Origin: a virus
Strand: one strand, 5' to 3'
Length of the DNA: 36,614 nt
IMG/VR virus record: IMGVR_UViG_3300018026_000029
Program-made: the position numbers and the translations under genes
In this document: positions 1 through 36,614 of the stretch, in pieces
How the letters are laid out: each line of letters begins with the position of its first letter
Position numbering within the stretch: position 1 is the stretch's first letter
The notes under the pieces: generated by a model
Seen by the model: only the letters and a program-made list of their open reading frames with translations
What the model was told of the DNA's origin: nothing
Database searches by the model: none

Positions 1-900
1 ACCGCCCAGGAGCTTTACCTCTCCCACTACCCCAAGGAGTGGGGGCAGGACAGGCTGGGGGACTGCTACGAGGCCGCCCTGGACAGCCTGAGGGGGAAGG
101 TCGAGGAGCACCAGGGGGAGACCAAGCAGGCAGGGGAGCGCCATGGCGGGCCAGTGCCTACAAGGGAAGAGGCGGAGAAGGTACGCAGGTTCCTTCAGGA
201 GCGGATTGGCCCCTCCGCAAAGGTGATGGTGGTAGGCTCTACGGCCGGGGGAACACAGGGCCCGGGCTCCGACATAGATATCCTCCTGATGCCCCCCGAG
301 GGGGTCAATGTCAACGACTGGTGGATTGAGGAGCCCCTGAACATAGAGCGGGCGATGACGGAGATGGGGTATAGGTTCGACCATTCCCCGATGACGGCCG
401 AGGTGCAGTGCGAGGTCTACCAGCACAAGGCAACGGGCATAGAGGTAGACCTGTTCTATGGGGAGCCGTGGAAGGGTGCCTCCATCTGGAAGCAGGGAGA
501 GGAAAACATGGACAGGAAAACAGCAGGCGAGGAGGCAAGGCTCCTGGAGTCTATCCGGGGCACGGACAAGGACATGGCTGGGTCGAAGCTGTCGGGCTTC
601 TGGCACGATGGCCCGGCGACCTGCATGGACTGCGTCCACAGGACCCCCCACTCCCAGAGGAAGGACGGCACGCAGGCAGACTCCTGCAAGCACCCCGTGG
701 TCATGGCGGACCCGGAAGTCCAGGACAAGAAGCTACCGGACGGTACTATAGAGGTCGATGCCGACGACTGGTGCAGGTTCGCCAGGAAGCCCCAGAAGGG
801 GGGCGGGGGGGAGGAGAAGGCCAGCGGCCAGCCCGAGAAGCCTCCCCGCAAGGCGAGCATCGGCTCTATCTACATGAAAGTACTGGGCTCTATGGACTAG
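1..900 (+). CDS. Pol-beta-superfamily nucleotidyltransferase (minimal NTase fold) with a C-terminal Cys/His cluster. The frame is open from nt 1, so the gene may be 5'-partial. The first in-window start is GTG at 154.
   Basis: Translation has the NTase signature 'VMVVGSTAGGTQGPGSDIDILLM' (hG[GS] followed by DxD) and a later acidic strand 'IEVDLFYGE'. Downstream is a Cys/His cluster 'CMDCVH...CKH'. Frame 1 has no stop codon between nt 1 and 154. Confidence 0.6.
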   Translation, partial: TAQELYLSHYPKEWGQDRLGDCYEAALDSLRGKVEEHQGETKQAGERHGGPVPTREEAEKVRRFLQERIGPSAKVMVVGSTAGGTQGPGSDIDILLMPPEGVNVNDWWIEEPLNIERAMTEMGYRFDHSPMTAEVQCEVYQHKATGIEVDLFYGEPWKGASIWKQGEENMDRKTAGEEARLLESIRGTDKDMAGSKLSGFWHDGPATCMDCVHRTPHSQRKDGTQADSCKHPVVMADPEVQDKKLPDGTIEVDADDWCRFARKPQKGGGGEEKASGQPEKPPRKASIGSIYMKVLGSMD

Positions 901-946
901 GGAGCAACCCTCCGTCAGGCAGTAACATCCACTAGGAAGGTGCAGG

Positions 947-1237
947 ATGGGCGGCAAGCCTAAGGGGGTAACCATAAGGGGGGTAAGGTTCCGCCCAGGG
1001 GAGGTGGACTGGGAGGATGCCCATGGCGTCTCCAGGGACGCCCTTCCCGACTTCGATGCCATCCGCAACGGCGCTACCGGCTTCGTAGGGGCCAAGATAA
1101 CCTCCGCAGGCCTGATAGGCAAGGTAGGCAACTACCTTATAGTCATCACGGAGTATGACGCCGGTGACCTGGAGTCCACGGAGTTCGACTACACCCTCAT
1201 CCCGCTCCGCCCCAAGACCGCAGTCCGCTACCACTAG
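947..1237 (+). CDS. Hypothetical 96-aa protein.
   Basis: ORF with an ATG preceded by GGAAGG. It is co-directional in the operon and has normal amino-acid composition. Confidence 0.45.
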   Translation: MGGKPKGVTIRGVRFRPGEVDWEDAHGVSRDALPDFDAIRNGATGFVGAKITSAGLIGKVGNYLIVITEYDAGDLESTEFDYTLIPLRPKTAVRYH

Positions 1238-1309
1238 GCATCTCCTAGACTTTCCATTTCTTAACCAGGGGGCACCCTGGCCGCAAGGAGGCACCCCCAT
1301 ACCTTTGGC

Positions 1310-3253
1310 GTGCAAGGGCAACGGATGTCCCCGAACCTTAACCCGCTCCTGATACCCAGAAGAAGGGCAGCCCCGCCGCCCGCTGGCCCGCTGCCGGGGT
1401 TCGTGCCCCTGGGCTATGACTCCAAGACAGCATGGGAGGAAGTCTCCCTCTCGGAGCCTGCATACCACCTGCTCGGCGGCATCCTGGAGAGCGATAAGGA
1501 CATAGCGTCCTGGCTGTCCAACGAGCAGGCGGAGGACGCCCCTGCCATCATGGGCCTCCTTTCCGGCAAGAGGATAGCCGTCATAGACATGGTCCGTGTG
1601 GCCTATGACAGGAGGGGGGAGGGGCTCGGGGCCAAGGCATTCAACCGCCTCCTGTGGAGGGCCAGGCGGGCCAAGTGCGATGCCATACTCCTGCTGTCCG
1701 GCGTCTATGAGAAGCAGCGTAGGGGCTTTAACATAACCAAGTTCTGGGAGGCAAGGGGGTTCGAGAGGATAGGGCAGACAGTCGGGGCAGTGGACAAGGG
1801 CGAGAAGCCCCGTAAGCTGCCCCTTATGGTACGCTGGCTCAAGCCTCTTCCCAAGACCGCCAAGCTGATAGAGTACGGCCAGCTCAAGAACATCCTCAGC
1901 GAGCTGATGGCGGACGTGGAGGGTAACCTCCCCACGCCTGACCTCAGGATTGTAAGCCATACCCGCCCTACCTGGGGGGGAAGGTGCCTGTGGACGCTCG
2001 GCAACCCCAACACTGTAATAGAGATACAGAAGTCCGTCACCGCCGACGAGAGGAGCTTCCGGCGCATCCTGGCCCACGAGCTTTGCCACCACGAGCAGTA
2101 CCTCGTCTACTGGTCCGTGTACACCCCCCGGAACTTCAAGTTCATGACCAGACTGGAGGGGGGGCACGGCAGGGTTTTCCGCAAGATAATGGACAGGTGG
2201 AACGCCAGGCACGGCAAGGGCTTCGTCACCGTCACCTCGGACAAGGACATCCTGTACGAGTTCGAGAGCAAGCCCTTCTTCGTCTTCGTCCAGCGCTTCC
2301 TCGGCGGCCGCCCCATATGGCAGGCCTCCATCCGCCTGACCGACAGGCAGCTCAGGTTCATGTCCGGCAAGAGGCAGGGGGACTACAAGCTGGTCCAGAC
2401 CGACGACCGCAGGTTCATAAACGCCCCGGTGATAGGCTCCGGCAAGGGATGGCAGTACATCCCCGTGGAGGAGCACGAGTGGGAGGAGGCCGCCATCAGG
2501 CTATGGGAGCAGCCCGACCTGCGCATGCGGTGGGACGCCAAGCCCCCCGCCACCAAGGAGGAGGAGCAGGCGCTCCAGAGGCAGAGGGACGAGGAGGAGA
2601 GGGAGGCCCGCAGGAGGCGCTACGAGGAGCTGGCCGCCAGCATAGGGAGGCACGGTATGCCCCCCACCACGGCAGCCAGCAGGGACACCGCCCCTACCCC
2701 CGAGGTCCTGGAGGAGGCGAGGCAGATAAGGGCGGAGGAGAGGGAGGGGGACAGCAGCAGCGCCCAGCTCATGGCGGGCAACTGCGGCAATACCGCCACG
2801 GCCGCCGCCGACAGGTTCGGCTGGGACATAGAGTCGGGCATCTACATCCACGAGGGCAGGGGGCAGGACCATACCTGGAACATCCTGGCGGACGGGACGG
2901 TAGTGGACATATCCCATGACCGGTTCGGGGAGCCGGACATCGCCGTCGCCAGGCCGGGCACCACGGAGCACGCCCGCTACCACCCGTACTGCTGGGCCTA
3001 CAAGCCCCAGGAGGAGGCGGACGCCTGCCCGGTGTGCAACCCGCCTGGCGCGATGGCCAAGGATATGGCCAAGGCAGGGGACTCCCACAAGCAGACCCCG
3101 CACAGGGAGAACGAGTTCCCCGACCTGGACGAGGGCGAGGCCGTCGGGGGGTACGGTACCCAGCCCGAGTGTGTCGAGGGCAACAGGACGGGTCTGGGCA
3201 TCGAGGAGCTGGCGAGGCAGGTGGAGATGACGGAGGTGCTGGATGGGACATAG
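1310..3253 (+). CDS. Three-enzyme fusion protein: N-terminal GNAT-type acetyltransferase, SprT/WLM-like zinc metalloprotease, and C-terminal transglutaminase-like Cys-His-Asp protease core followed by a zinc ribbon.
   Basis: GNAT motif A: 'VRVAYDRRGEGLGAKAFNRLL'. SprT-like HExxH: 'RRILAHELCHHEQY'. A charged linker 'EEEQALQRQRDEEEREARRRRYEE' separates the domains. TGase-like core: 'GNCGNTATAAA' (GxCxxxA), then 'HTWNILADGTVVDISHD' (His, Asp). Zinc ribbon: 'CPVCNPPG'. Confidence 0.7.
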   Translation: MQGQRMSPNLNPLLIPRRRAAPPPAGPLPGFVPLGYDSKTAWEEVSLSEPAYHLLGGILESDKDIASWLSNEQAEDAPAIMGLLSGKRIAVIDMVRVAYDRRGEGLGAKAFNRLLWRARRAKCDAILLLSGVYEKQRRGFNITKFWEARGFERIGQTVGAVDKGEKPRKLPLMVRWLKPLPKTAKLIEYGQLKNILSELMADVEGNLPTPDLRIVSHTRPTWGGRCLWTLGNPNTVIEIQKSVTADERSFRRILAHELCHHEQYLVYWSVYTPRNFKFMTRLEGGHGRVFRKIMDRWNARHGKGFVTVTSDKDILYEFESKPFFVFVQRFLGGRPIWQASIRLTDRQLRFMSGKRQGDYKLVQTDDRRFINAPVIGSGKGWQYIPVEEHEWEEAAIRLWEQPDLRMRWDAKPPATKEEEQALQRQRDEEEREARRRRYEELAASIGRHGMPPTTAASRDTAPTPEVLEEARQIRAEEREGDSSSAQLMAGNCGNTATAAADRFGWDIESGIYIHEGRGQDHTWNILADGTVVDISHDRFGEPDIAVARPGTTEHARYHPYCWAYKPQEEADACPVCNPPGAMAKDMAKAGDSHKQTPHRENEFPDLDEGEAVGGYGTQPECVEGNRTGLGIEELARQVEMTEVLDGT

Positions 3254-5906
3254 CCCTGTTCCCGTTCCCAAGGAGGCGGTGGTGGGGCAGGTCTACCTCC
3301 TGCACTTCCTGGGGGAGGGCCTTGCCCACGGGGCGCAGGCCCGCACCCGGCACTACCTGGGGTGGTCCGAGGACGCGGAGTCCCACATAGCCCAGCACAT
3401 GCGCGGCACCTCCGGTGCCAGGCTGATGGAGGTAGTGAAGGAGCGCGGCATAACCTTCACCGTGGCAAGGGTCTGGGACAACGTCACGAGGGAGTGGGAG
3501 AGGAAGCTGAAGAACGCGGGCGGCCTGAGCCGCTGGTGCCCCGTCTGCAAGGCAGAGGGCACCATCCCGAAGTCGCGCCAGAGGACGAGGGCCGAGGTGC
3601 CTGCACCGCCCCCTGCACCGCCTACAGGCCCGGACTACGCGGGGCCCGAGGAGAGGGCGGGGGAGGACTTCGGCAAGGCCTCCGCATCTCACAGGCTCCC
3701 CAAGGGCGTGCGGGTCACCGTCAAGAGGGAGCGTCTGTCCGGCGGGAGCGACTGGTACATAGGGCACATCTGGAAGGACTACCAGTACGCGGGCCACTGC
3801 CCCGTCTATTCCGAGCTGCCGTCCAAGGCCCGGGAGGCGGCCATCGACTGGGCATGGCAGATGTTCCCGGAGGAGCACCCTGGCGGGGAAAAGGTAGCCT
3901 ATGACTACAAGCAGATGTTCCGTACCATCCTTTCCGAGCTGGGGGCCCTGGACAGGCTGGCGGCCCGCAAGGCCGACGTGGAGATAAGCGCCTGGGTAAA
4001 CTGGGCGAAGCGCGTCCTCCAGAAGCGCGACAGGATAACCTGGTTCCTCCGCCTCGGGCAGCTCAAGTGGGCGGACTACCTCGCCGATGCCTACCAGTGG
4101 TACAAGAGCCCTGGCTCCAGGGCGGAGGAGGCCAGGAAGTGGAAGGAGTGGATAAAGGCCAAGGCACAGCAGGAGGAGCCCCCTGCTACCCCGGAGGGGG
4201 CAGTCTCGACCCACATGGGGGCTGTCATGGCAAGGCTGGAGCACTACCTCAGCCTCCCCATCCCCGAGATACAGGGCACCGTCTTCCTGCGCCAGCAGCC
4301 AGGGGAGATACTGGACAGGTTCCATAGGCTGGAGAAGGACTGGAGGGACAGGCAGTCCCACCTCCTGAGGCCGCACCCGAGGGACGAGGGCAACGAGGCG
4401 GACGAGGGGGACGAGATAGTCCTGGAGTTCCCTGACGGCTGGGCATGGTGGAGGCTAGGCAGGTCTTACTGCCCCGAGGAGGCCCGTGCCATGGGCCACT
4501 GCGGGAACGAGGCCGCCGGGCCCGACAGGCCGGACGACCGTATCCTGAGCCTGAGGCATAAGGTAATCGTGAACAGGGAGACCTTCTGGGAGCCCCACCT
4601 CACGTTCATCTGGGACGATGACGGGCTGCTCGGCGAGATGAAGGGCAGGGGGAACGAGAAGCCTGCGCCGAGGTACCACCCCTATATCGTTGCCCTGCTC
4701 GAACGCAAGGACCTTGTCTTCGGGATAAAGGGCGGGGGCTACCTGCCGGGGAACAACTTCTCCCTGGAGGACCTGCCCCCGGAGCAGCAGGAGAGGGTGA
4801 AGAAGGCCAACCGCAGCCTGGTCAGCGCCTCGGAGATGTACAGCGAGTCCCGTGGCAGCATGACCGACGAGCTTCTCCAGAGGATTGCGGACAGGACCGT
4901 GCTCAGGAAGGACCAGTGGAGGCCGGAGGAGGAGGCCTTCGTGGTGGATAAGTACGCCAACCCGGAGTGGTTCATATCCACGGAGGGCAGCCCGTGGCTG
5001 GAGGCCCAGATGATGCTGGCCCGTGGGGGGTTCGGCAAGCACCCCAACCACCAGGTCGTGGAGGAGGGGATAAGGGACCTGCTCTCCGTCCTGGACGACA
5101 GGGAGAGGAGGGCGGTGCTGGAGAGGATGCCCCCGATTCCCGGGCCGCCCCTCCTCTCCCGTGCCCCCAGCCCCGATGCCCCCTGGCGCAGCGAGGACCT
5201 GCCCTCCCTGTTCATGGAGGAGAGGAACGACCATGCCCTGTGGTCGTACCTCAGGGGGGCGACACGGATACTCAGCGCCCCCGAGCAGCAGGGGGAGTAC
5301 GAGAAGCTCTGGGGGATACTGGCCGCCGCCTGGGAGGCAGGCATCACCAGGGAGATGCGCCAGGCGGCCCTGGACAGGGTAAGGGGCTTCCTGGGCAACA
5401 ACAGGCGGAACAATGTGCGCACCAACGATGCCTCCAGGGTAGCCTTCCCGGAGGCCAGCGACCCGGACTTCTGGAGCAAGCCCGTCCTGGTGGAGGTAAG
5501 TATCCAGGACGCCGTGCATCTTGCCTCCCCCTTCTCCCATGAGGAGTCAGGGTACTCCGGGGGCGAGGACACGGCCATCTACATCGACGACTACTGGGAG
5601 ACCAGCCACGGGGCCGTCCTGTACGATGCCAGCGCACCCTACAAGAAGCTCACCCTCCCCTCCGACCAGAAGAGGGACCTCGACCTCAAGATGGACAGGG
5701 AGTCCGAGGGCAGGGAGGGCAGGTCGGTCAGGCAATGGCACGAGGACTTCCTCAGGGGCCGCCCCTACGAGTACCTGCGCTGGCTGCGGGAGGAGGTACC
5801 GGCCATCTTCGAGCAGGAGATGACGCCGGAGGCATGGGACGAGGGGAAGGCCAGGGAGGCCCTGATGGTGATGCTCCCCAGCCTCCGCTCCCAGGGGAAG
5901 GGCTAG
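3243..5906 (+). CDS. 887-aa multidomain protein: N-terminal GIY-YIG-like nuclease domain, CxxC ribbon and Pro-rich linker, then copy 1 of the novel WAWW/MGHCGN module, then a ~350-aa tail of unknown function.
   Basis: GIY-YIG-like region: 'QVYLLHF...RHYLGWSED...HIAQH...REWERKLKN'. Zinc ribbon: 'CPVCK'. Linker: 'PAPPPAPPTGP'. Module hallmarks: 'YDYKQMFRT', 'DGWAWWRLGRSYCPEEARAMGHCGN', 'RILSLR', 'EPHLTFIWDDDG', 'LGEMKGRGNEKPAPRYHPYI', 'GGGYLPGNNFSLEDLP'. The ATG overlaps the previous stop by 11 nt. Confidence 0.7.
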   Translation: MGHSPVPVPKEAVVGQVYLLHFLGEGLAHGAQARTRHYLGWSEDAESHIAQHMRGTSGARLMEVVKERGITFTVARVWDNVTREWERKLKNAGGLSRWCPVCKAEGTIPKSRQRTRAEVPAPPPAPPTGPDYAGPEERAGEDFGKASASHRLPKGVRVTVKRERLSGGSDWYIGHIWKDYQYAGHCPVYSELPSKAREAAIDWAWQMFPEEHPGGEKVAYDYKQMFRTILSELGALDRLAARKADVEISAWVNWAKRVLQKRDRITWFLRLGQLKWADYLADAYQWYKSPGSRAEEARKWKEWIKAKAQQEEPPATPEGAVSTHMGAVMARLEHYLSLPIPEIQGTVFLRQQPGEILDRFHRLEKDWRDRQSHLLRPHPRDEGNEADEGDEIVLEFPDGWAWWRLGRSYCPEEARAMGHCGNEAAGPDRPDDRILSLRHKVIVNRETFWEPHLTFIWDDDGLLGEMKGRGNEKPAPRYHPYIVALLERKDLVFGIKGGGYLPGNNFSLEDLPPEQQERVKKANRSLVSASEMYSESRGSMTDELLQRIADRTVLRKDQWRPEEEAFVVDKYANPEWFISTEGSPWLEAQMMLARGGFGKHPNHQVVEEGIRDLLSVLDDRERRAVLERMPPIPGPPLLSRAPSPDAPWRSEDLPSLFMEERNDHALWSYLRGATRILSAPEQQGEYEKLWGILAAAWEAGITREMRQAALDRVRGFLGNNRRNNVRTNDASRVAFPEASDPDFWSKPVLVEVSIQDAVHLASPFSHEESGYSGGEDTAIYIDDYWETSHGAVLYDASAPYKKLTLPSDQKRDLDLKMDRESEGREGRSVRQWHEDFLRGRPYEYLRWLREEVPAIFEQEMTPEAWDEGKAREALMVMLPSLRSQGKG
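3898..4790 (+). repeat. Protein-level tandem module, copy 1 of 4 (YDYMEMF / WAWW / MGHCGN / EPHLTFI family).
   Basis: Shares an ordered set of conserved blocks with copies 2–4. It also shares short conserved DNA words with them, for example 'gactacaagcagatgttc', 'tgggcatggtgg' and 'gccatgggccactgcgggaac'. Confidence 0.6.
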
Positions 5907-8900
5907 ATGGAGAAGCTCTCCTACGACTACATGGAGATGTTCAGGGGCATACTCTCCGACTTCCCCGGCCAGCTAGAGCACCTGAGGAGGGAGGTCAAGT
6001 GGGCCAAGACCCTCCGCAAGCAGGACCGCATCACCTGGTTCCTGCGCTGGCTCAGGATAGCGGTATACGACGGCATAGCCCTTACCCTGCACGGGGACAG
6101 CGACCCGGCCAGGAGGGAGCTGTCCAGCAAGTACGCCCGCCTTATGGCCGCCGAGATGCAGCGGATAGGCTGGTCCGACAGGGACATGCTCTACATCAGC
6201 CTGCACAGCGCAAAGGACAGCATCGTACACTTCCTGGGCATCCCCTCCCCTGCCATCCAGAACCTTGTCTGGGGGAGGCAGACCCCCGCACAGCTACTAG
6301 GCAGCTTCGAGGAGGCGGAGAACGACTGGAAGGGGGCGGACAGCGACAGGGCGCTCGCCCCGCACGAGGACGACCAGGTAGCCCTGAGGTTCCCCAACGG
6401 CTGGGCGTGGTGGCTGCTGGGGAGGGGCTACTGCCCCGAGGAAGCCAAGGCGATGGGGCACTGCGGGAACGTGGCAGGGAGGGACCTGCCGGGGCAGCGC
6501 ATCCTGAGCCTCAGGCGTCCCGTCAAGGGCCCGGGCGGCCGGGAGGCCTGGGAGCCCCACCTTACCTTCATCCTGCATATTGCCCACAAGGCGCTGGGCG
6601 AGATGAAGGGGCGCGGCAACGAGAAGCCTGCCGCCAGGTACCATCCCTACATCGCTGCCCTCCTGGAGAGCCCCGTGGTGGAGGAGATATGGGGCGGGGG
6701 GTACCTGCCCGAGAACAACTTCAGCATGGCGGACCTGCCCAGGGACGTGCAGGAGGGCCTTGTCCAGAAGAAGCCCGCCCTGATGACCTTCAGGATGAGG
6801 CTGGCGAAGGAGGGTGCCCAGGGGCCGAGCGAGGAGCTGGTCAGGGACATCACCTGGAAGCTGAGCATGGGGGCTGACGACTGGTCGCCCAGGCTGCGGG
6901 CGTTCAGGATAGGCACCTGGAAGAGCGCCATAGACTTCGCGGGGCAGTTCGGCACGGAGGAGACAAGGCAGGTAATCCAGCTTGCGCTGGACGGGGAGGG
7001 CATACCGACCTCCTCCGATATGGGGGAGGACGAGTATGTCCTGGAGGCCCTGAGGGCCCTCTCCCCCGACAACCTGAAGAGGGTAGTAGACTACACCCGC
7101 TGGACGGACCCCAAGGCGCTGGAGTGGTGGGCCAAGAACCGGGGCAACCCGGATACCCCCGAGGGCATCGCCCAGATGATAGGGAGGATGGACCTTCCCA
7201 ATATCAGGACGAACCTCTATAGCTGCTGGTACAGGGGGATGAAGAACGGCACCGTCTTCCAGCTCCTCCATGCCTGCTGCAACGAGATAGAGAAGCTAAA
7301 CCCCGTCACCCCGGCAAGCACGGAGCTGGCATGGGGAGACCCGTCCCCCAGGGCCGTCCAGACATATACCCGCAGCCCGGACAGGCTCCTCCTGGCAACG
7401 CCCCTCTGGGAGACCGTGCCCCTGGAGTTCGCCGCAGCCGTGGCCGACGACGAGGAGAAGGACCCCAGGGAGATGCCCTACAGGTACGAGGAATGGTCGG
7501 GGCTAGAGCTGAAGGCTCCCCCGGACGGCTGGGGGGACTTCAGCAAGAGGACGGTGAACGAGGAGGCCAGGTTCTTCTTCCATACCGGGGACGGTATACC
7601 GGAGCAGCTTGCCAGCCTGGATATCGCCAAGGTAGCCTATGACTACATGGAGATGTTCCGTGGCTTCCTGGCAGACTTCCCGAGGTTCCAGCCCACGGTG
7701 ACCAACACCATAAGCTGGTGCAAGCGGGTCCTCAGGAAGCGCGACCGCATCACCTGGTGGCTGAGGCAGATGCGCCTCTTCTGGTACAACCTGGTAGCCG
7801 ACAAGGCCTCGGCCTGGCGCTATGCCCCTGCGACAAACTGGCCCGCCACGGAGGTTCCGGCCGACAACACGGCCATGATAGCGCTGGCAGACAAGTACCA
7901 GGCGCTCTTCGACAGGGAGGTGCGCTCCCTGGGTCCCCTAGGGCTCGCTGACCGGTCGAACTACCTGGACCTGGGGATGTTCGCCAACTCCAACCAGAGC
8001 ACGATGGAGCACCTGCTCAGCCTGCCCGTCCCAGAGATACAGAACCTCGTGTGGGAGAGGCAGACCAAGCAGGAGCTTTTCAGGACCCTCCTTAACTACG
8101 AGACGAAGTGGAAGGAGGAGAGCAAGGGGGTCCTCCGCCCCCGCCCAGGGGACAGGCCTGTCATTACCTTCGGGGACGGATGGGCATGGTGGCTCCTCGA
8201 CCGTGGGTACTGCGAGGAGGAGGCCCGTGCCATGGGCCACTGCGGGAACGTCAACGGGCAGAACCGCCCCTACGAGCGCATCCTCAGCCTGCGGAAGTCG
8301 GTGCGCAGGGGGGGCACGGAGTATTACGAGCCGCACCTGACGTTCATCCTCGACACCCGCGACAGCTCCCTGGGGGAGATGAAGGGCAAGGGTAACAACA
8401 AGCCCGCCCCCCAGTACCACCCCTATATCCTCAGGCTCCTGGAGAGCGACATAGTGAGCAAGGTGAAGGGCGGGGGCTACCTGCCGGAGCATAACTTCAG
8501 GCTGGGGGACCTCAGCGAGGAGCAGCGGGAGGAGCTTGCCCAGAGGAAGCCCTCCATGGCCGCCTTCTATATCCGCCTCAAGAGGGAGGGCCCCAGCCCG
8601 GCCCTGATAGCCGACATCGGCAGCGCCTTGCAGGTAGGGGGCTGGGACCCCGACCTCCAGGGGTACGTCATCAGGCAGTGGGAGAACATGTCCTCCCTGG
8701 CCGAGGACATAGGGAACGACACGGCGAAGTGGATAGCCAAGGTGGTGGGGGGCGGGGAGTTCAACCGACATGATAGCCCAGACTTCGAGTACGGCGACCG
8801 CTCGGAGGCCATGAAGATGGCACTGGGTGCCTGCTCCGACAAGACCCTTGACCTTGTGGTCAGGTGCCTTGCCTACAAGTACCCCACCAACCTGGTGGAG

Positions 8901-11375
8901 TGGCTGGAGCACAACAACACCGACTACAGCGGGCAGGCCACCGGGTTTATGGAGAGGGGGTTCGGCGACTCCCAGGCCCGCAAGTGGCTCTCCAAGCTCA
9001 ACCTGAAGATAGACGGGGTCCTGGGCGATGACGATGACATCATAGACTTTATCGAGTTCGCAAGCCTGGACGACGAGGAGAGCACCCTCCTTAACGCCTG
9101 GACAGACGCCACGCAGTCCGGGACCGAGATAGACATGAATAGGGACTTCGAGCACGCTGCCAACGACCTCCTGGGCACGGAGTTCCCCTGGGGTACCATG
9201 CTGAGGAGGAAGGGAAAGTACTTCTGGGACGACCCCATCTATGAGTTCATGCCCCTGGCCAAGGCTATCGAGGTAGCAGACAGCGGCGAGGACAGCGCCA
9301 GCAGCTACATGGAGGCCAACGGCAGGGACGACAGCGAGGAGTTCAGGCTGAAGGTTGACGAGCCCTACTACGGATACAACGGCTGGGACGAGTCTGCCGC
9401 CGACGAGCGGATAAGCGAGGGGTTCAGCTTCAAGGAGGAGCCCGAGCCCGAGCCTCCCAAGAAGGCCAGGAGGCCCAGGAAGCCCAGGGCCCCCAAGCCA
9501 AAGAAAGTGATGTCGGCGCTCGGCGACATCGCAGGGAAGTCGGCGCTCGGCGGCATGAAGCTGGCCTACGACTACATGGAGATGTTCCGTGGGCTGCTCC
9601 AGGACTTCCCGGGCCGCAAGGAGACGATAGACGGGGAGATAGCCTGGTGCAAGCGGGTCCTCAAGAAGAGGGACCGCATCACCTGGTGGCTGAGATGGTT
9701 CAGGCTCTTCGAGTACCATGGCATACGCCACAACCCCATGTACTACTGGAGCAAGTACTCCACCACCGAGGTAGAGGAGCAGCTCCCGCAGAACATCACC
9801 CCCGCTATCCGAGAGAGGCTGGCCGCCCTTTCCAGGAAGTACGACAAGGCCTACACGGACGAGATGCACAGGCTGGGCTGGACCGACTTCCGGGGGGGGC
9901 ACTACCCCGACTCCACCAGGCATACGGTAGAGCACTACCTGTCCCTGCCCGTCCCGGAGATACAGGGCCTCGTCTGGGAGAGGCAGCAGCCCTACGAGCT
10001 GTTCATGCTCCTGATGGGCCTGGAGGAGAAGTGGAAGGAGAGGACCAAGGGGGTGGTCGCCCCCCACGAGGGGGACAAGCCGGTCCTGACCTTCGGCGGC
10101 GGGTGGGCATGGTGGCTGCTGGACAGAGGATACTGCGAGGACGAGGCAAGGGCCATGGGGCACTGCGGCAATGTCGCCGGGCAGTACGATGACGACCAGC
10201 GCATCCTCAGCCTGCGCCAGTCGGTGAGGAGGGGCAGCGAGGAGTTCTACGAGCCGCACCTCACCTTCATCCTGCATACCGGGGACAACTCCCTGGGGGA
10301 GATGAAGGGGAAGGGCAATGCCAAGCCCACGGCAAGGTACCACCCCTACATCGTCAAGCTCCTGGAGAGCGGCCTTGTCGATAGGGTAAGGGGCGGAGGC
10401 TACCTTCCCGAGCACAACTTCAGCATGACGGACCTCCCGCAGGCGGAGCAGGACAGGCTGGTGGCCCTGAAGCCCTCCCTTATGTCCTTCGCCTACCGCC
10501 TGGGCAAGGAGGGGATTACCAAGGGGCTGCTCTCCGACCTGTCCAGGGTGCTGTCCCCGATGGAGGAGGGAAAGCCCTATCCCGTCAAGGACTGGTACAT
10601 GCCCAAGCGCCGTGGCTTTCTCATCAACTCCTACACGCTCAAGGAGTTCACAGAGGAGTTCGGGGACGAGGAAAGCCAGGATGCGGCCGATGTCCTGGAG
10701 GGCCGTACCGCGATATCCACCGGCATCGGGGGAGGGGAGGGGTACTGGGCGGGGTGGGGGGGCACAGGGGGAGTGGACCCCCTTGAGGACACCCTGTCGG
10801 CCATAGGCATGACGACCCTTATGATGGCGGAGAAGTACTACAGGGGGCTCTCCAAGGAGCTGCTGCCGGACACCCACCTTGTCTGCACCTATGACCAGGC
10901 CCGGCGCACGTCCACGGGGCCGGTGGCCGGAATCCTCAGCTTCATATCCCAGAACAGGCTCCTGGCGGAGTCCAACAGCATCACCGAGGCATGGAAGAGG
11001 GGCAGGAACGCCGGGATAAAGGCCAGCATGCTCAAGGAGCTTGACAGTGCCCTGGACTCCATCCTGGACCGCCGCCTGGAGGACGGCACCATCTTCTACC
11101 GCCTCGACCCCGCAAGGTGGAACTCCGACATCGAGCACATCCTGCCCCTGGAGGAGGCCGTGGCGATAGCCGACCAGGGGCAGACCTTCGAGGATTTCTT
11201 CGAGGGGTGGGACCAGAGCGTCTGGACCCCCGTCATAGAGTTCGAGGTCCCCCCGCAGGGGTGGCCGGGGTGGGACGCCCAGGCGGCAGAGCTTGCCCTG
11301 AGGGAGCATTACTCCTCCGGGCAGGAGGAAGAAGGCAAGAAGCCTAAGCCTAGGGGGAGGAGGAAGGCCAGGTAA
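5907..11375 (+). CDS. 1822-aa giant protein carrying copies 2, 3 and 4 of the WAWW/MGHCGN module. Each copy has a putative papain/transglutaminase-like Cys-His-Asp core. Linker regions of unknown function separate the copies.
   Basis: Three reiterations of the blocks 'YDYMEMFRG..DFPG', 'KRDRITWWLRW', 'GWAWWLL.RGYC.EEA.AMGHCGNV', 'RILSLR', 'EPHLTFIL', 'LGEMKGKGN.KP', 'YHPYI', 'GGGYLPE.NF'. The ATG follows the upstream TAG directly, with GGAAGGG 4 nt upstream. The TAA stop overlaps the next ATG (TAATG). Confidence 0.75.
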   Translation: MEKLSYDYMEMFRGILSDFPGQLEHLRREVKWAKTLRKQDRITWFLRWLRIAVYDGIALTLHGDSDPARRELSSKYARLMAAEMQRIGWSDRDMLYISLHSAKDSIVHFLGIPSPAIQNLVWGRQTPAQLLGSFEEAENDWKGADSDRALAPHEDDQVALRFPNGWAWWLLGRGYCPEEAKAMGHCGNVAGRDLPGQRILSLRRPVKGPGGREAWEPHLTFILHIAHKALGEMKGRGNEKPAARYHPYIAALLESPVVEEIWGGGYLPENNFSMADLPRDVQEGLVQKKPALMTFRMRLAKEGAQGPSEELVRDITWKLSMGADDWSPRLRAFRIGTWKSAIDFAGQFGTEETRQVIQLALDGEGIPTSSDMGEDEYVLEALRALSPDNLKRVVDYTRWTDPKALEWWAKNRGNPDTPEGIAQMIGRMDLPNIRTNLYSCWYRGMKNGTVFQLLHACCNEIEKLNPVTPASTELAWGDPSPRAVQTYTRSPDRLLLATPLWETVPLEFAAAVADDEEKDPREMPYRYEEWSGLELKAPPDGWGDFSKRTVNEEARFFFHTGDGIPEQLASLDIAKVAYDYMEMFRGFLADFPRFQPTVTNTISWCKRVLRKRDRITWWLRQMRLFWYNLVADKASAWRYAPATNWPATEVPADNTAMIALADKYQALFDREVRSLGPLGLADRSNYLDLGMFANSNQSTMEHLLSLPVPEIQNLVWERQTKQELFRTLLNYETKWKEESKGVLRPRPGDRPVITFGDGWAWWLLDRGYCEEEARAMGHCGNVNGQNRPYERILSLRKSVRRGGTEYYEPHLTFILDTRDSSLGEMKGKGNNKPAPQYHPYILRLLESDIVSKVKGGGYLPEHNFRLGDLSEEQREELAQRKPSMAAFYIRLKREGPSPALIADIGSALQVGGWDPDLQGYVIRQWENMSSLAEDIGNDTAKWIAKVVGGGEFNRHDSPDFEYGDRSEAMKMALGACSDKTLDLVVRCLAYKYPTNLVEWLEHNNTDYSGQATGFMERGFGDSQARKWLSKLNLKIDGVLGDDDDIIDFIEFASLDDEESTLLNAWTDATQSGTEIDMNRDFEHAANDLLGTEFPWGTMLRRKGKYFWDDPIYEFMPLAKAIEVADSGEDSASSYMEANGRDDSEEFRLKVDEPYYGYNGWDESAADERISEGFSFKEEPEPEPPKKARRPRKPRAPKPKKVMSALGDIAGKSALGGMKLAYDYMEMFRGLLQDFPGRKETIDGEIAWCKRVLKKRDRITWWLRWFRLFEYHGIRHNPMYYWSKYSTTEVEEQLPQNITPAIRERLAALSRKYDKAYTDEMHRLGWTDFRGGHYPDSTRHTVEHYLSLPVPEIQGLVWERQQPYELFMLLMGLEEKWKERTKGVVAPHEGDKPVLTFGGGWAWWLLDRGYCEDEARAMGHCGNVAGQYDDDQRILSLRQSVRRGSEEFYEPHLTFILHTGDNSLGEMKGKGNAKPTARYHPYIVKLLESGLVDRVRGGGYLPEHNFSMTDLPQAEQDRLVALKPSLMSFAYRLGKEGITKGLLSDLSRVLSPMEEGKPYPVKDWYMPKRRGFLINSYTLKEFTEEFGDEESQDAADVLEGRTAISTGIGGGEGYWAGWGGTGGVDPLEDTLSAIGMTTLMMAEKYYRGLSKELLPDTHLVCTYDQARRTSTGPVAGILSFISQNRLLAESNSITEAWKRGRNAGIKASMLKELDSALDSILDRRLEDGTIFYRLDPARWNSDIEHILPLEEAVAIADQGQTFEDFFEGWDQSVWTPVIEFEVPPQGWPGWDAQAAELALREHYSSGQEEEGKKPKPRGRRKAR
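5919..6740 (+). repeat. Protein-level tandem module, copy 2 of 4.
   Basis: 'LSYDYMEMFRGILSDFPG ... NGWAWWLLGRGYCPEEAKAMGHCGNVAGRD ... RILSLRRPV ... EPHLTFILHIAHKALGEMKGRGNEKPAARYHPYI ... GGGYLPENNFSMADLP'. Confidence 0.6.
7633..8520 (+). repeat. Protein-level tandem module, copy 3 of 4.
   Basis: 'VAYDYMEMFRGFLADFP ... DGWAWWLLDRGYCEEEARAMGHCGNVNGQ ... RILSLRKSV ... EPHLTFILDTRDSSLGEMKGKGNNKPAPQYHPYI ... GGGYLPEHNFRLGDLS'. Confidence 0.6.
9562..10450 (+). repeat. Protein-level tandem module, copy 4 of 4.
   Basis: 'LAYDYMEMFRGLLQDFPG ... GGWAWWLLDRGYCEDEARAMGHCGNVAGQY ... RILSLRQSV ... EPHLTFILHTGDNSLGEMKGKGNAKPTARYHPYI ... GGGYLPEHNFSMTDLP'. Confidence 0.6.
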
Positions 11376-14300
11376 TGGCACAGGACCTAACAGCCATCAG
11401 CACGCCCGGCACGACCACCCAGGGCCCCGCGTTCAAGGCATGGTTCCGGAACTCCGTGGTGAGGAACCCGGACGGCAGCCCGAGGCCTGTCTACCATGGA
11501 AGCACGCACAGCTTCGAGGCCTTCAGCCTGAAGCCCGGCAACCCCGAGAACTGGTACGGCAAGGCGCTCTACTTCACCGACAGCCCCGAGGACGTGGGGA
11601 GGAACTACGCCACCCCCGACTCGCCGGACCTCAGGGCCCGCATCGACAAGCGCACCGAGCAGCTCATGGACAGGCTGGTGGACGAGCTGGAGCAGGAGCT
11701 TGGCGAGGCGCTGAACTGGAACGACCCCCGCAAGGATAGGCTCTTCCAGGACGCCAAGTCCCAGGCCACCAAGGAGCTTATGGGCCCTGGTGCCATATCC
11801 TACAAGCTGTACCTGCGCATCGAGCGGCCGGTAGTTATCAGGCAGGGCGGCGGCACCTACTTCGAGATAGACTACAACGAGAGGACCGGGAGGGAGACCG
11901 GCTCGGGCATGCGCCTGTACAGGGCGGTGATGAAGGCGGCAGGGCAGCTCAACCTCCCGAACAGCGACGAGATATGGCGGCAGTCGGTATCGGCAGACGA
12001 GGGGATGACGGAGGGCTTTACCGCCCAGCAGTTCGACGAGAACCTCCGCCACTCCGATGCCATGATGGAGGCACGGGACTGGGACGCCACCAACGAGGGC
12101 GAGTTCCTCTCCCTTGTCTACCGCCTGGCCGGATACGACGGCATCATCATGGAGGACGCCGGGGCCACCTTCCACAACATGGGCATCCCCCCCGGCACCA
12201 GGCACTATATCATCTGGAACCCCCGCCAGGCCAAGTCCGCCATTGGCAACACGGGCACGTGGAGCACCCGCACCCCCAGGCTGACGGCAGGCTGGGAGGA
12301 GGACGAGGGGGACTACGGGGTAGAGGACTACCCCCAGTGCCTCGGGGACTACGAGTTCAGGACGACATGCGTGTCCGAGGGCACCGGGGAGCACATCCAG
12401 GAGATGCTGGACAATGCCAAGGACTGCGGCTACAGCGAGGTAAAGAGGCACTGCGAGGGGCTGAGGCCGTGGGAGAAGGAGAACGGCTACGCCCCGGACG
12501 GCAGCCGTAAGGGGCTTACCCTGCGGCACGACTGGGCCGTGAGGTACGGCAGGGGCACCTACAGGAGGATGCCCTGCTACTTTGTCGTGTGGAGCGGCAT
12601 CGAGCATGTCTGGACGAGGAAGGGTGCCGGGGGGCAGGAAGGCTGGGAGGACTGGGCAGGGCGGACGTCAAGCAAGGGTGCTGGGAAGTCTGCCGGGAAG
12701 CCAGGCAAGGCAGGCCTCCTGTACCACGGCACCACGAAGGCCAACCTCCCGTCCATCATGTCCGAGGGTCTCAAGCCCACGGTGGGGTGCTATGCCGAGC
12801 TATGGCATGGCAGGGACCATAACGACACGAGCAAGTCCAACAACCTGGCCCCCGTGGTGTTTGCCGCCCCCAGGGAGCACCTCGACGACTGCCTGCTGGC
12901 CATCTTCGCTGCCCTCAGCAAGGACTTCCCCAGGACCTCCACGGAGCAGTTCTTCGACAATGCCGTCCTCCTGGAGCTTCCCGCCGACCAGTTCACAAGG
13001 AACAGGTGGAAGCGCCCGCCGAGAAATATGAAGCATGTGGAGTCGAGGGACTACTACAGCACCAGCCCTGTCAGGCCTATCCGGGCGATAACAGGGGAGG
13101 AGCTGCGGGGGTTCGCAGGGTATGCCTACCAGAGCGCCCGCCAGGAGTGGTTCGGGGCATACGACCCGGAGAGCCCTGGGCGCAGGCTCGCGGCGGGGAA
13201 GGAATGGCCCCCCTGGATTGGGGTGGACCTGGACGGCACGCTCGCCGAGGAGCAGAGCCCGTTCGACCCGCTGACCATCGGCAGGCCAGTCCCGGAGATG
13301 GTGAGGAAGGTCAGGCAGGCATTGGAGGACGGCGTGGAGGTACGGGTCTTCACCGCCCGGCTTGCAGACAAGGGGCTCAGGGACAGGATTAAGCAGGCCA
13401 TCAGGGACTATACCAGGGAGCACGTCGGCAGGGAGCTGGACAGCACCAACGAGAAGGACCCTGGCCTCAGGGAGATATGGGACGACAAGGCCAGGAGGGT
13501 GAGGAAGGACGAGGGCACCTTCGCCCTGCGGGGCACCGAGCGCCAGCCCTCCCGGGCCGACAGGTACCTGCGCGAGATGTGGAGCCCCGGCGACGGCGCT
13601 TGGTTCGAGTACCACTGCTGGGAAGACCCCAAGTCCTGCGATGCCAACCTGTGGTACCATTCGCACCAGAGGGTCACCGTGCTCGGCAAGGCGGACGCGG
13701 ACGGCTGGCACAAGGGCTGGGATGGCAGCATGATGAAGGACCGTGCGGAGGCGGGTGCCCCGAGGGCGTATACGGTGAGATTCCAGGACGGGTACGAACG
13801 CACCGCCGGGGAAGACGAGCTGATGACCAGCCGGAGGGGATTCTACCGCCCCGACCCGCCAAGGCCGCCCAAGGCGTTCGCCCTGCGGGGGAGCATTATC
13901 GTCGAGGAGCCCCTCTACCACGTCACCTTCAGGAAGAACCTGAGGAGAATCCTCAGGGAGGGGCTCCGTGGCGACCAGGAGCCTAACTGGCCCTTCGACT
14001 CGTCCCCCGGCAACGTGTACCTGATGACCAGGGACGGGCTGGACTTCTGGATGGACAGGTACGAGGACCTGCTCCGCGAGATGGGGAGCAGGTCAAAGCT
14101 GGTGGTTCTGGAGGTATCCCCCAAGGGGCTTATGTTCCAGGAGGATATACAGGGCACCGAGGACTCGGGGACAGAGGCATACCGTACCGGCTTCGTCCCT
14201 CCGGGGAACATACATGCCAACTGGCGGAGGACTGCCTCGCTTGGCAAGGCGGCCTTCAGGAGGCGTGCCCCCCTCTACCATGTGACCTTCTCGAAGAGCG

Positions 14301-14596
14301 TCCCGGCCATCCTGCGGGATGGCCTGGTGCCGAAGACATACCCCAAGCTCCCCCCCAGCCAGTGGGAGAAAGGGGTATACCTTACCAGCAAGGAGGGCAT
14401 ACCGTTCTGGGAGAACATCCTGCGGGATGACATGAAGTGGGGGGGGTTCCACGACCAGCTCTCCGTCCTGGAGGTCTCGCCTGAGGGGCTGGAGCTGGAG
14501 TACGACCGGCAGGGGACAGGGGACTCTGGCGCGAAGGCGTACATTACCCCAAGGGTCCCGCCAGAGAATATCTCCGTCCTGCGGGGGCCTGTCTAG
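11375..14596 (+). CDS. 1073-aa protein: N-terminal H-Y-E-class (PARP/diphtheria-toxin-like) ADP-ribosyltransferase domain, one HGT-type Tpt1/KptA-like domain, a HAD-superfamily phosphatase domain, and two tandem HVT-type Tpt1/KptA C-lobe-like domains.
   Basis: ART domain: 'VYHGSTHSFEAF' (H41), 'WYGKALYFTDS' (Y61/Y66), 'TYFEIDYNE' (E164). The H–Y–E spacing matches PARP and DT catalytic cores. Tpt1-like blocks 'LLYHGTTKANLPSIMSEGLKP...VVF..VLLELP', 'LYHVTFRKNLRRILREGL...NVYLMT...KLVVLEVSPKGL...VPPGNI' and 'LYHVTFSKSVPAILRDGL...GVYLTS...LSVLEVSPEGL...VPPENI' align to KptA 'LYHGT...GL...HYVHLS...PVILTVKA...VWLT'. HAD motif I: 'WIGVDLDGTLAEE'. HAD motif II: 'VRVFTAR'. Confidence 0.75.
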   Translation: MAQDLTAISTPGTTTQGPAFKAWFRNSVVRNPDGSPRPVYHGSTHSFEAFSLKPGNPENWYGKALYFTDSPEDVGRNYATPDSPDLRARIDKRTEQLMDRLVDELEQELGEALNWNDPRKDRLFQDAKSQATKELMGPGAISYKLYLRIERPVVIRQGGGTYFEIDYNERTGRETGSGMRLYRAVMKAAGQLNLPNSDEIWRQSVSADEGMTEGFTAQQFDENLRHSDAMMEARDWDATNEGEFLSLVYRLAGYDGIIMEDAGATFHNMGIPPGTRHYIIWNPRQAKSAIGNTGTWSTRTPRLTAGWEEDEGDYGVEDYPQCLGDYEFRTTCVSEGTGEHIQEMLDNAKDCGYSEVKRHCEGLRPWEKENGYAPDGSRKGLTLRHDWAVRYGRGTYRRMPCYFVVWSGIEHVWTRKGAGGQEGWEDWAGRTSSKGAGKSAGKPGKAGLLYHGTTKANLPSIMSEGLKPTVGCYAELWHGRDHNDTSKSNNLAPVVFAAPREHLDDCLLAIFAALSKDFPRTSTEQFFDNAVLLELPADQFTRNRWKRPPRNMKHVESRDYYSTSPVRPIRAITGEELRGFAGYAYQSARQEWFGAYDPESPGRRLAAGKEWPPWIGVDLDGTLAEEQSPFDPLTIGRPVPEMVRKVRQALEDGVEVRVFTARLADKGLRDRIKQAIRDYTREHVGRELDSTNEKDPGLREIWDDKARRVRKDEGTFALRGTERQPSRADRYLREMWSPGDGAWFEYHCWEDPKSCDANLWYHSHQRVTVLGKADADGWHKGWDGSMMKDRAEAGAPRAYTVRFQDGYERTAGEDELMTSRRGFYRPDPPRPPKAFALRGSIIVEEPLYHVTFRKNLRRILREGLRGDQEPNWPFDSSPGNVYLMTRDGLDFWMDRYEDLLREMGSRSKLVVLEVSPKGLMFQEDIQGTEDSGTEAYRTGFVPPGNIHANWRRTASLGKAAFRRRAPLYHVTFSKSVPAILRDGLVPKTYPKLPPSQWEKGVYLTSKEGIPFWENILRDDMKWGGFHDQLSVLEVSPEGLELEYDRQGTGDSGAKAYITPRVPPENISVLRGPV

Positions 14597-14618
14597 CCGT
14601 TCCCTCTAATAGAGACAC

Positions 14619-17600
14619 ATGGCGATAGCGGACAAGTTCGACCTGGGCTTCGTGGGGAGGCTGATGCGCTCCCGCAACGGCACCGTTGTCGGCACGCTCG
14701 GCGACCTGCTGAAGAGCCCCAGGGCGAGGGACCTCTACAAGGAGGCCCTGGGCGTGCCCGTCATGGTCCTGGACAGGCCCGTGCAGGGGGGCAAGTTCGT
14801 GGACAGCCCCGACCCCAACCTCAGGTTCTTCGGGGCCTGCGGCTCCCTCCGTGGCAAGGCATGCATATTCGTCAACCCCCGCTGGGGGGAGGAGGAGACC
14901 ATAAGGACCCTCCTGGAGGAGGGGGCGCACGCCCTGCGCAAGCTGAAGGGCAGGCCAGCGACGAAGCAGGACATCACGGCCCTTACCTCGGAGAACATCG
15001 GGGAGATGCACGACAGCCTGCCGGAGGAGGTGTCCGCCAAGCAGATGGCGGAGTATGTCCTGAAGACAGCCGCCCAGCTTCCCTCCGTGGCCTTCCGCCA
15101 GGTGTGGCATATCGGCAGCATGGACCCCGAGGACAAGGGGAAGGATAGCCTGGAGGGGGCGGGGCTCAGCATATCCACCCACCCCGAGGAATGGCAGCAG
15201 ATAGCCGAGCTGGGCGAGGGCCCGGTCTGGGAGCTTACGAGGAAGGGCAACAGGTTCCTTGACTTCCACCGCCTCACCAAGGCGCAGCTCGGTGCCATGG
15301 CCGACTGGGGGGCGCAGCAGGGCCTCATAGAGAGGCGGCCCGCCTGGCAGGTCAGGTGGTGGGACAGCGAGGACAACGGGTTCAGGTACGCGGAGACCGA
15401 GACCGAGGAGGAGGCGAAGGAGGAGGCCGGGGCGGTCGGGGGCAAGGTAAGGGCGCTCAGCAGCATAGCCTACCCGACTGACAGGCTGAGGAAGGCCACC
15501 AGGAACCCCCGTGCCAACTCCGTGGTGGCCATGGACCTGCTGGCGACGGTCTATGCCGACAAGGCCCTGGGCTGGGACGGCGTATGGTGGCAGGATACCC
15601 TGGACGTGCCTGGCCTCAGCGCCCCGAGGGGCGTTATCCTCCCCTCCAGGCTGGCAGGGTGGCAGAGGCGGCAGGTAGGCATGGAGGGGATAGAGGACTA
15701 CGGTGCCCCCGGCAGGAGGGTATCCTCGGACAGGAGGTTCATCTGGCAGGGCAGGCATGGCAAGGCCCCGCAGCCCGGCGTCCCCTATTACCATGTCGCC
15801 CCGGCCAGCTACCAGGAGGGCCAGGATATCTACTCCTACGATGCCTACCAGGACGAGTTCGGCGAGGAGCCCGAGTGGAAGTGGGAGGAGGGCCAGATTG
15901 GGGATACCGACAAGGTCTCCCTGCATGACAGCCTGGAGGAGGCAGAGGGCTTCCGGGAGGAGTGGGTCCCCGGTGGCAGGGTCATAGAGGTCGTGTTCCC
16001 CTCCCCGCTGGGGCAGCTAGGCCTGTCCGGAGGGGTGAACGGCGAGGGGTACCCGTTCGTCCGCCATCGTATACCAGGGGGGTTCGTCAGGAAGGTCAGC
16101 AGTGGCCGGAAAACACTGGAGGAGCTTGCCCTGGAGTTCCGTGAGAGGCAGGAGGACTGGTTCGAGTGGCAGGATGACAAGGCGTGCTTCCGGGAACAGT
16201 GCCTTGGCATAGCCAGGGGCCTGGCCAAGTTCCTGACGGAGAACGGCATCCCTGCCGAGCCTTGGCACAGTTACTATTATGACGATGACGGGAAGCCCCA
16301 TAACCACTGGTGGGTCATAGCCGGGGGCAGGGTGGTGGATGTAACGGCCGACCAGTTCCATCCCGAGGACCCCGACAGCTACCGGGTGGTCATAACAAGC
16401 CTGGATGACCCTCACTACAGGCAGAGGAAGGCCAGGCAGGCCGGGACAGAGTCCTCCCCCCAGTCCGTTCCCGCCATGCAGGGGTGGGGCTATGACGAGC
16501 CGTTCCCTGACAGGCACTCGGACTTCTTCGAGCTGGTGGAGAACCCCCACACGGACAGGGGCAGGGAGACCAGGGTGCTGGAGACCGGGGCACCGCCGCC
16601 CGAGGGCGGCGAGGGCAAGCCTGCCAGGGGAGAGCCTGGCCAGGAGGGCACGCTGGTCAGGCCGATGGCGTCCTTCAGGAGCGCCCTCCTGCGCAAGAAG
16701 GCATACAGTATCCTGGCGGTGTTCTGGGTCAAGCTCCAGGGGCGCATCCTGCTGTTCCCCAACAGGTTCCTCAACCATGACCAGATTCTACAGGAGACAG
16801 GCATCCCTGCGGGCGGCCCGGAGTACGACAGGATGCTGCGGGGCAGGGTGTTCATAGACCGGGAGAGGCGGCGGGTGAGGTTCACCCGGCACGGTGGGGG
16901 CTATACCCCCAACGATGTGGTGGAGGAGATTGTCAGCCGCTACCACCTCCAGGACTGGGAGATGGAGGACGAGGGCGAGGCCATGGGCAGGTACGGCTCT
17001 GTCCAGGGCGGGCCCGTGGTCGAGAGGCTCGGCCGTGAGGACATCCCCGAGGCCCTGGAGGTCATCGCCCAGTGCTTCCCCCAGTACGCGGACATCGCCG
17101 ACGTGGTCTCCAGGGACGTCCGGGGGGACTTCAGCCTCTCCTATGGGATGAGGCTGGAGGGCAGGATTATAGGCTGCTACCTCCTGGGCCGCGTGCAGCT
17201 ACCCGAGGAGTACCCCGGCCGCCCCGAGGCACAGGCATACGCAGGTAAGAGGGGCGTGCGGGGGGTGTGCCTGTGCCTGCTGCCCCAGTACCGTGGCAAG
17301 GGGTGGGGGGCAAGGCTTCGGGCCGTCCCGCTCTCCCTGGGGGCGGACTATGTCTGGGGCGAGCATTACAGCAGCCTGGACAACCTCGGCAAGTGGACGA
17401 GCTTCGGACGCAGGCTGCTGTTCGACACGAAGGATGCCAAGGGGCAGCCCTACCATGTTACCGTCATGGACCTGAGGGGGGGGCCGCCGAAGGCCGCCTC
17501 CTCCAGGGACCCCTACCTCTACCATGTAGCGCAGCCGGGCACCCTCGGGAACATAGCGAGGGACGGGCTCCAGGGCGGCATACTGGGCCCGAAGGTGTTC

Positions 17601-20600
17601 CTTACCGAGAGGGCCGGGGTCGGCTTCTGGCGGGGGTACGATGCGTCCGCCCCCGTCCTTCGCATGCGGCGGGACCTGCTGGAGGACCTGGAGCCGGACG
17701 ACTACGGGACACAGGACTCCGGGTCCCCCTGCTACAGCGCCCAGCCCGTGCCCCCCGCCCGCCTGGAGTTCCGGGTGGACACCCCCCAGGGCGAGGCCTG
17801 GAGGCCCGTAAGGTACGCGCTCGCCAAGGCCGCCTCCCAGGGCATACCCTCCTTCAGGGGCCTCGTGCGGGAGCTTGGGGGCATGAAGTACCTCCTGTCC
17901 GAGGTCGATATCGACGAGTTCGACCTGGAGGGGTCGGGGAAGAAGCCCGAGGAGTACATCAGGGGCAAGTTCAACGAGGTGAGGTCGTTCTTCGCCGGGC
18001 TCAGGTACCCCATACCTGTCTACCGGGCAATAAGCGGGGACCGCAGCGAGCTGAGGACAAAGGGCTTCGGCACCTCGTGGTCGATGAGCGAGGGAGGGAT
18101 GGGGGAGCAGGGGGCATACCCCTACGAGGGGAACCCGTCCAGCTACCAGGTCTACTCCTCCCACGTGTCGCCCAGGGACATAAACTGGACCAGCACCCTC
18201 CTGCTGGCCATGGGGAGATGGTGGGACAGGGAGAAGGAGATAGTGGTGCGCAACGGGGCACGGCTCAGGGTCGGCGACGATGACGGCAGGATGTTCGAGG
18301 TGACGGCGTCCTTCGGGAAGACCGCCCTCAATGTCCCCAAGCTGGTCCAGGACTTCGGCGCGAAGCTCGTGGAGAGGTACAAGGCCGACTTCCCGGACGA
18401 CACAAGGGAAATCGACCCGGCGGCCCTAATCAACTCCCTTGTCCCGCTCGACCCTACCGGCAACCATGAGTACGTGTCATGGATAGTGGGCAACTATGCC
18501 CGTGGGGAGCTTGGCGAGTACGATGATATCGAGGCCACCGTCATCCCGCTCATCGAGCGCTACCATGCCCTGAAGAAGACCAGGAACCTACAGCCCCAGG
18601 ACACGAACATCCAGAGGCTACGCGGGAAGGCCGCCCTGGAGGCACTGCTGGCAAGGTACGCCGAGGTAGAGGCGGAGTCGAGGCGGCAGAGGGCCGTCAG
18701 CAGGGAGCAGGCGTTCTTCAGGAAGGGGGAGGCCGAGCTGGTGCATGACGACCCGGAGATGAAGGTCGTCATCCCCGAGACCTGCGAGGCGGCCAAGTTC
18801 TTCGGCGTCAACACGAGGTGGTGTACGTCGGCCGAGAGCAACAACGCCTTCCAGCAGTACCACGAGGAGGGGCCGCTCTACATCGTCCTGCTCAAGAGGG
18901 AGAACAAGAGGTTCCAGTTCCACTTCCAGACGGCGCAGTTCACGGACGAGGCGGACAGGCCGCTCGACATCGAGGAGTGGCTGGTGGAGCACCCCATGGT
19001 GGCCAGGCTGCTCGGGCCCCTGGCCGAGAAGGCCGATTCCGAGTGCGACGAGTGCGCTGGCCATGGGAGCAGCAGGTGCGGGGAGTGCGACGGCGAGGGG
19101 GCCGTGGAGTGCGTGGAGTGCGGCGGCAGCGGGCACGAGCGCTGCAACGACTGCCAGGGGAGGGGAAGGGTCCCCTGCGGCACATGCAACGGCGTAGGCA
19201 TGGCGGGCGGGGGGGAGTGCCCGGCGTGCCACGGCGACCAGTACGAGCAGTGCGGCTCCTGCCATGGGACGGGCAACAAGAAGTGCGAGGAGTGCGACGG
19301 GCGAGGGTCCCATGCATGCGGGAGCTGCGAGAACGGGAGCATAACGTGCGACAAGTGCGGGGGCACGGGCAAGAACCCCGAGATGAACCAGTTCCTCGAA
19401 GGGTGCCAGAGGGCCCTCGCAGGGCCGCTGTCCGTCCCTGCCCTCCGCAACCTCAGGAAGAAGAAGTGGCCAGCGCTGAAGAAGAGGGTCAAGGACTGGA
19501 TAGAGCCCAGGAGGACCCCCGTACACGTCGGCCCCAGGGGCATGGCGTTCCTGCAATGGCTGGAGGGGGTGAAGAGGAGGCTCAAGGGCAAGAGGGGCAG
19601 CAAGACGGCAGCGGAGGGGAGGTGCCAGCACTGCGGGGGCAGCCGCATAGGCATGGCCCTGCACTCTCCCAGCGCTGACACCTACTGGTGCATGGACTGC
19701 AACAGGAACACCGACGTCAGGCGGGAGGGGGTAAGCTGGAGCCTGCGGGACGCTGTATCGAGGTGGGGCGGCAAGACGGCGGCCGGCGAGTGGTGGAGGA
19801 GGTGGAGGAAGACCGAGGTTCTCCCCAAGGGCACGGTCCTCTACCATGGGACGGCACAGGAGTTCCCAGGCATGGACCTTAGCCTGCCTGCCTGGTTCAG
19901 CACCTCCAGGTCGGTGGCGGAGCACTTCCAGTCATGGCACGGGGAGGACGAGGGGAAGCACCGCCTCCTGATGTTCAGGGCGACCAGGCCCATCCGCCTG
20001 CCCCGCATAGATGGCAGGGAGGACCTGGAGAGGATGGAGGACATGTTCGGCCTCCAGACCTCCTACGGGGCCGAGGACATAGTGGACAGCCTCTCCCAGA
20101 GCGGGCTGCCCGGCTGGGTTATCCCCCATAACTACCCGGACGGGGACGACATCCTGCTGGCGGAGACGGACAGCATCGAGTTCACGGGGCAGGAGCCCGA
20201 GGCCGCGGACGAGGAGAGCGGGGAGACGGACGAGTTCGGCCACAGCCTGGAGCTGCCCGGCAAGTGGACGAGGAACGGGGACGGCAACTGGGTCTACCAT
20301 ATGACCCCCGAGGAGATAGCCGAGCGGGAGCGCATCGTGGGGAAGAAGGGTGCAGAGGCTAGTGAGGACCCCCCTGTCACCAAGGAGCTGCTCACCACCC
20401 GCAACCCCAAGGCGATGAGGCCCTACCGCCCCAGCCTGGTCACCACCGAGGGCAACCCCAAGATGGAGAAGGGCCTGTCCAGGGGATACCTCACGGGCGT
20501 CATGCACCTCATGCCGGCCGACAAGAGCGGGTACGGGAACGTCTGCCCCTTCAGCTCGGCGGAGTGCCGCCATCACTGCCTGAACACGGCCGGCAACTGG

Positions 20601-21053
20601 GTGCCGCACAAGCTCCAGTCCCGCATCTACAAGACCAAGCTATACTTCACGGACCGCAAGAGGTTCCTGGAGGAGCTGAGGAGGAGCATCGCCAGGCTGG
20701 CCAGGAAGGCGGAGGAGCAGGGGCTCCTGCCCGCCGTGCGCCTGAACGGCACCAGCGACATCCCCAGCCTCGGCCTGATGATGTCCAGGGAGTTCCCGGA
20801 CATTACCTTCTATGACTATACCCGCATACCCAAGCCCTGGCAGAGGATGAGGGGGAACTACCACCTTACCTTCTCCCGCTCTGGAGATGATGATAAGGAA
20901 GTAGAGGAGGCCTTGGACCATGGGGTTAGCGTAGCCGTGGTCTTCGATACCAAGCCCAATCTTCCGTTACCAGGGGAATGGCCTAAGGGCAAAAGGCAAG
21001 GCAAGAGGGAAGGGGACAGAGACCGGTTTTGTGCTAAAGAACCCCCTGCTTAA
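14619..21053 (+). CDS. 2144-aa giant multidomain protein. In order: transglutaminase-like Cys protease core, GNAT acetyltransferase, Tpt1/ART-fold domain, a 10-unit DnaJ-type CxxCxGxG zinc-finger array, a CxxC zinc ribbon, a second Tpt1-like (LYHGT) domain, and a Cys/His-containing C-terminal region. The last ~40 codons run into a low-GC island.
   Basis: TGase-like core: 'REQCLGIARGLA' and 'HNHWWVIAGGRVVDVTAD'. GNAT motif A: 'LLPQYRGKGWGARL'. Tpt1-like: 'DPYLYHVAQPGTLGNIARDGL...VFLTER...DSGSP...VPPARLEF'. Zinc-finger array: 'CDECAGHG CGECDGEG CVECGGSG CNDCQGRG CGTCNGVG CPACHGDQ CGSCHGTG CEECDGRG CGSCENGS CDKCGGTG'. Zinc ribbon: 'CQHCGG...CMDCN'. Second Tpt1-like: 'VLYHGTAQEF...AWFSTSRSVAEHF...HRLLMFRATRPIRL' (cf. 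KptA 'FLYHGTASRF...HYVHLS...PVILTVKA'). Confidence 0.75.
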   Translation: MAIADKFDLGFVGRLMRSRNGTVVGTLGDLLKSPRARDLYKEALGVPVMVLDRPVQGGKFVDSPDPNLRFFGACGSLRGKACIFVNPRWGEEETIRTLLEEGAHALRKLKGRPATKQDITALTSENIGEMHDSLPEEVSAKQMAEYVLKTAAQLPSVAFRQVWHIGSMDPEDKGKDSLEGAGLSISTHPEEWQQIAELGEGPVWELTRKGNRFLDFHRLTKAQLGAMADWGAQQGLIERRPAWQVRWWDSEDNGFRYAETETEEEAKEEAGAVGGKVRALSSIAYPTDRLRKATRNPRANSVVAMDLLATVYADKALGWDGVWWQDTLDVPGLSAPRGVILPSRLAGWQRRQVGMEGIEDYGAPGRRVSSDRRFIWQGRHGKAPQPGVPYYHVAPASYQEGQDIYSYDAYQDEFGEEPEWKWEEGQIGDTDKVSLHDSLEEAEGFREEWVPGGRVIEVVFPSPLGQLGLSGGVNGEGYPFVRHRIPGGFVRKVSSGRKTLEELALEFRERQEDWFEWQDDKACFREQCLGIARGLAKFLTENGIPAEPWHSYYYDDDGKPHNHWWVIAGGRVVDVTADQFHPEDPDSYRVVITSLDDPHYRQRKARQAGTESSPQSVPAMQGWGYDEPFPDRHSDFFELVENPHTDRGRETRVLETGAPPPEGGEGKPARGEPGQEGTLVRPMASFRSALLRKKAYSILAVFWVKLQGRILLFPNRFLNHDQILQETGIPAGGPEYDRMLRGRVFIDRERRRVRFTRHGGGYTPNDVVEEIVSRYHLQDWEMEDEGEAMGRYGSVQGGPVVERLGREDIPEALEVIAQCFPQYADIADVVSRDVRGDFSLSYGMRLEGRIIGCYLLGRVQLPEEYPGRPEAQAYAGKRGVRGVCLCLLPQYRGKGWGARLRAVPLSLGADYVWGEHYSSLDNLGKWTSFGRRLLFDTKDAKGQPYHVTVMDLRGGPPKAASSRDPYLYHVAQPGTLGNIARDGLQGGILGPKVFLTERAGVGFWRGYDASAPVLRMRRDLLEDLEPDDYGTQDSGSPCYSAQPVPPARLEFRVDTPQGEAWRPVRYALAKAASQGIPSFRGLVRELGGMKYLLSEVDIDEFDLEGSGKKPEEYIRGKFNEVRSFFAGLRYPIPVYRAISGDRSELRTKGFGTSWSMSEGGMGEQGAYPYEGNPSSYQVYSSHVSPRDINWTSTLLLAMGRWWDREKEIVVRNGARLRVGDDDGRMFEVTASFGKTALNVPKLVQDFGAKLVERYKADFPDDTREIDPAALINSLVPLDPTGNHEYVSWIVGNYARGELGEYDDIEATVIPLIERYHALKKTRNLQPQDTNIQRLRGKAALEALLARYAEVEAESRRQRAVSREQAFFRKGEAELVHDDPEMKVVIPETCEAAKFFGVNTRWCTSAESNNAFQQYHEEGPLYIVLLKRENKRFQFHFQTAQFTDEADRPLDIEEWLVEHPMVARLLGPLAEKADSECDECAGHGSSRCGECDGEGAVECVECGGSGHERCNDCQGRGRVPCGTCNGVGMAGGGECPACHGDQYEQCGSCHGTGNKKCEECDGRGSHACGSCENGSITCDKCGGTGKNPEMNQFLEGCQRALAGPLSVPALRNLRKKKWPALKKRVKDWIEPRRTPVHVGPRGMAFLQWLEGVKRRLKGKRGSKTAAEGRCQHCGGSRIGMALHSPSADTYWCMDCNRNTDVRREGVSWSLRDAVSRWGGKTAAGEWWRRWRKTEVLPKGTVLYHGTAQEFPGMDLSLPAWFSTSRSVAEHFQSWHGEDEGKHRLLMFRATRPIRLPRIDGREDLERMEDMFGLQTSYGAEDIVDSLSQSGLPGWVIPHNYPDGDDILLAETDSIEFTGQEPEAADEESGETDEFGHSLELPGKWTRNGDGNWVYHMTPEEIAERERIVGKKGAEASEDPPVTKELLTTRNPKAMRPYRPSLVTTEGNPKMEKGLSRGYLTGVMHLMPADKSGYGNVCPFSSAECRHHCLNTAGNWVPHKLQSRIYKTKLYFTDRKRFLEELRRSIARLARKAEEQGLLPAVRLNGTSDIPSLGLMMSREFPDITFYDYTRIPKPWQRMRGNYHLTFSRSGDDDKEVEEALDHGVSVAVVFDTKPNLPLPGEWPKGKRQGKREGDRDRFCAKEPPA

Positions 21054-21055
21054 CC

Positions 21056-21451
21056 CTAGGCAAGGTGCCTATGTGCCAGTGCTTCTAGCATCCTCTCAAA
21101 GTCCCCGTCAGGAAACGCCCCCCGTGCCCGGTTGTATATCCAGCATGTAAGTCTTACATTTTCCGGGGAATAATCCCCTGTCTGGGATATGCGGTCTAAG
21201 GAAGGGCTGAACGAGTTGCTCCTGCTTCCCTTCCCCCCGTTTATATGGAGTTCCAGGGGTATCCCAGTTACCTCGCATACGCCTTTCTTGAGCTTCTCCT
21301 CAATCCAGGCCTGGGTGATAGAGCACTTCACCTTTGCCTTTGCCGCCCGCTTTCTGGCATTGCAAAGAAGGAAGGATGCACGCCCATTTGTGGTCGTATA
21401 GTATTTGGAGAACTTCTTGTAGTTTAAGACCCTTTGCTTTTCTGTCGGCAT
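21056..21451 (-). CDS. Free-standing HNH-family (homing-type) endonuclease in a low-GC island.
   Basis: '...LHINGGKGSRSNSFSPSLDRISQTGDYSPENVRLTCWIYN...' resembles the phage HNH_3/AP2-type core 'H...SLDRID..GY...N'. Local GC is clearly lower than the flanks. The ATG is preceded by AGGGGG. The stop lies 2 nt from the convergent giant-gene stop. Confidence 0.55.
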   Translation of the reverse strand: MPTEKQRVLNYKKFSKYYTTTNGRASFLLCNARKRAAKAKVKCSITQAWIEEKLKKGVCEVTGIPLELHINGGKGSRSNSFSPSLDRISQTGDYSPENVRLTCWIYNRARGAFPDGDFERMLEALAHRHLA

Positions 21452-21486
21452 ATCTACCCCCTATTAGGAGATAGATAGTTTAGAGA

Positions 21487-22536
21487 CTATACCTTCCTCC
21501 GGTACCCCCCCATGCACACGAGCTGCACGGCGTCCGGGTTGACGGCGAAGCCAGCCTTCTCAGTGAGGGTAAAGCCCATATGGTCAGGAGGATAGTCGGC
21601 TGACAGCACGCTCATCCTCGCCTCGTCGGCCACGTACCCCGCGTGGACTGCATCGTCTACCCCGTCCACGGCCCTCGTGGCCCTGGTATGCCCGGTGACG
21701 TACATCCACCCCTGGGGCACAGACCGGCTCTGGTAGAACGCGGTACCGTCAATATACCCCAGCAGCCCCGTCTTGAGCGTTACCCTGTCGTGGTTGCGGT
21801 AGAGCCTGTCGTCCCTCAGCCCCAGCAGCTCCGTGGCATCGTGCGGGTGGGCGAAGATGTACTGGGCCTCCTTGACGCCCCGCCCCGAGAGCCTCTCCCT
21901 TGCCTCCTCCAGGAAGGAGGGGCTGAACGGGACGATGTCCCTGGCCACAGAGTCCATCAGGGAGAACATCCACATGTCCTCGGCATCGGTCACCTCCCCC
22001 TTTGCCAGGTTGAGGCAGCGTGCGACCAGGTCGAACCGGCGCTCTGTCACGTGCGAGGCGGGGAACCCGACCTCCGATGTAATCTCGAAGGCCGGGATGT
22101 CAGTGCCGTCCCCCGTGCTGCGGAGCTTGTCGTAATGCACGCCGTTATAGAGGGGCAGGACGCTGTGCAGGCCCAGGCGGCCAAGGCTGGAGACGTGGCT
22201 CCCGTCCACCACGCAGAAGGCCTTGCGGACCAGGCTCTTGTAGTCCCTGCGGCGTCTCAGGGACGGTCCCATGGCCTCCGCCAGCCTCCGGCGGCCATCG
22301 GCGTTCTTGAGGAAGCTGTAGATAAGGTCCTCCTGCTCGGGGGTCGTATGGGGGATGCCCCCAAGGTATACCTGCTCCCTGTCAAGCCAGAAGACGTCCC
22401 CCTGGGCAGTATCCCCCGTATCCTCCTGGGCAAGCGCCACGGCCAGGCTGCTGGCCCTAAGCTGCCGTGCCCCTAGCAGTGCTGCCGTCCCCCCCAGCAG
22501 CGACCGGAAGAACCCCCTGCGCACCATCGTCCCCAT
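21487..22536 (-). CDS. 349-aa protein with a twin-arginine (Tat)-type signal peptide. Function unknown.
   Basis: N-terminus 'MGTMVRRGFFRSLLGGTAALLGARQLRA' has an RR-x-FF motif, a hydrophobic h-region and an AxA-like site. The remainder has no motif I recognise. Confidence 0.5.
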   Translation of the reverse strand: MGTMVRRGFFRSLLGGTAALLGARQLRASSLAVALAQEDTGDTAQGDVFWLDREQVYLGGIPHTTPEQEDLIYSFLKNADGRRRLAEAMGPSLRRRRDYKSLVRKAFCVVDGSHVSSLGRLGLHSVLPLYNGVHYDKLRSTGDGTDIPAFEITSEVGFPASHVTERRFDLVARCLNLAKGEVTDAEDMWMFSLMDSVARDIVPFSPSFLEEARERLSGRGVKEAQYIFAHPHDATELLGLRDDRLYRNHDRVTLKTGLLGYIDGTAFYQSRSVPQGWMYVTGHTRATRAVDGVDDAVHAGYVADEARMSVLSADYPPDHMGFTLTEKAGFAVNPDAVQLVCMGGYRRKV

Positions 22537-22987
22537 TGCCGTGCCCCTCCTTTGCCTGCTCTATACAGTACCCCTGGAAGGCCTTGAGCACCCTTGGCCT
22601 CTCCCTTACCCATTCCCACGCCGTCCTGCCGTCCGGCATGGCTATGATGCCTATTACGTCCCCCAGCGGCCTCTTCTCGCCCCTGGCGGTCATCCTGAGG
22701 TCGTACCATAGCCACTCGTCCGACACGTCCCCGTGGTCGTAGTCCTGGTGCTCCTTGCTCACGGGGTCGTACAGCCCCCTCCTCCTGCCGCTGTGGAAGC
22801 TGGCCAGCAGGAAGAGCATCTCGAACAGCATCAGGCACCACATGATGGAGTAGACAGCGTACAGCTCCGGTACCCTCGGCGTTATCTGCCCGGTCAGGAA
22901 CGACCAGTCCCAGAAGGCCGTCGCCAGCACCACGAATGCGGCGGCCAGGAGGTACCGCAGCTCTTGCTCTTCCCCGAGTATCCTCAT
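22457..22987 (-). CDS. Small membrane protein with two predicted TM helices.
   Basis: Hydrophobic segments 'YLLAAAFVVLATAFWDWSFL' and 'LYAVYSIMWCLMLFEMLFLLASF'. Its ATG overlaps the upstream stop (ATGA). Its 3' end overlaps the next ORF by about 80 nt. Confidence 0.45.
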   Translation of the reverse strand: MRILGEEQELRYLLAAAFVVLATAFWDWSFLTGQITPRVPELYAVYSIMWCLMLFEMLFLLASFHSGRRRGLYDPVSKEHQDYDHGDVSDEWLWYDLRMTARGEKRPLGDVIGIIAMPDGRTAWEWVRERPRVLKAFQGYCIEQAKEGHGNGDDGAQGVLPVAAGGDGSTARGTAA

Positions 22988-23295
22988 ACCACCACCTCCA
23001 GCAGCTCCCTTAGGTCTATGCCGTGCTTCCTGGAAAGCTCCAGTATCTTCCCTGCCCTCCCCAGGTACCTTAGCTTCGTGATACCTGCCTGGCCCCAGGA
23101 CTCGTCGTTATAGGAGCACCCGTCTATATGGTTGGAGTTGCAGGTCTTGCGGTGGATGTAGTCCGCTACGTCCCTCGGGTCCCTGTGGTCCAGGGTATGG
23201 TCCTCGGCCTCCATCACGTTGGTGAAGGTCCTGCTACAGCGCTCGCACTCTATGATGAACCTTATCCCCACCAGCCCCCCGTCCTTGAGCCTCAT
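22984..23295 (-). CDS. 103-aa CxxC...HxxxH zinc-finger-like protein.
   Basis: Internal start 'MRLKDGGLVGIRFIIECERCSRTFTNVMEAEDHTLDH...'. Its ATG at 23295 overlaps the upstream TGA (TGATG). The ORF-track N-terminal extension is Arg/His-rich and low-complexity. Confidence 0.45.
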   Translation of the reverse strand: MRLKDGGLVGIRFIIECERCSRTFTNVMEAEDHTLDHRDPRDVADYIHRKTCNSNHIDGCSYNDESWGQAGITKLRYLGRAGKILELSRKHGIDLRELLEVVV

Positions 23296-23720
23296 CAGTC
23301 CCCTGTCCTTCCCTCGGCCTCGATGGCATCGTTGAGGTTGACCCTGAGGTCCTTCTCGGAGGCGATGACACGGGTGACGCTGGGCATGTCGTCCCCGCCG
23401 ATGGCCGTCAGCTTCAGGTTGGTGTTGTTCCATCCGCACCCGTAGGGCTCCTCCTTCGGGGGGAACTTCTCTATCTCCCTGAGCACCTGCTCCCCCACGG
23501 GGCTGACGCCCTCCCTCCTGGCCTTCCGCGAGGCCCTCGGCCCGATGGTGTCCGTCTTGACCGCTGTCGCGCTGCCAGTCAGGCCGGTGGTGTCCATGTT
23601 GGTGTCGCTGCTCACGATAGAGGACTCAAGCTCGGAGAACCTTACCGCCCCCTTCTTGCGCAGCTCCCGGTTGGGCCGGTCCTTCCCCATCTTCCTTACC
23701 CGCTTTACCCTGGCCTTCAT
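23295..23720 (-). CDS. 141-aa protein with a highly basic N-terminus. Hypothetical.
   Basis: Start 'MKARVKRVRKMGKDRPNRELRKKG' is preceded by a strong RBS AAAGGAGG 4 nt upstream. Its ATG overlaps the upstream TGA (ATGA). Confidence 0.5.
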   Translation of the reverse strand: MKARVKRVRKMGKDRPNRELRKKGAVRFSELESSIVSSDTNMDTTGLTGSATAVKTDTIGPRASRKARREGVSPVGEQVLREIEKFPPKEEPYGCGWNNTNLKLTAIGGDDMPSVTRVIASEKDLRVNLNDAIEAEGRTGD

Positions 23721-23890
23721 ACTGCCTCCTTTATGCGCCTGTCGCAGTAGGTACAATACCCCGAGGGCTCTATCGCCTCCTGGCCCCTGCCCCCCATGAA
23801 CTTGGGGTCCTGTACCCACTCCCTGGTGGGGAGGAACCTGTGGCAGAACTTGCACTGGGCCCAGTGCCCCGTCCTGAGCACGGCCCGCAT
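23717..23890 (-). CDS. 57-aa C4 zinc-ribbon mini-protein.
   Basis: 'MRAVLRTGHWAQCKFCHRF...SGYCTYCDRRIKEAV'. GGGAGG RBS 4 nt upstream. The longer ORF-track version, 207 aa, has an Arg/Gly/Pro-rich extension. Confidence 0.4.
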   Translation of the reverse strand: MRAVLRTGHWAQCKFCHRFLPTREWVQDPKFMGGRGQEAIEPSGYCTYCDRRIKEAV

Positions 23891-23898
23891 CAGCCTCC

Positions 23899-24294
23899 CT
23901 ACCACCTCTTCTCCTCCGGCACGGCCCCTAGCAGCTTGTCCGTCGCGCTCCTGATTAGGTCCTGCCAGAGCGCCTTGAGGAACAGGAGCACGGTGGCGAG
24001 CACCCTCCGGACGGACCCTAGCCTGCTGCGCCAGCGCTGCCTGAACCTCTCCTGGTGCTCCCTCTCCCTCCTCTTGCGGTGGGAGAGCATGAGGACGTAT
24101 GTCCCGTCTACCTCGGCGTTGATGTCCTCCCTCAGCGCCTTCTCGGTCCTGGCGCACATCCAGTCGTCCCATACCCTGGCGGACATGCTGCTGAGGGCCT
24201 CGTAGTACAGCCACAGCAGGAAGCCGCCCACTGCCAGCGCAGGCCACTTCAGGGCCAGGAATGCGGCAAGCGTGCCTATGGCTTTTCTGAGCAC
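23899..24294 (-). CDS. 131-aa two-TM membrane protein. A holin-like role is possible.
   Basis: GTG start with AAGGAGA 4 nt upstream. Hydrophobic segments 'AIGTLAAFLALKWPALAVGGFLLWLYY' and 'VLATVLLFLKALW'. The ORF-track N-terminal extension is low-complexity. Confidence 0.4.
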   Translation of the reverse strand: MLRKAIGTLAAFLALKWPALAVGGFLLWLYYEALSSMSARVWDDWMCARTEKALREDINAEVDGTYVLMLSHRKRREREHQERFRQRWRSRLGSVRRVLATVLLFLKALWQDLIRSATDKLLGAVPEEKRW

Positions 24295-24449
24295 GGCGTT
24301 CTCCTTGAGGTGATAAGCTCCACCGAGTCGTTGGCGACATCGAAGGCGATGGCCACCACCGGCTCGTAGTCCCCTGTGTCCGGGTCGAATGCCCTTACCT
24401 CCAGGCCAGGGTAGTACGACAGCATCCTGACTATGTCCGATGCCGTCAT
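24276..24449 (-). CDS. Unlisted 57-aa ORF ('MTASDIVRMLSYYPGLEVRAFDPDTGDYEPVVAIAFDVANDSVELITSRRTPCSEKP') that fills the gap between the CCA gene and the membrane-protein gene.
   Basis: I translated it by hand from the minus strand. Its ATG overlaps the CCA-gene TGA (ATGA). GGAGG lies 4 nt upstream. Composition is balanced. It is too short for the ORF track. Confidence 0.35.
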   Translation of the reverse strand: MTASDIVRMLSYYPGLEVRAFDPDTGDYEPVVAIAFDVANDSVELITSRRTPCSEKP

Positions 24450-25894
24450 CCCCCCTCCCCTGTAGGGGGGCTAGGAAGGATGGGCCGGACGAGCTGGCCA
24501 GGGAAGACATACTCCACCCCTTTCCTCAGCCTCTCCATCGCCTCCAGGGCCTCCTCGCGGGTGGATATCGTGCCCTCTAGCTGCATGTCCTCGATGTCCC
24601 CCAGGATTAGCTTGAAGCCCCTTCCCGGCTCCATCCCCATGGCTATCAGGTCGTCCCCCGTGGCCAGCCTCTCCGGGCGTATCTCCTCGGGGGTCAGCGA
24701 CATGCAGTAGTCCAGCATCTCGGTGTACTGCGCTGCCGCGTGGTCCCTGTAGTCCTTGCCCAGCTCCCCCTCCCCGTCCTCCTCGTCCTCCCTGCGCAGG
24801 AGGATGTCCTGCCTGGCCAGGACGACGCCGTTCCTGGCCCCCGGCGTGCGCATCAGCTTCTTGAGGCGGTAGCGGCTGTGGTTCTTGGGGTAGTAGTAGA
24901 AGTTCCCGTTGAGGAGCAGGTCCATGCGCACGTCCAGCGCCCCGCAGATGGCCCTGGCATGCTCCGAGGACAGCTTCAGGACATCCCTGCACAGGTGCTC
25001 GCTGTCCGTCTCGCAGGGGTCGGACCCGGCGAGCAGCATGGCCATCCCTAGGTCCTGGTCCGTGGTGGGGAAGGCTGCCAGCCTGTGCATGGCGTTGGCC
25101 AGGGAGGGCTTGACCGCCTCCCTGAAGGGCAGGTATTCGAGCAGCCCCGATGCCGCCAGGGCGGCCAGCCCGCCCGCAGCATTGGGGGACGCCACGAGCC
25201 TGAGCAGCTCCGCCGTGACGCGCTCCACCGACACCCTCCTGATAAGGGGGGCGTTCCTCCTGATTGCGCCCAGGGTGCCCTGCTCTATCTGGAACCTGAG
25301 CTGGGCAGCGAACCTGCACGCCCGCAGCATCCTGAGGGCGTCCTCCATGAACCTCTGCGTCGGGTCGCCGATGCAGCGGACGACCCTGTCCCTGATATCC
25401 CTGAGCCCGCCCACATAGTCCACGACGAGGCTGTCCCCGCCCGGCGCTGGCTGGATGGCAAAGGAGGTGCTCTGCGGCCCGCTGCCTGGGTGCCCCTCCG
25501 CCAGGGTCGTGCCGCCGTACGAGATAAGCAGCCCGTTCATGGTGAAGTCCCGCCTGGAGACGTCCTGCTCGGCGGTGTCGCTGTAGAAGACAATCTCGGG
25601 ATGGCGGCCGTCCTCGTACCTGCCGTCCGACCTGAAGGTGGCCACCTCGGTGTTCACCCCGCCGATGACCACGGTGACCACGCCGAAGGCCGCCCCGATG
25701 GGGACGGTCTTCTCGAAGAGGCCTATGACCTGCTCCGGGCGGGCATTGGTCGTGACATCGTAGTCCTTGGGCTCCCTGCCCAGGACGAGGTCGCGCACGC
25801 ACCCGCCGACGAGGTAGGCCTCGAAGCCTGCCTCGCTGAGCGCCCTGATTACCTGCTCGGCCGCCTGCCTTGCCTCAGTAGCCATAGCCGACAT
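24446..25894 (-). CDS. cca: tRNA nucleotidyltransferase of the CCA-adding enzyme / poly(A) polymerase family, class II, with a C-terminal tRNA-binding region.
   Basis: Head-domain motifs: 'AYLVGGCVRDLVLGREPKDYDVTT' (GGxVRD...DxD), 'ATFRSDGRYEDGRHP', 'RRDFTMNGLL'. The protein is about 480 aa. Confidence 0.85.
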   Translation of the reverse strand: MSAMATEARQAAEQVIRALSEAGFEAYLVGGCVRDLVLGREPKDYDVTTNARPEQVIGLFEKTVPIGAAFGVVTVVIGGVNTEVATFRSDGRYEDGRHPEIVFYSDTAEQDVSRRDFTMNGLLISYGGTTLAEGHPGSGPQSTSFAIQPAPGGDSLVVDYVGGLRDIRDRVVRCIGDPTQRFMEDALRMLRACRFAAQLRFQIEQGTLGAIRRNAPLIRRVSVERVTAELLRLVASPNAAGGLAALAASGLLEYLPFREAVKPSLANAMHRLAAFPTTDQDLGMAMLLAGSDPCETDSEHLCRDVLKLSSEHARAICGALDVRMDLLLNGNFYYYPKNHSRYRLKKLMRTPGARNGVVLARQDILLRREDEEDGEGELGKDYRDHAAAQYTEMLDYCMSLTPEEIRPERLATGDDLIAMGMEPGRGFKLILGDIEDMQLEGTISTREEALEAMERLRKGVEYVFPGQLVRPILPSPPTGEGG

Positions 25895-26126
25895 CCTCCG
25901 CGCTTACCCACGGGCCGTCATGCCTGCCGCACCCGGTGCATACCCGGATGGTAGCCGGGACCCCGGCCCCCCAGAAGCTAGTGCTGCCGGTCGTCCCGTG
26001 CGGCTGTTCGATGACCCGGTGCTCTATCCCGGCAGCCTTGCAGTCCTTGCAGTCATAGGTGTTTATCTCTCCGGGGCCGTAGCCCCGCATGACGAACGTC
26101 CCGAACGTCCCATGCTCTAGTCCCAC
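25875..26126 (-). CDS. 83-aa Cys-containing small protein (CxxC...CxxC ribbon).
   Basis: '...YDCKDCKAAG...VCTGCGRHDG...'. It overlaps neighbouring genes at both ends. Confidence 0.35.
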   Translation of the reverse strand: MGLEHGTFGTFVMRGYGPGEINTYDCKDCKAAGIEHRVIEQPHGTTGSTSFWGAGVPATIRVCTGCGRHDGPWVSAEDVGYGY

Positions 26127-26527
26127 CAGAGCCTTACCGCCTTATGGCCTATCGGCTCCTTGTCGGGGACAAAGGCCTCCGTCTCGTCCCGCTCGTCCTC
26201 CCCCAGGTCCGGGGCCGTGCCGGGGAGGGGGACATAGACGCATACGCTCCCCTCGCGGGCAAGGATGACGTCCCCCTTAATCTCCCCGATAAGGTCGTAG
26301 GTGAAGCCGTTGTACCCGTCCGGCACCGCTGCCCTCATTATCTCCATCCCCACGGCCGCCGGGACGGGCCTTGCGGCGTGGTAATGGAGGTTCCGCTGCC
26401 CCTCGTGCGGCGTCCCTTCCATGCAGCAGTCGGCATAGGCGAGCATCGTCTCCCTCGCCACGTCATCGTACTCGGGGGGGACGCCGTCCCCCACGTACAT
26501 CCGGGGCCTCTTCGCTATGAGCCGCAT
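26117..26527 (-). CDS. Hypothetical 136-aa protein.
   Basis: ATG preceded by GGGAGGA. Coding-like composition. Confidence 0.5.
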   Translation of the reverse strand: MRLIAKRPRMYVGDGVPPEYDDVARETMLAYADCCMEGTPHEGQRNLHYHAARPVPAAVGMEIMRAAVPDGYNGFTYDLIGEIKGDVILAREGSVCVYVPLPGTAPDLGEDERDETEAFVPDKEPIGHKAVRLWWD

Positions 26528-26536
26528 CGGTCCTCC

Positions 26537-26746
26537 CTACCTTGTCTCCACCTTGTCGCAGCCGCACCTCGGGCATGTGAAGCGGCTGCCTATGGTGTCA
26601 TGGCCCATGGTCGTCCTGACCTTGCCCTGCCAGGCGCAGTTCATGCAGTGGGCGTCCTGCACGTACGACTTCTTGCCCCTGCACTCCCCCATGAAGCACT
26701 TGTTGTCTATGACCTGCGGGCCTCTCTTGCCCTTCTTTGCCTTCAT
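26537..26746 (-). CDS. 69-aa zinc-ribbon mini-protein.
   Basis: Internal start 'MKAKKGKRGPQVIDNKCFMGEC...HCMNC...CPRCGC' is preceded by TAAGGAGGGGG. Confidence 0.45.
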   Translation of the reverse strand: MKAKKGKRGPQVIDNKCFMGECRGKKSYVQDAHCMNCAWQGKVRTTMGHDTIGSRFTCPRCGCDKVETR

Positions 26747-26757
26747 CGACCCCCTCC

Positions 26758-26973
26758 TTAGTCCGTCTCCCCCTCCCAGTCGGGGTCCACGTCGCAGTAG
26801 CAGAGCGTGTCCTCGCCTGCGCACCCCGTGCATCTGACGGACAGGCACTCGGGACAGATGGCAAGGTGCTTCCTGCCGTGCTCCTTGCATGCCTCGGCTG
26901 CGCTGAGCATGGACTGCATCGTCCGCAGCCCTAGGATGTTGCTCTCGATGCCCAGGTTGTCGAGCGTCTGCAT
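26758..26973 (-). CDS. 71-aa Cys-rich mini-protein.
   Basis: 'MQTLDNLG...CKEHGRKHLAICPECLSVRCTGCAGEDTLCYCDVD'. Its start lies 1 nt after the upstream stop. Confidence 0.4.
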   Translation of the reverse strand: MQTLDNLGIESNILGLRTMQSMLSAAEACKEHGRKHLAICPECLSVRCTGCAGEDTLCYCDVDPDWEGETD

Positions 26974-26974
26974 G

Positions 26975-27286
26975 CTACGCCTCGGGCACGGGCCCCGGCT
27001 CGTCAATCAGCTCCCCGGAAGCCCCCCTGCGTGCTTGCTCGAATGGGGCCTGAGGGGCCTCAGCGGCCGGCGGCTCGATGCGCCACACCCTGACGCCCTG
27101 GCCTGCCACCCGCTGCCTCTTGAAGCGCCTGCCGGTCCTCCGCTGGAGGATGGCTATGGTCTTGGAAAGGCTGGAGCTGCGGGGAACGTTGATTACAGTG
27201 CTCTGCCCTACCTCCAGCTTCTCCAGCACGGCGTACTTCGACTCACGCTTGGGGACCGGTACCCCGTTCTCGATGACCTCGTTCAT
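26975..27286 (-). CDS. 103-aa hypothetical protein. First gene of the minus-strand gene string; possibly a small regulator.
   Basis: Start 'MNEVIENGVPVPKRESKYAVLEKLEVGQSTVINV' has AGGAGA 8 nt upstream. It lies directly next to an AT-richer divergent intergenic region. Confidence 0.5.
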   Translation of the reverse strand: MNEVIENGVPVPKRESKYAVLEKLEVGQSTVINVPRSSSLSKTIAILQRRTGRRFKRQRVAGQGVRVWRIEPPAAEAPQAPFEQARRGASGELIDEPGPVPEA

Positions 27287-27408
27287 TGGCTTCTCTCCTG
27301 GTGGACCGCTACTCCTCCACATGTCTACTATACACAGGAATACTGGTCTATACGGGAAATTTATCCGAGAGAATTCCGTCTTCCGCCCCCCCTTATATGG
27401 GAGGAAAC
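27287..27408. promoter_or_regulatory. AT-richer divergent intergenic region with candidate promoters for both the minus-strand gene string and the plus-strand secreted-protein genes.
   Basis: Local GC drops sharply. TATA-like hexamers are present (TATACA, TATACG and TATAGT on the minus strand). A repeated word 'GTCTA(C)TATAC' occurs at about 27322 and 27346. GGGAGG RBS lies at 27399–27404. Confidence 0.3.
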
Positions 27409-27801
27409 ATGAAGAAGATTCTCGCTATACTGCTCTTGGCCTGCCTGGTCGCATTCACCTCGCCCGCGATGGCGAAGGGGTCCGACACGGCCACCACGAC
27501 CTTTACCCTGACCATCAACGCACCGCTCGCTATCTCTACCCCGGCAGCGCTCCCCGGAGGGGTGGCGGGAGCGTCCTATGCCGTTACCCTGGCGGCCACA
27601 GGCGGCGTGCCGCCCTATACCTGGTCCCTCAACAGCGGCTCCACGCTCCCCGCAGGGCTGACCCTGACATCGGCAGGGATACTGAGCGGGACGCCGACCA
27701 CGGCGGGCACCTATTCCTTCGGCATTACAGTGACGGACTCCAAGCTGTCGCTGGTCAAGGCGGCCGCGAGCGTGAAGGTACCGGCGTCAGTATTGAAGTA
27801 G
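27409..27801 (+). CDS. Secreted protein with an Ig-like (He_PIG / 'putative Ig') domain.
   Basis: Signal peptide 'MKKILAILLLACLVAFTSPAMA'. Domain signature: 'GGVPPYTWSLNSGSTLPAGLTLTSAGILSGTPTTAGTYSFGITVTDS'. Confidence 0.7.
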   Translation: MKKILAILLLACLVAFTSPAMAKGSDTATTTFTLTINAPLAISTPAALPGGVAGASYAVTLAATGGVPPYTWSLNSGSTLPAGLTLTSAGILSGTPTTAGTYSFGITVTDSKLSLVKAAASVKVPASVLK

Positions 27802-27802
27802 C

Positions 27803-28159
27803 ATGAGAGGGCGTAGGCGTACCATACTCGGCGCTGCACTGCTGCCCCTTGTGGTCATCCTGGCCCCGCTATGGCTGGGCCAGGGATGCCGCCCGGCCCC
27901 GCGTGCCCCTGTGCAGGCCACGGTGCCGGAGGCCAAGACTTTTGGCCCCTACCACCCCTATATAACCACGAAGGCGCTCCCAAAGGGCGTCCAGGGGCAG
28001 CCCTACTACTTCCAGCTCTCCGCATCGGGGTGCCCGCCCAAGGGGTGCATGTGGGTCGTGGTAGGCCTGCCCAGGGGGCTCAGGGCGTCCGCTGCCGGGG
28101 TCATCTCCGGGACCCCTACCTCCTCGGGAAGCTCTAACGTGACTGTGACTGTGCTATGA
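27803..28159 (+). CDS. Secreted or lipoprotein-like protein with a second Ig-like (He_PIG-type) domain.
   Basis: N-terminus 'MRGRRRTILGAALLPLVVILAPLWLGQGC'. Domain signature '...LPRGLRASAAGVISGTPTSSGSSNVTVTV'. Its start lies 1 nt after the upstream stop. Confidence 0.55.
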   Translation: MRGRRRTILGAALLPLVVILAPLWLGQGCRPAPRAPVQATVPEAKTFGPYHPYITTKALPKGVQGQPYYFQLSASGCPPKGCMWVVVGLPRGLRASAAGVISGTPTSSGSSNVTVTVL

Positions 28160-28545
28160 AATGGCCTGCCGTCATCCTGCTCCTGCTGTCCCTGGGTATC
28201 ACGGGGGCCCGGGCCCAGGATAAAACATCCCAAACCTTCACCATAGCGGTGTCAGCCCATGACGTTACTCTTTCCTGGACCCCGCCCACCCTCCTGGCGA
28301 ATGGCAATCCCCTCCCTACCGGTTCAGTTATAACCTATAATGTCTTCAGGGGGTCAACGCCCGGCGGGGAGGGCCCTACCCCTATCAATCCCGTGCCGGT
28401 CAGCACCGCAGGCTACAAGGACATTAAGGTGATTGGCGGGGCGACCTACTATTACTATGTCGAGGCCATAAACACCCTCGACGGGGTTACCAGCCCCCCG
28501 TCCGTGCCGTCCATGGAGGCGACTGCTACCGTTCCCTCGCCGTAG
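28156..28545 (+). CDS. Secreted fibronectin-III-like domain protein.
   Basis: Signal peptide 'MKWPAVILLLLSLGITGARA'. FN3-like features: 'VTLSWTPP...GSVITYNVFRGSTPGG...ATYYYYVEAIN'. ATGA overlap with the upstream gene. Confidence 0.6.
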   Translation: MKWPAVILLLLSLGITGARAQDKTSQTFTIAVSAHDVTLSWTPPTLLANGNPLPTGSVITYNVFRGSTPGGEGPTPINPVPVSTAGYKDIKVIGGATYYYYVEAINTLDGVTSPPSVPSMEATATVPSP

Positions 28546-29409
28546 CTAGATATGGCAGTCGCAGGCCACCGCCCAGCAGGCCTTGCTGGCGGACAGGACC
28601 TCGGCGACCTTCCTCTTCCATTCCTCGGGCCGCATCATGCCGCTGGAGCACCCCCACCAGCCCATGGTGGCCCTCTCATGCCACTCCCCGTCCGGGGTGA
28701 CCAGGGCATAGGGCACGAAGTCCCTGGGCAGCATGGACACAGGCATCATGTCCCCGTCGTACTTCTTCCAGCCCGTGGGCCACTTTACGGCCCTCCCTGT
28801 CCCCTTGCAGCCGTTGCACTTGTACTCCGGGTCCTCCCGGCGCATCTGCTCGCCGAGGGCATCGTCCCTCAGCCCCGTGCCGAGGCAGAGGAAGCAGGTC
28901 TCGGCGTTGGCCCCGTCCTTCTCGGGCTCGTAGGCCGTGAACGTCCCCGTCCACCTCCCCCCGACCTGGAACCAGTCCCAGCGGGCCTTGGGGTTGCGGG
29001 TGGACCTGAACGTGCCGCTGCCATGGCAGTCCGTGCAGTCCGGGTCCGCCCTGTCGCAGTCCGGGTGGGCCATCATGGCGGCATGCTGCTCCTGCTCTAC
29101 GTCCGCCTGGGCGCTGTCAATCTCGTCGTTGTAGGCCTCCACCTGCTCCTTGGTCCCCTTGCCCTCCTCCCAGAGGCTTACCCCCAGCTTCTCGTACCTC
29201 TCGTGGATGGCATCGAACCTGGACCTGGCGTCCACCTTCTCCCTGGCCGCGTTCCTGGCCTTCTCCCCGACGCAGTAGCACTTGTGGTCGTACTCCTTTA
29301 CCTCCAGGTTCTCGTTATAGGGGGCCAGCAGCACCCCCGCCATCGCCTCGGCGTTCTCACGCGATATCGGCTGCTTGTCCAGCAGCACCGTCACCAGGAA
29401 GTGCGACAT
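28546..29409 (-). CDS. 287-aa Cys-rich hypothetical protein with several CxxC pairs.
   Basis: Internal ATG 'MSHFLVTVLL...' has GGAGGA 3 nt upstream. Cys pairs: 'CDRADPDCTDCHGSG', 'CFLCLGTG', 'CNGCKGTG'. The antisense 362-aa ORF is Arg/Pro/Gly-rich and low-complexity. Confidence 0.5.
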   Translation of the reverse strand: MSHFLVTVLLDKQPISRENAEAMAGVLLAPYNENLEVKEYDHKCYCVGEKARNAAREKVDARSRFDAIHERYEKLGVSLWEEGKGTKEQVEAYNDEIDSAQADVEQEQHAAMMAHPDCDRADPDCTDCHGSGTFRSTRNPKARWDWFQVGGRWTGTFTAYEPEKDGANAETCFLCLGTGLRDDALGEQMRREDPEYKCNGCKGTGRAVKWPTGWKKYDGDMMPVSMLPRDFVPYALVTPDGEWHERATMGWWGCSSGMMRPEEWKRKVAEVLSASKACWAVACDCHI

Positions 29410-29623
29410 CCGTCCTCCTATAGCCCCTTCCGGGGCACCCTTGCAGGTGCCCCAGGGGCCTCTTGCGGCAGAGATGGCCGGGGTGCCTTCTTCCCTCCCC
29501 CGCCACCTGCTAATACTACCGGCCTGAGCCATACAGTGCTCTGGGTGGCCAGTGTAGGGGTGCCGTCCAGGCGGCCCAGGCGGCCCAGCCTTGTCCATCC
29601 GTCCCTGCTTTTCCTGCCCATGC

Positions 29624-29968
29624 CTAGTAGTCCGTCCTGAACAGCTCCCTCGGGTCGTTCGGGATATCGGGGCCCTCGTCTGCCGGGGCCTCCCCCCAGG
29701 CCGGAGGGCTGTTGATGTCGAACGGCAGGTTGACGGGTATCGCTGCCGCCAGCCCTGCCTCCGCCGCCTCGCTCTCCCCCATAGGCGGGCAGAGGCTTAC
29801 CCCCGCCCCCACGAGCTTACCCGTCTCCCTCTCCCACTGCCAGTCACGGTCCCCCACCTGGAGATACACGTACTTCTCCTCCACCCTCACCTCTACCGGG
29901 CAGGGGCTTGGTATCCTCCCCTTGCTTGCCAGGAGGGGCACTACCAGGTCCTTGTGCTGATACCTCAT
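29624..29968 (-). CDS. Hypothetical 114-aa protein.
   Basis: ATG preceded by a strong RBS AAGGAGAAG. Confidence 0.45.
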   Translation of the reverse strand: MRYQHKDLVVPLLASKGRIPSPCPVEVRVEEKYVYLQVGDRDWQWERETGKLVGAGVSLCPPMGESEAAEAGLAAAIPVNLPFDINSPPAWGEAPADEGPDIPNDPRELFRTDY

Positions 29969-30632
29969 TGCTCTTCTCCTTTTCCCTTTCCTCTGCCTCG
30001 GCCGCCAGCCTGGCGGCCTCGGCCTTCTCCTTCTCGTAGTCGAACCCCAGCAGCAGAAGCTCCGCCTTGATGTTGGCCCTGGCTATCTCCGCCAGGGCCC
30101 CCTCGAACCCCTGCGACTGGAACATGGGGCTCTTCTGCACCAGCATGATAAGCCCCATGGTCCTGCCTATCTCCCATGCCCTGCTCCCCAGGTGCCCCCA
30201 CCTCTCCCTTGCCCTGCGGGCGGACACCAGGTACGCTATCCTCGGGCGACCGTACGGGGAGAGGGCCATGTCTATGACTGTGGAGTAGCCGTGGGTAAGG
30301 TTCCAGCACCCGGAGATGAGGGGGACTATGTGCCTCTCCGCCTCCTCCAGGGAGAACCCCAGGCTGCGGCAGTCGCGCAGGAAGGCCACGGAGGAGATGC
30401 CCTCGTCGCCAGGCTCCCAGTCGTGGTAGAGCCATGCCGCCATGGCGTAGCGGCCGGGCAGGCGGCCCTCTATCCTCCTGTGCTCGTGGAGCCCGTACGC
30501 CAGGTAGGCGGCGTCCTTGGCCCTGGTGCGCCCCTGGTACCTTGCCAGGACGCCGGCCAGGATATGCCTCCTGCCCTCCTCCCCCTCGGGGTCGAGGACA
30601 GGCATGACCATCTCCTCCAGGGTGGGCCTCAT
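29844..30632 (-). CDS. Hypothetical 262-aa protein with a Glu/Lys-rich C-terminus that overlaps the next gene.
   Basis: Long ORF with mostly balanced composition. Alternative starts at 30611 and 30605 each have GGAGGAG upstream. Confidence 0.45.
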   Translation of the reverse strand: MRPTLEEMVMPVLDPEGEEGRRHILAGVLARYQGRTRAKDAAYLAYGLHEHRRIEGRLPGRYAMAAWLYHDWEPGDEGISSVAFLRDCRSLGFSLEEAERHIVPLISGCWNLTHGYSTVIDMALSPYGRPRIAYLVSARRARERWGHLGSRAWEIGRTMGLIMLVQKSPMFQSQGFEGALAEIARANIKAELLLLGFDYEKEKAEAARLAAEAEEREKEKSNEVSAQGPGSAPPGKQGEDTKPLPGRGEGGGEVRVSPGGGP

Positions 30633-30730
30633 GCGGGGTAATACTGGGAGGGGGCGCTTCCGTATGGTCGTTCTTCTACATGCTCATAGAGTACGTCACC
30701 AGCGCCTCCAACCCTGGGACGATGCCGATC

Positions 30731-31954
30731 TTACCACGTCTCCACTACCATAGTTCCCACGAAGTTCGTGGCCTGACCGCTGGTAGCAGACGCAAGGTTT
30801 CCGACGTAAACATAGAACGTGCCCGAAGACATGTCTATGTTCGTGTCCCTGGTGGCGGCATTGTATGAGCTTCCAGCAAACGGCGTGCCGTTGACTACCA
30901 TGGACACTATGTTGGAGCTGGAGCCCAGGACGTCGATAATAAACTCGAAGTAGTTTTCCCCAGCCCATAGGCCAGGCCCCGTGTTCGAAGCACCTAGTAT
31001 AGTGGTGTAGGTCGTATTGTTATTGTACTGGCTGTAGGCGTAGAACTCCCCGCTGCTGGGTATAGTCATCCCTAAGGTATAGCCATGCCCGGACGTGGAC
31101 GTGGCGTCCTTGGATACGTATAGGTCGTAATAAACGTAGGTGGCATTATAGACCATGTTCCAAGTCCACCTGATGCGGATGCGCTTGAACCCCGTGAAGC
31201 CCTGTACCGACTGATACAGGTTCGTGCCGGAGAAGAAAGTTGCCGGGGAGTTCCAGGTTATAGCAGTCTCGGTGTAGCCTGATACGTGGCCGCTAGGTCC
31301 AGTGTATCCGGTATAACCAGTGTAACCTGTGTATCCGCTATACCCCGTGGCCCCGTACCCGGTATAGCCTGTGAAGCTCCCTGGGCCTGTGTAGCCGGTG
31401 TACCCCGTCCCTCCTGGCCCCTGCTGGCCAGTGTAGCCTGTGAACCCTGTGTAGCCGGTATAGCCTGTGCCCCCAGGGCTTGCAGGGCCTGTGTAGCCGG
31501 TGTATCCTGAATATCCGGTGTAGCCAGTGTATCCCGGTCCTGTGTAGCCCGTGTAGCCGGTAGCGCCAGGACCGGTATATCCTGTGTAGCCTGAGTACCC
31601 TGTGTAGCCGCTACCACCGATGTAGCCGGTGTATCCAGAGTAGCCTGTGAAGTTCCCAGGTCCCGTGTATCCTGTGTAGCCTGTGTAGCCTGAGTAGCCA
31701 GTGTAGCCGGAATAGCCCGTGAAGTTCCCTGGTCCCGTGTAGCCCGTGAACCCAGAATAGCCAGTGTAGCCAGAATAGCCGCTGTATCCGGTGTAGGCCC
31801 CGGTCCCCGTGTACCCTGTGTAGCCTGAGTATCCAGTGAAGTTGCCCGGACCTGTGTAGCCTGTGTAGCCAGAGTACCCCGTGTAGCCTGAATACCCCGT
31901 GTAGCCGGAATATCCGGTAGGGCCTCCGGGAGTGATAACGACGTTCTTGGCCAT
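30731..31954 (-). CDS. Fibre-like protein: about 215 aa of collagen-like Gly-Tyr-Ser/Thr triplets followed by a ~180-aa C-terminal globular domain.
   Basis: 'GYSGYTGYSGYTGYSGYTGYTGPGNFTGYSGYTG...' has Gly at every third residue. The C-terminus is Tyr/Asn/Thr-rich, typical of receptor-binding tips. Confidence 0.7.
   Translation of the reverse strand: MAKNVVITPGGPTGYSGYTGYSGYTGYSGYTGYTGPGNFTGYSGYTGYTGTGAYTGYSGYSGYTGYSGFTGYTGPGNFTGYSGYTGYSGYTGYTGYTGPGNFTGYSGYTGYIGGSGYTGYSGYTGYTGPGATGYTGYTGPGYTGYTGYSGYTGYTGPASPGGTGYTGYTGFTGYTGQQGPGGTGYTGYTGPGSFTGYTGYGATGYSGYTGYTGYTGYTGPSGHVSGYTETAITWNSPATFFSGTNLYQSVQGFTGFKRIRIRWTWNMVYNATYVYYDLYVSKDATSTSGHGYTLGMTIPSSGEFYAYSQYNNNTTYTTILGASNTGPGLWAGENYFEFIIDVLGSSSNIVSMVVNGTPFAGSSYNAATRDTNIDMSSGTFYVYVGNLASATSGQATNFVGTMVVETW
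31280..31930 (-). repeat. DNA-level tandem 9/18-bp repeats encoding the G-Y-[ST] triplets of the fibre gene.
   Basis: Reiterated 'gtagccngtgta(g/t)cc' words are visible by eye along the whole interval. Confidence 0.7.
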
Positions 31955-31971
31955 CTCTGCTTAGGGCCCCC

Positions 31972-32715
31972 CTATTTGCTTATCACGAACATCCCCTGCC
32001 CGTACGTGCTCGTGCCGCCAGAGTTGTTCCTAATATAGGTCTGGATTTGCCCGACCTCGCTGGCCAAGGACTGCGCGTAGCACAGCCCGCTCGGGGTAGC
32101 CTTCCCACCTATGCCGCTCTCGTTGGGCAGGGCGGTGAACAGGCTCGTAAGGCCGCCGAAGGACGACGGGGTCCACGAGGGGTTGCTAAACCCGCCGTTG
32201 AAGTACCATTCCGTGGTGATTATGTAGTATGCGGGGCTCGGGTAGCTGACGTTCGCCCAGTACAGCGTCCCGTAGGCATAGGCGGCCAGGGTGGGGAAGG
32301 CTGCCGGGGTCCAGCTATAGACGGCCGACGTCCCCTGAATCTCAATCACCGCGCCCACGTTCCAACCGTACCCGCCGACGTTATAGGGGTAGGGCCAGGC
32401 CGCGGACGGGAACACCCATGCCTTGCCGTCGCCCGCCTGCACTATCCTGGTGCCGAGGTTGCACCCGGTGCTGGCCCCCGTGCCGTACGAGGGGGTCGAG
32501 GCCGTTACCGTCACGCCGCTGGGGAGCGGCGTCGTCGTCAGGGCAAGGCCGCTCCATATCGCTATGAAGAGGAGCGTGTCGCCCACTGTCGGGGTGCTGC
32601 CGAGGTTGACCGTGATGTTGCCGTTGAAGTTGAGAGCGCCAGCGGACTGGACCAGGACTGGCGTGGTCACATGCCTCCCGTACATCCCTGCGAGGATATG
32701 GGGCGCGTATGGCAT
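31972..32715 (-). CDS. 247-aa fibre-associated protein (distal tip, assembly or chaperone-like).
   Basis: 'MPYAPHILAGMYGRH...' begins at an ATG that overlaps the upstream fibre-gene stop (TAATG at 32713–32717). It is Ser/Thr/Gly/Tyr-rich. The ORF-track 566-aa version is an out-of-frame artefact extension through the repeat DNA. Confidence 0.55.
   Translation of the reverse strand: MPYAPHILAGMYGRHVTTPVLVQSAGALNFNGNITVNLGSTPTVGDTLLFIAIWSGLALTTTPLPSGVTVTASTPSYGTGASTGCNLGTRIVQAGDGKAWVFPSAAWPYPYNVGGYGWNVGAVIEIQGTSAVYSWTPAAFPTLAAYAYGTLYWANVSYPSPAYYIITTEWYFNGGFSNPSWTPSSFGGLTSLFTALPNESGIGGKATPSGLCYAQSLASEVGQIQTYIRNNSGGTSTYGQGMFVISK

Positions 32716-36614: not shown

Follow-up and report, generated by a model that had tools for sequence, protein, structure and literature searches.

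A candidate operon of giant polyvalent-type proteins in an uncultivated jumbo phage

What kind of system is encoded by a run of seven genes, five of them giant, that fills the first 21 kb of a metagenomic virus sequence (IMG/VR record IMGVR_UViG_3300018026_000029; the window denotes the whole stretch of 36,614 nt that was analysed)? An initial annotation made from the sequence had proposed an undescribed NAD-utilising multi-enzyme system. We confirmed this observation in part, several individual domain calls proving wrong or unconfirmed, and its interpretation was partly supported. The best explanation is that the locus forms a single 21-kb operon for effectors of the polyvalent-protein type, carried by an uncultivated jumbo phage found in metagenomes of peat and soil.

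Gene layout and phage origin

The ORF layout bore out seven co-directional genes, five of them giant (Table 1). Their linkage by overlaps or single-digit gaps, as first described, holds for three junctions, namely an 11-nt overlap at 3243 (ORF1/ORF2), TAG followed by ATG at 5907 (ORF2/ORF3) and TAATG at 11375 (ORF3/ORF4), but not for the first two intergenic gaps, which at 46 nt and 72–87 nt are therefore not single-digit, nor for the 22 nt between ORF4 and ORF5. No terminator-like site was found on the + strand within 1310–20000. On contig L019, where ORF0 is complete (411 aa), the gene on its upstream side is divergent.

The locus is of phage origin. tblastn matches fell only in phages, jumbo and other (Tunturi_5, XacN1, Xoo-sp13, SCTP-2 and MIJ3), and sister contigs extend to 126 kb. 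The direct neighbours of the operon are an HNH/endonuclease VII-type endonuclease and a CCA-adding enzyme, with no head genes, and the window also encodes collagen-like tail-fibre genes on the opposite strand, ~10 kb away. The host is probably an Acidobacteriota.

Table 1 Genes and modules of the operon, with window coordinates
Gene	Feature	Position (aa)	Position (nt)	Strand	Detail
ORF0	Gene		1..900	+	First operon gene, truncated by window start
ORF0	InPase		Mostly upstream of window		PF18823, E 8e-29
ORF0	Pol-beta NTase		~175-309		PF01909, E about 2e-8 to 4.5e-8
96-aa ORF	Gene		947..1237	+	
ORF1	Gene		1325..3253	+	642 aa (GTG start at 1310 gives 647 aa)
ORF1	GNAT-like, weak	56-150	1490-1774		Pfam E 0.015; PHROG acetyltransferase E 1.4e-4
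ORF1	SprT-like zincin, HELCHH	193-296	1901-2212		PF10263, exceeds gathering score
ORF1	YunG-like C..H..D domain	479-541	2759-2947		E 1e-6
ORF2	Gene		3243..5906	+	887 aa
ORF2	~380-aa GHCGN/EMKGxGN module, one copy	214-600	3882-5042		
ORF3	Gene		5907..11375	+	1822 aa
ORF3	~380-aa modules, three		5910-7001, 7629-8771, 9549-10649		
ORF4	Gene		11375..14596	+	1073 aa
ORF4	ART-PolyVal (H-Y-D)	13-310	11411-12304		PF18760, E 1e-13
ORF4	Cys-rich segment	290-420			Conserved
ORF4	Tpt1/PARP-like ART domain	436-580	12680-13114		
ORF4	HAD phosphatase	610-710	13202-13504		Tool-supported
ORF4	Mini ART	835-950	13877-14224		~110 aa
ORF4	Mini ART	955-1070	14237-14584		~110 aa
ORF5	Gene		14619..21053	+	2144 aa
ORF5	N-terminal-specific module	1-152			
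ORF5	Shuffled module	148-372			
ORF5	YunG-like	515-605			E 0.03
ORF5	Module	690-800			
ORF5	GNAT, weak	795-955			Pfam E 0.05-0.1
ORF5	Mini ART	950-1060	17466-17798		
ORF5	R..W..ExE module	1065-1232	17811-18314		
ORF5	Module also found in Pseudomonas jumbo phages	1233-1472			
ORF5	DnaJ-type Zn-finger array	1472-1590	19032-19388		10 CxxC
ORF5	GP88 domain	1944-2118	20448-20972		PF17338, E 1e-29

Domain composition of the encoded proteins

Pfam matches supported both the Pol-beta NTase of ORF0 and the SprT-like HExxH protease of ORF1 that the initial annotation had read from the letters. ORF0 ends in a Cys-rich tail that follows the NTase, and in other strains an unrelated ~340-aa cassette takes the place of this NTase cassette. 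The InPase of ORF0, which lies mostly outside the window, was absent from the initial list. Two GNAT acetyltransferases had been called, and both returned only weak matches. A charged linker joins the SprT-like zincin of ORF1 to its YunG-like domain. This domain and its counterpart in ORF5 account for two of the six Cys-His-Asp transglutaminase/papain-like cores originally proposed; the other four are copies of a single ~380-aa module.

These four paralogous modules, one in ORF2 and three in ORF3, share 38–41% identity among the ORF3 copies and with the ORF2 copy. ORF3 is built of three units of ~600 aa in tandem, in each of which a variable tail of 210–260 aa comes after the module; this three-fold internal repeat had been overlooked. 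The putative catalytic His is not kept across the module's family. At the level of the predicted fold, the core may resemble acetyltransferases: the model shows the same element order as GNAT (b1-a1-a2-b2-b3-b4-a3-b5-a4), and an invariant E-x-x-G-x-G at the b4/a3 junction falls at the site of GNAT motif A (Q/R-x-x-G-x-G/A). Compared with GNAT, HAT1 and MYST proteins, however, the module has additional N- and C-terminal helical domains and a family-specific YC..E..MGHCGN motif, which may bind metal. Searches against GNAT Pfam profiles and PDB sequences revealed no relationship, and Foldseek returned nothing significant (top, Sas3 MYST HAT, E 0.26). Upstream of the module, the N-terminus of ORF2 (aa 1–213) matched no family, leaving the GIY-YIG-like nuclease suggested there unconfirmed, a resemblance by eye only; no domain was assigned to the tail that follows the module.

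The ADP-ribosyltransferase (ART) superfamily is represented by one confident ART-PolyVal and four Tpt1/PARP-like domains, and 'NAD-utilising' is a reasonable description. The ART-PolyVal of ORF4, which is of the H-Y-D type, was modelled by AF2 at pLDDT ~90 across aa 13–290. A joint profile of the four Tpt1/PARP-like copies matched Tpt1 structures (E 4e-7), PARP10 (0.012) and DarT (0.018), upholding four of five claimed Tpt1/KptA-like lobes; the fifth candidate (ORF5 aa 1696–1895) stayed below threshold (ART-PolyVal E 0.17). The HAD phosphatase and the DnaJ-type array also stood, the latter with eight of its ten CxxC motifs in the form CxxCxGxG and PDB matches to BSD2/DnaJ at E 0.02–0.4. The GP88 domain at the ORF5 C-terminus had been missed. 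Over half of the residues could be assigned to no family: all of ORF2 and ORF3, apart from the possible acetyltransferase fold, and roughly half of ORF5. What is new here is the triple fusion in ORF3 and two previously unannotated families, those of the ~380-aa module and of the R..W..ExE module, the latter with ~2000 cluster representatives.

Relationship to polyvalent proteins and to Tunturi_5

The statement that no system of this architecture had been described proved wrong. Iyer, Burroughs, Anand, de Souza & Aravind (2017, J Bacteriol 199:e00245-17; PMC5512222) defined a class of 'polyvalent proteins' in phages and conjugative elements, whose vocabulary includes zincin MPTase, H-Y-D ART, GNAT, Pol-beta NTase and InPase, and predicted their packaging and injection, drawing the analogy with T4 Alt. 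The Pfam families ART-PolyVal and InPase, both matched here, are named after that work. Like polyvalent proteins, the products of this phage locus join unrelated enzymatic activities in multi-domain polypeptides; all five elements of that vocabulary occur, with several ART copies per protein and modules that are fused or solo in relatives. Because domain vocabulary, mosaicism and Alt analogy are the same, the locus represents no undescribed system class; it fits a known one while adding two large unannotated domain families. It differs from the polyvalent proteins described in gathering six adjacent polyvalent-type genes in one 21-kb operon with no MuF or portal fusion, in carrying no detected LPD family or methylase-helicase dyad, in combining Tpt1/PARP-like minimal ARTs with the ART-PolyVal type, and in that about half of its sequence consists of modules without a Pfam model (the four ~380-aa copies, R..W..ExE and ORF5 aa 1–372).

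The closest cultured relative is Tunturiibacter phage Tunturi_5 (PP885688), a jumbo myovirus of 309 kb that infects a tundra-soil Acidobacteriota (Microbiome 2025, PMC11924767). Its gp321 (1362 aa; SprT, 2H, three ART-PolyVal and GNAT) is 34% identical to the SprT region of ORF1 and 40% to the ORF4 ART-PolyVal, and its gp272 GP88 is 43% identical to the ORF5 C-terminus; gp273 (1489 aa) combines NUDIX, three ART-PolyVal and GNAT. Both gp321 and gp273 are annotated only as 'MutT/NUDIX hydrolase'. In Tunturi_5, however, SprT and ART share a single polypeptide, GP88 is a separate 445-aa protein, and the genes are dispersed through the virion-gene region with no single operon. The ~380-aa module was not detected in this phage by tblastn with ORF3.

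Proposed role and alternative explanations

We consider it reasonably probable that the operon codes for a set of polyvalent proteins, most likely head-packaged or early host-takeover/anti-defence effectors. Of the two readings initially offered, the first, effector polyproteins that are injected or packaged in the virion in analogy to T4 Alt, is the best-supported mechanism; the anti-defence arsenal of the second is compatible with it and no rival. The seven genes would be co-transcribed and translationally coupled, yielding one product set of about 7,075 aa (~780 kDa). These products would either be carried in the large capsid and leave it together with the DNA, or be synthesised at the very onset of infection, and would act in parallel on many host targets. 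The ART-superfamily domains would consume NAD+ in ADP-ribosylating proteins or nucleic acids of the host, the GNAT-type and acetyltransferase-like modules would acylate targets, and the substrates of the InPase, NTase and HAD modules would be nucleotides or phospho-compounds. Proteolysis, whether processing of the giant precursors into active pieces or cleavage of host proteins, may be carried out by the SprT-like zincin and perhaps also by the YunG-like domains. T4 Alt and phage P1 Dar (DarB/DdrB), head-carried enzymes injected with DNA, provide a functional analogy: Alt, an ART, modifies host machinery, whereas Dar protects phage DNA, and P1 DdrB contains a zincin domain and undergoes proteolytic processing (PMC5512222). 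Alt itself is a single-domain R-S-E ART of another clade, and neither Alt nor Dar proteins showed a detectable sequence relationship to the operon proteins; packaging was experimentally shown for Alt and Dar, whereas here we infer it.

It is less likely, though a serious contender, that the same proteins with the same enzymology are unpackaged and form an early/middle host-takeover and anti-defence operon, acting like T4 ModA/ModB and not Alt. In phage contigs of 300 kb and 549 kb, homologues of the ~380-aa module that stand alone are surrounded by genes of the DNA ligase, RNA ligase, RNase H and rIIB types, a context as compatible with early cytoplasmic expression as with packaging. The endonuclease and CCA-adding enzyme beside the operon point the same way, as does the absence from its proteins of any fusion to MuF, a portal or another domain known to target the virion; nor did these proteins show a motif for capsid targeting or for a prohead protease. 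While the window offers no head genes as neighbours, homologues elsewhere do lie near virion or terminase genes, and we counted these locations for a virion link: gp321 of Tunturi_5 sits between head-tail connector and tail genes, gp273 directly after a GP88-like 'minor head protein', and the MIJ3 homologue of ORF5 aa 1224–1471 is flanked by genes for the large terminase subunit and for a structural protein. Packaged effectors are further favoured by reports of InPase and ART-PolyVal mostly in virion-linked contexts, and by very large fusions with a zincin processing domain being the pattern predicted for packaged cargo (PMC5512222).

A bacterial polymorphic-toxin or defence island, in which immunity genes would accompany large secreted toxins whose C-terminal toxin domains vary, is highly improbable. 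Polymorphic toxins do likewise feature cassette polymorphism and modules of the ART, peptidase and nuclease types, and ART-PolyVal is related to the Tox-ART-HYD2 clade (PMC5512222). In the operon proteins, however, neither an N-terminal domain for secretion or trafficking nor a repeat scaffold of the RHS, filamentous-haemagglutinin or a similar kind was found, which leaves the 'polymorphic-toxin-like' part of the second reading unsupported. Small immunity-like ORFs are absent after the giant genes, enzymatic modules are spread along the full length and not confined to the C-terminus, both the neighbouring sequence and every relative in the databases are phage, and polyvalent proteins were set apart from polymorphic toxins, whose organisation they do not follow (PMC5512222).

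Least credible of all is that the giant ORFs are chimeric assembly joins or read-through across sequencing errors, since exactly identical 1073-, 1822-, 2144-, 887- and 642-aa products recur in independent ENA (megahit) and JGI assemblies from different samples, GC3 is uniform (0.88–0.90) across all five genes and they contain no internal stops, so that they are not the chimeras the initial annotation had considered; the break of every contig of this population at one same point within ORF0 is accounted for by strain-level cassette polymorphism there, and the splitting of the equivalents into 17 smaller ORFs in the syntenic relative L020 falls partly at frame changes inside a unit, typical of long-read assembly indels or real decay in L020.

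Mosaicism and module shuffling are evident among the relatives: P0121–P0145 carry the same modules at other positions, and L020 keeps the gene order with smaller ORFs and modules lost or replaced. Module content would turn over fast between related phages, as expected of arms-race effectors. The 96-aa ORF is kept in L020 at 83% aa identity.

Organization of the giant-gene operon

The five giant-protein genes ORF1–ORF5, preceded by ORF0 and a 96-aa ORF, constitute a seven-gene operon totalling about 7,075 codons, since a divergently oriented gene lies upstream of ORF0 on L019, a JGI contig that extends beyond the window start and gives ORF0 a full length of 411 aa. The junctions described in the initial annotation were recovered: neighbouring genes overlap by 11 nt at 3243, a TAG runs straight into an ATG at 5907, and TAATG stands at 11375. 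The gaps measure 22 nt between ORF4 and ORF5, and 46 nt and 72–87 nt before and after the 96-aa ORF; on the + strand, no terminator-like site was found inside 1310–20000. GC3 is 0.88–0.90 across all five giant ORFs (window G+C, 65%), and internal stops are absent. Independent ENA (megahit) and JGI assemblies, covering several peat and soil samples and contigs of up to 126 kb, yielded exactly identical products. These results indicate that the ORFs are real and not assembly chimeras, a concern raised in the initial annotation that was not borne out.

Features of the operon and its surroundings (window coordinates unless a contig is named)
Feature	Coordinates	Strand	Product	Match or remark
ORF0	1-900	co-directional with the five giant ORFs		runs off window start
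96-aa ORF	947-1237	co-directional with the five giant ORFs	96 aa	
ORF1	1310/1325-3253	+	647/642 aa	
ORF2	3243-5906	+	887 aa	
ORF3	5907-11375	+	1822 aa	
ORF4	11375-14596	+	1073 aa	
ORF5	14619-21053	+	2144 aa	
HNH/endonuclease VII-like gene	21056-21451	-		phrog_3322, E 2e-24
317-349-aa ORF	21487-22536	-	317-349 aa	weak major head protein match, phrog_2522, E 3e-5; no Pfam match
CCA-adding/poly(A) polymerase-family gene	24446-25894	-		PF01743, E 3e-32; 3 kb beyond HNH gene
DnaJ-type CxxCxGxG protein	28546-29598	-		PF00684, E 5e-6, below threshold; phrog_10079
Major-vault-protein-like gene	34769-36614	-	810 aa (full gene)	full gene at L003:7446-9878
RNA ligase and PP-binding acyl-carrier-type protein	L003:4145-5116, 6478-6975			PF09414, PF00550; past window end

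Isolate-genome matches to the operon were all to phages, mostly jumbo phages: Tunturiibacter phage Tunturi_5 (309 kb; Acidobacteriota host), which is the closest cultured relative, XacN1, Xoo-sp13, CM1/RAS14, Salicola phage SCTP-2 (440 kb), and Pseudomonas phage MIJ3 and its relatives. Searched against phages by megablast, the 21-kb region had no match. Sister contigs, up to 126 kb long, are composed of small hypothetical genes.

Domain content and the polyvalent-protein class

Polyvalent proteins are proteins of phages and conjugative elements in which 2–15 domains of unrelated activities are joined (Iyer et al. 2017, PMC5512222). Zincin peptidases are their hub domain, H-Y-D ADP-ribosyltransferases (ARTs), of which one protein can hold as many as 12, are more frequent than any other protein-modifying domain, and the class includes GNATs, Pol-beta NTases and InPase, the phage versions lying near late genes (PMC5512222). 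Later surveys carry the theme to jumbo phages and the NAD+/ADPr network (PMC7824862; PMC9503650). The operon fits this definition on every point that can be tested. Its phage origin is evident from phage-only relatives and from tail-fibre genes in the window; the signature domains PF18760, PF18823, PF10263 and PF01909 score above their cut-offs; and disparate domains share one polypeptide in ORF0 (InPase and NTase), ORF1 (GNAT-like, zincin and YunG), ORF4 (ART, HAD and Tpt1-like ARTs) and ORF5 (at least eight distinct modules). Two of the operon's best Pfam matches bear names used in Iyer et al. 2017. We consider membership in the polyvalent-protein class highly probable. The observation behind the initial annotation was thus largely right, while its claim that no such system had been described falls to Iyer et al. 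2017 (PMC5512222), where such mosaic phage proteins are already defined. What is new here concerns individual members and modules, namely the triple fusion of ORF3 and two unannotated domain families, and is not a new kind of system.

ORF0 matches InPase (PF18823; E 8e-29, 100.7 bits, cut-off 26.8), contains the Pol-beta NTase proposed from the sequence (PF01909; E 4.5e-8, 34.8 bits, cut-off 21) and ends in a Cys-rich tail. The proposed SprT-like HExxH protease was likewise confirmed in ORF1, which has HELCHH and scores 26.6 bits against PF10263 (cut-off 25.6). A GNAT-like region at ORF1 aa 56–150, which contains RRGEGLG, weakly matches PF00583 (E 0.015, 16 bits, cut-off 20.7) and a PHROG acetyltransferase (E 1.4e-4); ORF1 aa 33–179 resemble aa 789–937 of the giant relative P0126 (E 6e-20), whose precomputed PF00583 match may fall outside that stretch. 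Six Cys-His-Asp papain/transglutaminase-like cores had been read in the operon, of which only ORF1 aa 479–541 match YunG above threshold (PF24585; E 1e-6, 29.2 bits, threshold 27); ORF5 aa 558–592 are YunG-like below threshold (E 0.03). ORF5 also carries a weak GNAT at aa 795–955 (PF13508, E 0.05; PF00583, E 0.1; YRGKGWG present), a DnaJ-type zinc-finger array of 10 CxxC motifs, 8 of them CxxCxGxG (BSD2/DnaJ matches, E 0.02–0.4), and a C-terminal GP88 domain (PF17338, E 1e-29), a family of which we found no mention in the literature. Since a separate protein of this kind is encoded downstream, the DnaJ-type finger occurs in two window genes.

ORF4 aa 13–310 belong to the ART superfamily, in the ART-PolyVal/Tox-ART-HYD2 clade, by profile, fold and His/Tyr residues. 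The region matches ART-PolyVal (PF18760; E 1e-13, 52.6 bits, cut-off 31.2); AF2 of the whole ORF4 with a fragment MSA was confident only at aa 13–290 (pLDDT ~90); and the strand-1 His in VYH41GS and strand-2 Tyr in LY66FTD are both conserved, the strand-5 acidic residue not being placed. A HAD phosphatase also resides in ORF4, beside the ART and Tpt1-like ARTs. ORF5 aa 1696–1895 resemble ART-PolyVal below threshold (Pfam E 0.17), hhalign aligning the YHGT motif only.

Three copies of a mini ART domain of ~110 aa lie in ORF4 and a fourth in ORF5, all with the pattern LYH[VG]T..IL..GL..vYL..LEV..D and invariant H, T, G-L and D. The four-copy profile matches structures of the RNA 2'-phosphotransferase Tpt1 at E 4e-7, over aa 92–125 only, as well as PARP10 (0.012), PARP14/15 and DarT (0.018), and individual relatives match PARP and Tpt1 Pfam models. 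Because the Tpt1 matches are confined to ~22–45 residues in the initial beta-alpha unit of the NAD lobe, and family scores fall far below thresholds (Pfam 22.1 bits, cut-off 26; NCBIfam 31.7 bits, cut-off 231), we regard these as minimal ART-superfamily domains and not Tpt1 orthologues. Of the Tpt1/KptA-like lobes read initially, the ART-superfamily likeness to the Tpt1 NAD lobe therefore stands, in four copies; a two-lobe, full-length Tpt1 match was not obtained.

The suggestion of a polymorphic-toxin-like arsenal found no support: no N-terminal trafficking domain, repeat or scaffold, or C-terminal toxin domain was detected in the operon proteins, and no small, co-directional, immunity-like ORFs follow the giant genes.

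Two unannotated domain families

Self-comparison resolved ORF3 into three ~600-aa units in tandem, in each of which a conserved ~380-aa module precedes a variable tail of 210–260 aa; a fourth copy of the module lies in ORF2, and the copies are 38–41% identical (E ~1e-65). This internal repeat had gone unmentioned in the initial annotation. The module is marked by GWAWWxLxRxYCxEEAxAMGHCGN, RILSLR, EPHLTFI, LGEMKGxGNxKP, YHPYI and GGGYLPxNNF, and profile searching recovered 135 homologues at E ≤ 0.001. Among the matches listed, most are stand-alone ~600-aa proteins without a Pfam domain; their contigs are as long as 576 kb, and this ~600-aa form is kept across many 300–576-kb phage genomes. The two stand-alone homologues inspected, on 300-kb and 549-kb phage contigs, sit among ligase, RNase H and rIIB-type genes.

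The four copies are very probably four of the six proposed Cys-His-Asp cores. Their triad was not supported: when 71 sequences were aligned, the candidate His, H218, fell outside both the invariant and the ≥90% columns, and the predicted fold of the copies may resemble acetyltransferases. Conserved residues are H108, E179, N188, S201, R203, T220, E232, K234, G235, N238, Y266 and D276; C176, H185, C186 and H246 are nearly conserved. In the model, the order of secondary-structure elements (DSSP string) agrees with GNAT topology, which would set the invariant E232-M-K-G235-x-G237 at the b4/a3 junction, the place of GNAT motif A. Foldseek with the module returned nothing significant (top match a MYST HAT, E 0.26) and sequence-profile search gave no link to GNATs, so we label it only acetyltransferase-like. 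A PcfJ-like assignment (PF14284) was dropped, 1 of 71 members matching at E 0.027, within noise, and hhalign was negative for homology with the ORF5 aa 1233–1472 module. Elsewhere in ORF2, the N-terminus gave no Pfam or NCBIfam match even at E ≤ 1 and one unannotated phage match by tblastn; the GIY-YIG nuclease read there reduces to VYLLHF..HYLGW, a resemblance by eye only.

The second family includes ORF5 aa 1065–1232 and is defined by invariant Y-R, G..W[ST] and ExE. Exhaustive profile searching recovered 1,985 cluster representatives at E ≤ 0.001. Modules of ~110–160 aa often occur in 2–5 copies within proteins of 1,000–5,005 aa, and also as solo proteins of 130–250 aa. No Pfam family matches the module, and neither a 9-sequence nor a 46-sequence profile matched the PDB. 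The motif pattern recalls R-S-ExE ARTs, but assignment as an R-S-E ART stays speculative: it fits by eye, with no PDB or Pfam match and an 18-aa R-to-W[ST] spacing that is short for the clade.

It is a doubtful but conceivable proposal that the ~380-aa module represents a new acyl-CoA transferase, perhaps dependent on metal, and the R..W..ExE module a new minimal ADP-ribosyltransferase-like clade. If true, both would count as new families of enzymes typical of huge phages, and few known transcription units would hold host-modifying enzymes at a comparable density.

Module turnover, proposed delivery and neighbouring genes

Modules of ORF4 and ORF5 recur in giant relatives at changed positions and orders, and these relatives add SET, NUDIX, PARP, ParB or AbiEii-NTase domains. 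The syntenic contig L020, 60–80% identical in amino acids to the operon in common modules, keeps the gene order (InPase, 96-aa ORF, ORF1, ORF2, units, ART-PolyVal, HAD, GP88) and spreads the equivalents over 17 smaller ORFs, some of whose splits may be indel errors. Absent from L020 are the Tpt1-like, YunG, GNAT and R..W..ExE modules, in whose place a SET domain occurs, and most of the third ORF3 unit is gone. An inverted fragment of that unit (ORF3 aa 1511–1581) at L020:12022-12228 (- frame), and the persistence of only the last 115 aa of ORF3, as a separate ORF, suggest a recent inversion or deletion inside the L020 unit array.

Turnover also operates between strains of one population, where the ~120-aa Pol-beta NTase module of ORF0 is exchanged for an unrelated ~340-aa cassette with the frame kept (window 1-330 compared with L009:1-1455, L011:2-1447 and L019:4253-5488(-)). 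The flanks are conserved, ..SLRGKVEEHQ before the cassette and MDRKTAGEEARLLE.. after it. All but one recovered contig of the population end within a few bases of ..PDLETAQELY, just upstream of the cassette, and this near-universal break is explained by the strain-level swap.

We propose that the operon would be a co-transcribed battery of polyvalent effectors, in which ART-type domains would modify host targets at the expense of NAD+, further targets would be acted on by modules of acyltransferase-like, nucleotide-active and phosphatase type, and the SprT-like zincin would process the giant precursors. Polyvalent proteins are predicted to enter with the DNA, T4 Alt being cited as the model (PMC5512222). 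For the present operon, delivery from the capsid is a slightly favoured expectation. In the window, tail-fibre genes stand ~10 kb from the operon and on the other strand, and one ORF shows the weak major-head match; the Tunturi_5 and MIJ3 homologues sit inside virion or packaging modules: gp321 (SprT, 2H, three ART-PolyVal and GNAT) between head-tail connector and tail genes, gp273 (NUDIX, three ART-PolyVal and GNAT) after a GP88-like 'minor head protein', and the MIJ3 homologue of ORF5 aa 1224–1471 flanked by the genes for the large terminase subunit and for a structural protein. Domain searches found no MuF or portal fusion in the operon proteins. Early intracellular expression in place of capsid delivery seems less likely. 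Packaged or injected effectors, as first suggested, are plausible as a mechanism; the concept itself is already published (PMC5512222). ORF5 aa 1–152 (window 14619-15074), with a conserved LxEEGAHALR motif, occupy only the extreme N-terminus in the giant relatives P0121, P0122 and P0125, while other modules move; a targeting, packaging or processing signal would fit this position.

Polyvalent proteins presumably act in the host before any other phage molecule, and they form a reservoir of anti-defence and host-takeover enzymes. To our knowledge, almost none has been tested biochemically. The locus is a compact and well-assembled representative from jumbo phages of soil Acidobacteriota type, and a relative, Tunturi_5, is cultivable; the locus displays module shuffling, fusion and fission, and strain-level cassette swapping, and points to two sizeable unannotated families.

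Beyond the operon, the HNH/endonuclease VII-like gene points towards ORF5, the two stop codons lying only 2 nt apart. As with the CCA-adding gene of the window, a tRNA nucleotidyltransferase gene of Tunturi_5 (gp279) lies near GP88/polyvalent genes. The window also encodes collagen-like tail fibres and Ig-like proteins. The vault-like gene adjoins the collagen-like tail-fibre genes; its product matches MVP_shoulder (PF11978, E 6e-23) and Vault_3 (PF17795, E 1.5e-9) with no PHROG match, and it is split or shortened in some strains (538+267 aa; 523 aa). RNA ligases, one of which lies past the window end, also occur near stand-alone homologues of the ~380-aa module on L017 and L018, contigs of other huge phages.

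Follow-up and report, generated by a model that had tools for sequence, protein, structure and literature searches.

The window analysed here, 36,614 nucleotides of the IMG/VR virus record IMGVR_UViG_3300018026_000029, contains an open reading frame at positions 1310-3253 whose product had been read, from the sequence alone, as a GNAT acetyltransferase, an SprT-like metalloprotease and a transglutaminase-like cysteine protease fused in one chain. As that reading offered two roles for the protein, a maturation factor for the giant proteins encoded downstream or an effector that modifies host proteins, we were interested which kind of protein would combine these domains. ORF 1310-3253, from an uncultivated jumbo phage, probably (with a probability of roughly 0.6) encodes a polyvalent protein as Iyer et al. 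(2017) use the term. The class was defined by Iyer, Burroughs, Anand, de Souza and Aravind (2017; PMC5512222), with many unrelated enzymes per chain as its defining trait; the architecture, previously called unusual, is therefore unusual outside this class but not within it. The parts of the locus are as follows, with the residue numbers of all parts referring to the 647-codon frame:

1310-3253, plus strand: the whole ORF, 647 codons from a GTG at 1310, with the stop codon at 3251-3253
1325-1414, plus strand: conserved N-terminal peptide MSPNLNPLLIPRR... with the NPLL motif (alignment A1)
1415-1834, plus strand: probable GNAT-type acetyltransferase domain, aa ~36-175 (Pfam, PHROG and PDB profile matches)
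1850-2215, plus strand: SprT-like (Spartan/Wss1-type) zinc metalloprotease domain, aa 181-302 (PF10263)
2216-2542, plus strand: accessory alpha/beta domain, aa 303-411, ~110 aa (alignments A3 and A4)
2543-2755, plus strand: charged linker, partly rich in Pro, Thr and Ala, aa 412-482 (residue counts and alignment)
2756-2965, plus strand: YunG-family domain, aa 483-552 (Pfam PF24585)
2969-3037, plus strand: Cys/His cluster H554-x3-H558-x2-C561 ... C573-x2-C576 (alignment)
3074-3250, plus strand: connector module GDSHKQTPHRENEFPDLDEGEAVGGYGTQPECVEGNRTGLGIEELARQVEMTEVLDGT, aa 589-647 (homologue alignments)
3243-21053, plus strand: four further large ORFs (887, 1822, 1073 and 2144 aa) that make up one array together with ORF 1310-3253
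21487-22536, minus strand: gene of the major head (capsid) protein, convergent with the array and 430 nt past its end

Sequence comparison identifies ORF 1310-3253 as a genuine gene. A 642-aa protein from a JGI metagenome (P0001) is identical to its product, and a gene-call artefact is ruled out by this database protein together with the conserved homologues. The single 647-aa frame described before was borne out from GTG 1310, but ATG 1325 is the likelier start and would give a 642-aa product, because P0001 and all close homologues begin with MSPNLNPLL. Every catalytic motif quoted earlier was recovered in the product, namely RRGEGLGAKAF at aa 100-110, HELCHH at aa 256-261, GNCGN (Cys492), DHTWNIL (His521) and VVDISHD (Asp533). 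The N-terminal NPLL peptide is retained even in a homologue that has no GNAT domain (alignment A1), and the NPLL motif is also found immediately ahead of the connector in P0006, P0035 and P0047. Many spurious high-GC ORFs surround the gene.

Profile searches placed two of the three proposed domains, the SprT-like one and the third (as YunG), above their Pfam cut-offs, and the GNAT domain below. Pfam Acetyltransf_1 matched the latter with E 0.015 and 16 bits (cut-off 20.7), and NCBIfam GNAT matches were far under their cut-off. A PHROG acetyltransferase match covering aa 85-159 had an E of 1.4e-4, and a PDB profile search returned acetyltransferases or GNAT-like proteins as 17 of the 22 among the matches listed (best E 7e-4). 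The acetyl-CoA motif A (R-x-x-G-x-G) is present as RGEGLG at aa 101-106. The earlier GNAT assignment is thus probably right, on weaker yet consistent support, and aa ~36-175 would represent a GNAT acetyltransferase. This domain is variable cargo and is missing from P0002 (alignment A1).

The metalloprotease assignment proved right, with PF10263 (SprT-like) matching aa 198-301 above its cut-off (E 5.6e-6; 26.6 bits, cut-off 25.6) and the Spartan SprT domain as closest structural match, followed by Wss1. Among the homologues, P0005 and P0006 also exceed the PF10263 cut-off, and P0003 and gp321 of phage Tunturi_5 lie just under it. HELCHH (nt 2075-2092) contributes H256, E257 and H260, and H286 in an invariant GHG (nt 2165-2167) is the probable third zinc ligand; the domain shows the zincin fold together with HExxH and this third histidine. 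Sequence identity to human Spartan (SPRTN) and yeast Wss1 is just 15-17%, and in contrast to these proteins the product carries neither the Spartan zinc-binding subdomain nor SHP, PIP or UBZ motifs and belongs to another biological setting. The protease is invariably followed, within the same clade, by an accessory domain that had been overlooked. It starts with an invariant F-V...S-D (alignments A3 and A4), its structure is predicted at pLDDT 80-90, and it is doubled in Tunturi_5 gp321, P0008, P0025 and P0026. A PDB sequence-profile search with this domain found no relative, and no Cys/His zinc site was found in it. Solo proteins of ~257 aa consisting of SprT and accessory domain also occur. 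As these lack obvious giant neighbours, polyproteins are not necessarily the substrate of the protease.

A linker, in which 78 examined residues include 19 D/E and 16 K/R, is kept among close homologues and is modelled at low pLDDT at its modelled end. The description as highly charged holds, but the linker separates the SprT block from the third domain and not all three domains from each other. The third domain belongs to the YunG family, with a predicted Cys-His-Asp triad, and the label transglutaminase-like found no support. PF24585, the Bacillus subtilis YunG family, matched above its cut-off of 27 bits with the whole protein (E 1.2e-6, 29.2 bits) and with the domain alone (E 1.4e-7, 32.1 bits). 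The predicted triad consists of C492 (nt 2783-2785), H521 (nt 2870-2872) and D533 (nt 2906-2908); across YunG-family domains the Cys is conserved in 91/94, and His, Trp and Asp in 94/94. A low-confidence model (pLDDT 55-76) places the Cys at a helix N-terminus and His and Asp on successive strands. When small solo relatives were gathered by an exhaustive representative search, PF24585 was above cut-off in 30/44 and detected in 37/44 at E<=10, and Pfam (E<=10) and NCBIfam searches of these 44 proteins led to YunG and Phage_YunG-like (PF24591) only, with no Transglut_core match. PDB profile searches with 4-sequence and 44-sequence profiles found no relative of the domain, and no known transglutaminase-like or papain-fold member was detectably similar in sequence or fold; an hhalign comparison of the family with the PNGase transglutaminase-like core, for which an approximate sequence was used, aligned the DHxW motif only. 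No experimental function for the family was found in the literature. Unlike these solo proteins, the present domain is one of several in a phage protein and continues into a Cys/His cluster.

This cluster (H558-x2-C561, C573-x2-C576) is possibly a zinc-ribbon-like extension of the YunG domain. It is invariant in four close homologues, and many solo YunG-like proteins have similar clusters at the C-terminus; its region is modelled with low confidence (pLDDT ~55). A word-index homologue search with the alignment of YunG domain and cluster found nothing. The earlier statement that a zinc ribbon ends the protein did not hold, as a conserved 59-aa module (aa 589-647) lies beyond the cluster. This connector of ~60 aa (ADSHKQTPHREN...GY..QPEC...), unnoticed before, has the consensus SHKxTPxRE[ND]...GY..QPEC..G with an invariant Cys and His and is predicted to be disordered with a terminal helix. 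It is C-terminal here and internal in many giant relatives, on which ground a strictly C-terminal signal was rejected, and the protease core lies upstream of it in nearly all proteins that possess both. An ADSH(K/R)Q junction motif is repeated at module borders. Connector, ADSHK and NPLL motifs were absent from the other proteins of the window, and a tail signal common to the five array proteins was rejected as the connector is unique within the window.

The SprT core recurs on jumbo-phage contigs, in 16 distinct IMG/VR ORFs whose lengths range from 257 to 3,883 aa, together with GNAT (12/16), ART-PolyVal (10/16) or 2H phosphoesterase (6/16) domains; contigs of relatives reach up to 375 kb. 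Alignment A1 comprises six homologues that retain core and connector and gain or lose GNAT, a second GNAT, YunG, ParB-like and other modules, with extra GNAT, ParB-like, 2H and ART-PolyVal domains as cargo among the homologues. In the present chain, the GNAT domain and the YunG domain with its Cys/His cluster are cargo on a conserved scaffold of Spartan-like protease, accessory domain, linker and connector. Neither tblastn with YunG domain and connector nor megablast with window positions 1-12000 gave a match among 50,697 phage records (0 matches). Among the closest known systems is gp321 (XOB77764.1) of the Tunturiibacter phage Tunturi_5, with a homologous core of SprT and accessory domain (34% identity over aa 195-381, E 9e-24). 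Both come from jumbo phages, adjoin structural genes and are multi-enzyme proteins, gp321 with 2H, three ART-PolyVal stretches and GNAT. In contrast, gp321 has 1,362 aa, other cargo and domain order and a duplicated accessory domain, and has neither the YunG domain nor the ADSHK connector.

In the window, ORF 1310-3253 is the first of five co-directional large ORFs in a ~20-kb run, packed with start/stop overlaps or gaps of <=22 nt. One downstream ORF of the array contains ART-PolyVal (1.1e-13), a second YunG-like domain is encoded downstream as well, and the last ORF ends in a GP88 domain, labelled minor head protein in Tunturi_5. A tail-fibre gene is close to the array, and the convergent major head gene matched the major head proteins of Tunturi_5 (2e-28) and Bacillus phage G (3e-12) in tblastn and phrog_2522 at 3e-5. 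The contig of P0005 repeats the order of ORF 1310-3253 homologue, 318-aa gene and ART-PolyVal giants. A GIY-YIG-like module forms the start of the next ORF in the window, yet the end of a homologous 2,048-aa ORF in L005.

From the combination of two uncharacterised modules with GNAT, SprT-like and YunG domains in 642 aa (at least two unrelated catalytic domains being characteristic of polyvalent proteins), the position of this phage gene near virion genes (major head, tail fibre, GP88 domain), and the shared domain network with shuffling among orthologues (ART-PolyVal, GNAT and 2H fusions; A1), the product matches the polyvalent class. Like known members it joins unrelated enzymes in one chain, with a zincin-type metallopeptidase as constant hub and GNAT as cargo, and GNAT and zincin peptidases are indeed among the components listed (PMC5512222). 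Neighbours or relatives carry ART-PolyVal, 2H and ParB-like domains, virion genes adjoin, and the orthologues are extensively shuffled. In contrast to known members, the protease matches the Pfam SprT-like model and not MPTase-PolyVal and has an accessory domain of its own, a conserved connector lies downstream of the core, and the Cys-His-Asp YunG domain falls outside the four peptidase superfamilies of that survey, which include no thiol peptidase (PMC5512222). No MuF, portal or ArdC-N fusion was found in the product.

Autoprocessing and injection have been proposed for polyvalent proteins (PMC5512222), and the likely role of the product is that of an effector bundle delivered by the virion, with a protease that processes its own chain. 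The protein would be made late, packaged alongside the other array proteins and enter the host together with the DNA. Once inside, the SprT-like protease may cleave between the domains of its own chain, and perhaps of neighbouring proteins, and the freed enzymes would modify host or defence proteins. The two roles offered by the sequence-only reading are then not alternatives, because PMC5512222 proposes a processing role for the protease and a host-modifying role for the effector domains.

It is rather unlikely that the protein is instead a dedicated maturation factor, with the SprT-like and/or YunG protease staying in the cell or prohead and processing giants or head proteins in trans rather than being injected. 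In favour of it, the gene opens the array and its translation is coupled to that of the giants, solo cores of ~257 aa exist on jumbo-phage contigs, and PMC5512222 cites P1 DdrB, which is processed prior to packaging, as a precedent. However, in many relatives the core is fused inside giants beside ART-PolyVal, GNAT and 2H, arguing for action in cis, a maturation factor would have no obvious use for the GNAT cargo, and the solo cores do not consistently adjoin giant ORFs. As many relatives carry the same modules fused in cis inside giant proteins, the gene is best read, on its sequence, as a piece of the giant-protein array and not as a separate maturation factor.

Equally improbable appears an enzyme of host takeover or anti-defence that is made after infection and never packaged, acetylating and cleaving host proteins in the cytoplasm, with the proximity to structural genes being incidental. 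SprT-like peptidases have been noted in jumbo phages, and they as well as phage GNATs were proposed to target host proteins (PMC7824862), which would fit such an enzyme, as would the missing virion-anchoring domain. Against this stand the tight co-directional packing with an ORF ending in a minor-head-protein domain, the adjoining capsid gene, and the Tunturi_5 relative, whose gene lies between head-tail connector and tail genes. A Spartan-like protease that clears covalently or tightly bound proteins off phage DNA, with the other domains being accessory, would explain the best structural matches, Spartan and then Wss1, and a domain after the protease that may parallel Spartan's DNA-binding ZBD, but is very improbable, as the accessory domain lacks a Cys/His zinc site, as relatives of it were not detected, and as the partners in the family are of effector type (ART, GNAT, 2H) and not repair proteins.

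Within the polyvalent reading, we consider it a speculative, rather doubtful refinement that protease, accessory domain and connector form a two-part self-processing cassette bracketing exchangeable cargo, with the connector as latency element or cleavage site. In this case the connector might dock in the protease cleft, by analogy to a cysteine switch or to minigluzincin zymogens with their C-terminal tails, and the bundle would be inert in the capsid and cut into active enzymes after ejection, perhaps on DNA contact. If true, a dsDNA phage would here be using a polyprotein strategy. The data beneath this idea are the co-occurrence of core and connector, their fixed order and the recurrence of ADSH(K/R)Q.

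By current thinking, polyvalent proteins enter alongside the DNA and encounter the host before any other phage protein, their task being to disarm its defences. The present assignment adds to this class, in soil jumbo phages, a Spartan-type protease that has an accessory domain of its own, together with a widespread, uncharacterised Cys-His-Asp (YunG) enzyme family and a recurring connector. It supplies a usable annotation for a hitherto unannotated protein family, the sole cultivated relative, Tunturi_5 gp321, being labelled "MutT/NUDIX hydrolase". The class, its logic and the SprT-like peptidases of jumbo phages are already published, and current ideas are not overturned. When PADLOC defence models were searched at E<=0.01, no match was obtained for the product of ORF 1310-3253, the 96-aa upstream ORF or two downstream ORFs. 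The upstream 248-aa nucleotidyltransferase ORF gave weak PADLOC matches only, both to PDC-S09 (E 0.0012 and 0.0045).

As the window DNA has ~65% G+C, long spurious ORFs occur in every frame. Despite these, the 647-codon ORF on the plus strand (GTG 1310, stop 3251-3253) is, as judged from sequence, a real gene: a protein of the metagenome protein collection (P0001, 642 aa) is identical to its product, and with five more homologues at 56-85% identity and the relative P0007 at 34%, conservation runs along the protein length. Since all close homologues start with MSPNLNPLL or MSSNLNPLL, the true start is probably ATG 1325; residues are numbered here from GTG 1310.

All motifs quoted in a sequence-only reading, which had proposed a fusion of GNAT, SprT-like metalloprotease and transglutaminase-like Cys protease, were found in the protein. 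The metalloprotease was borne out by Pfam SprT-like over aa 198-301 (E 5.6e-6, above the curated cut-off), and a model of aa 181-411 built on an 18-sequence alignment reached a mean pLDDT of 88. Fifteen further relatives of this region were gathered, and as H256, E257, H260 and H286 (in GHG) are invariant family-wide in the alignment, the protease is predicted to be active. In this clade it is always followed by a conserved alpha/beta domain of ~110 aa (aa ~303-411), which had been overlooked; some relatives have two copies of it, and no known relative of the domain could be detected. Support for the GNAT domain is weaker yet consistent: the Pfam match (E 0.015) lies below cut-off, but a PHROG acetyltransferase match reached 1.4e-4, and a PDB profile search with this region gave acetyltransferase or GNAT-like chains for 17 of the 22 listed matches (best E 7e-4), centred on the acetyl-CoA motif RGEGLG.

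The third domain matched Pfam YunG (PF24585) over aa 484-546 above cut-off (E 1.2e-6; domain alone 1.4e-7). When aa 478-647 were searched exhaustively against 1.84 billion representatives, 101 matches were obtained, ~55 of them small proteins (<=330 aa), mostly solo YunG-like, and many others of 1,500-2,400 aa. Among 94 instances of the domain, the Cys is retained in 91 and the His, a Trp and the Asp in all, and a low-confidence model places the Cys at a helix N-terminus and His and Asp on successive strands; sequence and model together give good evidence for a Cys-His-Asp enzyme. The label "transglutaminase-like" was not supported: no PDB sequence relative was found, YunG-like proteins gave no match to Transglut_core or any other thiol-peptidase Pfam family even at E<=10, fold searches with the domain gave nothing significant, and hhalign of the family against the PNGase core (approximate sequence) failed. 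P0022 (352 aa, 46.9-kb contig), in which a Tyr replaces the YunG Cys (SYGS vs GNCGN), is probably an inactivated copy.

A zinc ribbon had been assigned to the end of the protein. The Cys/His cluster (H554, H558, C561 ... C573, C576) is conserved, but a previously missed 59-aa connector comes after it: GDSHKQTPHRENEFPDLDEGEAVGGYGTQPECVEGNRTGLGIEELARQVEMTEVLDGT. In the alignment of close homologues (A1) the connector is kept in all, irrespective of the preceding module, and SprT, accessory domain, charged linker and connector form a constant scaffold, whereas the cargo varies: GNAT is missing in P0002, P0003-P0005 carry a second GNAT and a ParB-like module ahead of the connector (plus one additional module each in P0003 and P0004), YunG is replaced by other sequence in P0006, and P0007 has a 2H phosphoesterase. 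A short motif, (A/G)DSH(K/R)Q, is found repeatedly where modules meet, and P0004 has two copies; in P0022, ADSHKQ leads into a different domain instead of the connector, further evidence that it marks a module border. The NPLL motif of the N-terminus (MSPNLNPLL; window 1325-1351) was also observed right before or shortly before the connector ADSHK in P0006, P0035 and P0047, e.g. NPLLADSHKYTP; the N-terminal peptide and the connector may derive from a single ancestral element that was split in two by inserted cargo. The same connector sits internally in many giant proteins. In a local HMM survey the SprT core (protease plus accessory domain) lay upstream of the connector in nearly all proteins with both, locus L014 being the single exception, and 10 of 15 connector-bearing proteins retrieved independently of the core contain it. 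These co-occurrence data permit, and do not demonstrate, a latent self-processing cassette of protease and connector, an idea we regard as doubtful.

The gene heads five large ORFs (647, 887, 1,822, 1,073 and 2,144 aa), whose stops and starts overlap or nearly abut. Features of this phage DNA are:

154-900, plus strand, Pol-beta-type nucleotidyltransferase, 248 aa, just upstream of the gene (PF01909, 2.2e-8)
947-1237, plus strand, 96-aa ORF just upstream of the gene
1310-3253, plus strand, the gene
3243-5906, plus strand, 887-aa ORF
14619-21053, plus strand, 2,144-aa fifth ORF with YunG-like and GP88 domains
24446-25894, minus strand, CCA-adding tRNA nucleotidyltransferase (PF01743, 3.1e-32)
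30731-31954, minus strand, collagen-repeat tail-fibre protein

The fourth ORF matches ART-PolyVal (1.1e-13). In the fifth, a second YunG-like domain (aa 497-654) has Cys, His, Trp and Asp intact, and the C-terminal GP88 domain (aa 1944-2118, 1.3e-29) matches a protein annotated as "minor head protein" in Tunturi_5, a 309-kb jumbo myovirus (PMC11924767), as well as proteins from several phages of 300-385 kb. The array end is 430 nt from a convergent major head gene, with the tail-fibre and tRNA nucleotidyltransferase genes beyond it, and the P0005 contig has the same gene order; in the equivalent upstream place it carries InPase, GIY-YIG and a 90-aa gene. No tRNA genes were found in the window; Tunturi_5 has 43 (PMC11924767). 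By eye, the N-terminus of the 887-aa ORF (nt ~3282-3560) is GIY-YIG nuclease-like (VYLLHF..HYLGWS..HIAQH..), with no match in a Pfam search. As a near-identical module forms the C-terminus (aa ~1905-2000) of the homologous 2,048-aa ORF at locus L005, modules move between neighbouring genes.

The SprT core was detected at 27 IMG/VR loci (contigs <=375 kb) in ORFs of 257 to 3,883 aa; 16 distinct IMG/VR ORFs with the core contain GNAT (12), SprT-like (11), ART-PolyVal (10) and 2H phosphoesterase (6) domains. Megablast of window positions 1-12000 against 50,697 phage records revealed no isolate genome resembling the window DNA, and Tunturi_5 is the only isolate with a relative:

PP885688.1 261501-265589, Tunturi_5 gp321 (locus L001), 1,362 aa, publicly annotated as "MutT/NUDIX hydrolase"

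Here the SprT core is combined with 2H, ART-PolyVal and GNAT domains, and the gene is located between a head-tail connector gene and tail genes. The Pfam list for gp321 (SprT-like, 2H phosphoesterase, three ART-PolyVal stretches, GNAT, DUF3990) holds no NUDIX match, and the public annotation looks wrong.

Polyvalent proteins, a class already known, have 2-15 unrelated domains per chain, genes adjoining virion genes, a zincin metallopeptidase as commonest hub and GNAT, ART, 2H and ParB domains as cargo (PMC5512222), and according to a later survey some jumbo phages encode SprT-like metallopeptidases (PMC7824862). As the gene follows the same pattern, here with a protease hub of the Spartan/Wss1 type, we read its product as a jumbo-phage polyvalent protein, with a probability of about 0.6. 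Domain identities, intact catalytic residues, exchange of cargo, synteny and origin from a phage are shown by the data above. Polyvalent proteins were proposed to be packaged and injected with the DNA, the peptidase splitting the chain into separate enzymes (PMC5512222); likewise, this protein would be packaged in the virion, be injected into the host and cleave itself, and the released enzymes would have their own targets. The roles suggested earlier, processing factor or host-modifying effector, both fall within the polyvalent model. Since the same modules are fused into giants in relatives, it seems more likely that the gene is a part split from this array than a separate maturation factor for the giants, and a maturation protease acting in trans is improbable. 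We give an equally low chance to a cytoplasmic takeover enzyme that is not packaged, and a Spartan-like DNA-protein crosslink protease is very improbable. Defence-system models gave no match to the protein, and only weak PDC-S09 matches to the upstream nucleotidyltransferase ORF. Three elements are absent from PMC5512222 and PMC7824862 and may have been described elsewhere: the accessory domain private to this clade of SprT proteases, a connector bracketing cargo downstream of the protease, and YunG-type Cys-His-Asp domains as parts of polyvalent proteins, for which PMC5512222 gives zincin, assemblin-like, DD and LonC as the only peptidases.

A large repeated module has one copy in the 887-aa ORF and three copies in the 1,822-aa ORF:

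nt ~4370-4820, repeated-module copy, MGHCGN at 4491
nt ~6330-6780, repeated-module copy, MGHCGN at 6453
nt ~8110-8560, repeated-module copy, MGHCGN at 8232
nt ~10030-10480, repeated-module copy, MGHCGN at 10155

Its motifs (GWAWW.L.R.YC.EEA.AMGHCGN ... EPHLTFI ... GEMKG.GN.KP..YHPYI ... GGGYLP..NF) belong to no family in Pfam, NCBIfam or PHROG, and one tblastn match was obtained, in Salicola phage SCTP-2 (440 kb). A further ORF is a vault-protein-like gene within a phage genome:

34769-36541, minus strand, 590-aa ORF with Major Vault Protein shoulder (PF11978, 5.6e-23) and vault-repeat (PF17795, 1.5e-9) domains

Follow-up and report, generated by a model that had tools for sequence, protein, structure and literature searches.

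In phages and conjugative elements, polyvalent proteins carry 2 to 15 functionally unrelated domains on one polypeptide, with ART-PolyVal as a hub domain; its active site is H-Y-D, with the His in strand 1, the Tyr in strand 2, and the Asp in strand 5 (Iyer, Burroughs, Anand, de Souza, and Aravind 2017, PMC5512222). Phages are predicted to inject such proteins into their hosts, where they would be the earliest weapons of an entering phage or plasmid, and almost none of them has been biochemically tested. Another ART-fold system relevant here is Tpt1/KptA, which is built of two lobes, the N-terminal one being a winged-helix RNA lobe (PMC8464070). In Tpt1, the two residues of His99-x-Thr101, which are jointly essential, touch the 2'-OH of the adenosine in NAD+, and the ADP moiety, which binds the C-lobe alone, provides most of the binding energy. 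Genuine Tpt1 enzymes are reported to add ADP-ribose to 5'-phosphate ends and to strip terminal 2'/3' phosphates (PMC6182162, PMC6573784, PMC12678800).

The DNA analyzed here, a stretch of 36,614 nucleotides (the window), comes from a large tailed soil phage, and phage hallmarks, including a tail fibre, a tRNA nucleotidyltransferase (CCA-adding enzyme), and GP88, lie near the gene of interest (Table 1). An earlier note had placed one protein at 11375-14596, and we found this ORF, which encodes 1073 aa, as claimed, together with the motifs HGS (H41), YFTD (66), YFEIDY (162, with E164), HGT (451), DLDGT (618), and HVT (849 and 969). The start ATG is overlapped by the upstream stop (TAATG) and preceded by a Shine-Dalgarno-like run, GGAGGAGG. 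The relative P0001, which differs from the target protein only by C472R, occurs on nine metagenome contigs from different samples with identical gene order. The protein contains at least five recognizable modules (ART-PolyVal, M, HAD, C1, and C2) and two others. We consider, with a probability of roughly 0.6, that it is a polyvalent effector of a large tailed phage, in which linkers connect a series of modules that are largely independent of one another. The domain inventory of the earlier note (an ART domain, NAD-lobe domains resembling the Tpt1 C-lobe without an RNA lobe, and a HAD phosphatase) was largely right; several of its class assignments were not.

Table 1. Features of the polyvalent-type gene and its surroundings in the window
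Feature	Residues	Coordinates	Strand	Basis or key residues
Whole ORF, polyvalent-type protein	1073 aa	11375..14596	+	ORF list
ART-PolyVal domain, long form	14-307	11414..12295	+	Pfam PF18760; proposed triad H41/Y66/D255
Cys-containing module (C322, C332, C351, C360, C401)	308-418	12296..12628	+	Conserved unit in P0002 and P0004
Gly/Lys/Ala/Ser-rich linker	419-445	12629..12709	+	Direct reading of sequence
M-type HGT domain	446-600	12710..13174	+	H451-G-T453, GLxPxVG, hVFxA strand, VE(556)xxD(559)YYS
Capless HAD phosphatase module	606-715	13190..13519	+	Motifs I-IV
Module matching a phage protein	725-840	13547..13894	+	Match to phage LR756511
C-type ART-fold domain, copy 1 (C1)	842-953	13898..14233	+	H849-V-T851; similarity to copy 2; family profile
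C-type ART-fold domain, copy 2 (C2)	960-1073	14252..14593	+	H969, T971, G983-L984, G1008, F1011-W1012, D1044, G1047, D1050
Third C-type copy	960-1055 of downstream 2144-aa ORF	17496..17783	+	blastp to C2; family profile
Five large ORFs, tightly packed, co-directional	647, 887, 1822, 1073, and 2144 aa	1310..21053	+	ORF calls

The N-terminal module matched Pfam PF18760 (ART-PolyVal/Tox-ART-HYD2) in two stretches with an E value of 6.9e-15 and 56.5 bits, above the gathering cutoff of 31.2. By alignment, H41, Y66, and D255, the Asp of a 'GYDG' motif, were invariant in 11/11 homologues, whereas E164 was present in 9/11. The module is about 290 aa long, compared with about 140 to 175 aa for compact ART-PolyVal copies, and has one insert at about aa 75-140 and a second, which includes E164, at about aa 156-245. 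The compact copies correspond to pieces 14-85 and 245-307 of the query joined together. They share with it the 'GYDG' motif and a C-terminal 'P-x-Q-x-K-S-A-x-G-N-x-G' tail and lack the E164 segment, as does the compact copy inside the Tunturi_5 protein itself. The second insert holds a conserved GGTYFE(164)I motif common to Tunturi_5 gp321, the closest cultured relative of the module. Since this insert is limited to the long subfamily and the family is H-Y-D, E164 is not the family-wide third triad residue. Overall, on sequence evidence, the module is an ART-PolyVal domain of the H-Y-D clade, with D255 and not E164 as the predicted active-site acid. The proposal of a PARP/diphtheria toxin-like ART at this position was therefore correct as to the ART and incorrect as to the H-Y-E class; the spacing of about 123 residues from H to E, taken as a sign of that class, is a coincidence produced by the two inserts. 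The attractive but wrong choice of catalytic residue is thereby corrected. The only Pfam PARP match covered 23 residues of the M domain, not of the N-terminal module (16.7 bits against a cutoff of 26.7). In the proposed mechanism, the ART-PolyVal module would transfer single ADP-ribose units from NAD+ to macromolecules of the host.

At the other end of the protein, the two HVT units C1 and C2, about 6 residues apart, represent a real duplication, as indicated by their 46.5% identity over 101 aa (E 1e-27). A third copy in the next gene matched C2 by blastp (E 1e-8) and the family profile (E 6.5e-16), with an Ala aligned in place of T12; C1 scored 91.9 bits with the same profile. The family signature is YxYHVT...GL...G(R/K)VFLxE..G.xFW...VVLR...D..G(T/S)xD...AYY..IP, and C1 and C2 keep every family-invariant residue. 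At E<=1e-3 the profile recovered at least 507 clusters (50% identity), with members occurring both as stand-alone proteins of 130 to 215 aa and as modules of giant phage polyvalent proteins; 24 proteins among the best 148 hits, with the target and P0005 left out, exceed 1000 aa. All four giants tested combine ART-PolyVal with GNAT, NUDIX, cREC, C39, or SET, and P0027, in which C-type domains accompany NUDIX and cREC (cyclic-phosphate processing), hints at ADPr-phosphate metabolism. None of the C-type members reached the Pfam thresholds of DarT (PF14487) or DUF7002, and sub-threshold DarT matches appeared in 2 of 41 members (best E 0.034). Unlike DarT, a single-stranded DNA thymidine ADP-ribosyltransferase, the locus is not accompanied in the window by a Macro partner of the DarG kind and gave 0 PADLOC matches. 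No counterpart of the canonical ART catalytic Glu is present in the C-type family, the Glu of 'VLEV' not being conserved, so catalysis is not assured.

Comparison with Tpt1/KptA (PF01885; 9ld3, 8tfi, 7kw8, 6e3a) separated what is retained from what is missing. H451-G-T453, H849-V-T851, and H969-V-T971 all align with the Tpt1 LYHGT motif, and thus the His-x-Thr that contacts NAD+ in Tpt1 is kept in the HGT domain and in both HVT domains. Moreover, the best solved-structure match of C2 was Tpt1, and its modeled fold corresponds to the C-terminal, ART-fold NAD+ lobe. At the profile level, the whole protein reached 22.1 bits for PF01885 (cutoff, 26) and 31.7 bits for NF002013 (NCBIfam cutoffs, 231 to 239). 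The matches to PF01885, NF002013, and NF002014 covered just profile positions of about 96 to 124 out of 177 to 183, and none of the aligned C-type family members matched PF01885 better than E 0.022. The block-for-block correspondence with KptA suggested previously is statistically detectable for the first block alone, LYH(G/V)T...GL; the later blocks correspond at the fold level only, and in the HVT units only. Pfam and NCBIfam searches found no Tpt1-like sequence upstream of M, C1, or C2, bearing out the suspected loss of the N-lobe with its catalytic pair. The Arg-His-Arg-Arg tetrad is absent: three of its four residues belong to the missing N-lobe, and the place of KptA R125, the Arg of the C-lobe, is taken in C2 by Y989, in a column that varies across the family. 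Because both the RNA lobe and the tetrad are absent, M, C1, and C2 are not Tpt1 enzymes and cannot perform 2'-phosphotransfer, and we rejected that identity for all three. The C-type domains have instead their own FW and D..G(T/S)xD signature.

In the HGT domain M, likeness to Tpt1 and to the C-type family is confined to the first 30 to 60 residues, and from its sequence M is probably a divergent ART-like NAD lobe. Of the three Tpt1-like domains initially proposed, two are therefore members of one uncurated ART family (the HVT units), and the third is just a divergent, putative ART-like domain.

We propose that aa 842-953 and 960-1073, and probably 446-600, are minimal NAD+-lobe domains of the ART fold whose nearest solved relative is the Tpt1/KptA C-lobe. 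Their His-x-Thr corresponds to the pair that grips the adenosine ribose of NAD+ in Tpt1. In the model, an invariant Asp...Gly-Thr/Ser-x-Asp loop precedes the penultimate strand (E96-99), and another kind of NAD+-dependent chemistry probably takes place there, possibly ADP-ribosyl transfer or NAD+ cleavage on a putative target. Tentatively, the C-type family could then be a large, uncurated group of "lobe-less" Tpt1-like ART domains, in which this Asp-rich loop stands in for the Tpt1 tetrad as well as the ART Glu and supports an undescribed reaction of injected phage effectors. The reaction might, for example, attach ADP-ribose to a phosphate of a nucleic acid or nucleotide, or destroy an immune signal made from NAD, and the adjacent HAD module might process the phosphorylated product. 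Such chemistry is directly testable, given a confident model, the H-x-T, FW, and D..GTxD signature, and defined point mutants.

The HAD module carries not only the DLDGT motif I recognized earlier (D618-x-D620-G-T622) but also motifs II (T660), III (K694), and IV (D703-D704), and none of these residues varied when the module was aligned with its homologues from four phages. Like other small capless HADs, such as HAD-IIIA (TIGR01662), 1xpj, and the T4 Pnkp phosphatase domain, it is about 110 aa long, capless, and of the DxDGT type; unlike them, it scores under every curated cutoff (TIGR01662, E 2.8e-4 and 21 bits against 44.6; PF25109 HAD_PNKP, E 0.095 and 13.3 bits against 27.6). Significant matches to phrog_1238 (E 3.6e-7) and phrog_415 (PNK family, E 2.6e-4) were also obtained, and the match to 1xpj (E 0.046) spans motifs I to IV. 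The HAD-IIIA subfamily includes PNK 3'-phosphatases. A Pnkp-type assignment is weak, given the sub-cutoff PF25109 score, the missing P-loop kinase, and the stand-alone nature of the homologues. No [AG]xxxxGK[ST] motif or kinase family match was found anywhere in the 1073-aa protein, in which, in contrast to T4 Pnkp, no kinase domain is fused to the HAD module. Its nearest relatives are stand-alone phage proteins of 107 to 122 aa, and HAD homologue genes adjoin DNA polymerase, helicase, and thymidylate synthase. The module is predicted to be a capless phosphomonoesterase with its Asp nucleophile, D618, intact, and it could be functionally coupled to the Tpt1-like modules.

The genomic surroundings resemble those of described polyvalent proteins. 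In the five-ORF block, stops and starts overlap or abut, and effector-type domains are recognizable in three of the five ORFs. The 647-aa ORF has a SprT-like zincin, YunG, and an acetyltransferase (GNAT-like) match, and the 2144-aa ORF (14619..21053) has a GP88 match; family searches with the 887-aa and 1822-aa ORFs gave zero matches. As in the polyvalent proteins of PMC5512222, several unrelated effector domains are joined in a protein of phage origin, including the hallmark ART-PolyVal, sometimes present there in multiple copies, and modules are shuffled among relatives. P0002 is 76% identical to the target over aa 16-418, and elsewhere its local matches to the target are weak. In P0004, both the Cys module and the HAD module persist, with M swapped for a different segment that, on our own reading of its sequence, appears GNAT-like. 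Tpt1/KptA and phosphatase domains are never mentioned in that paper (0 occurrences), and the described repertoire is extended here by the HAD module and by ART-like modules of the C and M types. The new ingredient is the Tpt1-like NAD+ lobe without an RNA lobe, beside a HAD phosphatase, with three such lobes here (M being a probable one) and one more in the next gene. The C-type family is large and has no curated model, and its recurrence with ART-PolyVal, NUDIX, and cREC places it in the phage-host arms race over NAD+ and ADP-ribose. The gene of Tunturi_5 gp321, a 1362-aa multidomain protein, has a head-tail connector gene on one side and minor tail, terminator, and sheath genes on the other. 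By analogy with polyvalent proteins, ours is probably carried inside the virion and would enter the host together with the DNA at an early stage of infection; the window differs in lacking a MuF, a portal, or any further marker of packaging, so virion delivery is proposed by analogy only.

A different reading, put forward in the earlier note, is that the modules cooperate in a single NAD+-dependent pathway of nucleic-acid end modification or healing. Spelled out, ADP-ribosylation of 5'-, 2'-, or 3'-phosphates would fall to the Tpt1-like modules, and removal of 3'-phosphates or of the phosphate of ADPr-1''-P to the HAD. The activities of genuine Tpt1 on phosphate ends, the rank of Tpt1 as top solved match of C2, the HAD-IIIA-like character of the phosphatase with its weak PNK-family matches (phrog_415, PF25109), the cREC and NUDIX domains alongside C-type domains in P0027, and the nearby CCA-adding enzyme gene are all consistent with it. 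We nevertheless judge it unlikely, and the context does not support it: relatives swap modules independently, and the neighbours are large multidomain phage ORFs of polyvalent architecture. P0004 retains the HAD even though M is replaced by an unrelated module, and the high-identity sharing with P0002 is limited to the N-terminal and Cys modules. The protein lacks the RNA lobe and, from the tetrad that engages RNA phosphate, three of the four residues, the position of KptA R125 is a Tyr in C2, and neither the protein nor the window contains a kinase, ligase, 2H, or Macro partner. Moreover, a role in nucleotide metabolism would suit the stand-alone HAD homologues and their gene neighbours no less well.

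The M-type and C-type domains might also be non-catalytic binders of NAD+ or ADP-ribose, serving as sponges or sensors of NAD-derived host immune signals or as adaptors docking on ADP-ribosylated targets. Retention of H-x-T with loss of the canonical Glu and the Tpt1 tetrad would suit such a role, as would the multiplication of binding capacity by tandem copies and the sufficiency of the Tpt1 C-lobe for binding the ADP moiety, the main source of binding energy; we regard it as improbable. Far less credible is that the ART-like repeats are decaying duplicates in a mainly structural or scaffolding virion component. The very large flanking ORFs with internal repeats and the missing family assignment for most of the block could be read in that way, but C1 and C2 keep all invariant residues despite only 46% mutual identity, the protein recurs nearly unchanged across the nine contigs, and the catalytic residues of ART-PolyVal and HAD are intact. 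The polyvalent effector reading is the one that we retain.

The two other modules of this putative effector are less well defined. The Cys module had zero Pfam or NCBIfam matches and is kept as a unit in P0002 (76%) and P0004, beside other neighbouring modules. For aa 725-840, Pfam returned just a weak DUF7141 match (E 0.01), and aa 739-830 are 55% identical to a protein of LR756511, a 595-kb uncultured phage.

The target is a 1073-codon ORF on the + strand of the window (11375..14596), whose ATG overlaps the stop codon of the upstream 1822-codon ORF (TAATG) and is preceded by a GGAGGAGG run. All the motifs that the earlier note had named were located: H41 in HGS, YFTD at 66, E164 in YFEIDY, HGT at 451, DLDGT at 618, and HVT at 849 and 969. 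The database protein P0001 equals the target except for C472R; nine metagenome contigs, drawn from several samples, carry its gene, flanked on all nine by the same 1822-aa and 2144-aa neighbors; therefore, the target is a real, conserved gene. The sole difference over 1073 residues lies at codon 472 (window 12788-12790), which reads Cys in the window (KPTVGCYAELW) and Arg in P0001. Word-indexed searches with aa 830-1073 or aa 430-610 gave zero matches, missing even P0001, which the whole-protein query recovers; these fragment negatives thus carry no information.

The N-terminal module (aa 14-307) is an ART-PolyVal domain (Pfam PF18760, 56.5 bits versus a cutoff of 31.2), a family of the Tox-ART-HYD2 clade with H on strand 1, Y on strand 2 and D on strand 5 (PMC5512222). 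When 11 close homologues were aligned, all had H41, Y66 and D255 (motif GYDG), and nine had E164. Distant polyvalent proteins match the query pieces ~14-85 and 245-307 as adjacent pieces, with a gap of 42 to 120 residues in most copies versus 160 to 215 in the query. Both forms are seen in gp321 of Tunturiibacter phage Tunturi_5, which has a compact copy (~aa 731-905) and a long copy (1061-1345); the long copy, 40% identical to the target, is the only one with the GGTYFEI segment. This module had been read as a PARP/diphtheria-toxin-like H-Y-E enzyme with E164 as the catalytic residue. Because the family is H-Y-D, E164 is found in 9/11 homologues, compact copies exist and the GGTYFEI segment is confined to the long copy of gp321, the alignments instead place E164 in a subfamily-specific insert, outside the family-wide triad, and make the H-to-E spacing of 123 residues a coincidence. 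In the long subfamily, E164 may nonetheless be important. No relationship between the N-terminal module and the family of the HVT units described below was detected by hhalign (probability, 0.8%).

Tunturi_5 gp321 (L005:2821-6909) is the best cultured relative of the N-terminal module; the phage genome is 309 kb, and the gene is placed between head-tail connector and tail genes, in the structural gene block. Besides its two ART-PolyVal copies, compact and long, gp321 has by eye a zincin HExxH motif (HELCHH), a 2H-phosphoesterase-like pair (HITV/HVTV) and a GNAT-like region. It is deposited as a "MutT/NUDIX hydrolase," a name that looks misleading; the protein looks typically polyvalent.

Relatives of the target recombine modules. 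P0002 matches aa 16-418 of the target at 76% identity, its remaining local matches being weak; P0004 keeps the Cys-containing module (aa 308-418, conserved in both proteins) and the HAD module and has, by eye, a different, GNAT-like segment in place of the HGT domain. Four other giant proteins with HVT-type units all carry ART-PolyVal above threshold, together with GNAT, NUDIX, cREC, C39 peptidase, SET or YunG-like domains. No family assignment was found for aa 308-418 or aa 725-840. Within the latter, aa 739-830 (window 13589-13864) are 55% identical to LR756511.1, from a 595-kb uncultured huge phage, with a weak match to DUF7141; this segment is another mobile module common to very large phages.

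The two C-terminal HVT units, C1 (aa 842-953) and C2 (aa 960-1073), are 46.5% identical across 101 residues (E 1e-27), and the downstream 2144-aa ORF contains a third. An exhaustive search of 1.84 billion cluster representatives with a profile of the three copies returned 507 proteins at E<=1e-3, 58 of them at E<=1e-10. Among the best 148 of the 507 matches, leaving out the target itself and P0005, 80 were of <=250 aa, 44 of 250 to 1000 aa and 24 of >1000 aa; tandem pairs occurred in six proteins among the best matches tallied, target included. Pfam lacks a curated model for this C-type family: no Pfam threshold was reached by any of 10 representatives or of 41 aligned members, and the recurrent subthreshold matches were all to the ART clan (DUF7002, 9; Tpt1, 5; DarT, 2; HYE1, 1; PARP, 1). 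The invariant or nearly invariant residues (H10, T12, G24-L25, G49, F52-W53, D85, G88 and D91 in C2 numbering) are all retained in both C1 and C2; conservation across the family alignment does not extend to the "VLEV" Glu.

Significant similarity of these units to Tpt1 is limited to the first beta-alpha unit, as seen with the PDB (E 3e-4, positions 4-34 only) and with E. coli KptA 98-127 (91% hhalign probability). Since this unit holds the His-x-Thr motif, and the equivalent His99 and Thr101 of Runella Tpt1 hydrogen bond to the adenosine-ribose 2'-OH of NAD+ and are essential as a pair (PMC8464070), the reading of the HVT units as KptA-C-lobe-like NAD-binding domains is supported at the level of fold and motif; the later "blocks" that the earlier note had aligned are undetectable by sequence. 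Stand-alone C-type matches of ~200 aa were considered as canonical Tpt1 and rejected, having no Pfam match, and tblastn of one of them against cultured phages found nothing. Six stand-alone members of ~190 to 215 aa (P0025, P0028-P0030, P0033 and P0035) have the C-type domain at residues ~90-200, behind an ~85-aa N-terminal extension with a helix-turn-helix-like segment, SLRT(L/V)Q..(F/L)GVSEGEA.F..R. They match Tpt1 in size and in N-lobe/C-lobe layout but lack a Pfam Tpt1 match or an obvious R-H pair, and may represent an analogous two-lobe enzyme.

The HGT domain, M (aa 446-600), is closest to Tpt1 in its first 25 to 60 residues (PDB 9ld3, E 8e-4); with NF002013 the E value was 1e-7, but the score of 31.7 bits fell far below the cutoff of 231. 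By hhalign (95% probability), M aligned to the C-type family over 26 columns when used alone, and over 50 columns when a profile of three sequences was used. An IMG/VR scan gave no close relatives of M. Two proteins related to M over its full length were found; P0010 (aa 1-140) and P0031 (aa 1899-2060) have in common with it HGT, GLxPxVG, an hVFxA strand and VExxD(Y/V)(Y/F)S...VxP. A local jackhmmer search seeded with M was not used as evidence, the common N-terminal motif having led it into the C-type family. A divergent NAD lobe is the most likely identity of M. Tpt1 itself has two lobes, a winged-helix RNA lobe at the N terminus and an NAD+ lobe at the C terminus, plus an Arg-His-Arg-Arg tetrad (PMC8464070); every residue of the tetrad is essential, and the N-lobe supplies three of them. 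The N-lobe had been suspected to be missing, and indeed an RNA lobe precedes none of M, C1 and C2, curated Tpt1 models aligning to the target over positions ~96-124 only. Since, in addition, R125, the KptA C-lobe Arg, is matched in C2 by Tyr989, in a variable column, the three domains are predicted to be incapable of the known two-step Tpt1 2'-phosphate transfer.

The HAD module (aa 606-715) stands as had been called, since motifs II to IV are all present: motif I (D618-x-D620-G-T622), T660, K694 and D703-D704 are invariant in the alignment. Its profile covers the 126-aa PDB entry 1xpj across the four motifs (E 0.046), the only PDB match, and the single sequence gave none; the nearest curated model, HAD-IIIA TIGR01662, was under cutoff (E 2.8e-4), and an IMG/VR scan gave no close relatives. 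By tblastn, cultured phages encode homologues at 34 to 44% identity, namely stand-alone proteins of 107 to 122 aa in BcepSauron ("HAD hydrolase"), phiRSL1 and Rhizobium phages and a longer Vibrio phage protein, with genes adjoining those for DNA polymerase I, helicase, endonuclease or thymidylate synthase. The link to the proposed Pnkp type is weak (phrog_415, E 2.6e-4; PF25109, 13.3 bits versus a cutoff of 27.6), and no P-loop kinase is present. A Pnkp reading of the whole target was rejected, the P-loop motif being absent from the protein.

Polyvalent proteins carry multiple effectors and are predicted to enter the host by packaging and injection (Iyer et al. 2017, PMC5512222), and the target has their architecture, context and evolutionary behavior. 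Most likely, its NAD+-using and phosphate-removing modules would each act largely on their own, early in infection and on host targets. The earlier note had proposed a single NAD+-dependent pathway of nucleic-acid end ADP-ribosylation and healing. According to titles and abstracts, genuine Tpt1 enzymes cap 5'-phosphates (PMC6182162, PMC6573784, PMC12678800), and C-type domains co-occur with cREC and NUDIX; however, such a pathway would have to operate without the RNA lobe or partner enzymes, and the shuffling of modules among relatives weakens it further, leaving it improbable. A noncatalytic role of the Tpt1-like lobes as NAD or ADP-ribose binders is a serious alternative, because the canonical catalytic Glu and the tetrad are both absent from them, although we consider it unlikely compared with independent effector modules. 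The polyvalent class and its N-terminal ART are already known. Two survey papers (PMC5512222 and one other) describe no Tpt1-C-lobe-only family or HAD as a component of polyvalent proteins, and the target would gain interest if the C-type family catalyzes a new NAD+-dependent reaction. A defense-system reading was rejected, as neither the target nor its four large neighbors had a PADLOC match.

The target is the fourth of five codirectional, tightly packed large ORFs (1310 to 21053). The 2144-aa ORF is a second giant polyvalent-type protein; it also has another "LYHGT" segment at aa 1742 and a GNAT-like stretch at ~aa 830-900. No family match was found for the 887-aa and 1822-aa ORFs, the latter searched in Pfam, PHROG and PADLOC.

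Features encoded near the target and elsewhere in the window
Feature	Window position	Strand	Observation
647-aa ORF			SprT-like zincin, YunG and acetyltransferase matches
2144-aa ORF	14619-21053	+	Third C-type copy, aa 960-1055, T12 replaced by Ala
2144-aa ORF	14619-21053	+	Eight CxxCxGxG DnaJ-like zinc-finger units, aa 1476-1584
2144-aa ORF	14619-21053	+	C-terminal GP88 domain, PF17338, E 1e-29
tRNA nucleotidyltransferase	24446-25894	-	CCA-adding/poly(A) polymerase type
Small nucleotidyltransferase	154-900	+	Separate NTP_transf_2 protein

Elsewhere, the window encodes a collagen-like tail fiber, a tRNA nucleotidyltransferase (PolyA_pol, E 3e-32; phrog_2244, E 2.6e-55) and a weak major-head-like protein; therefore, the source virus is a tailed phage. 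ARAGORN found no tRNA genes in the window. The 1822-aa ORF (5907-11375, +) contains three internal repeats of ~600 aa, which open with (S/A)YDYMEMFRG at aa 6, 578 and 1221 and contain GWAWWLL(G/D)RGYC.(E/D)EA(K/R)AMGHCGN, with GHCGN at aa 184, 777 and 1418. The N terminus of P0004 is a repeat akin to these, and thus the repeat is another shuffled module. A 590-aa ORF (34769-36541, -) has significant matches to eukaryotic major-vault-protein domains (MVP_shoulder, E 5.6e-23; Vault_3, E 1.5e-9), which is unusual in a phage ORF.

Follow-up and report, generated by a model that had tools for sequence, protein, structure and literature searches.

Polyvalent proteins of phages and conjugative elements (Iyer, Burroughs, Anand, de Souza and Aravind 2017) are giant multidomain proteins in which ADP-ribosyltransferase (ART) domains are the commonest modifying domain, with 1-12 copies, and for which T4 Alt serves as the model (PMC5512222). 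T4 Alt is a head-packaged ADP-ribosyltransferase that accompanies the DNA and modifies host proteins via host NAD+. The RNA-repair components of jumbo phages form another described system, which includes CCA-adding enzymes, HNH-fused Rnl2, HAD phosphatases and KptA (PMC7824862). Here, we analysed a 36,614-nucleotide stretch of viral DNA (IMG/VR record IMGVR_UViG_3300018026_000029; hereafter the window), in which the original prediction had recognised the co-occurrence of Tpt1-like lobes, a HAD 3'-phosphatase-like domain and a CCA-adding enzyme. All three are present, well beyond chance, at the coordinates listed below. The healing activities had further been thought to be fused into the giant proteins of this locus; this part was not supported, because the ART domains lack the N-terminal lobe and tetrad of Tpt1 and because both they and the HAD module recur in polyvalent contexts. 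We consider it reasonably probable that the giant proteins P1 and P2 are polyvalent effectors with ART domains that are not Tpt1, and that the tRNA-repair genes are separate and conventional.

Giant genes beside the major capsid gene

We assign the window to a large tailed phage, probably a jumbo phage, from metagenomes of soil or peat; this phage is a distant relative of the Acidobacteria jumbo phage Tunturi_5. Five co-oriented giant genes at positions 1310-21053 (plus strand) form a polyvalent-protein array, two members of which are P1 and P2. An identical copy of P1 was found on 9 metagenome contigs. The array and the genes that follow it are:

1310-3253, plus strand: protein with SprT-like and YunG matches
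3243-5906, plus strand: 887-aa protein, array member upstream of P1
5907-11375, plus strand: 1822-aa protein, array member upstream of P1
11375-14596, plus strand: P1, 1073-aa polyvalent protein with Pfam, PHROG and NCBIfam matches, GC3 0.88
14619-21053, plus strand: P2, 2144-aa polyvalent protein with GP88, mini-ART and Cys-rich zinc-finger region
21056-21451, minus strand: endonuclease VII-like gene (phrog_3322, 2e-24; phrog_1035 endonuclease VII, 5e-15)
21487-22536, minus strand: major capsid protein homologue (tblastn; phrog_2522, 3e-5)

The members upstream of P1 (1310-11375, plus strand) showed GC3 values of 0.88-0.90, and their stops and starts overlap or abut. Recognisable domains were few or absent in three of the five array members, and the 887-aa and 1822-aa proteins gave no family match in Pfam, PHROG or NCBIfam. 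The endonuclease VII-like gene is convergent with P2, the two stops being separated by 2 bp, and P2, and with it the array, ends at a distance of 430 bp from the gene for the major capsid protein, an arrangement that Tunturi_5 shares. The capsid gene product matched the major head proteins of Tunturi_5 (2e-28) and Bacillus phage G (3e-12) in tblastn searches.

Like described polyvalent proteins, P1 and P2 carry several distinct effector domains per large polypeptide, with the hub domain ART-PolyVal (PF18760) and multiple ARTs in P1, and they are phage-encoded amid virion genes, as the major capsid gene lies near P2 and the Tunturi_5 homologues lie among head and tail genes. Additionally, SprT-type metallopeptidase, GNAT, NUDIX and InPase domains occur as partners in relatives. 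In contrast to the described proteins, P1 adds two ART families that resemble the Tpt1 C-lobe and have no Pfam model, as well as a PNKP-like HAD module, and three of the five array members show hardly any recognisable domain.

ART and HAD domains of P1 and P2

In P1, four domains with the ADP-ribosyltransferase fold, which belong to three families, are combined with one small HAD phosphatase. A BLAST map to homologues gave the order ART-PolyVal, unknown segment, D2 ART, HAD, unknown segment and two mini-ARTs. The domains of both proteins are:

11414-12292, plus strand (P1 aa 14-306): ART-PolyVal, PF18760, 52.6 bits, above the 31.2 cut-off
12704-13129, plus strand (P1 aa 444-585): D2, ART-fold domain of a Pfam-unannotated family, motifs LLYHGT...GLKP...VESRDYYS
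13181-13549, plus strand (P1 aa 603-725): compact cap-less HAD phosphatase module, motifs DLDGT, TAR, K and DD
13901-14587, plus strand (P1 aa 843-952 and 963-1071): two tandem mini-ARTs of ~105 aa, D3 and D4, motifs PLYHVT...VYLT...VLEV...VPP
17508-17771, plus strand (P2 aa 964-1051): mini-ART, mini-ART HMM i-E 5.6e-9
P2 aa ~1472-1531, plus strand: Cys-rich CXXCXGXG zinc-finger region (DnaJ-type finger, E 0.02)
P2 aa ~1737, plus strand: weak ART-like VLYHGT..WFSTS motif, seen by sequence inspection
20448-20972, plus strand (P2 aa 1944-2118): C-terminal GP88 domain, PF17338, 1.3e-29

The first ART domain of P1 is the canonical ART-PolyVal, a putative ADP-ribosyltransferase of the H-Y-D type found in polyvalent proteins, and is 40% identical to the ART at the C-terminus of Tunturi_5 gp321. 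Most of P2 had no detectable domains; its mini-ART was absent from the training set of the HMM that detected it, and its GP88 domain has a homologue in Tunturi_5 gp272 (InPase+GP88). The adjoining gp273 consists of HAD, NUDIX, ART-PolyVal and GNAT domains, while gp321 (SprT+2H+3xART-PolyVal+GNAT, with SprT at its head) is flanked by head-tail connector genes and tail genes. Members of the mini-ART family vary at the Y and E of the H-Y-E triad, and some copies may therefore serve for binding and not for catalysis.

It is very unlikely, in our judgement, that the ART and HAD domains of P1 and P2 heal RNA ends by removing 2'- and 3'-phosphates, as parts of a single tRNA-repair toolkit that would include the CCA enzyme and an Rnl2-type ligase and be delivered as giant fusions. 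The structural comparison does provide a basis for this reading, as two of the ART domains had Tpt1 as their best neighbour. In structure, the non-PolyVal ART domains, D3 and D4 among them, come nearest to the NAD+-binding C-lobe of Tpt1; they share with Tpt1/KptA (PF01885) the ART fold of this lobe, its HGT motif and the pattern LYHGT..NLPSIL..GL. A profile built from 54 relatives of D2 also matched seven distinct Tpt1 sequences in the PDB (E 1.4e-6 to 3.6e-5), over just 31 residues, and P1 itself matched PDB Tpt1 chains with an E of 0.01. At aa 446-472 of P1, local matches were obtained to PF01885 (E 1.7e-4; model positions 102-123 only) and to NF002013 of NCBIfam (E 1e-7). The scores, however, were far under the family cut-offs (22.1 against 26 bits and 31.7 against 231 bits, respectively), and neither model gave a full-length match to P1 above its cut-off.

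The likeness covers 84-85 of 179 residues structurally, about half of Tpt1, and 22-31 residues by HMM. The N-terminal winged-helix lobe of Tpt1, which binds 2'-phosphorylated RNA and carries the Arg-His and second Arg of the tetrad, is missing from these ART domains: D3 and D4 are contiguous with each other, and the segment before D2 folds without confidence. In addition, the C-lobe Arg of the tetrad, which precedes the VHLS strand, is not conserved in the D2 family, D3 or D4; where Tpt1 has ...GLKPMKRQYV..., the consensus of the D2 family has GLePtvGeFv. An assignment of the domains as Tpt1 was rejected on these grounds, namely the missing N-lobe and Arg-His-Arg-Arg tetrad and the short HMM matches. 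As they lack the RNA-binding lobe and the tetrad, the non-PolyVal ARTs are not RNA 2'-phosphotransferases. They also differ from Tpt1/KptA in sitting as repeats inside giant proteins.

Elsewhere, the D2 and mini-ART families occur as small stand-alone phage proteins or as parts of polyvalent proteins, with NUDIX, GNAT, lysozyme and GIY-YIG as partners. Three sampled neighbourhoods of ART-family relatives contained no RNA-repair genes, and the neighbours of stand-alone mini-ARTs were unannotated small genes or NUDIX or PARP-like genes, not ligases, which argues against RNA healing. For every module of the two proteins, the relatives are either polyvalent proteins that carry ART-PolyVal, GNAT, NUDIX, ParB_N, InPase, DUF3990 or lysozyme, or small phage proteins that stand alone.

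The HAD module contains all four catalytic motifs (DxDxT, S/T, K and DD). In an alignment of 16 homologues, D23, D25, T27, T65, K99 and D108 were invariant and D109 was near-invariant. HAD_PNKP (PF25109) was the sole HAD family recurrently matched by the relatives, weakly and in 10 of the 16 members (best E 9e-4). Together with matches to a PHROG polynucleotide kinase (2.6e-4) and, in the PDB, the T4 Pnk phosphatase (E 0.08-0.35), this is the evidence that RNA healing would draw from the module. Its PHROG matches were to 1238 and 415, and PDB entry 1xpj was matched with an E of 0.001. Among characterised proteins, the Tpt1 C-lobe and PNKP-type HAD phosphatases come closest to the domains, in keeping with the original prediction. 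The module shares with the T4 Pnkp phosphatase a cap-less DxDxT HAD fold and a similar order and spacing of motifs I-III, but the spacing between motifs III and IV is shorter, the P1 copy scored 13.4 bits, under the 27.6 cut-off of PF25109, and no P-loop kinase is fused to it or adjacent, so that neither an above-threshold match nor a linked polynucleotide kinase domain marks it as a PNKP-type 3'-phosphatase. We also found the module at the N-terminus of Tunturi_5 gp273 (i-E 1.6e-45), and its fusion partners in relatives are NUDIX, InPase, GNAT and PurD, a range that argues against a role in RNA healing.

The CCA-type enzyme and the RNA ligase

Two small genes on one strand bear on tRNA repair:

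24446-25894, minus strand: class II tRNA nucleotidyltransferase of the CCA-adding type, 479-482 aa, PF01743 and PF12627
L008 4145-5116, strand of the CCA gene, ~2.9 kb beyond the window end: HNH-Rnl2-type RNA ligase (PF09414, 105.7 bits; phrog_24030, 1.2e-80)

The first product has the head and RNA-binding domains of class II enzymes (PolyA_pol head PF01743, 3e-32, 112 bits; PF12627, 5.5e-15, 55 bits) and the class motifs GGxVRD, DxD, RRD, EDxxR and ER, present as GGCVRD, DYDV, RRDFT, EDALRMLRACRF and VERV. Its sequence places it with CCA-type nucleotidyltransferases, as had been proposed, and it may be specific for CCA rather than poly(A) addition. We regard it as distinctly unlikely that its activity is instead that of a poly(A) polymerase, that it is a partial enzyme adding just A or CC, or that it solely matures phage-encoded tRNAs. 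Such alternatives would fit its scores, which lie under both curated cut-offs (NF009814 CCA, 255.5 against 290 bits; pcnB, 208 against 305.65 bits), an unusual insertion of ~27-29 aa after the RRDFTMNGL motif, and the 43 tRNA genes of Tunturi_5 (PMC11924767). The insertion, which was examined in an alignment with Tunturi_5 gp279 and the related L046, is lineage-specific. However, the NCBIfam scores and the PDB matches (CCA-adding enzymes 6ibp/1miv, 1e-51; E. coli PAP, 1e-36) place the enzyme nearer to CCA-adding enzymes than to PAP, and its alignment with 6ibp is ungapped over 114 aa, from the head-domain start through the RRDFT motif. Moreover, ~55 kb of the element yielded no tRNA genes, and the tRNA genes of another relative, L017, all encode CCA. 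Tunturi_5 gp279 has an HD domain, whereas the enzyme described here does not.

The window itself contained no ligase or P-loop kinase, as the original prediction had stated; RtcB was absent, and none of the frames showed a Walker A motif. The ligase protein beyond its end, ~14 kb from the CCA gene and further along the same strand, has an N-terminal HNH domain and a nucleotidyltransferase domain with the KxDG-type motif EKMDGEG. A search of ~55 kb of the element recovered a ligase, but no kinase, RtcB, RlaP or tRNA genes. With this ligase on the strand of the CCA gene, the proposed RNA-repair theme is real, but it resides in separate small genes; a link of the giant-protein domains to RNA healing was not supported. 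The CCA-adding enzyme and the HNH-Rnl2-type ligase are conventional tRNA-repair equipment of large phages (PMC7824862), which this phage resembles in encoding both on one strand and from which it differs in the absence of Pnkp kinase, RlaP, RtcB and tRNA genes from the ~55 kb. Tunturi_5, in turn, has a CCA gene and RtcB.

RNA healing by the giant proteins would gain from the requirement of Rnl2-type ligases for 3'-OH and 5'-P ends, as the ~55 kb yielded no further phosphatase or kinase, from the 2H domain of Tunturi_5 gp321, and from the position of the CCA gene beside giant genes in three phages. In Tunturi_5, gp279 lies ~3 kb downstream of gp273/gp272 on the opposite strand, and in L046 an ORF of 2807 aa (2860-aa open frame), in which D2 and mini-ART domains are present, converges on the CCA gene. 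In the window, the CCA gene is upstream of the major capsid gene and opposite in strand to the giant genes, which converge on the capsid/CCA block and share no transcription direction with it. The proximity had been read as a functional link; we attribute it to a genome order conserved in the phage lineage.

Proposed role of P1 and P2

P1 and P2 are most likely virion-delivered NAD+-dependent effectors, by analogy with T4 Alt; we infer their packaging and ejection from gene context and analogy only. The polyvalent proteins, encoded next to the capsid module, would be late products that enter the particle along with the DNA and are then ejected into the host cell, where the ART domains would use host NAD+ to ADP-ribosylate host macromolecules as in the T4 Alt paradigm. 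The HAD module may act on phosphorylated nucleotide-type substrates, as its relatives pair it with NUDIX, InPase and 2H domains. T4 Alt differs in being a single-domain effector with an R-S-E type ART of another clade.

An injected counter-defence in which small molecules are the main substrates of the NAD+-related modules (immune signals that are nucleotides or derive from NAD+, or by-products such as ADPr, ADPr-phosphates and cyclic nucleotides), with no ADP-ribosylation of macromolecules, is unlikely. Such a role has been suggested for polyvalent proteins and for proteins of jumbo phages (PMC5512222, PMC7824862) and agrees with the NUDIX, InPase, 2H and HAD partners, with the fusion of the HAD module to PurD, an enzyme of ribose-5-phosphate metabolites, and with the variable catalytic positions of the mini-ARTs. 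Nevertheless, the ART-PolyVal clade is related to protein-modifying ARTs (PMC5512222), and the window showed no sponge, Acb1-like or Macro domain.

Tpt1 is known to ADP-ribosylate 5'-phosphates. Since the Tpt1 C-lobe and the PNKP phosphatase both belong to RNA-end enzymes and gp321 carries a 2H phosphoesterase, RNA- or phosphate-directed chemistry is possible. It would be a decidedly speculative step, and one we hold to be most improbable, to see in the injected protein a pre-emptive nucleic-acid-end kit, in which a PNKP-derived HAD 3'-phosphatase and lobe-only Tpt1-like ARTs act on RNA or DNA phosphate ends and, with the Rnl2 ligase and the CCA enzyme, counter tRNA-targeting defences from the first seconds after infection.

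With P1 and P2 regarded as polyvalent effectors, the locus illustrates how a short Tpt1 or PNKP match inside a giant phage protein can mislead toward RNA repair, because the fold is shared and the enzyme-defining parts are absent. Two ART families without Pfam annotation, both similar to the Tpt1 C-lobe, are recorded here along with a mobile PNKP-like HAD module; all three recur in polyvalent proteins and in small phage proteins across huge-phage lineages from soil. These families and the module are concrete targets for learning what injected phage ARTs modify, and since Tunturi_5 is a cultured relative with the same modules, the questions of packaging and targets are experimentally tractable.

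Gene layout of the window and its surroundings

The best cultured relative for the giant proteins of the window is Tunturi_5, a 309-kb Acidobacteria myovirus (PMC11924767). The window had a G+C content of 65%, and its genes were called by third-position GC.

Main genes of the window (coordinates, strand, description)
154-900, +, Pol-beta-type nucleotidyltransferase fragment; tightly packed array
1310-3253, +, SprT-like and YunG protein; tightly packed array
3243-5906, +, 887-aa protein; tightly packed array
5907-11375, +, 1822-aa protein; tightly packed array
11375-14596, +, multidomain protein P1, 1073 aa; tightly packed array
14619-21053, +, multidomain protein P2, 2144 aa; tightly packed array
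21056-21451, -, endonuclease VII-like gene
21487-22536, -, major capsid protein homologue (Tunturi_5 major head protein, 2e-28; Bacillus phage G, 3e-12)
between the capsid and nucleotidyltransferase genes, -, small ORFs
24446-25894, -, nucleotidyltransferase (CCA-type) gene

The strand switched at 21056, and all genes from there on were located on the minus strand. The capsid gene and the polyvalent gene array converge directly, and the CCA gene lies upstream of the capsid gene on the same strand; the region covered by the original prediction (11375-25894) begins exactly where P1 does and ends exactly where the CCA-type gene starts. The 887-aa and 1822-aa proteins had no domains in Pfam, PHROG or NCBIfam, and a phmmer search of the PDB with the latter gave no useful match.

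A nucleotide search against phages revealed no DNA near-identical to the window, and an element identical to that of the window was present on many metagenome contigs. Contigs L011, L012 and L013, from three independent assemblies, stopped at most 8 bp apart, approximately 550 bp to the left of window position 1, and no contig reached further left. The break, which may be a repeat or hypervariable boundary, sits within a ~484-aa ORF whose product contains a nucleotidyltransferase domain of the Pol-beta type (NTP_transf_2, 2e-8; MTPAP-like palm, 4e-5).

Several other proteins were observed in this region. A collagen triple-helix repeat protein (1.3e-13; 30731-31954, minus strand) has a strain-dependent length, with 407 aa here and 488 aa in another strain (L009). 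A 350-aa protein (28546-29598, minus strand) bears a DnaJ-type CXXCXGXG zinc finger, and a long series of CXXCXGXG-like repeats was found at P2 aa ~1470-1600. An 810-aa protein with major-vault-protein repeat and shoulder domains (PF17795, PF11978) extends from 34769 to 36614 and beyond (7446-9878 in L008, a contig that continues past the window), and uncultured huge phages (462-735 kb) encode full-length homologues of 41-43% identity. An acyl carrier protein gene follows at L008 6478-6975 (window-equivalent ~37.7-38.2 kb; PP-binding 2e-15, phrog acyl carrier protein 8e-24).

ART and HAD domains of P1 and P2

The ART-PolyVal domain at P1 aa 14-306 exceeded the Pfam threshold. The original prediction had described Tpt1-like lobes, which is accurate as a description because P1 aa 446-472 gave short matches to the Tpt1, PARP and DUF7002 models of Pfam, the Tpt1 equivalogs of NCBIfam and Tpt1 chains in the PDB, the two C-terminal P1 repeats open with the same LYH[GV]T...GL pattern (found by reading the sequence), and P2 aa 964-1051 is a mini-ART (local HMM, i-E 5.6e-9). 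The P2 'VLYHGT..FSTS' segment was listed as a tentative ART because its BLAST match to ART-PolyVal was weak (E 0.014). We also observed a conserved domain at P1 aa 726-840 (13550-13894) that had no family match, was common to the proteins P0018, P0019 and P0020, and showed 55% identity with part of the 595-kb sequence of an uncultured phage (LR756511).

Judged from alignments and predicted structures, the ART domains of P1 and P2 are not Tpt1. Tpt1 aligned with them over its C-lobe half only (84-85 of 179 residues), and HMM matches to Tpt1 spanned 22-31 residues, far under the family cut-offs. Structural work on Tpt1 has placed three of its four catalytic Arg-His-Arg-Arg residues in the N-terminal RNA-binding lobe, and no counterpart of this lobe was found in the ART domains. 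The two C-terminal P1 repeats directly abut; stand-alone relatives are only 120-180 aa long, and the segment before the ART domain D2 (aa 444-585) in P1 showed no confident fold upon structure prediction. Additionally, the Tpt1 C-lobe arginine before the VHLS strand is not conserved. P1 aa 306-440 ('GLTLRHDW...') was considered as a Tpt1 N-lobe and rejected, as it had no confident fold and is missing from D2 relatives. The nearest viral structure in BFVD was a 121-aa protein of phage PaBG annotated as a 'putative RNA 2'-phosphotransferase', followed by many small uncharacterised phage proteins; lobe-only Tpt1-like versions are thus common in phages. The three sampled gene neighbourhoods of stand-alone mini-ARTs contained NUDIX or PARP-like genes and no RNA-repair genes.

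The predicted HAD 3'-phosphatase-like domain was present at P1 aa 603-725, with DLDGT, TAR, K and DD motifs invariant across 16 homologues. This module matched the PHROG families 'phosphoheptose isomerase' and 'polynucleotide kinase', and its profile matched 1xpj (E 0.001) and the T4 Pnk phosphatase (E 0.08-0.35) in the PDB, where phmmer gave no useful match for the segment. HAD_PNKP was the sole Pfam family recurrently matched by the HAD relatives (10 of 16, best E 9e-4), and the P1 HAD itself scored 13.4 bits against it, a weak match. The same compact module was observed at the C-terminus of phosphoribosylamine-glycine ligase (PurD, PF01071) in the metagenomic proteins P0029-P0032 (~531 aa), and this fusion hints at ribose-phosphate-type small molecules as substrates of the HAD module. 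A small-molecule or signal-degrading role for the giant-protein modules was considered unlikely.

CCA-type enzyme and RNA ligase

The minus-strand CCA-type enzyme consists of a PolyA_pol head and RNA-binding domains. The CCA-adding assignment made earlier was favoured over a poly(A) polymerase both by NCBIfam (CCA equivalog 255 bits vs pcnB 208 bits) and by the PDB matches (CCA-adding enzymes 1e-51 vs E. coli poly(A) polymerase 1e-36), and an ungapped 114-residue alignment with a solved CCA-adding enzyme covered the head domain from its beginning up to and including the RRDFT motif. The element itself was absent from IMG/VR, where the closest relative of the CCA-type enzyme was 47% identical. 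An insertion of ~27-29 aa (aa 125-153) right behind the RRDFTMNGL motif is common to this relative (contig L046), whereas the Tunturi_5 CCA enzyme, gp279, lacks the insertion and has an HD domain instead.

In three phages whose CCA enzymes are only 41-47% identical, the CCA gene was found near a giant polyvalent gene convergent with it: that of the window, Tunturi_5 (~3 kb downstream of gp273) and L046, where the partner is a 2807-aa ORF (2860-aa open frame) containing D2 and mini-ART domains. Since the genes are on opposite strands, this proximity is most simply read as genome order conserved where two modules meet.

The original prediction had noted no visible ligase, which is correct within the window but does not extend to the genome. 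A gene encoding an HNH-Rnl2-family RNA ligase fusion (PF09414 3.9e-30; phrog 'RNA ligase' 1.2e-80; motif EKMDGEG) was found at L008 4145-5116 (window-equivalent ~39531-40502, minus strand), ~2.9 kb past the window end, on the strand of the CCA gene and ~14 kb from it; therefore, the phage does have tRNA-repair genes. Searches of the window and of ~18 kb past its right end yielded no RtcB, P-loop kinase (PNK, Pnkp), Hen1 or tRNA genes; the outermost 10 kb of that extension had no Pfam matches at all, and phmmer gave no useful PDB match for the ligase. The known RNA-repair components of jumbo phages include HNH-fused Rnl2 ligases and CCA-adding enzymes (PMC7824862); Tunturi_5 carries RtcB ~10 kb from its CCA gene. 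A role of the CCA enzyme in phage tRNA maturation was considered and judged unlikely, as no tRNA genes were found in ~55 kb of the element and the tRNAs of a relative encode CCA.

IMG/VR contigs of 300-536 kb carry relatives of the ligase; the one in L017 adjoins eight CCA-encoding tRNA genes, of which seven are tRNA-Leu. On the strand of the ligase and CCA genes, a 183-aa protein (L008 978-1529, ~43.1-43.7 kb) showed a weak, below-threshold match to the peptidyl-tRNA hydrolase PTH2 (E 5e-4).

That the giant-protein ART and HAD domains are themselves RNA-end healing activities was considered quite improbable; this reading retains a small share because, for both modules, the closest characterised relatives act on RNA ends, and because an Rnl2-type ligase requires a 3'-phosphatase.

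Polyvalent proteins and the proposed model

By their domain composition, P1 and P2 are polyvalent proteins of the kind defined by Iyer et al. 2017 (PMC5512222). No other modifying domain is as frequent in this class as the ART, which is present in 1-12 copies and has been proposed to work in the manner of head-packaged T4 Alt. All P1 modules recur in other large multidomain proteins, together with ART-PolyVal, ParB_N, GNAT, DUF3990, InPase, NUDIX, lysozyme or GIY-YIG. In Tunturi_5, gp273 combines the same HAD module (i-E 1.6e-45) with NUDIX, ART-PolyVal and GNAT; the adjoining gp272 (InPase and GP88) matches the P2 C-terminus; and gp321 (SprT, 2H, three ART-PolyVal and GNAT) lies between head-tail connector and tail genes. 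A virion association of P1 and P2 would fit this structural gene context, the proximity of the capsid gene (430 bp from the P2 end) and the ART-like domain in a solved cyanophage pre-ejectosome protein.

We therefore favour, as a fairly probable whole, a model of polyvalent effectors alongside an independent repair set. P1 and P2 would be effectors, probably packaged and ejected, whose ART domains would modify host macromolecules using NAD+, and the HAD module, like the NUDIX, InPase and 2H domains of relatives, would handle phosphorylated nucleotide-type substrates. Independent of the giant proteins, a tRNA-repair set would consist of the CCA enzyme and the Rnl2-type ligase. Both the polyvalent architecture and the RNA-repair theme have been described before; the new elements are the particular ART families, which lack Pfam models, a PNKP-like HAD that serves as a mobile module of polyvalent proteins, and the soil-phage lineage itself.
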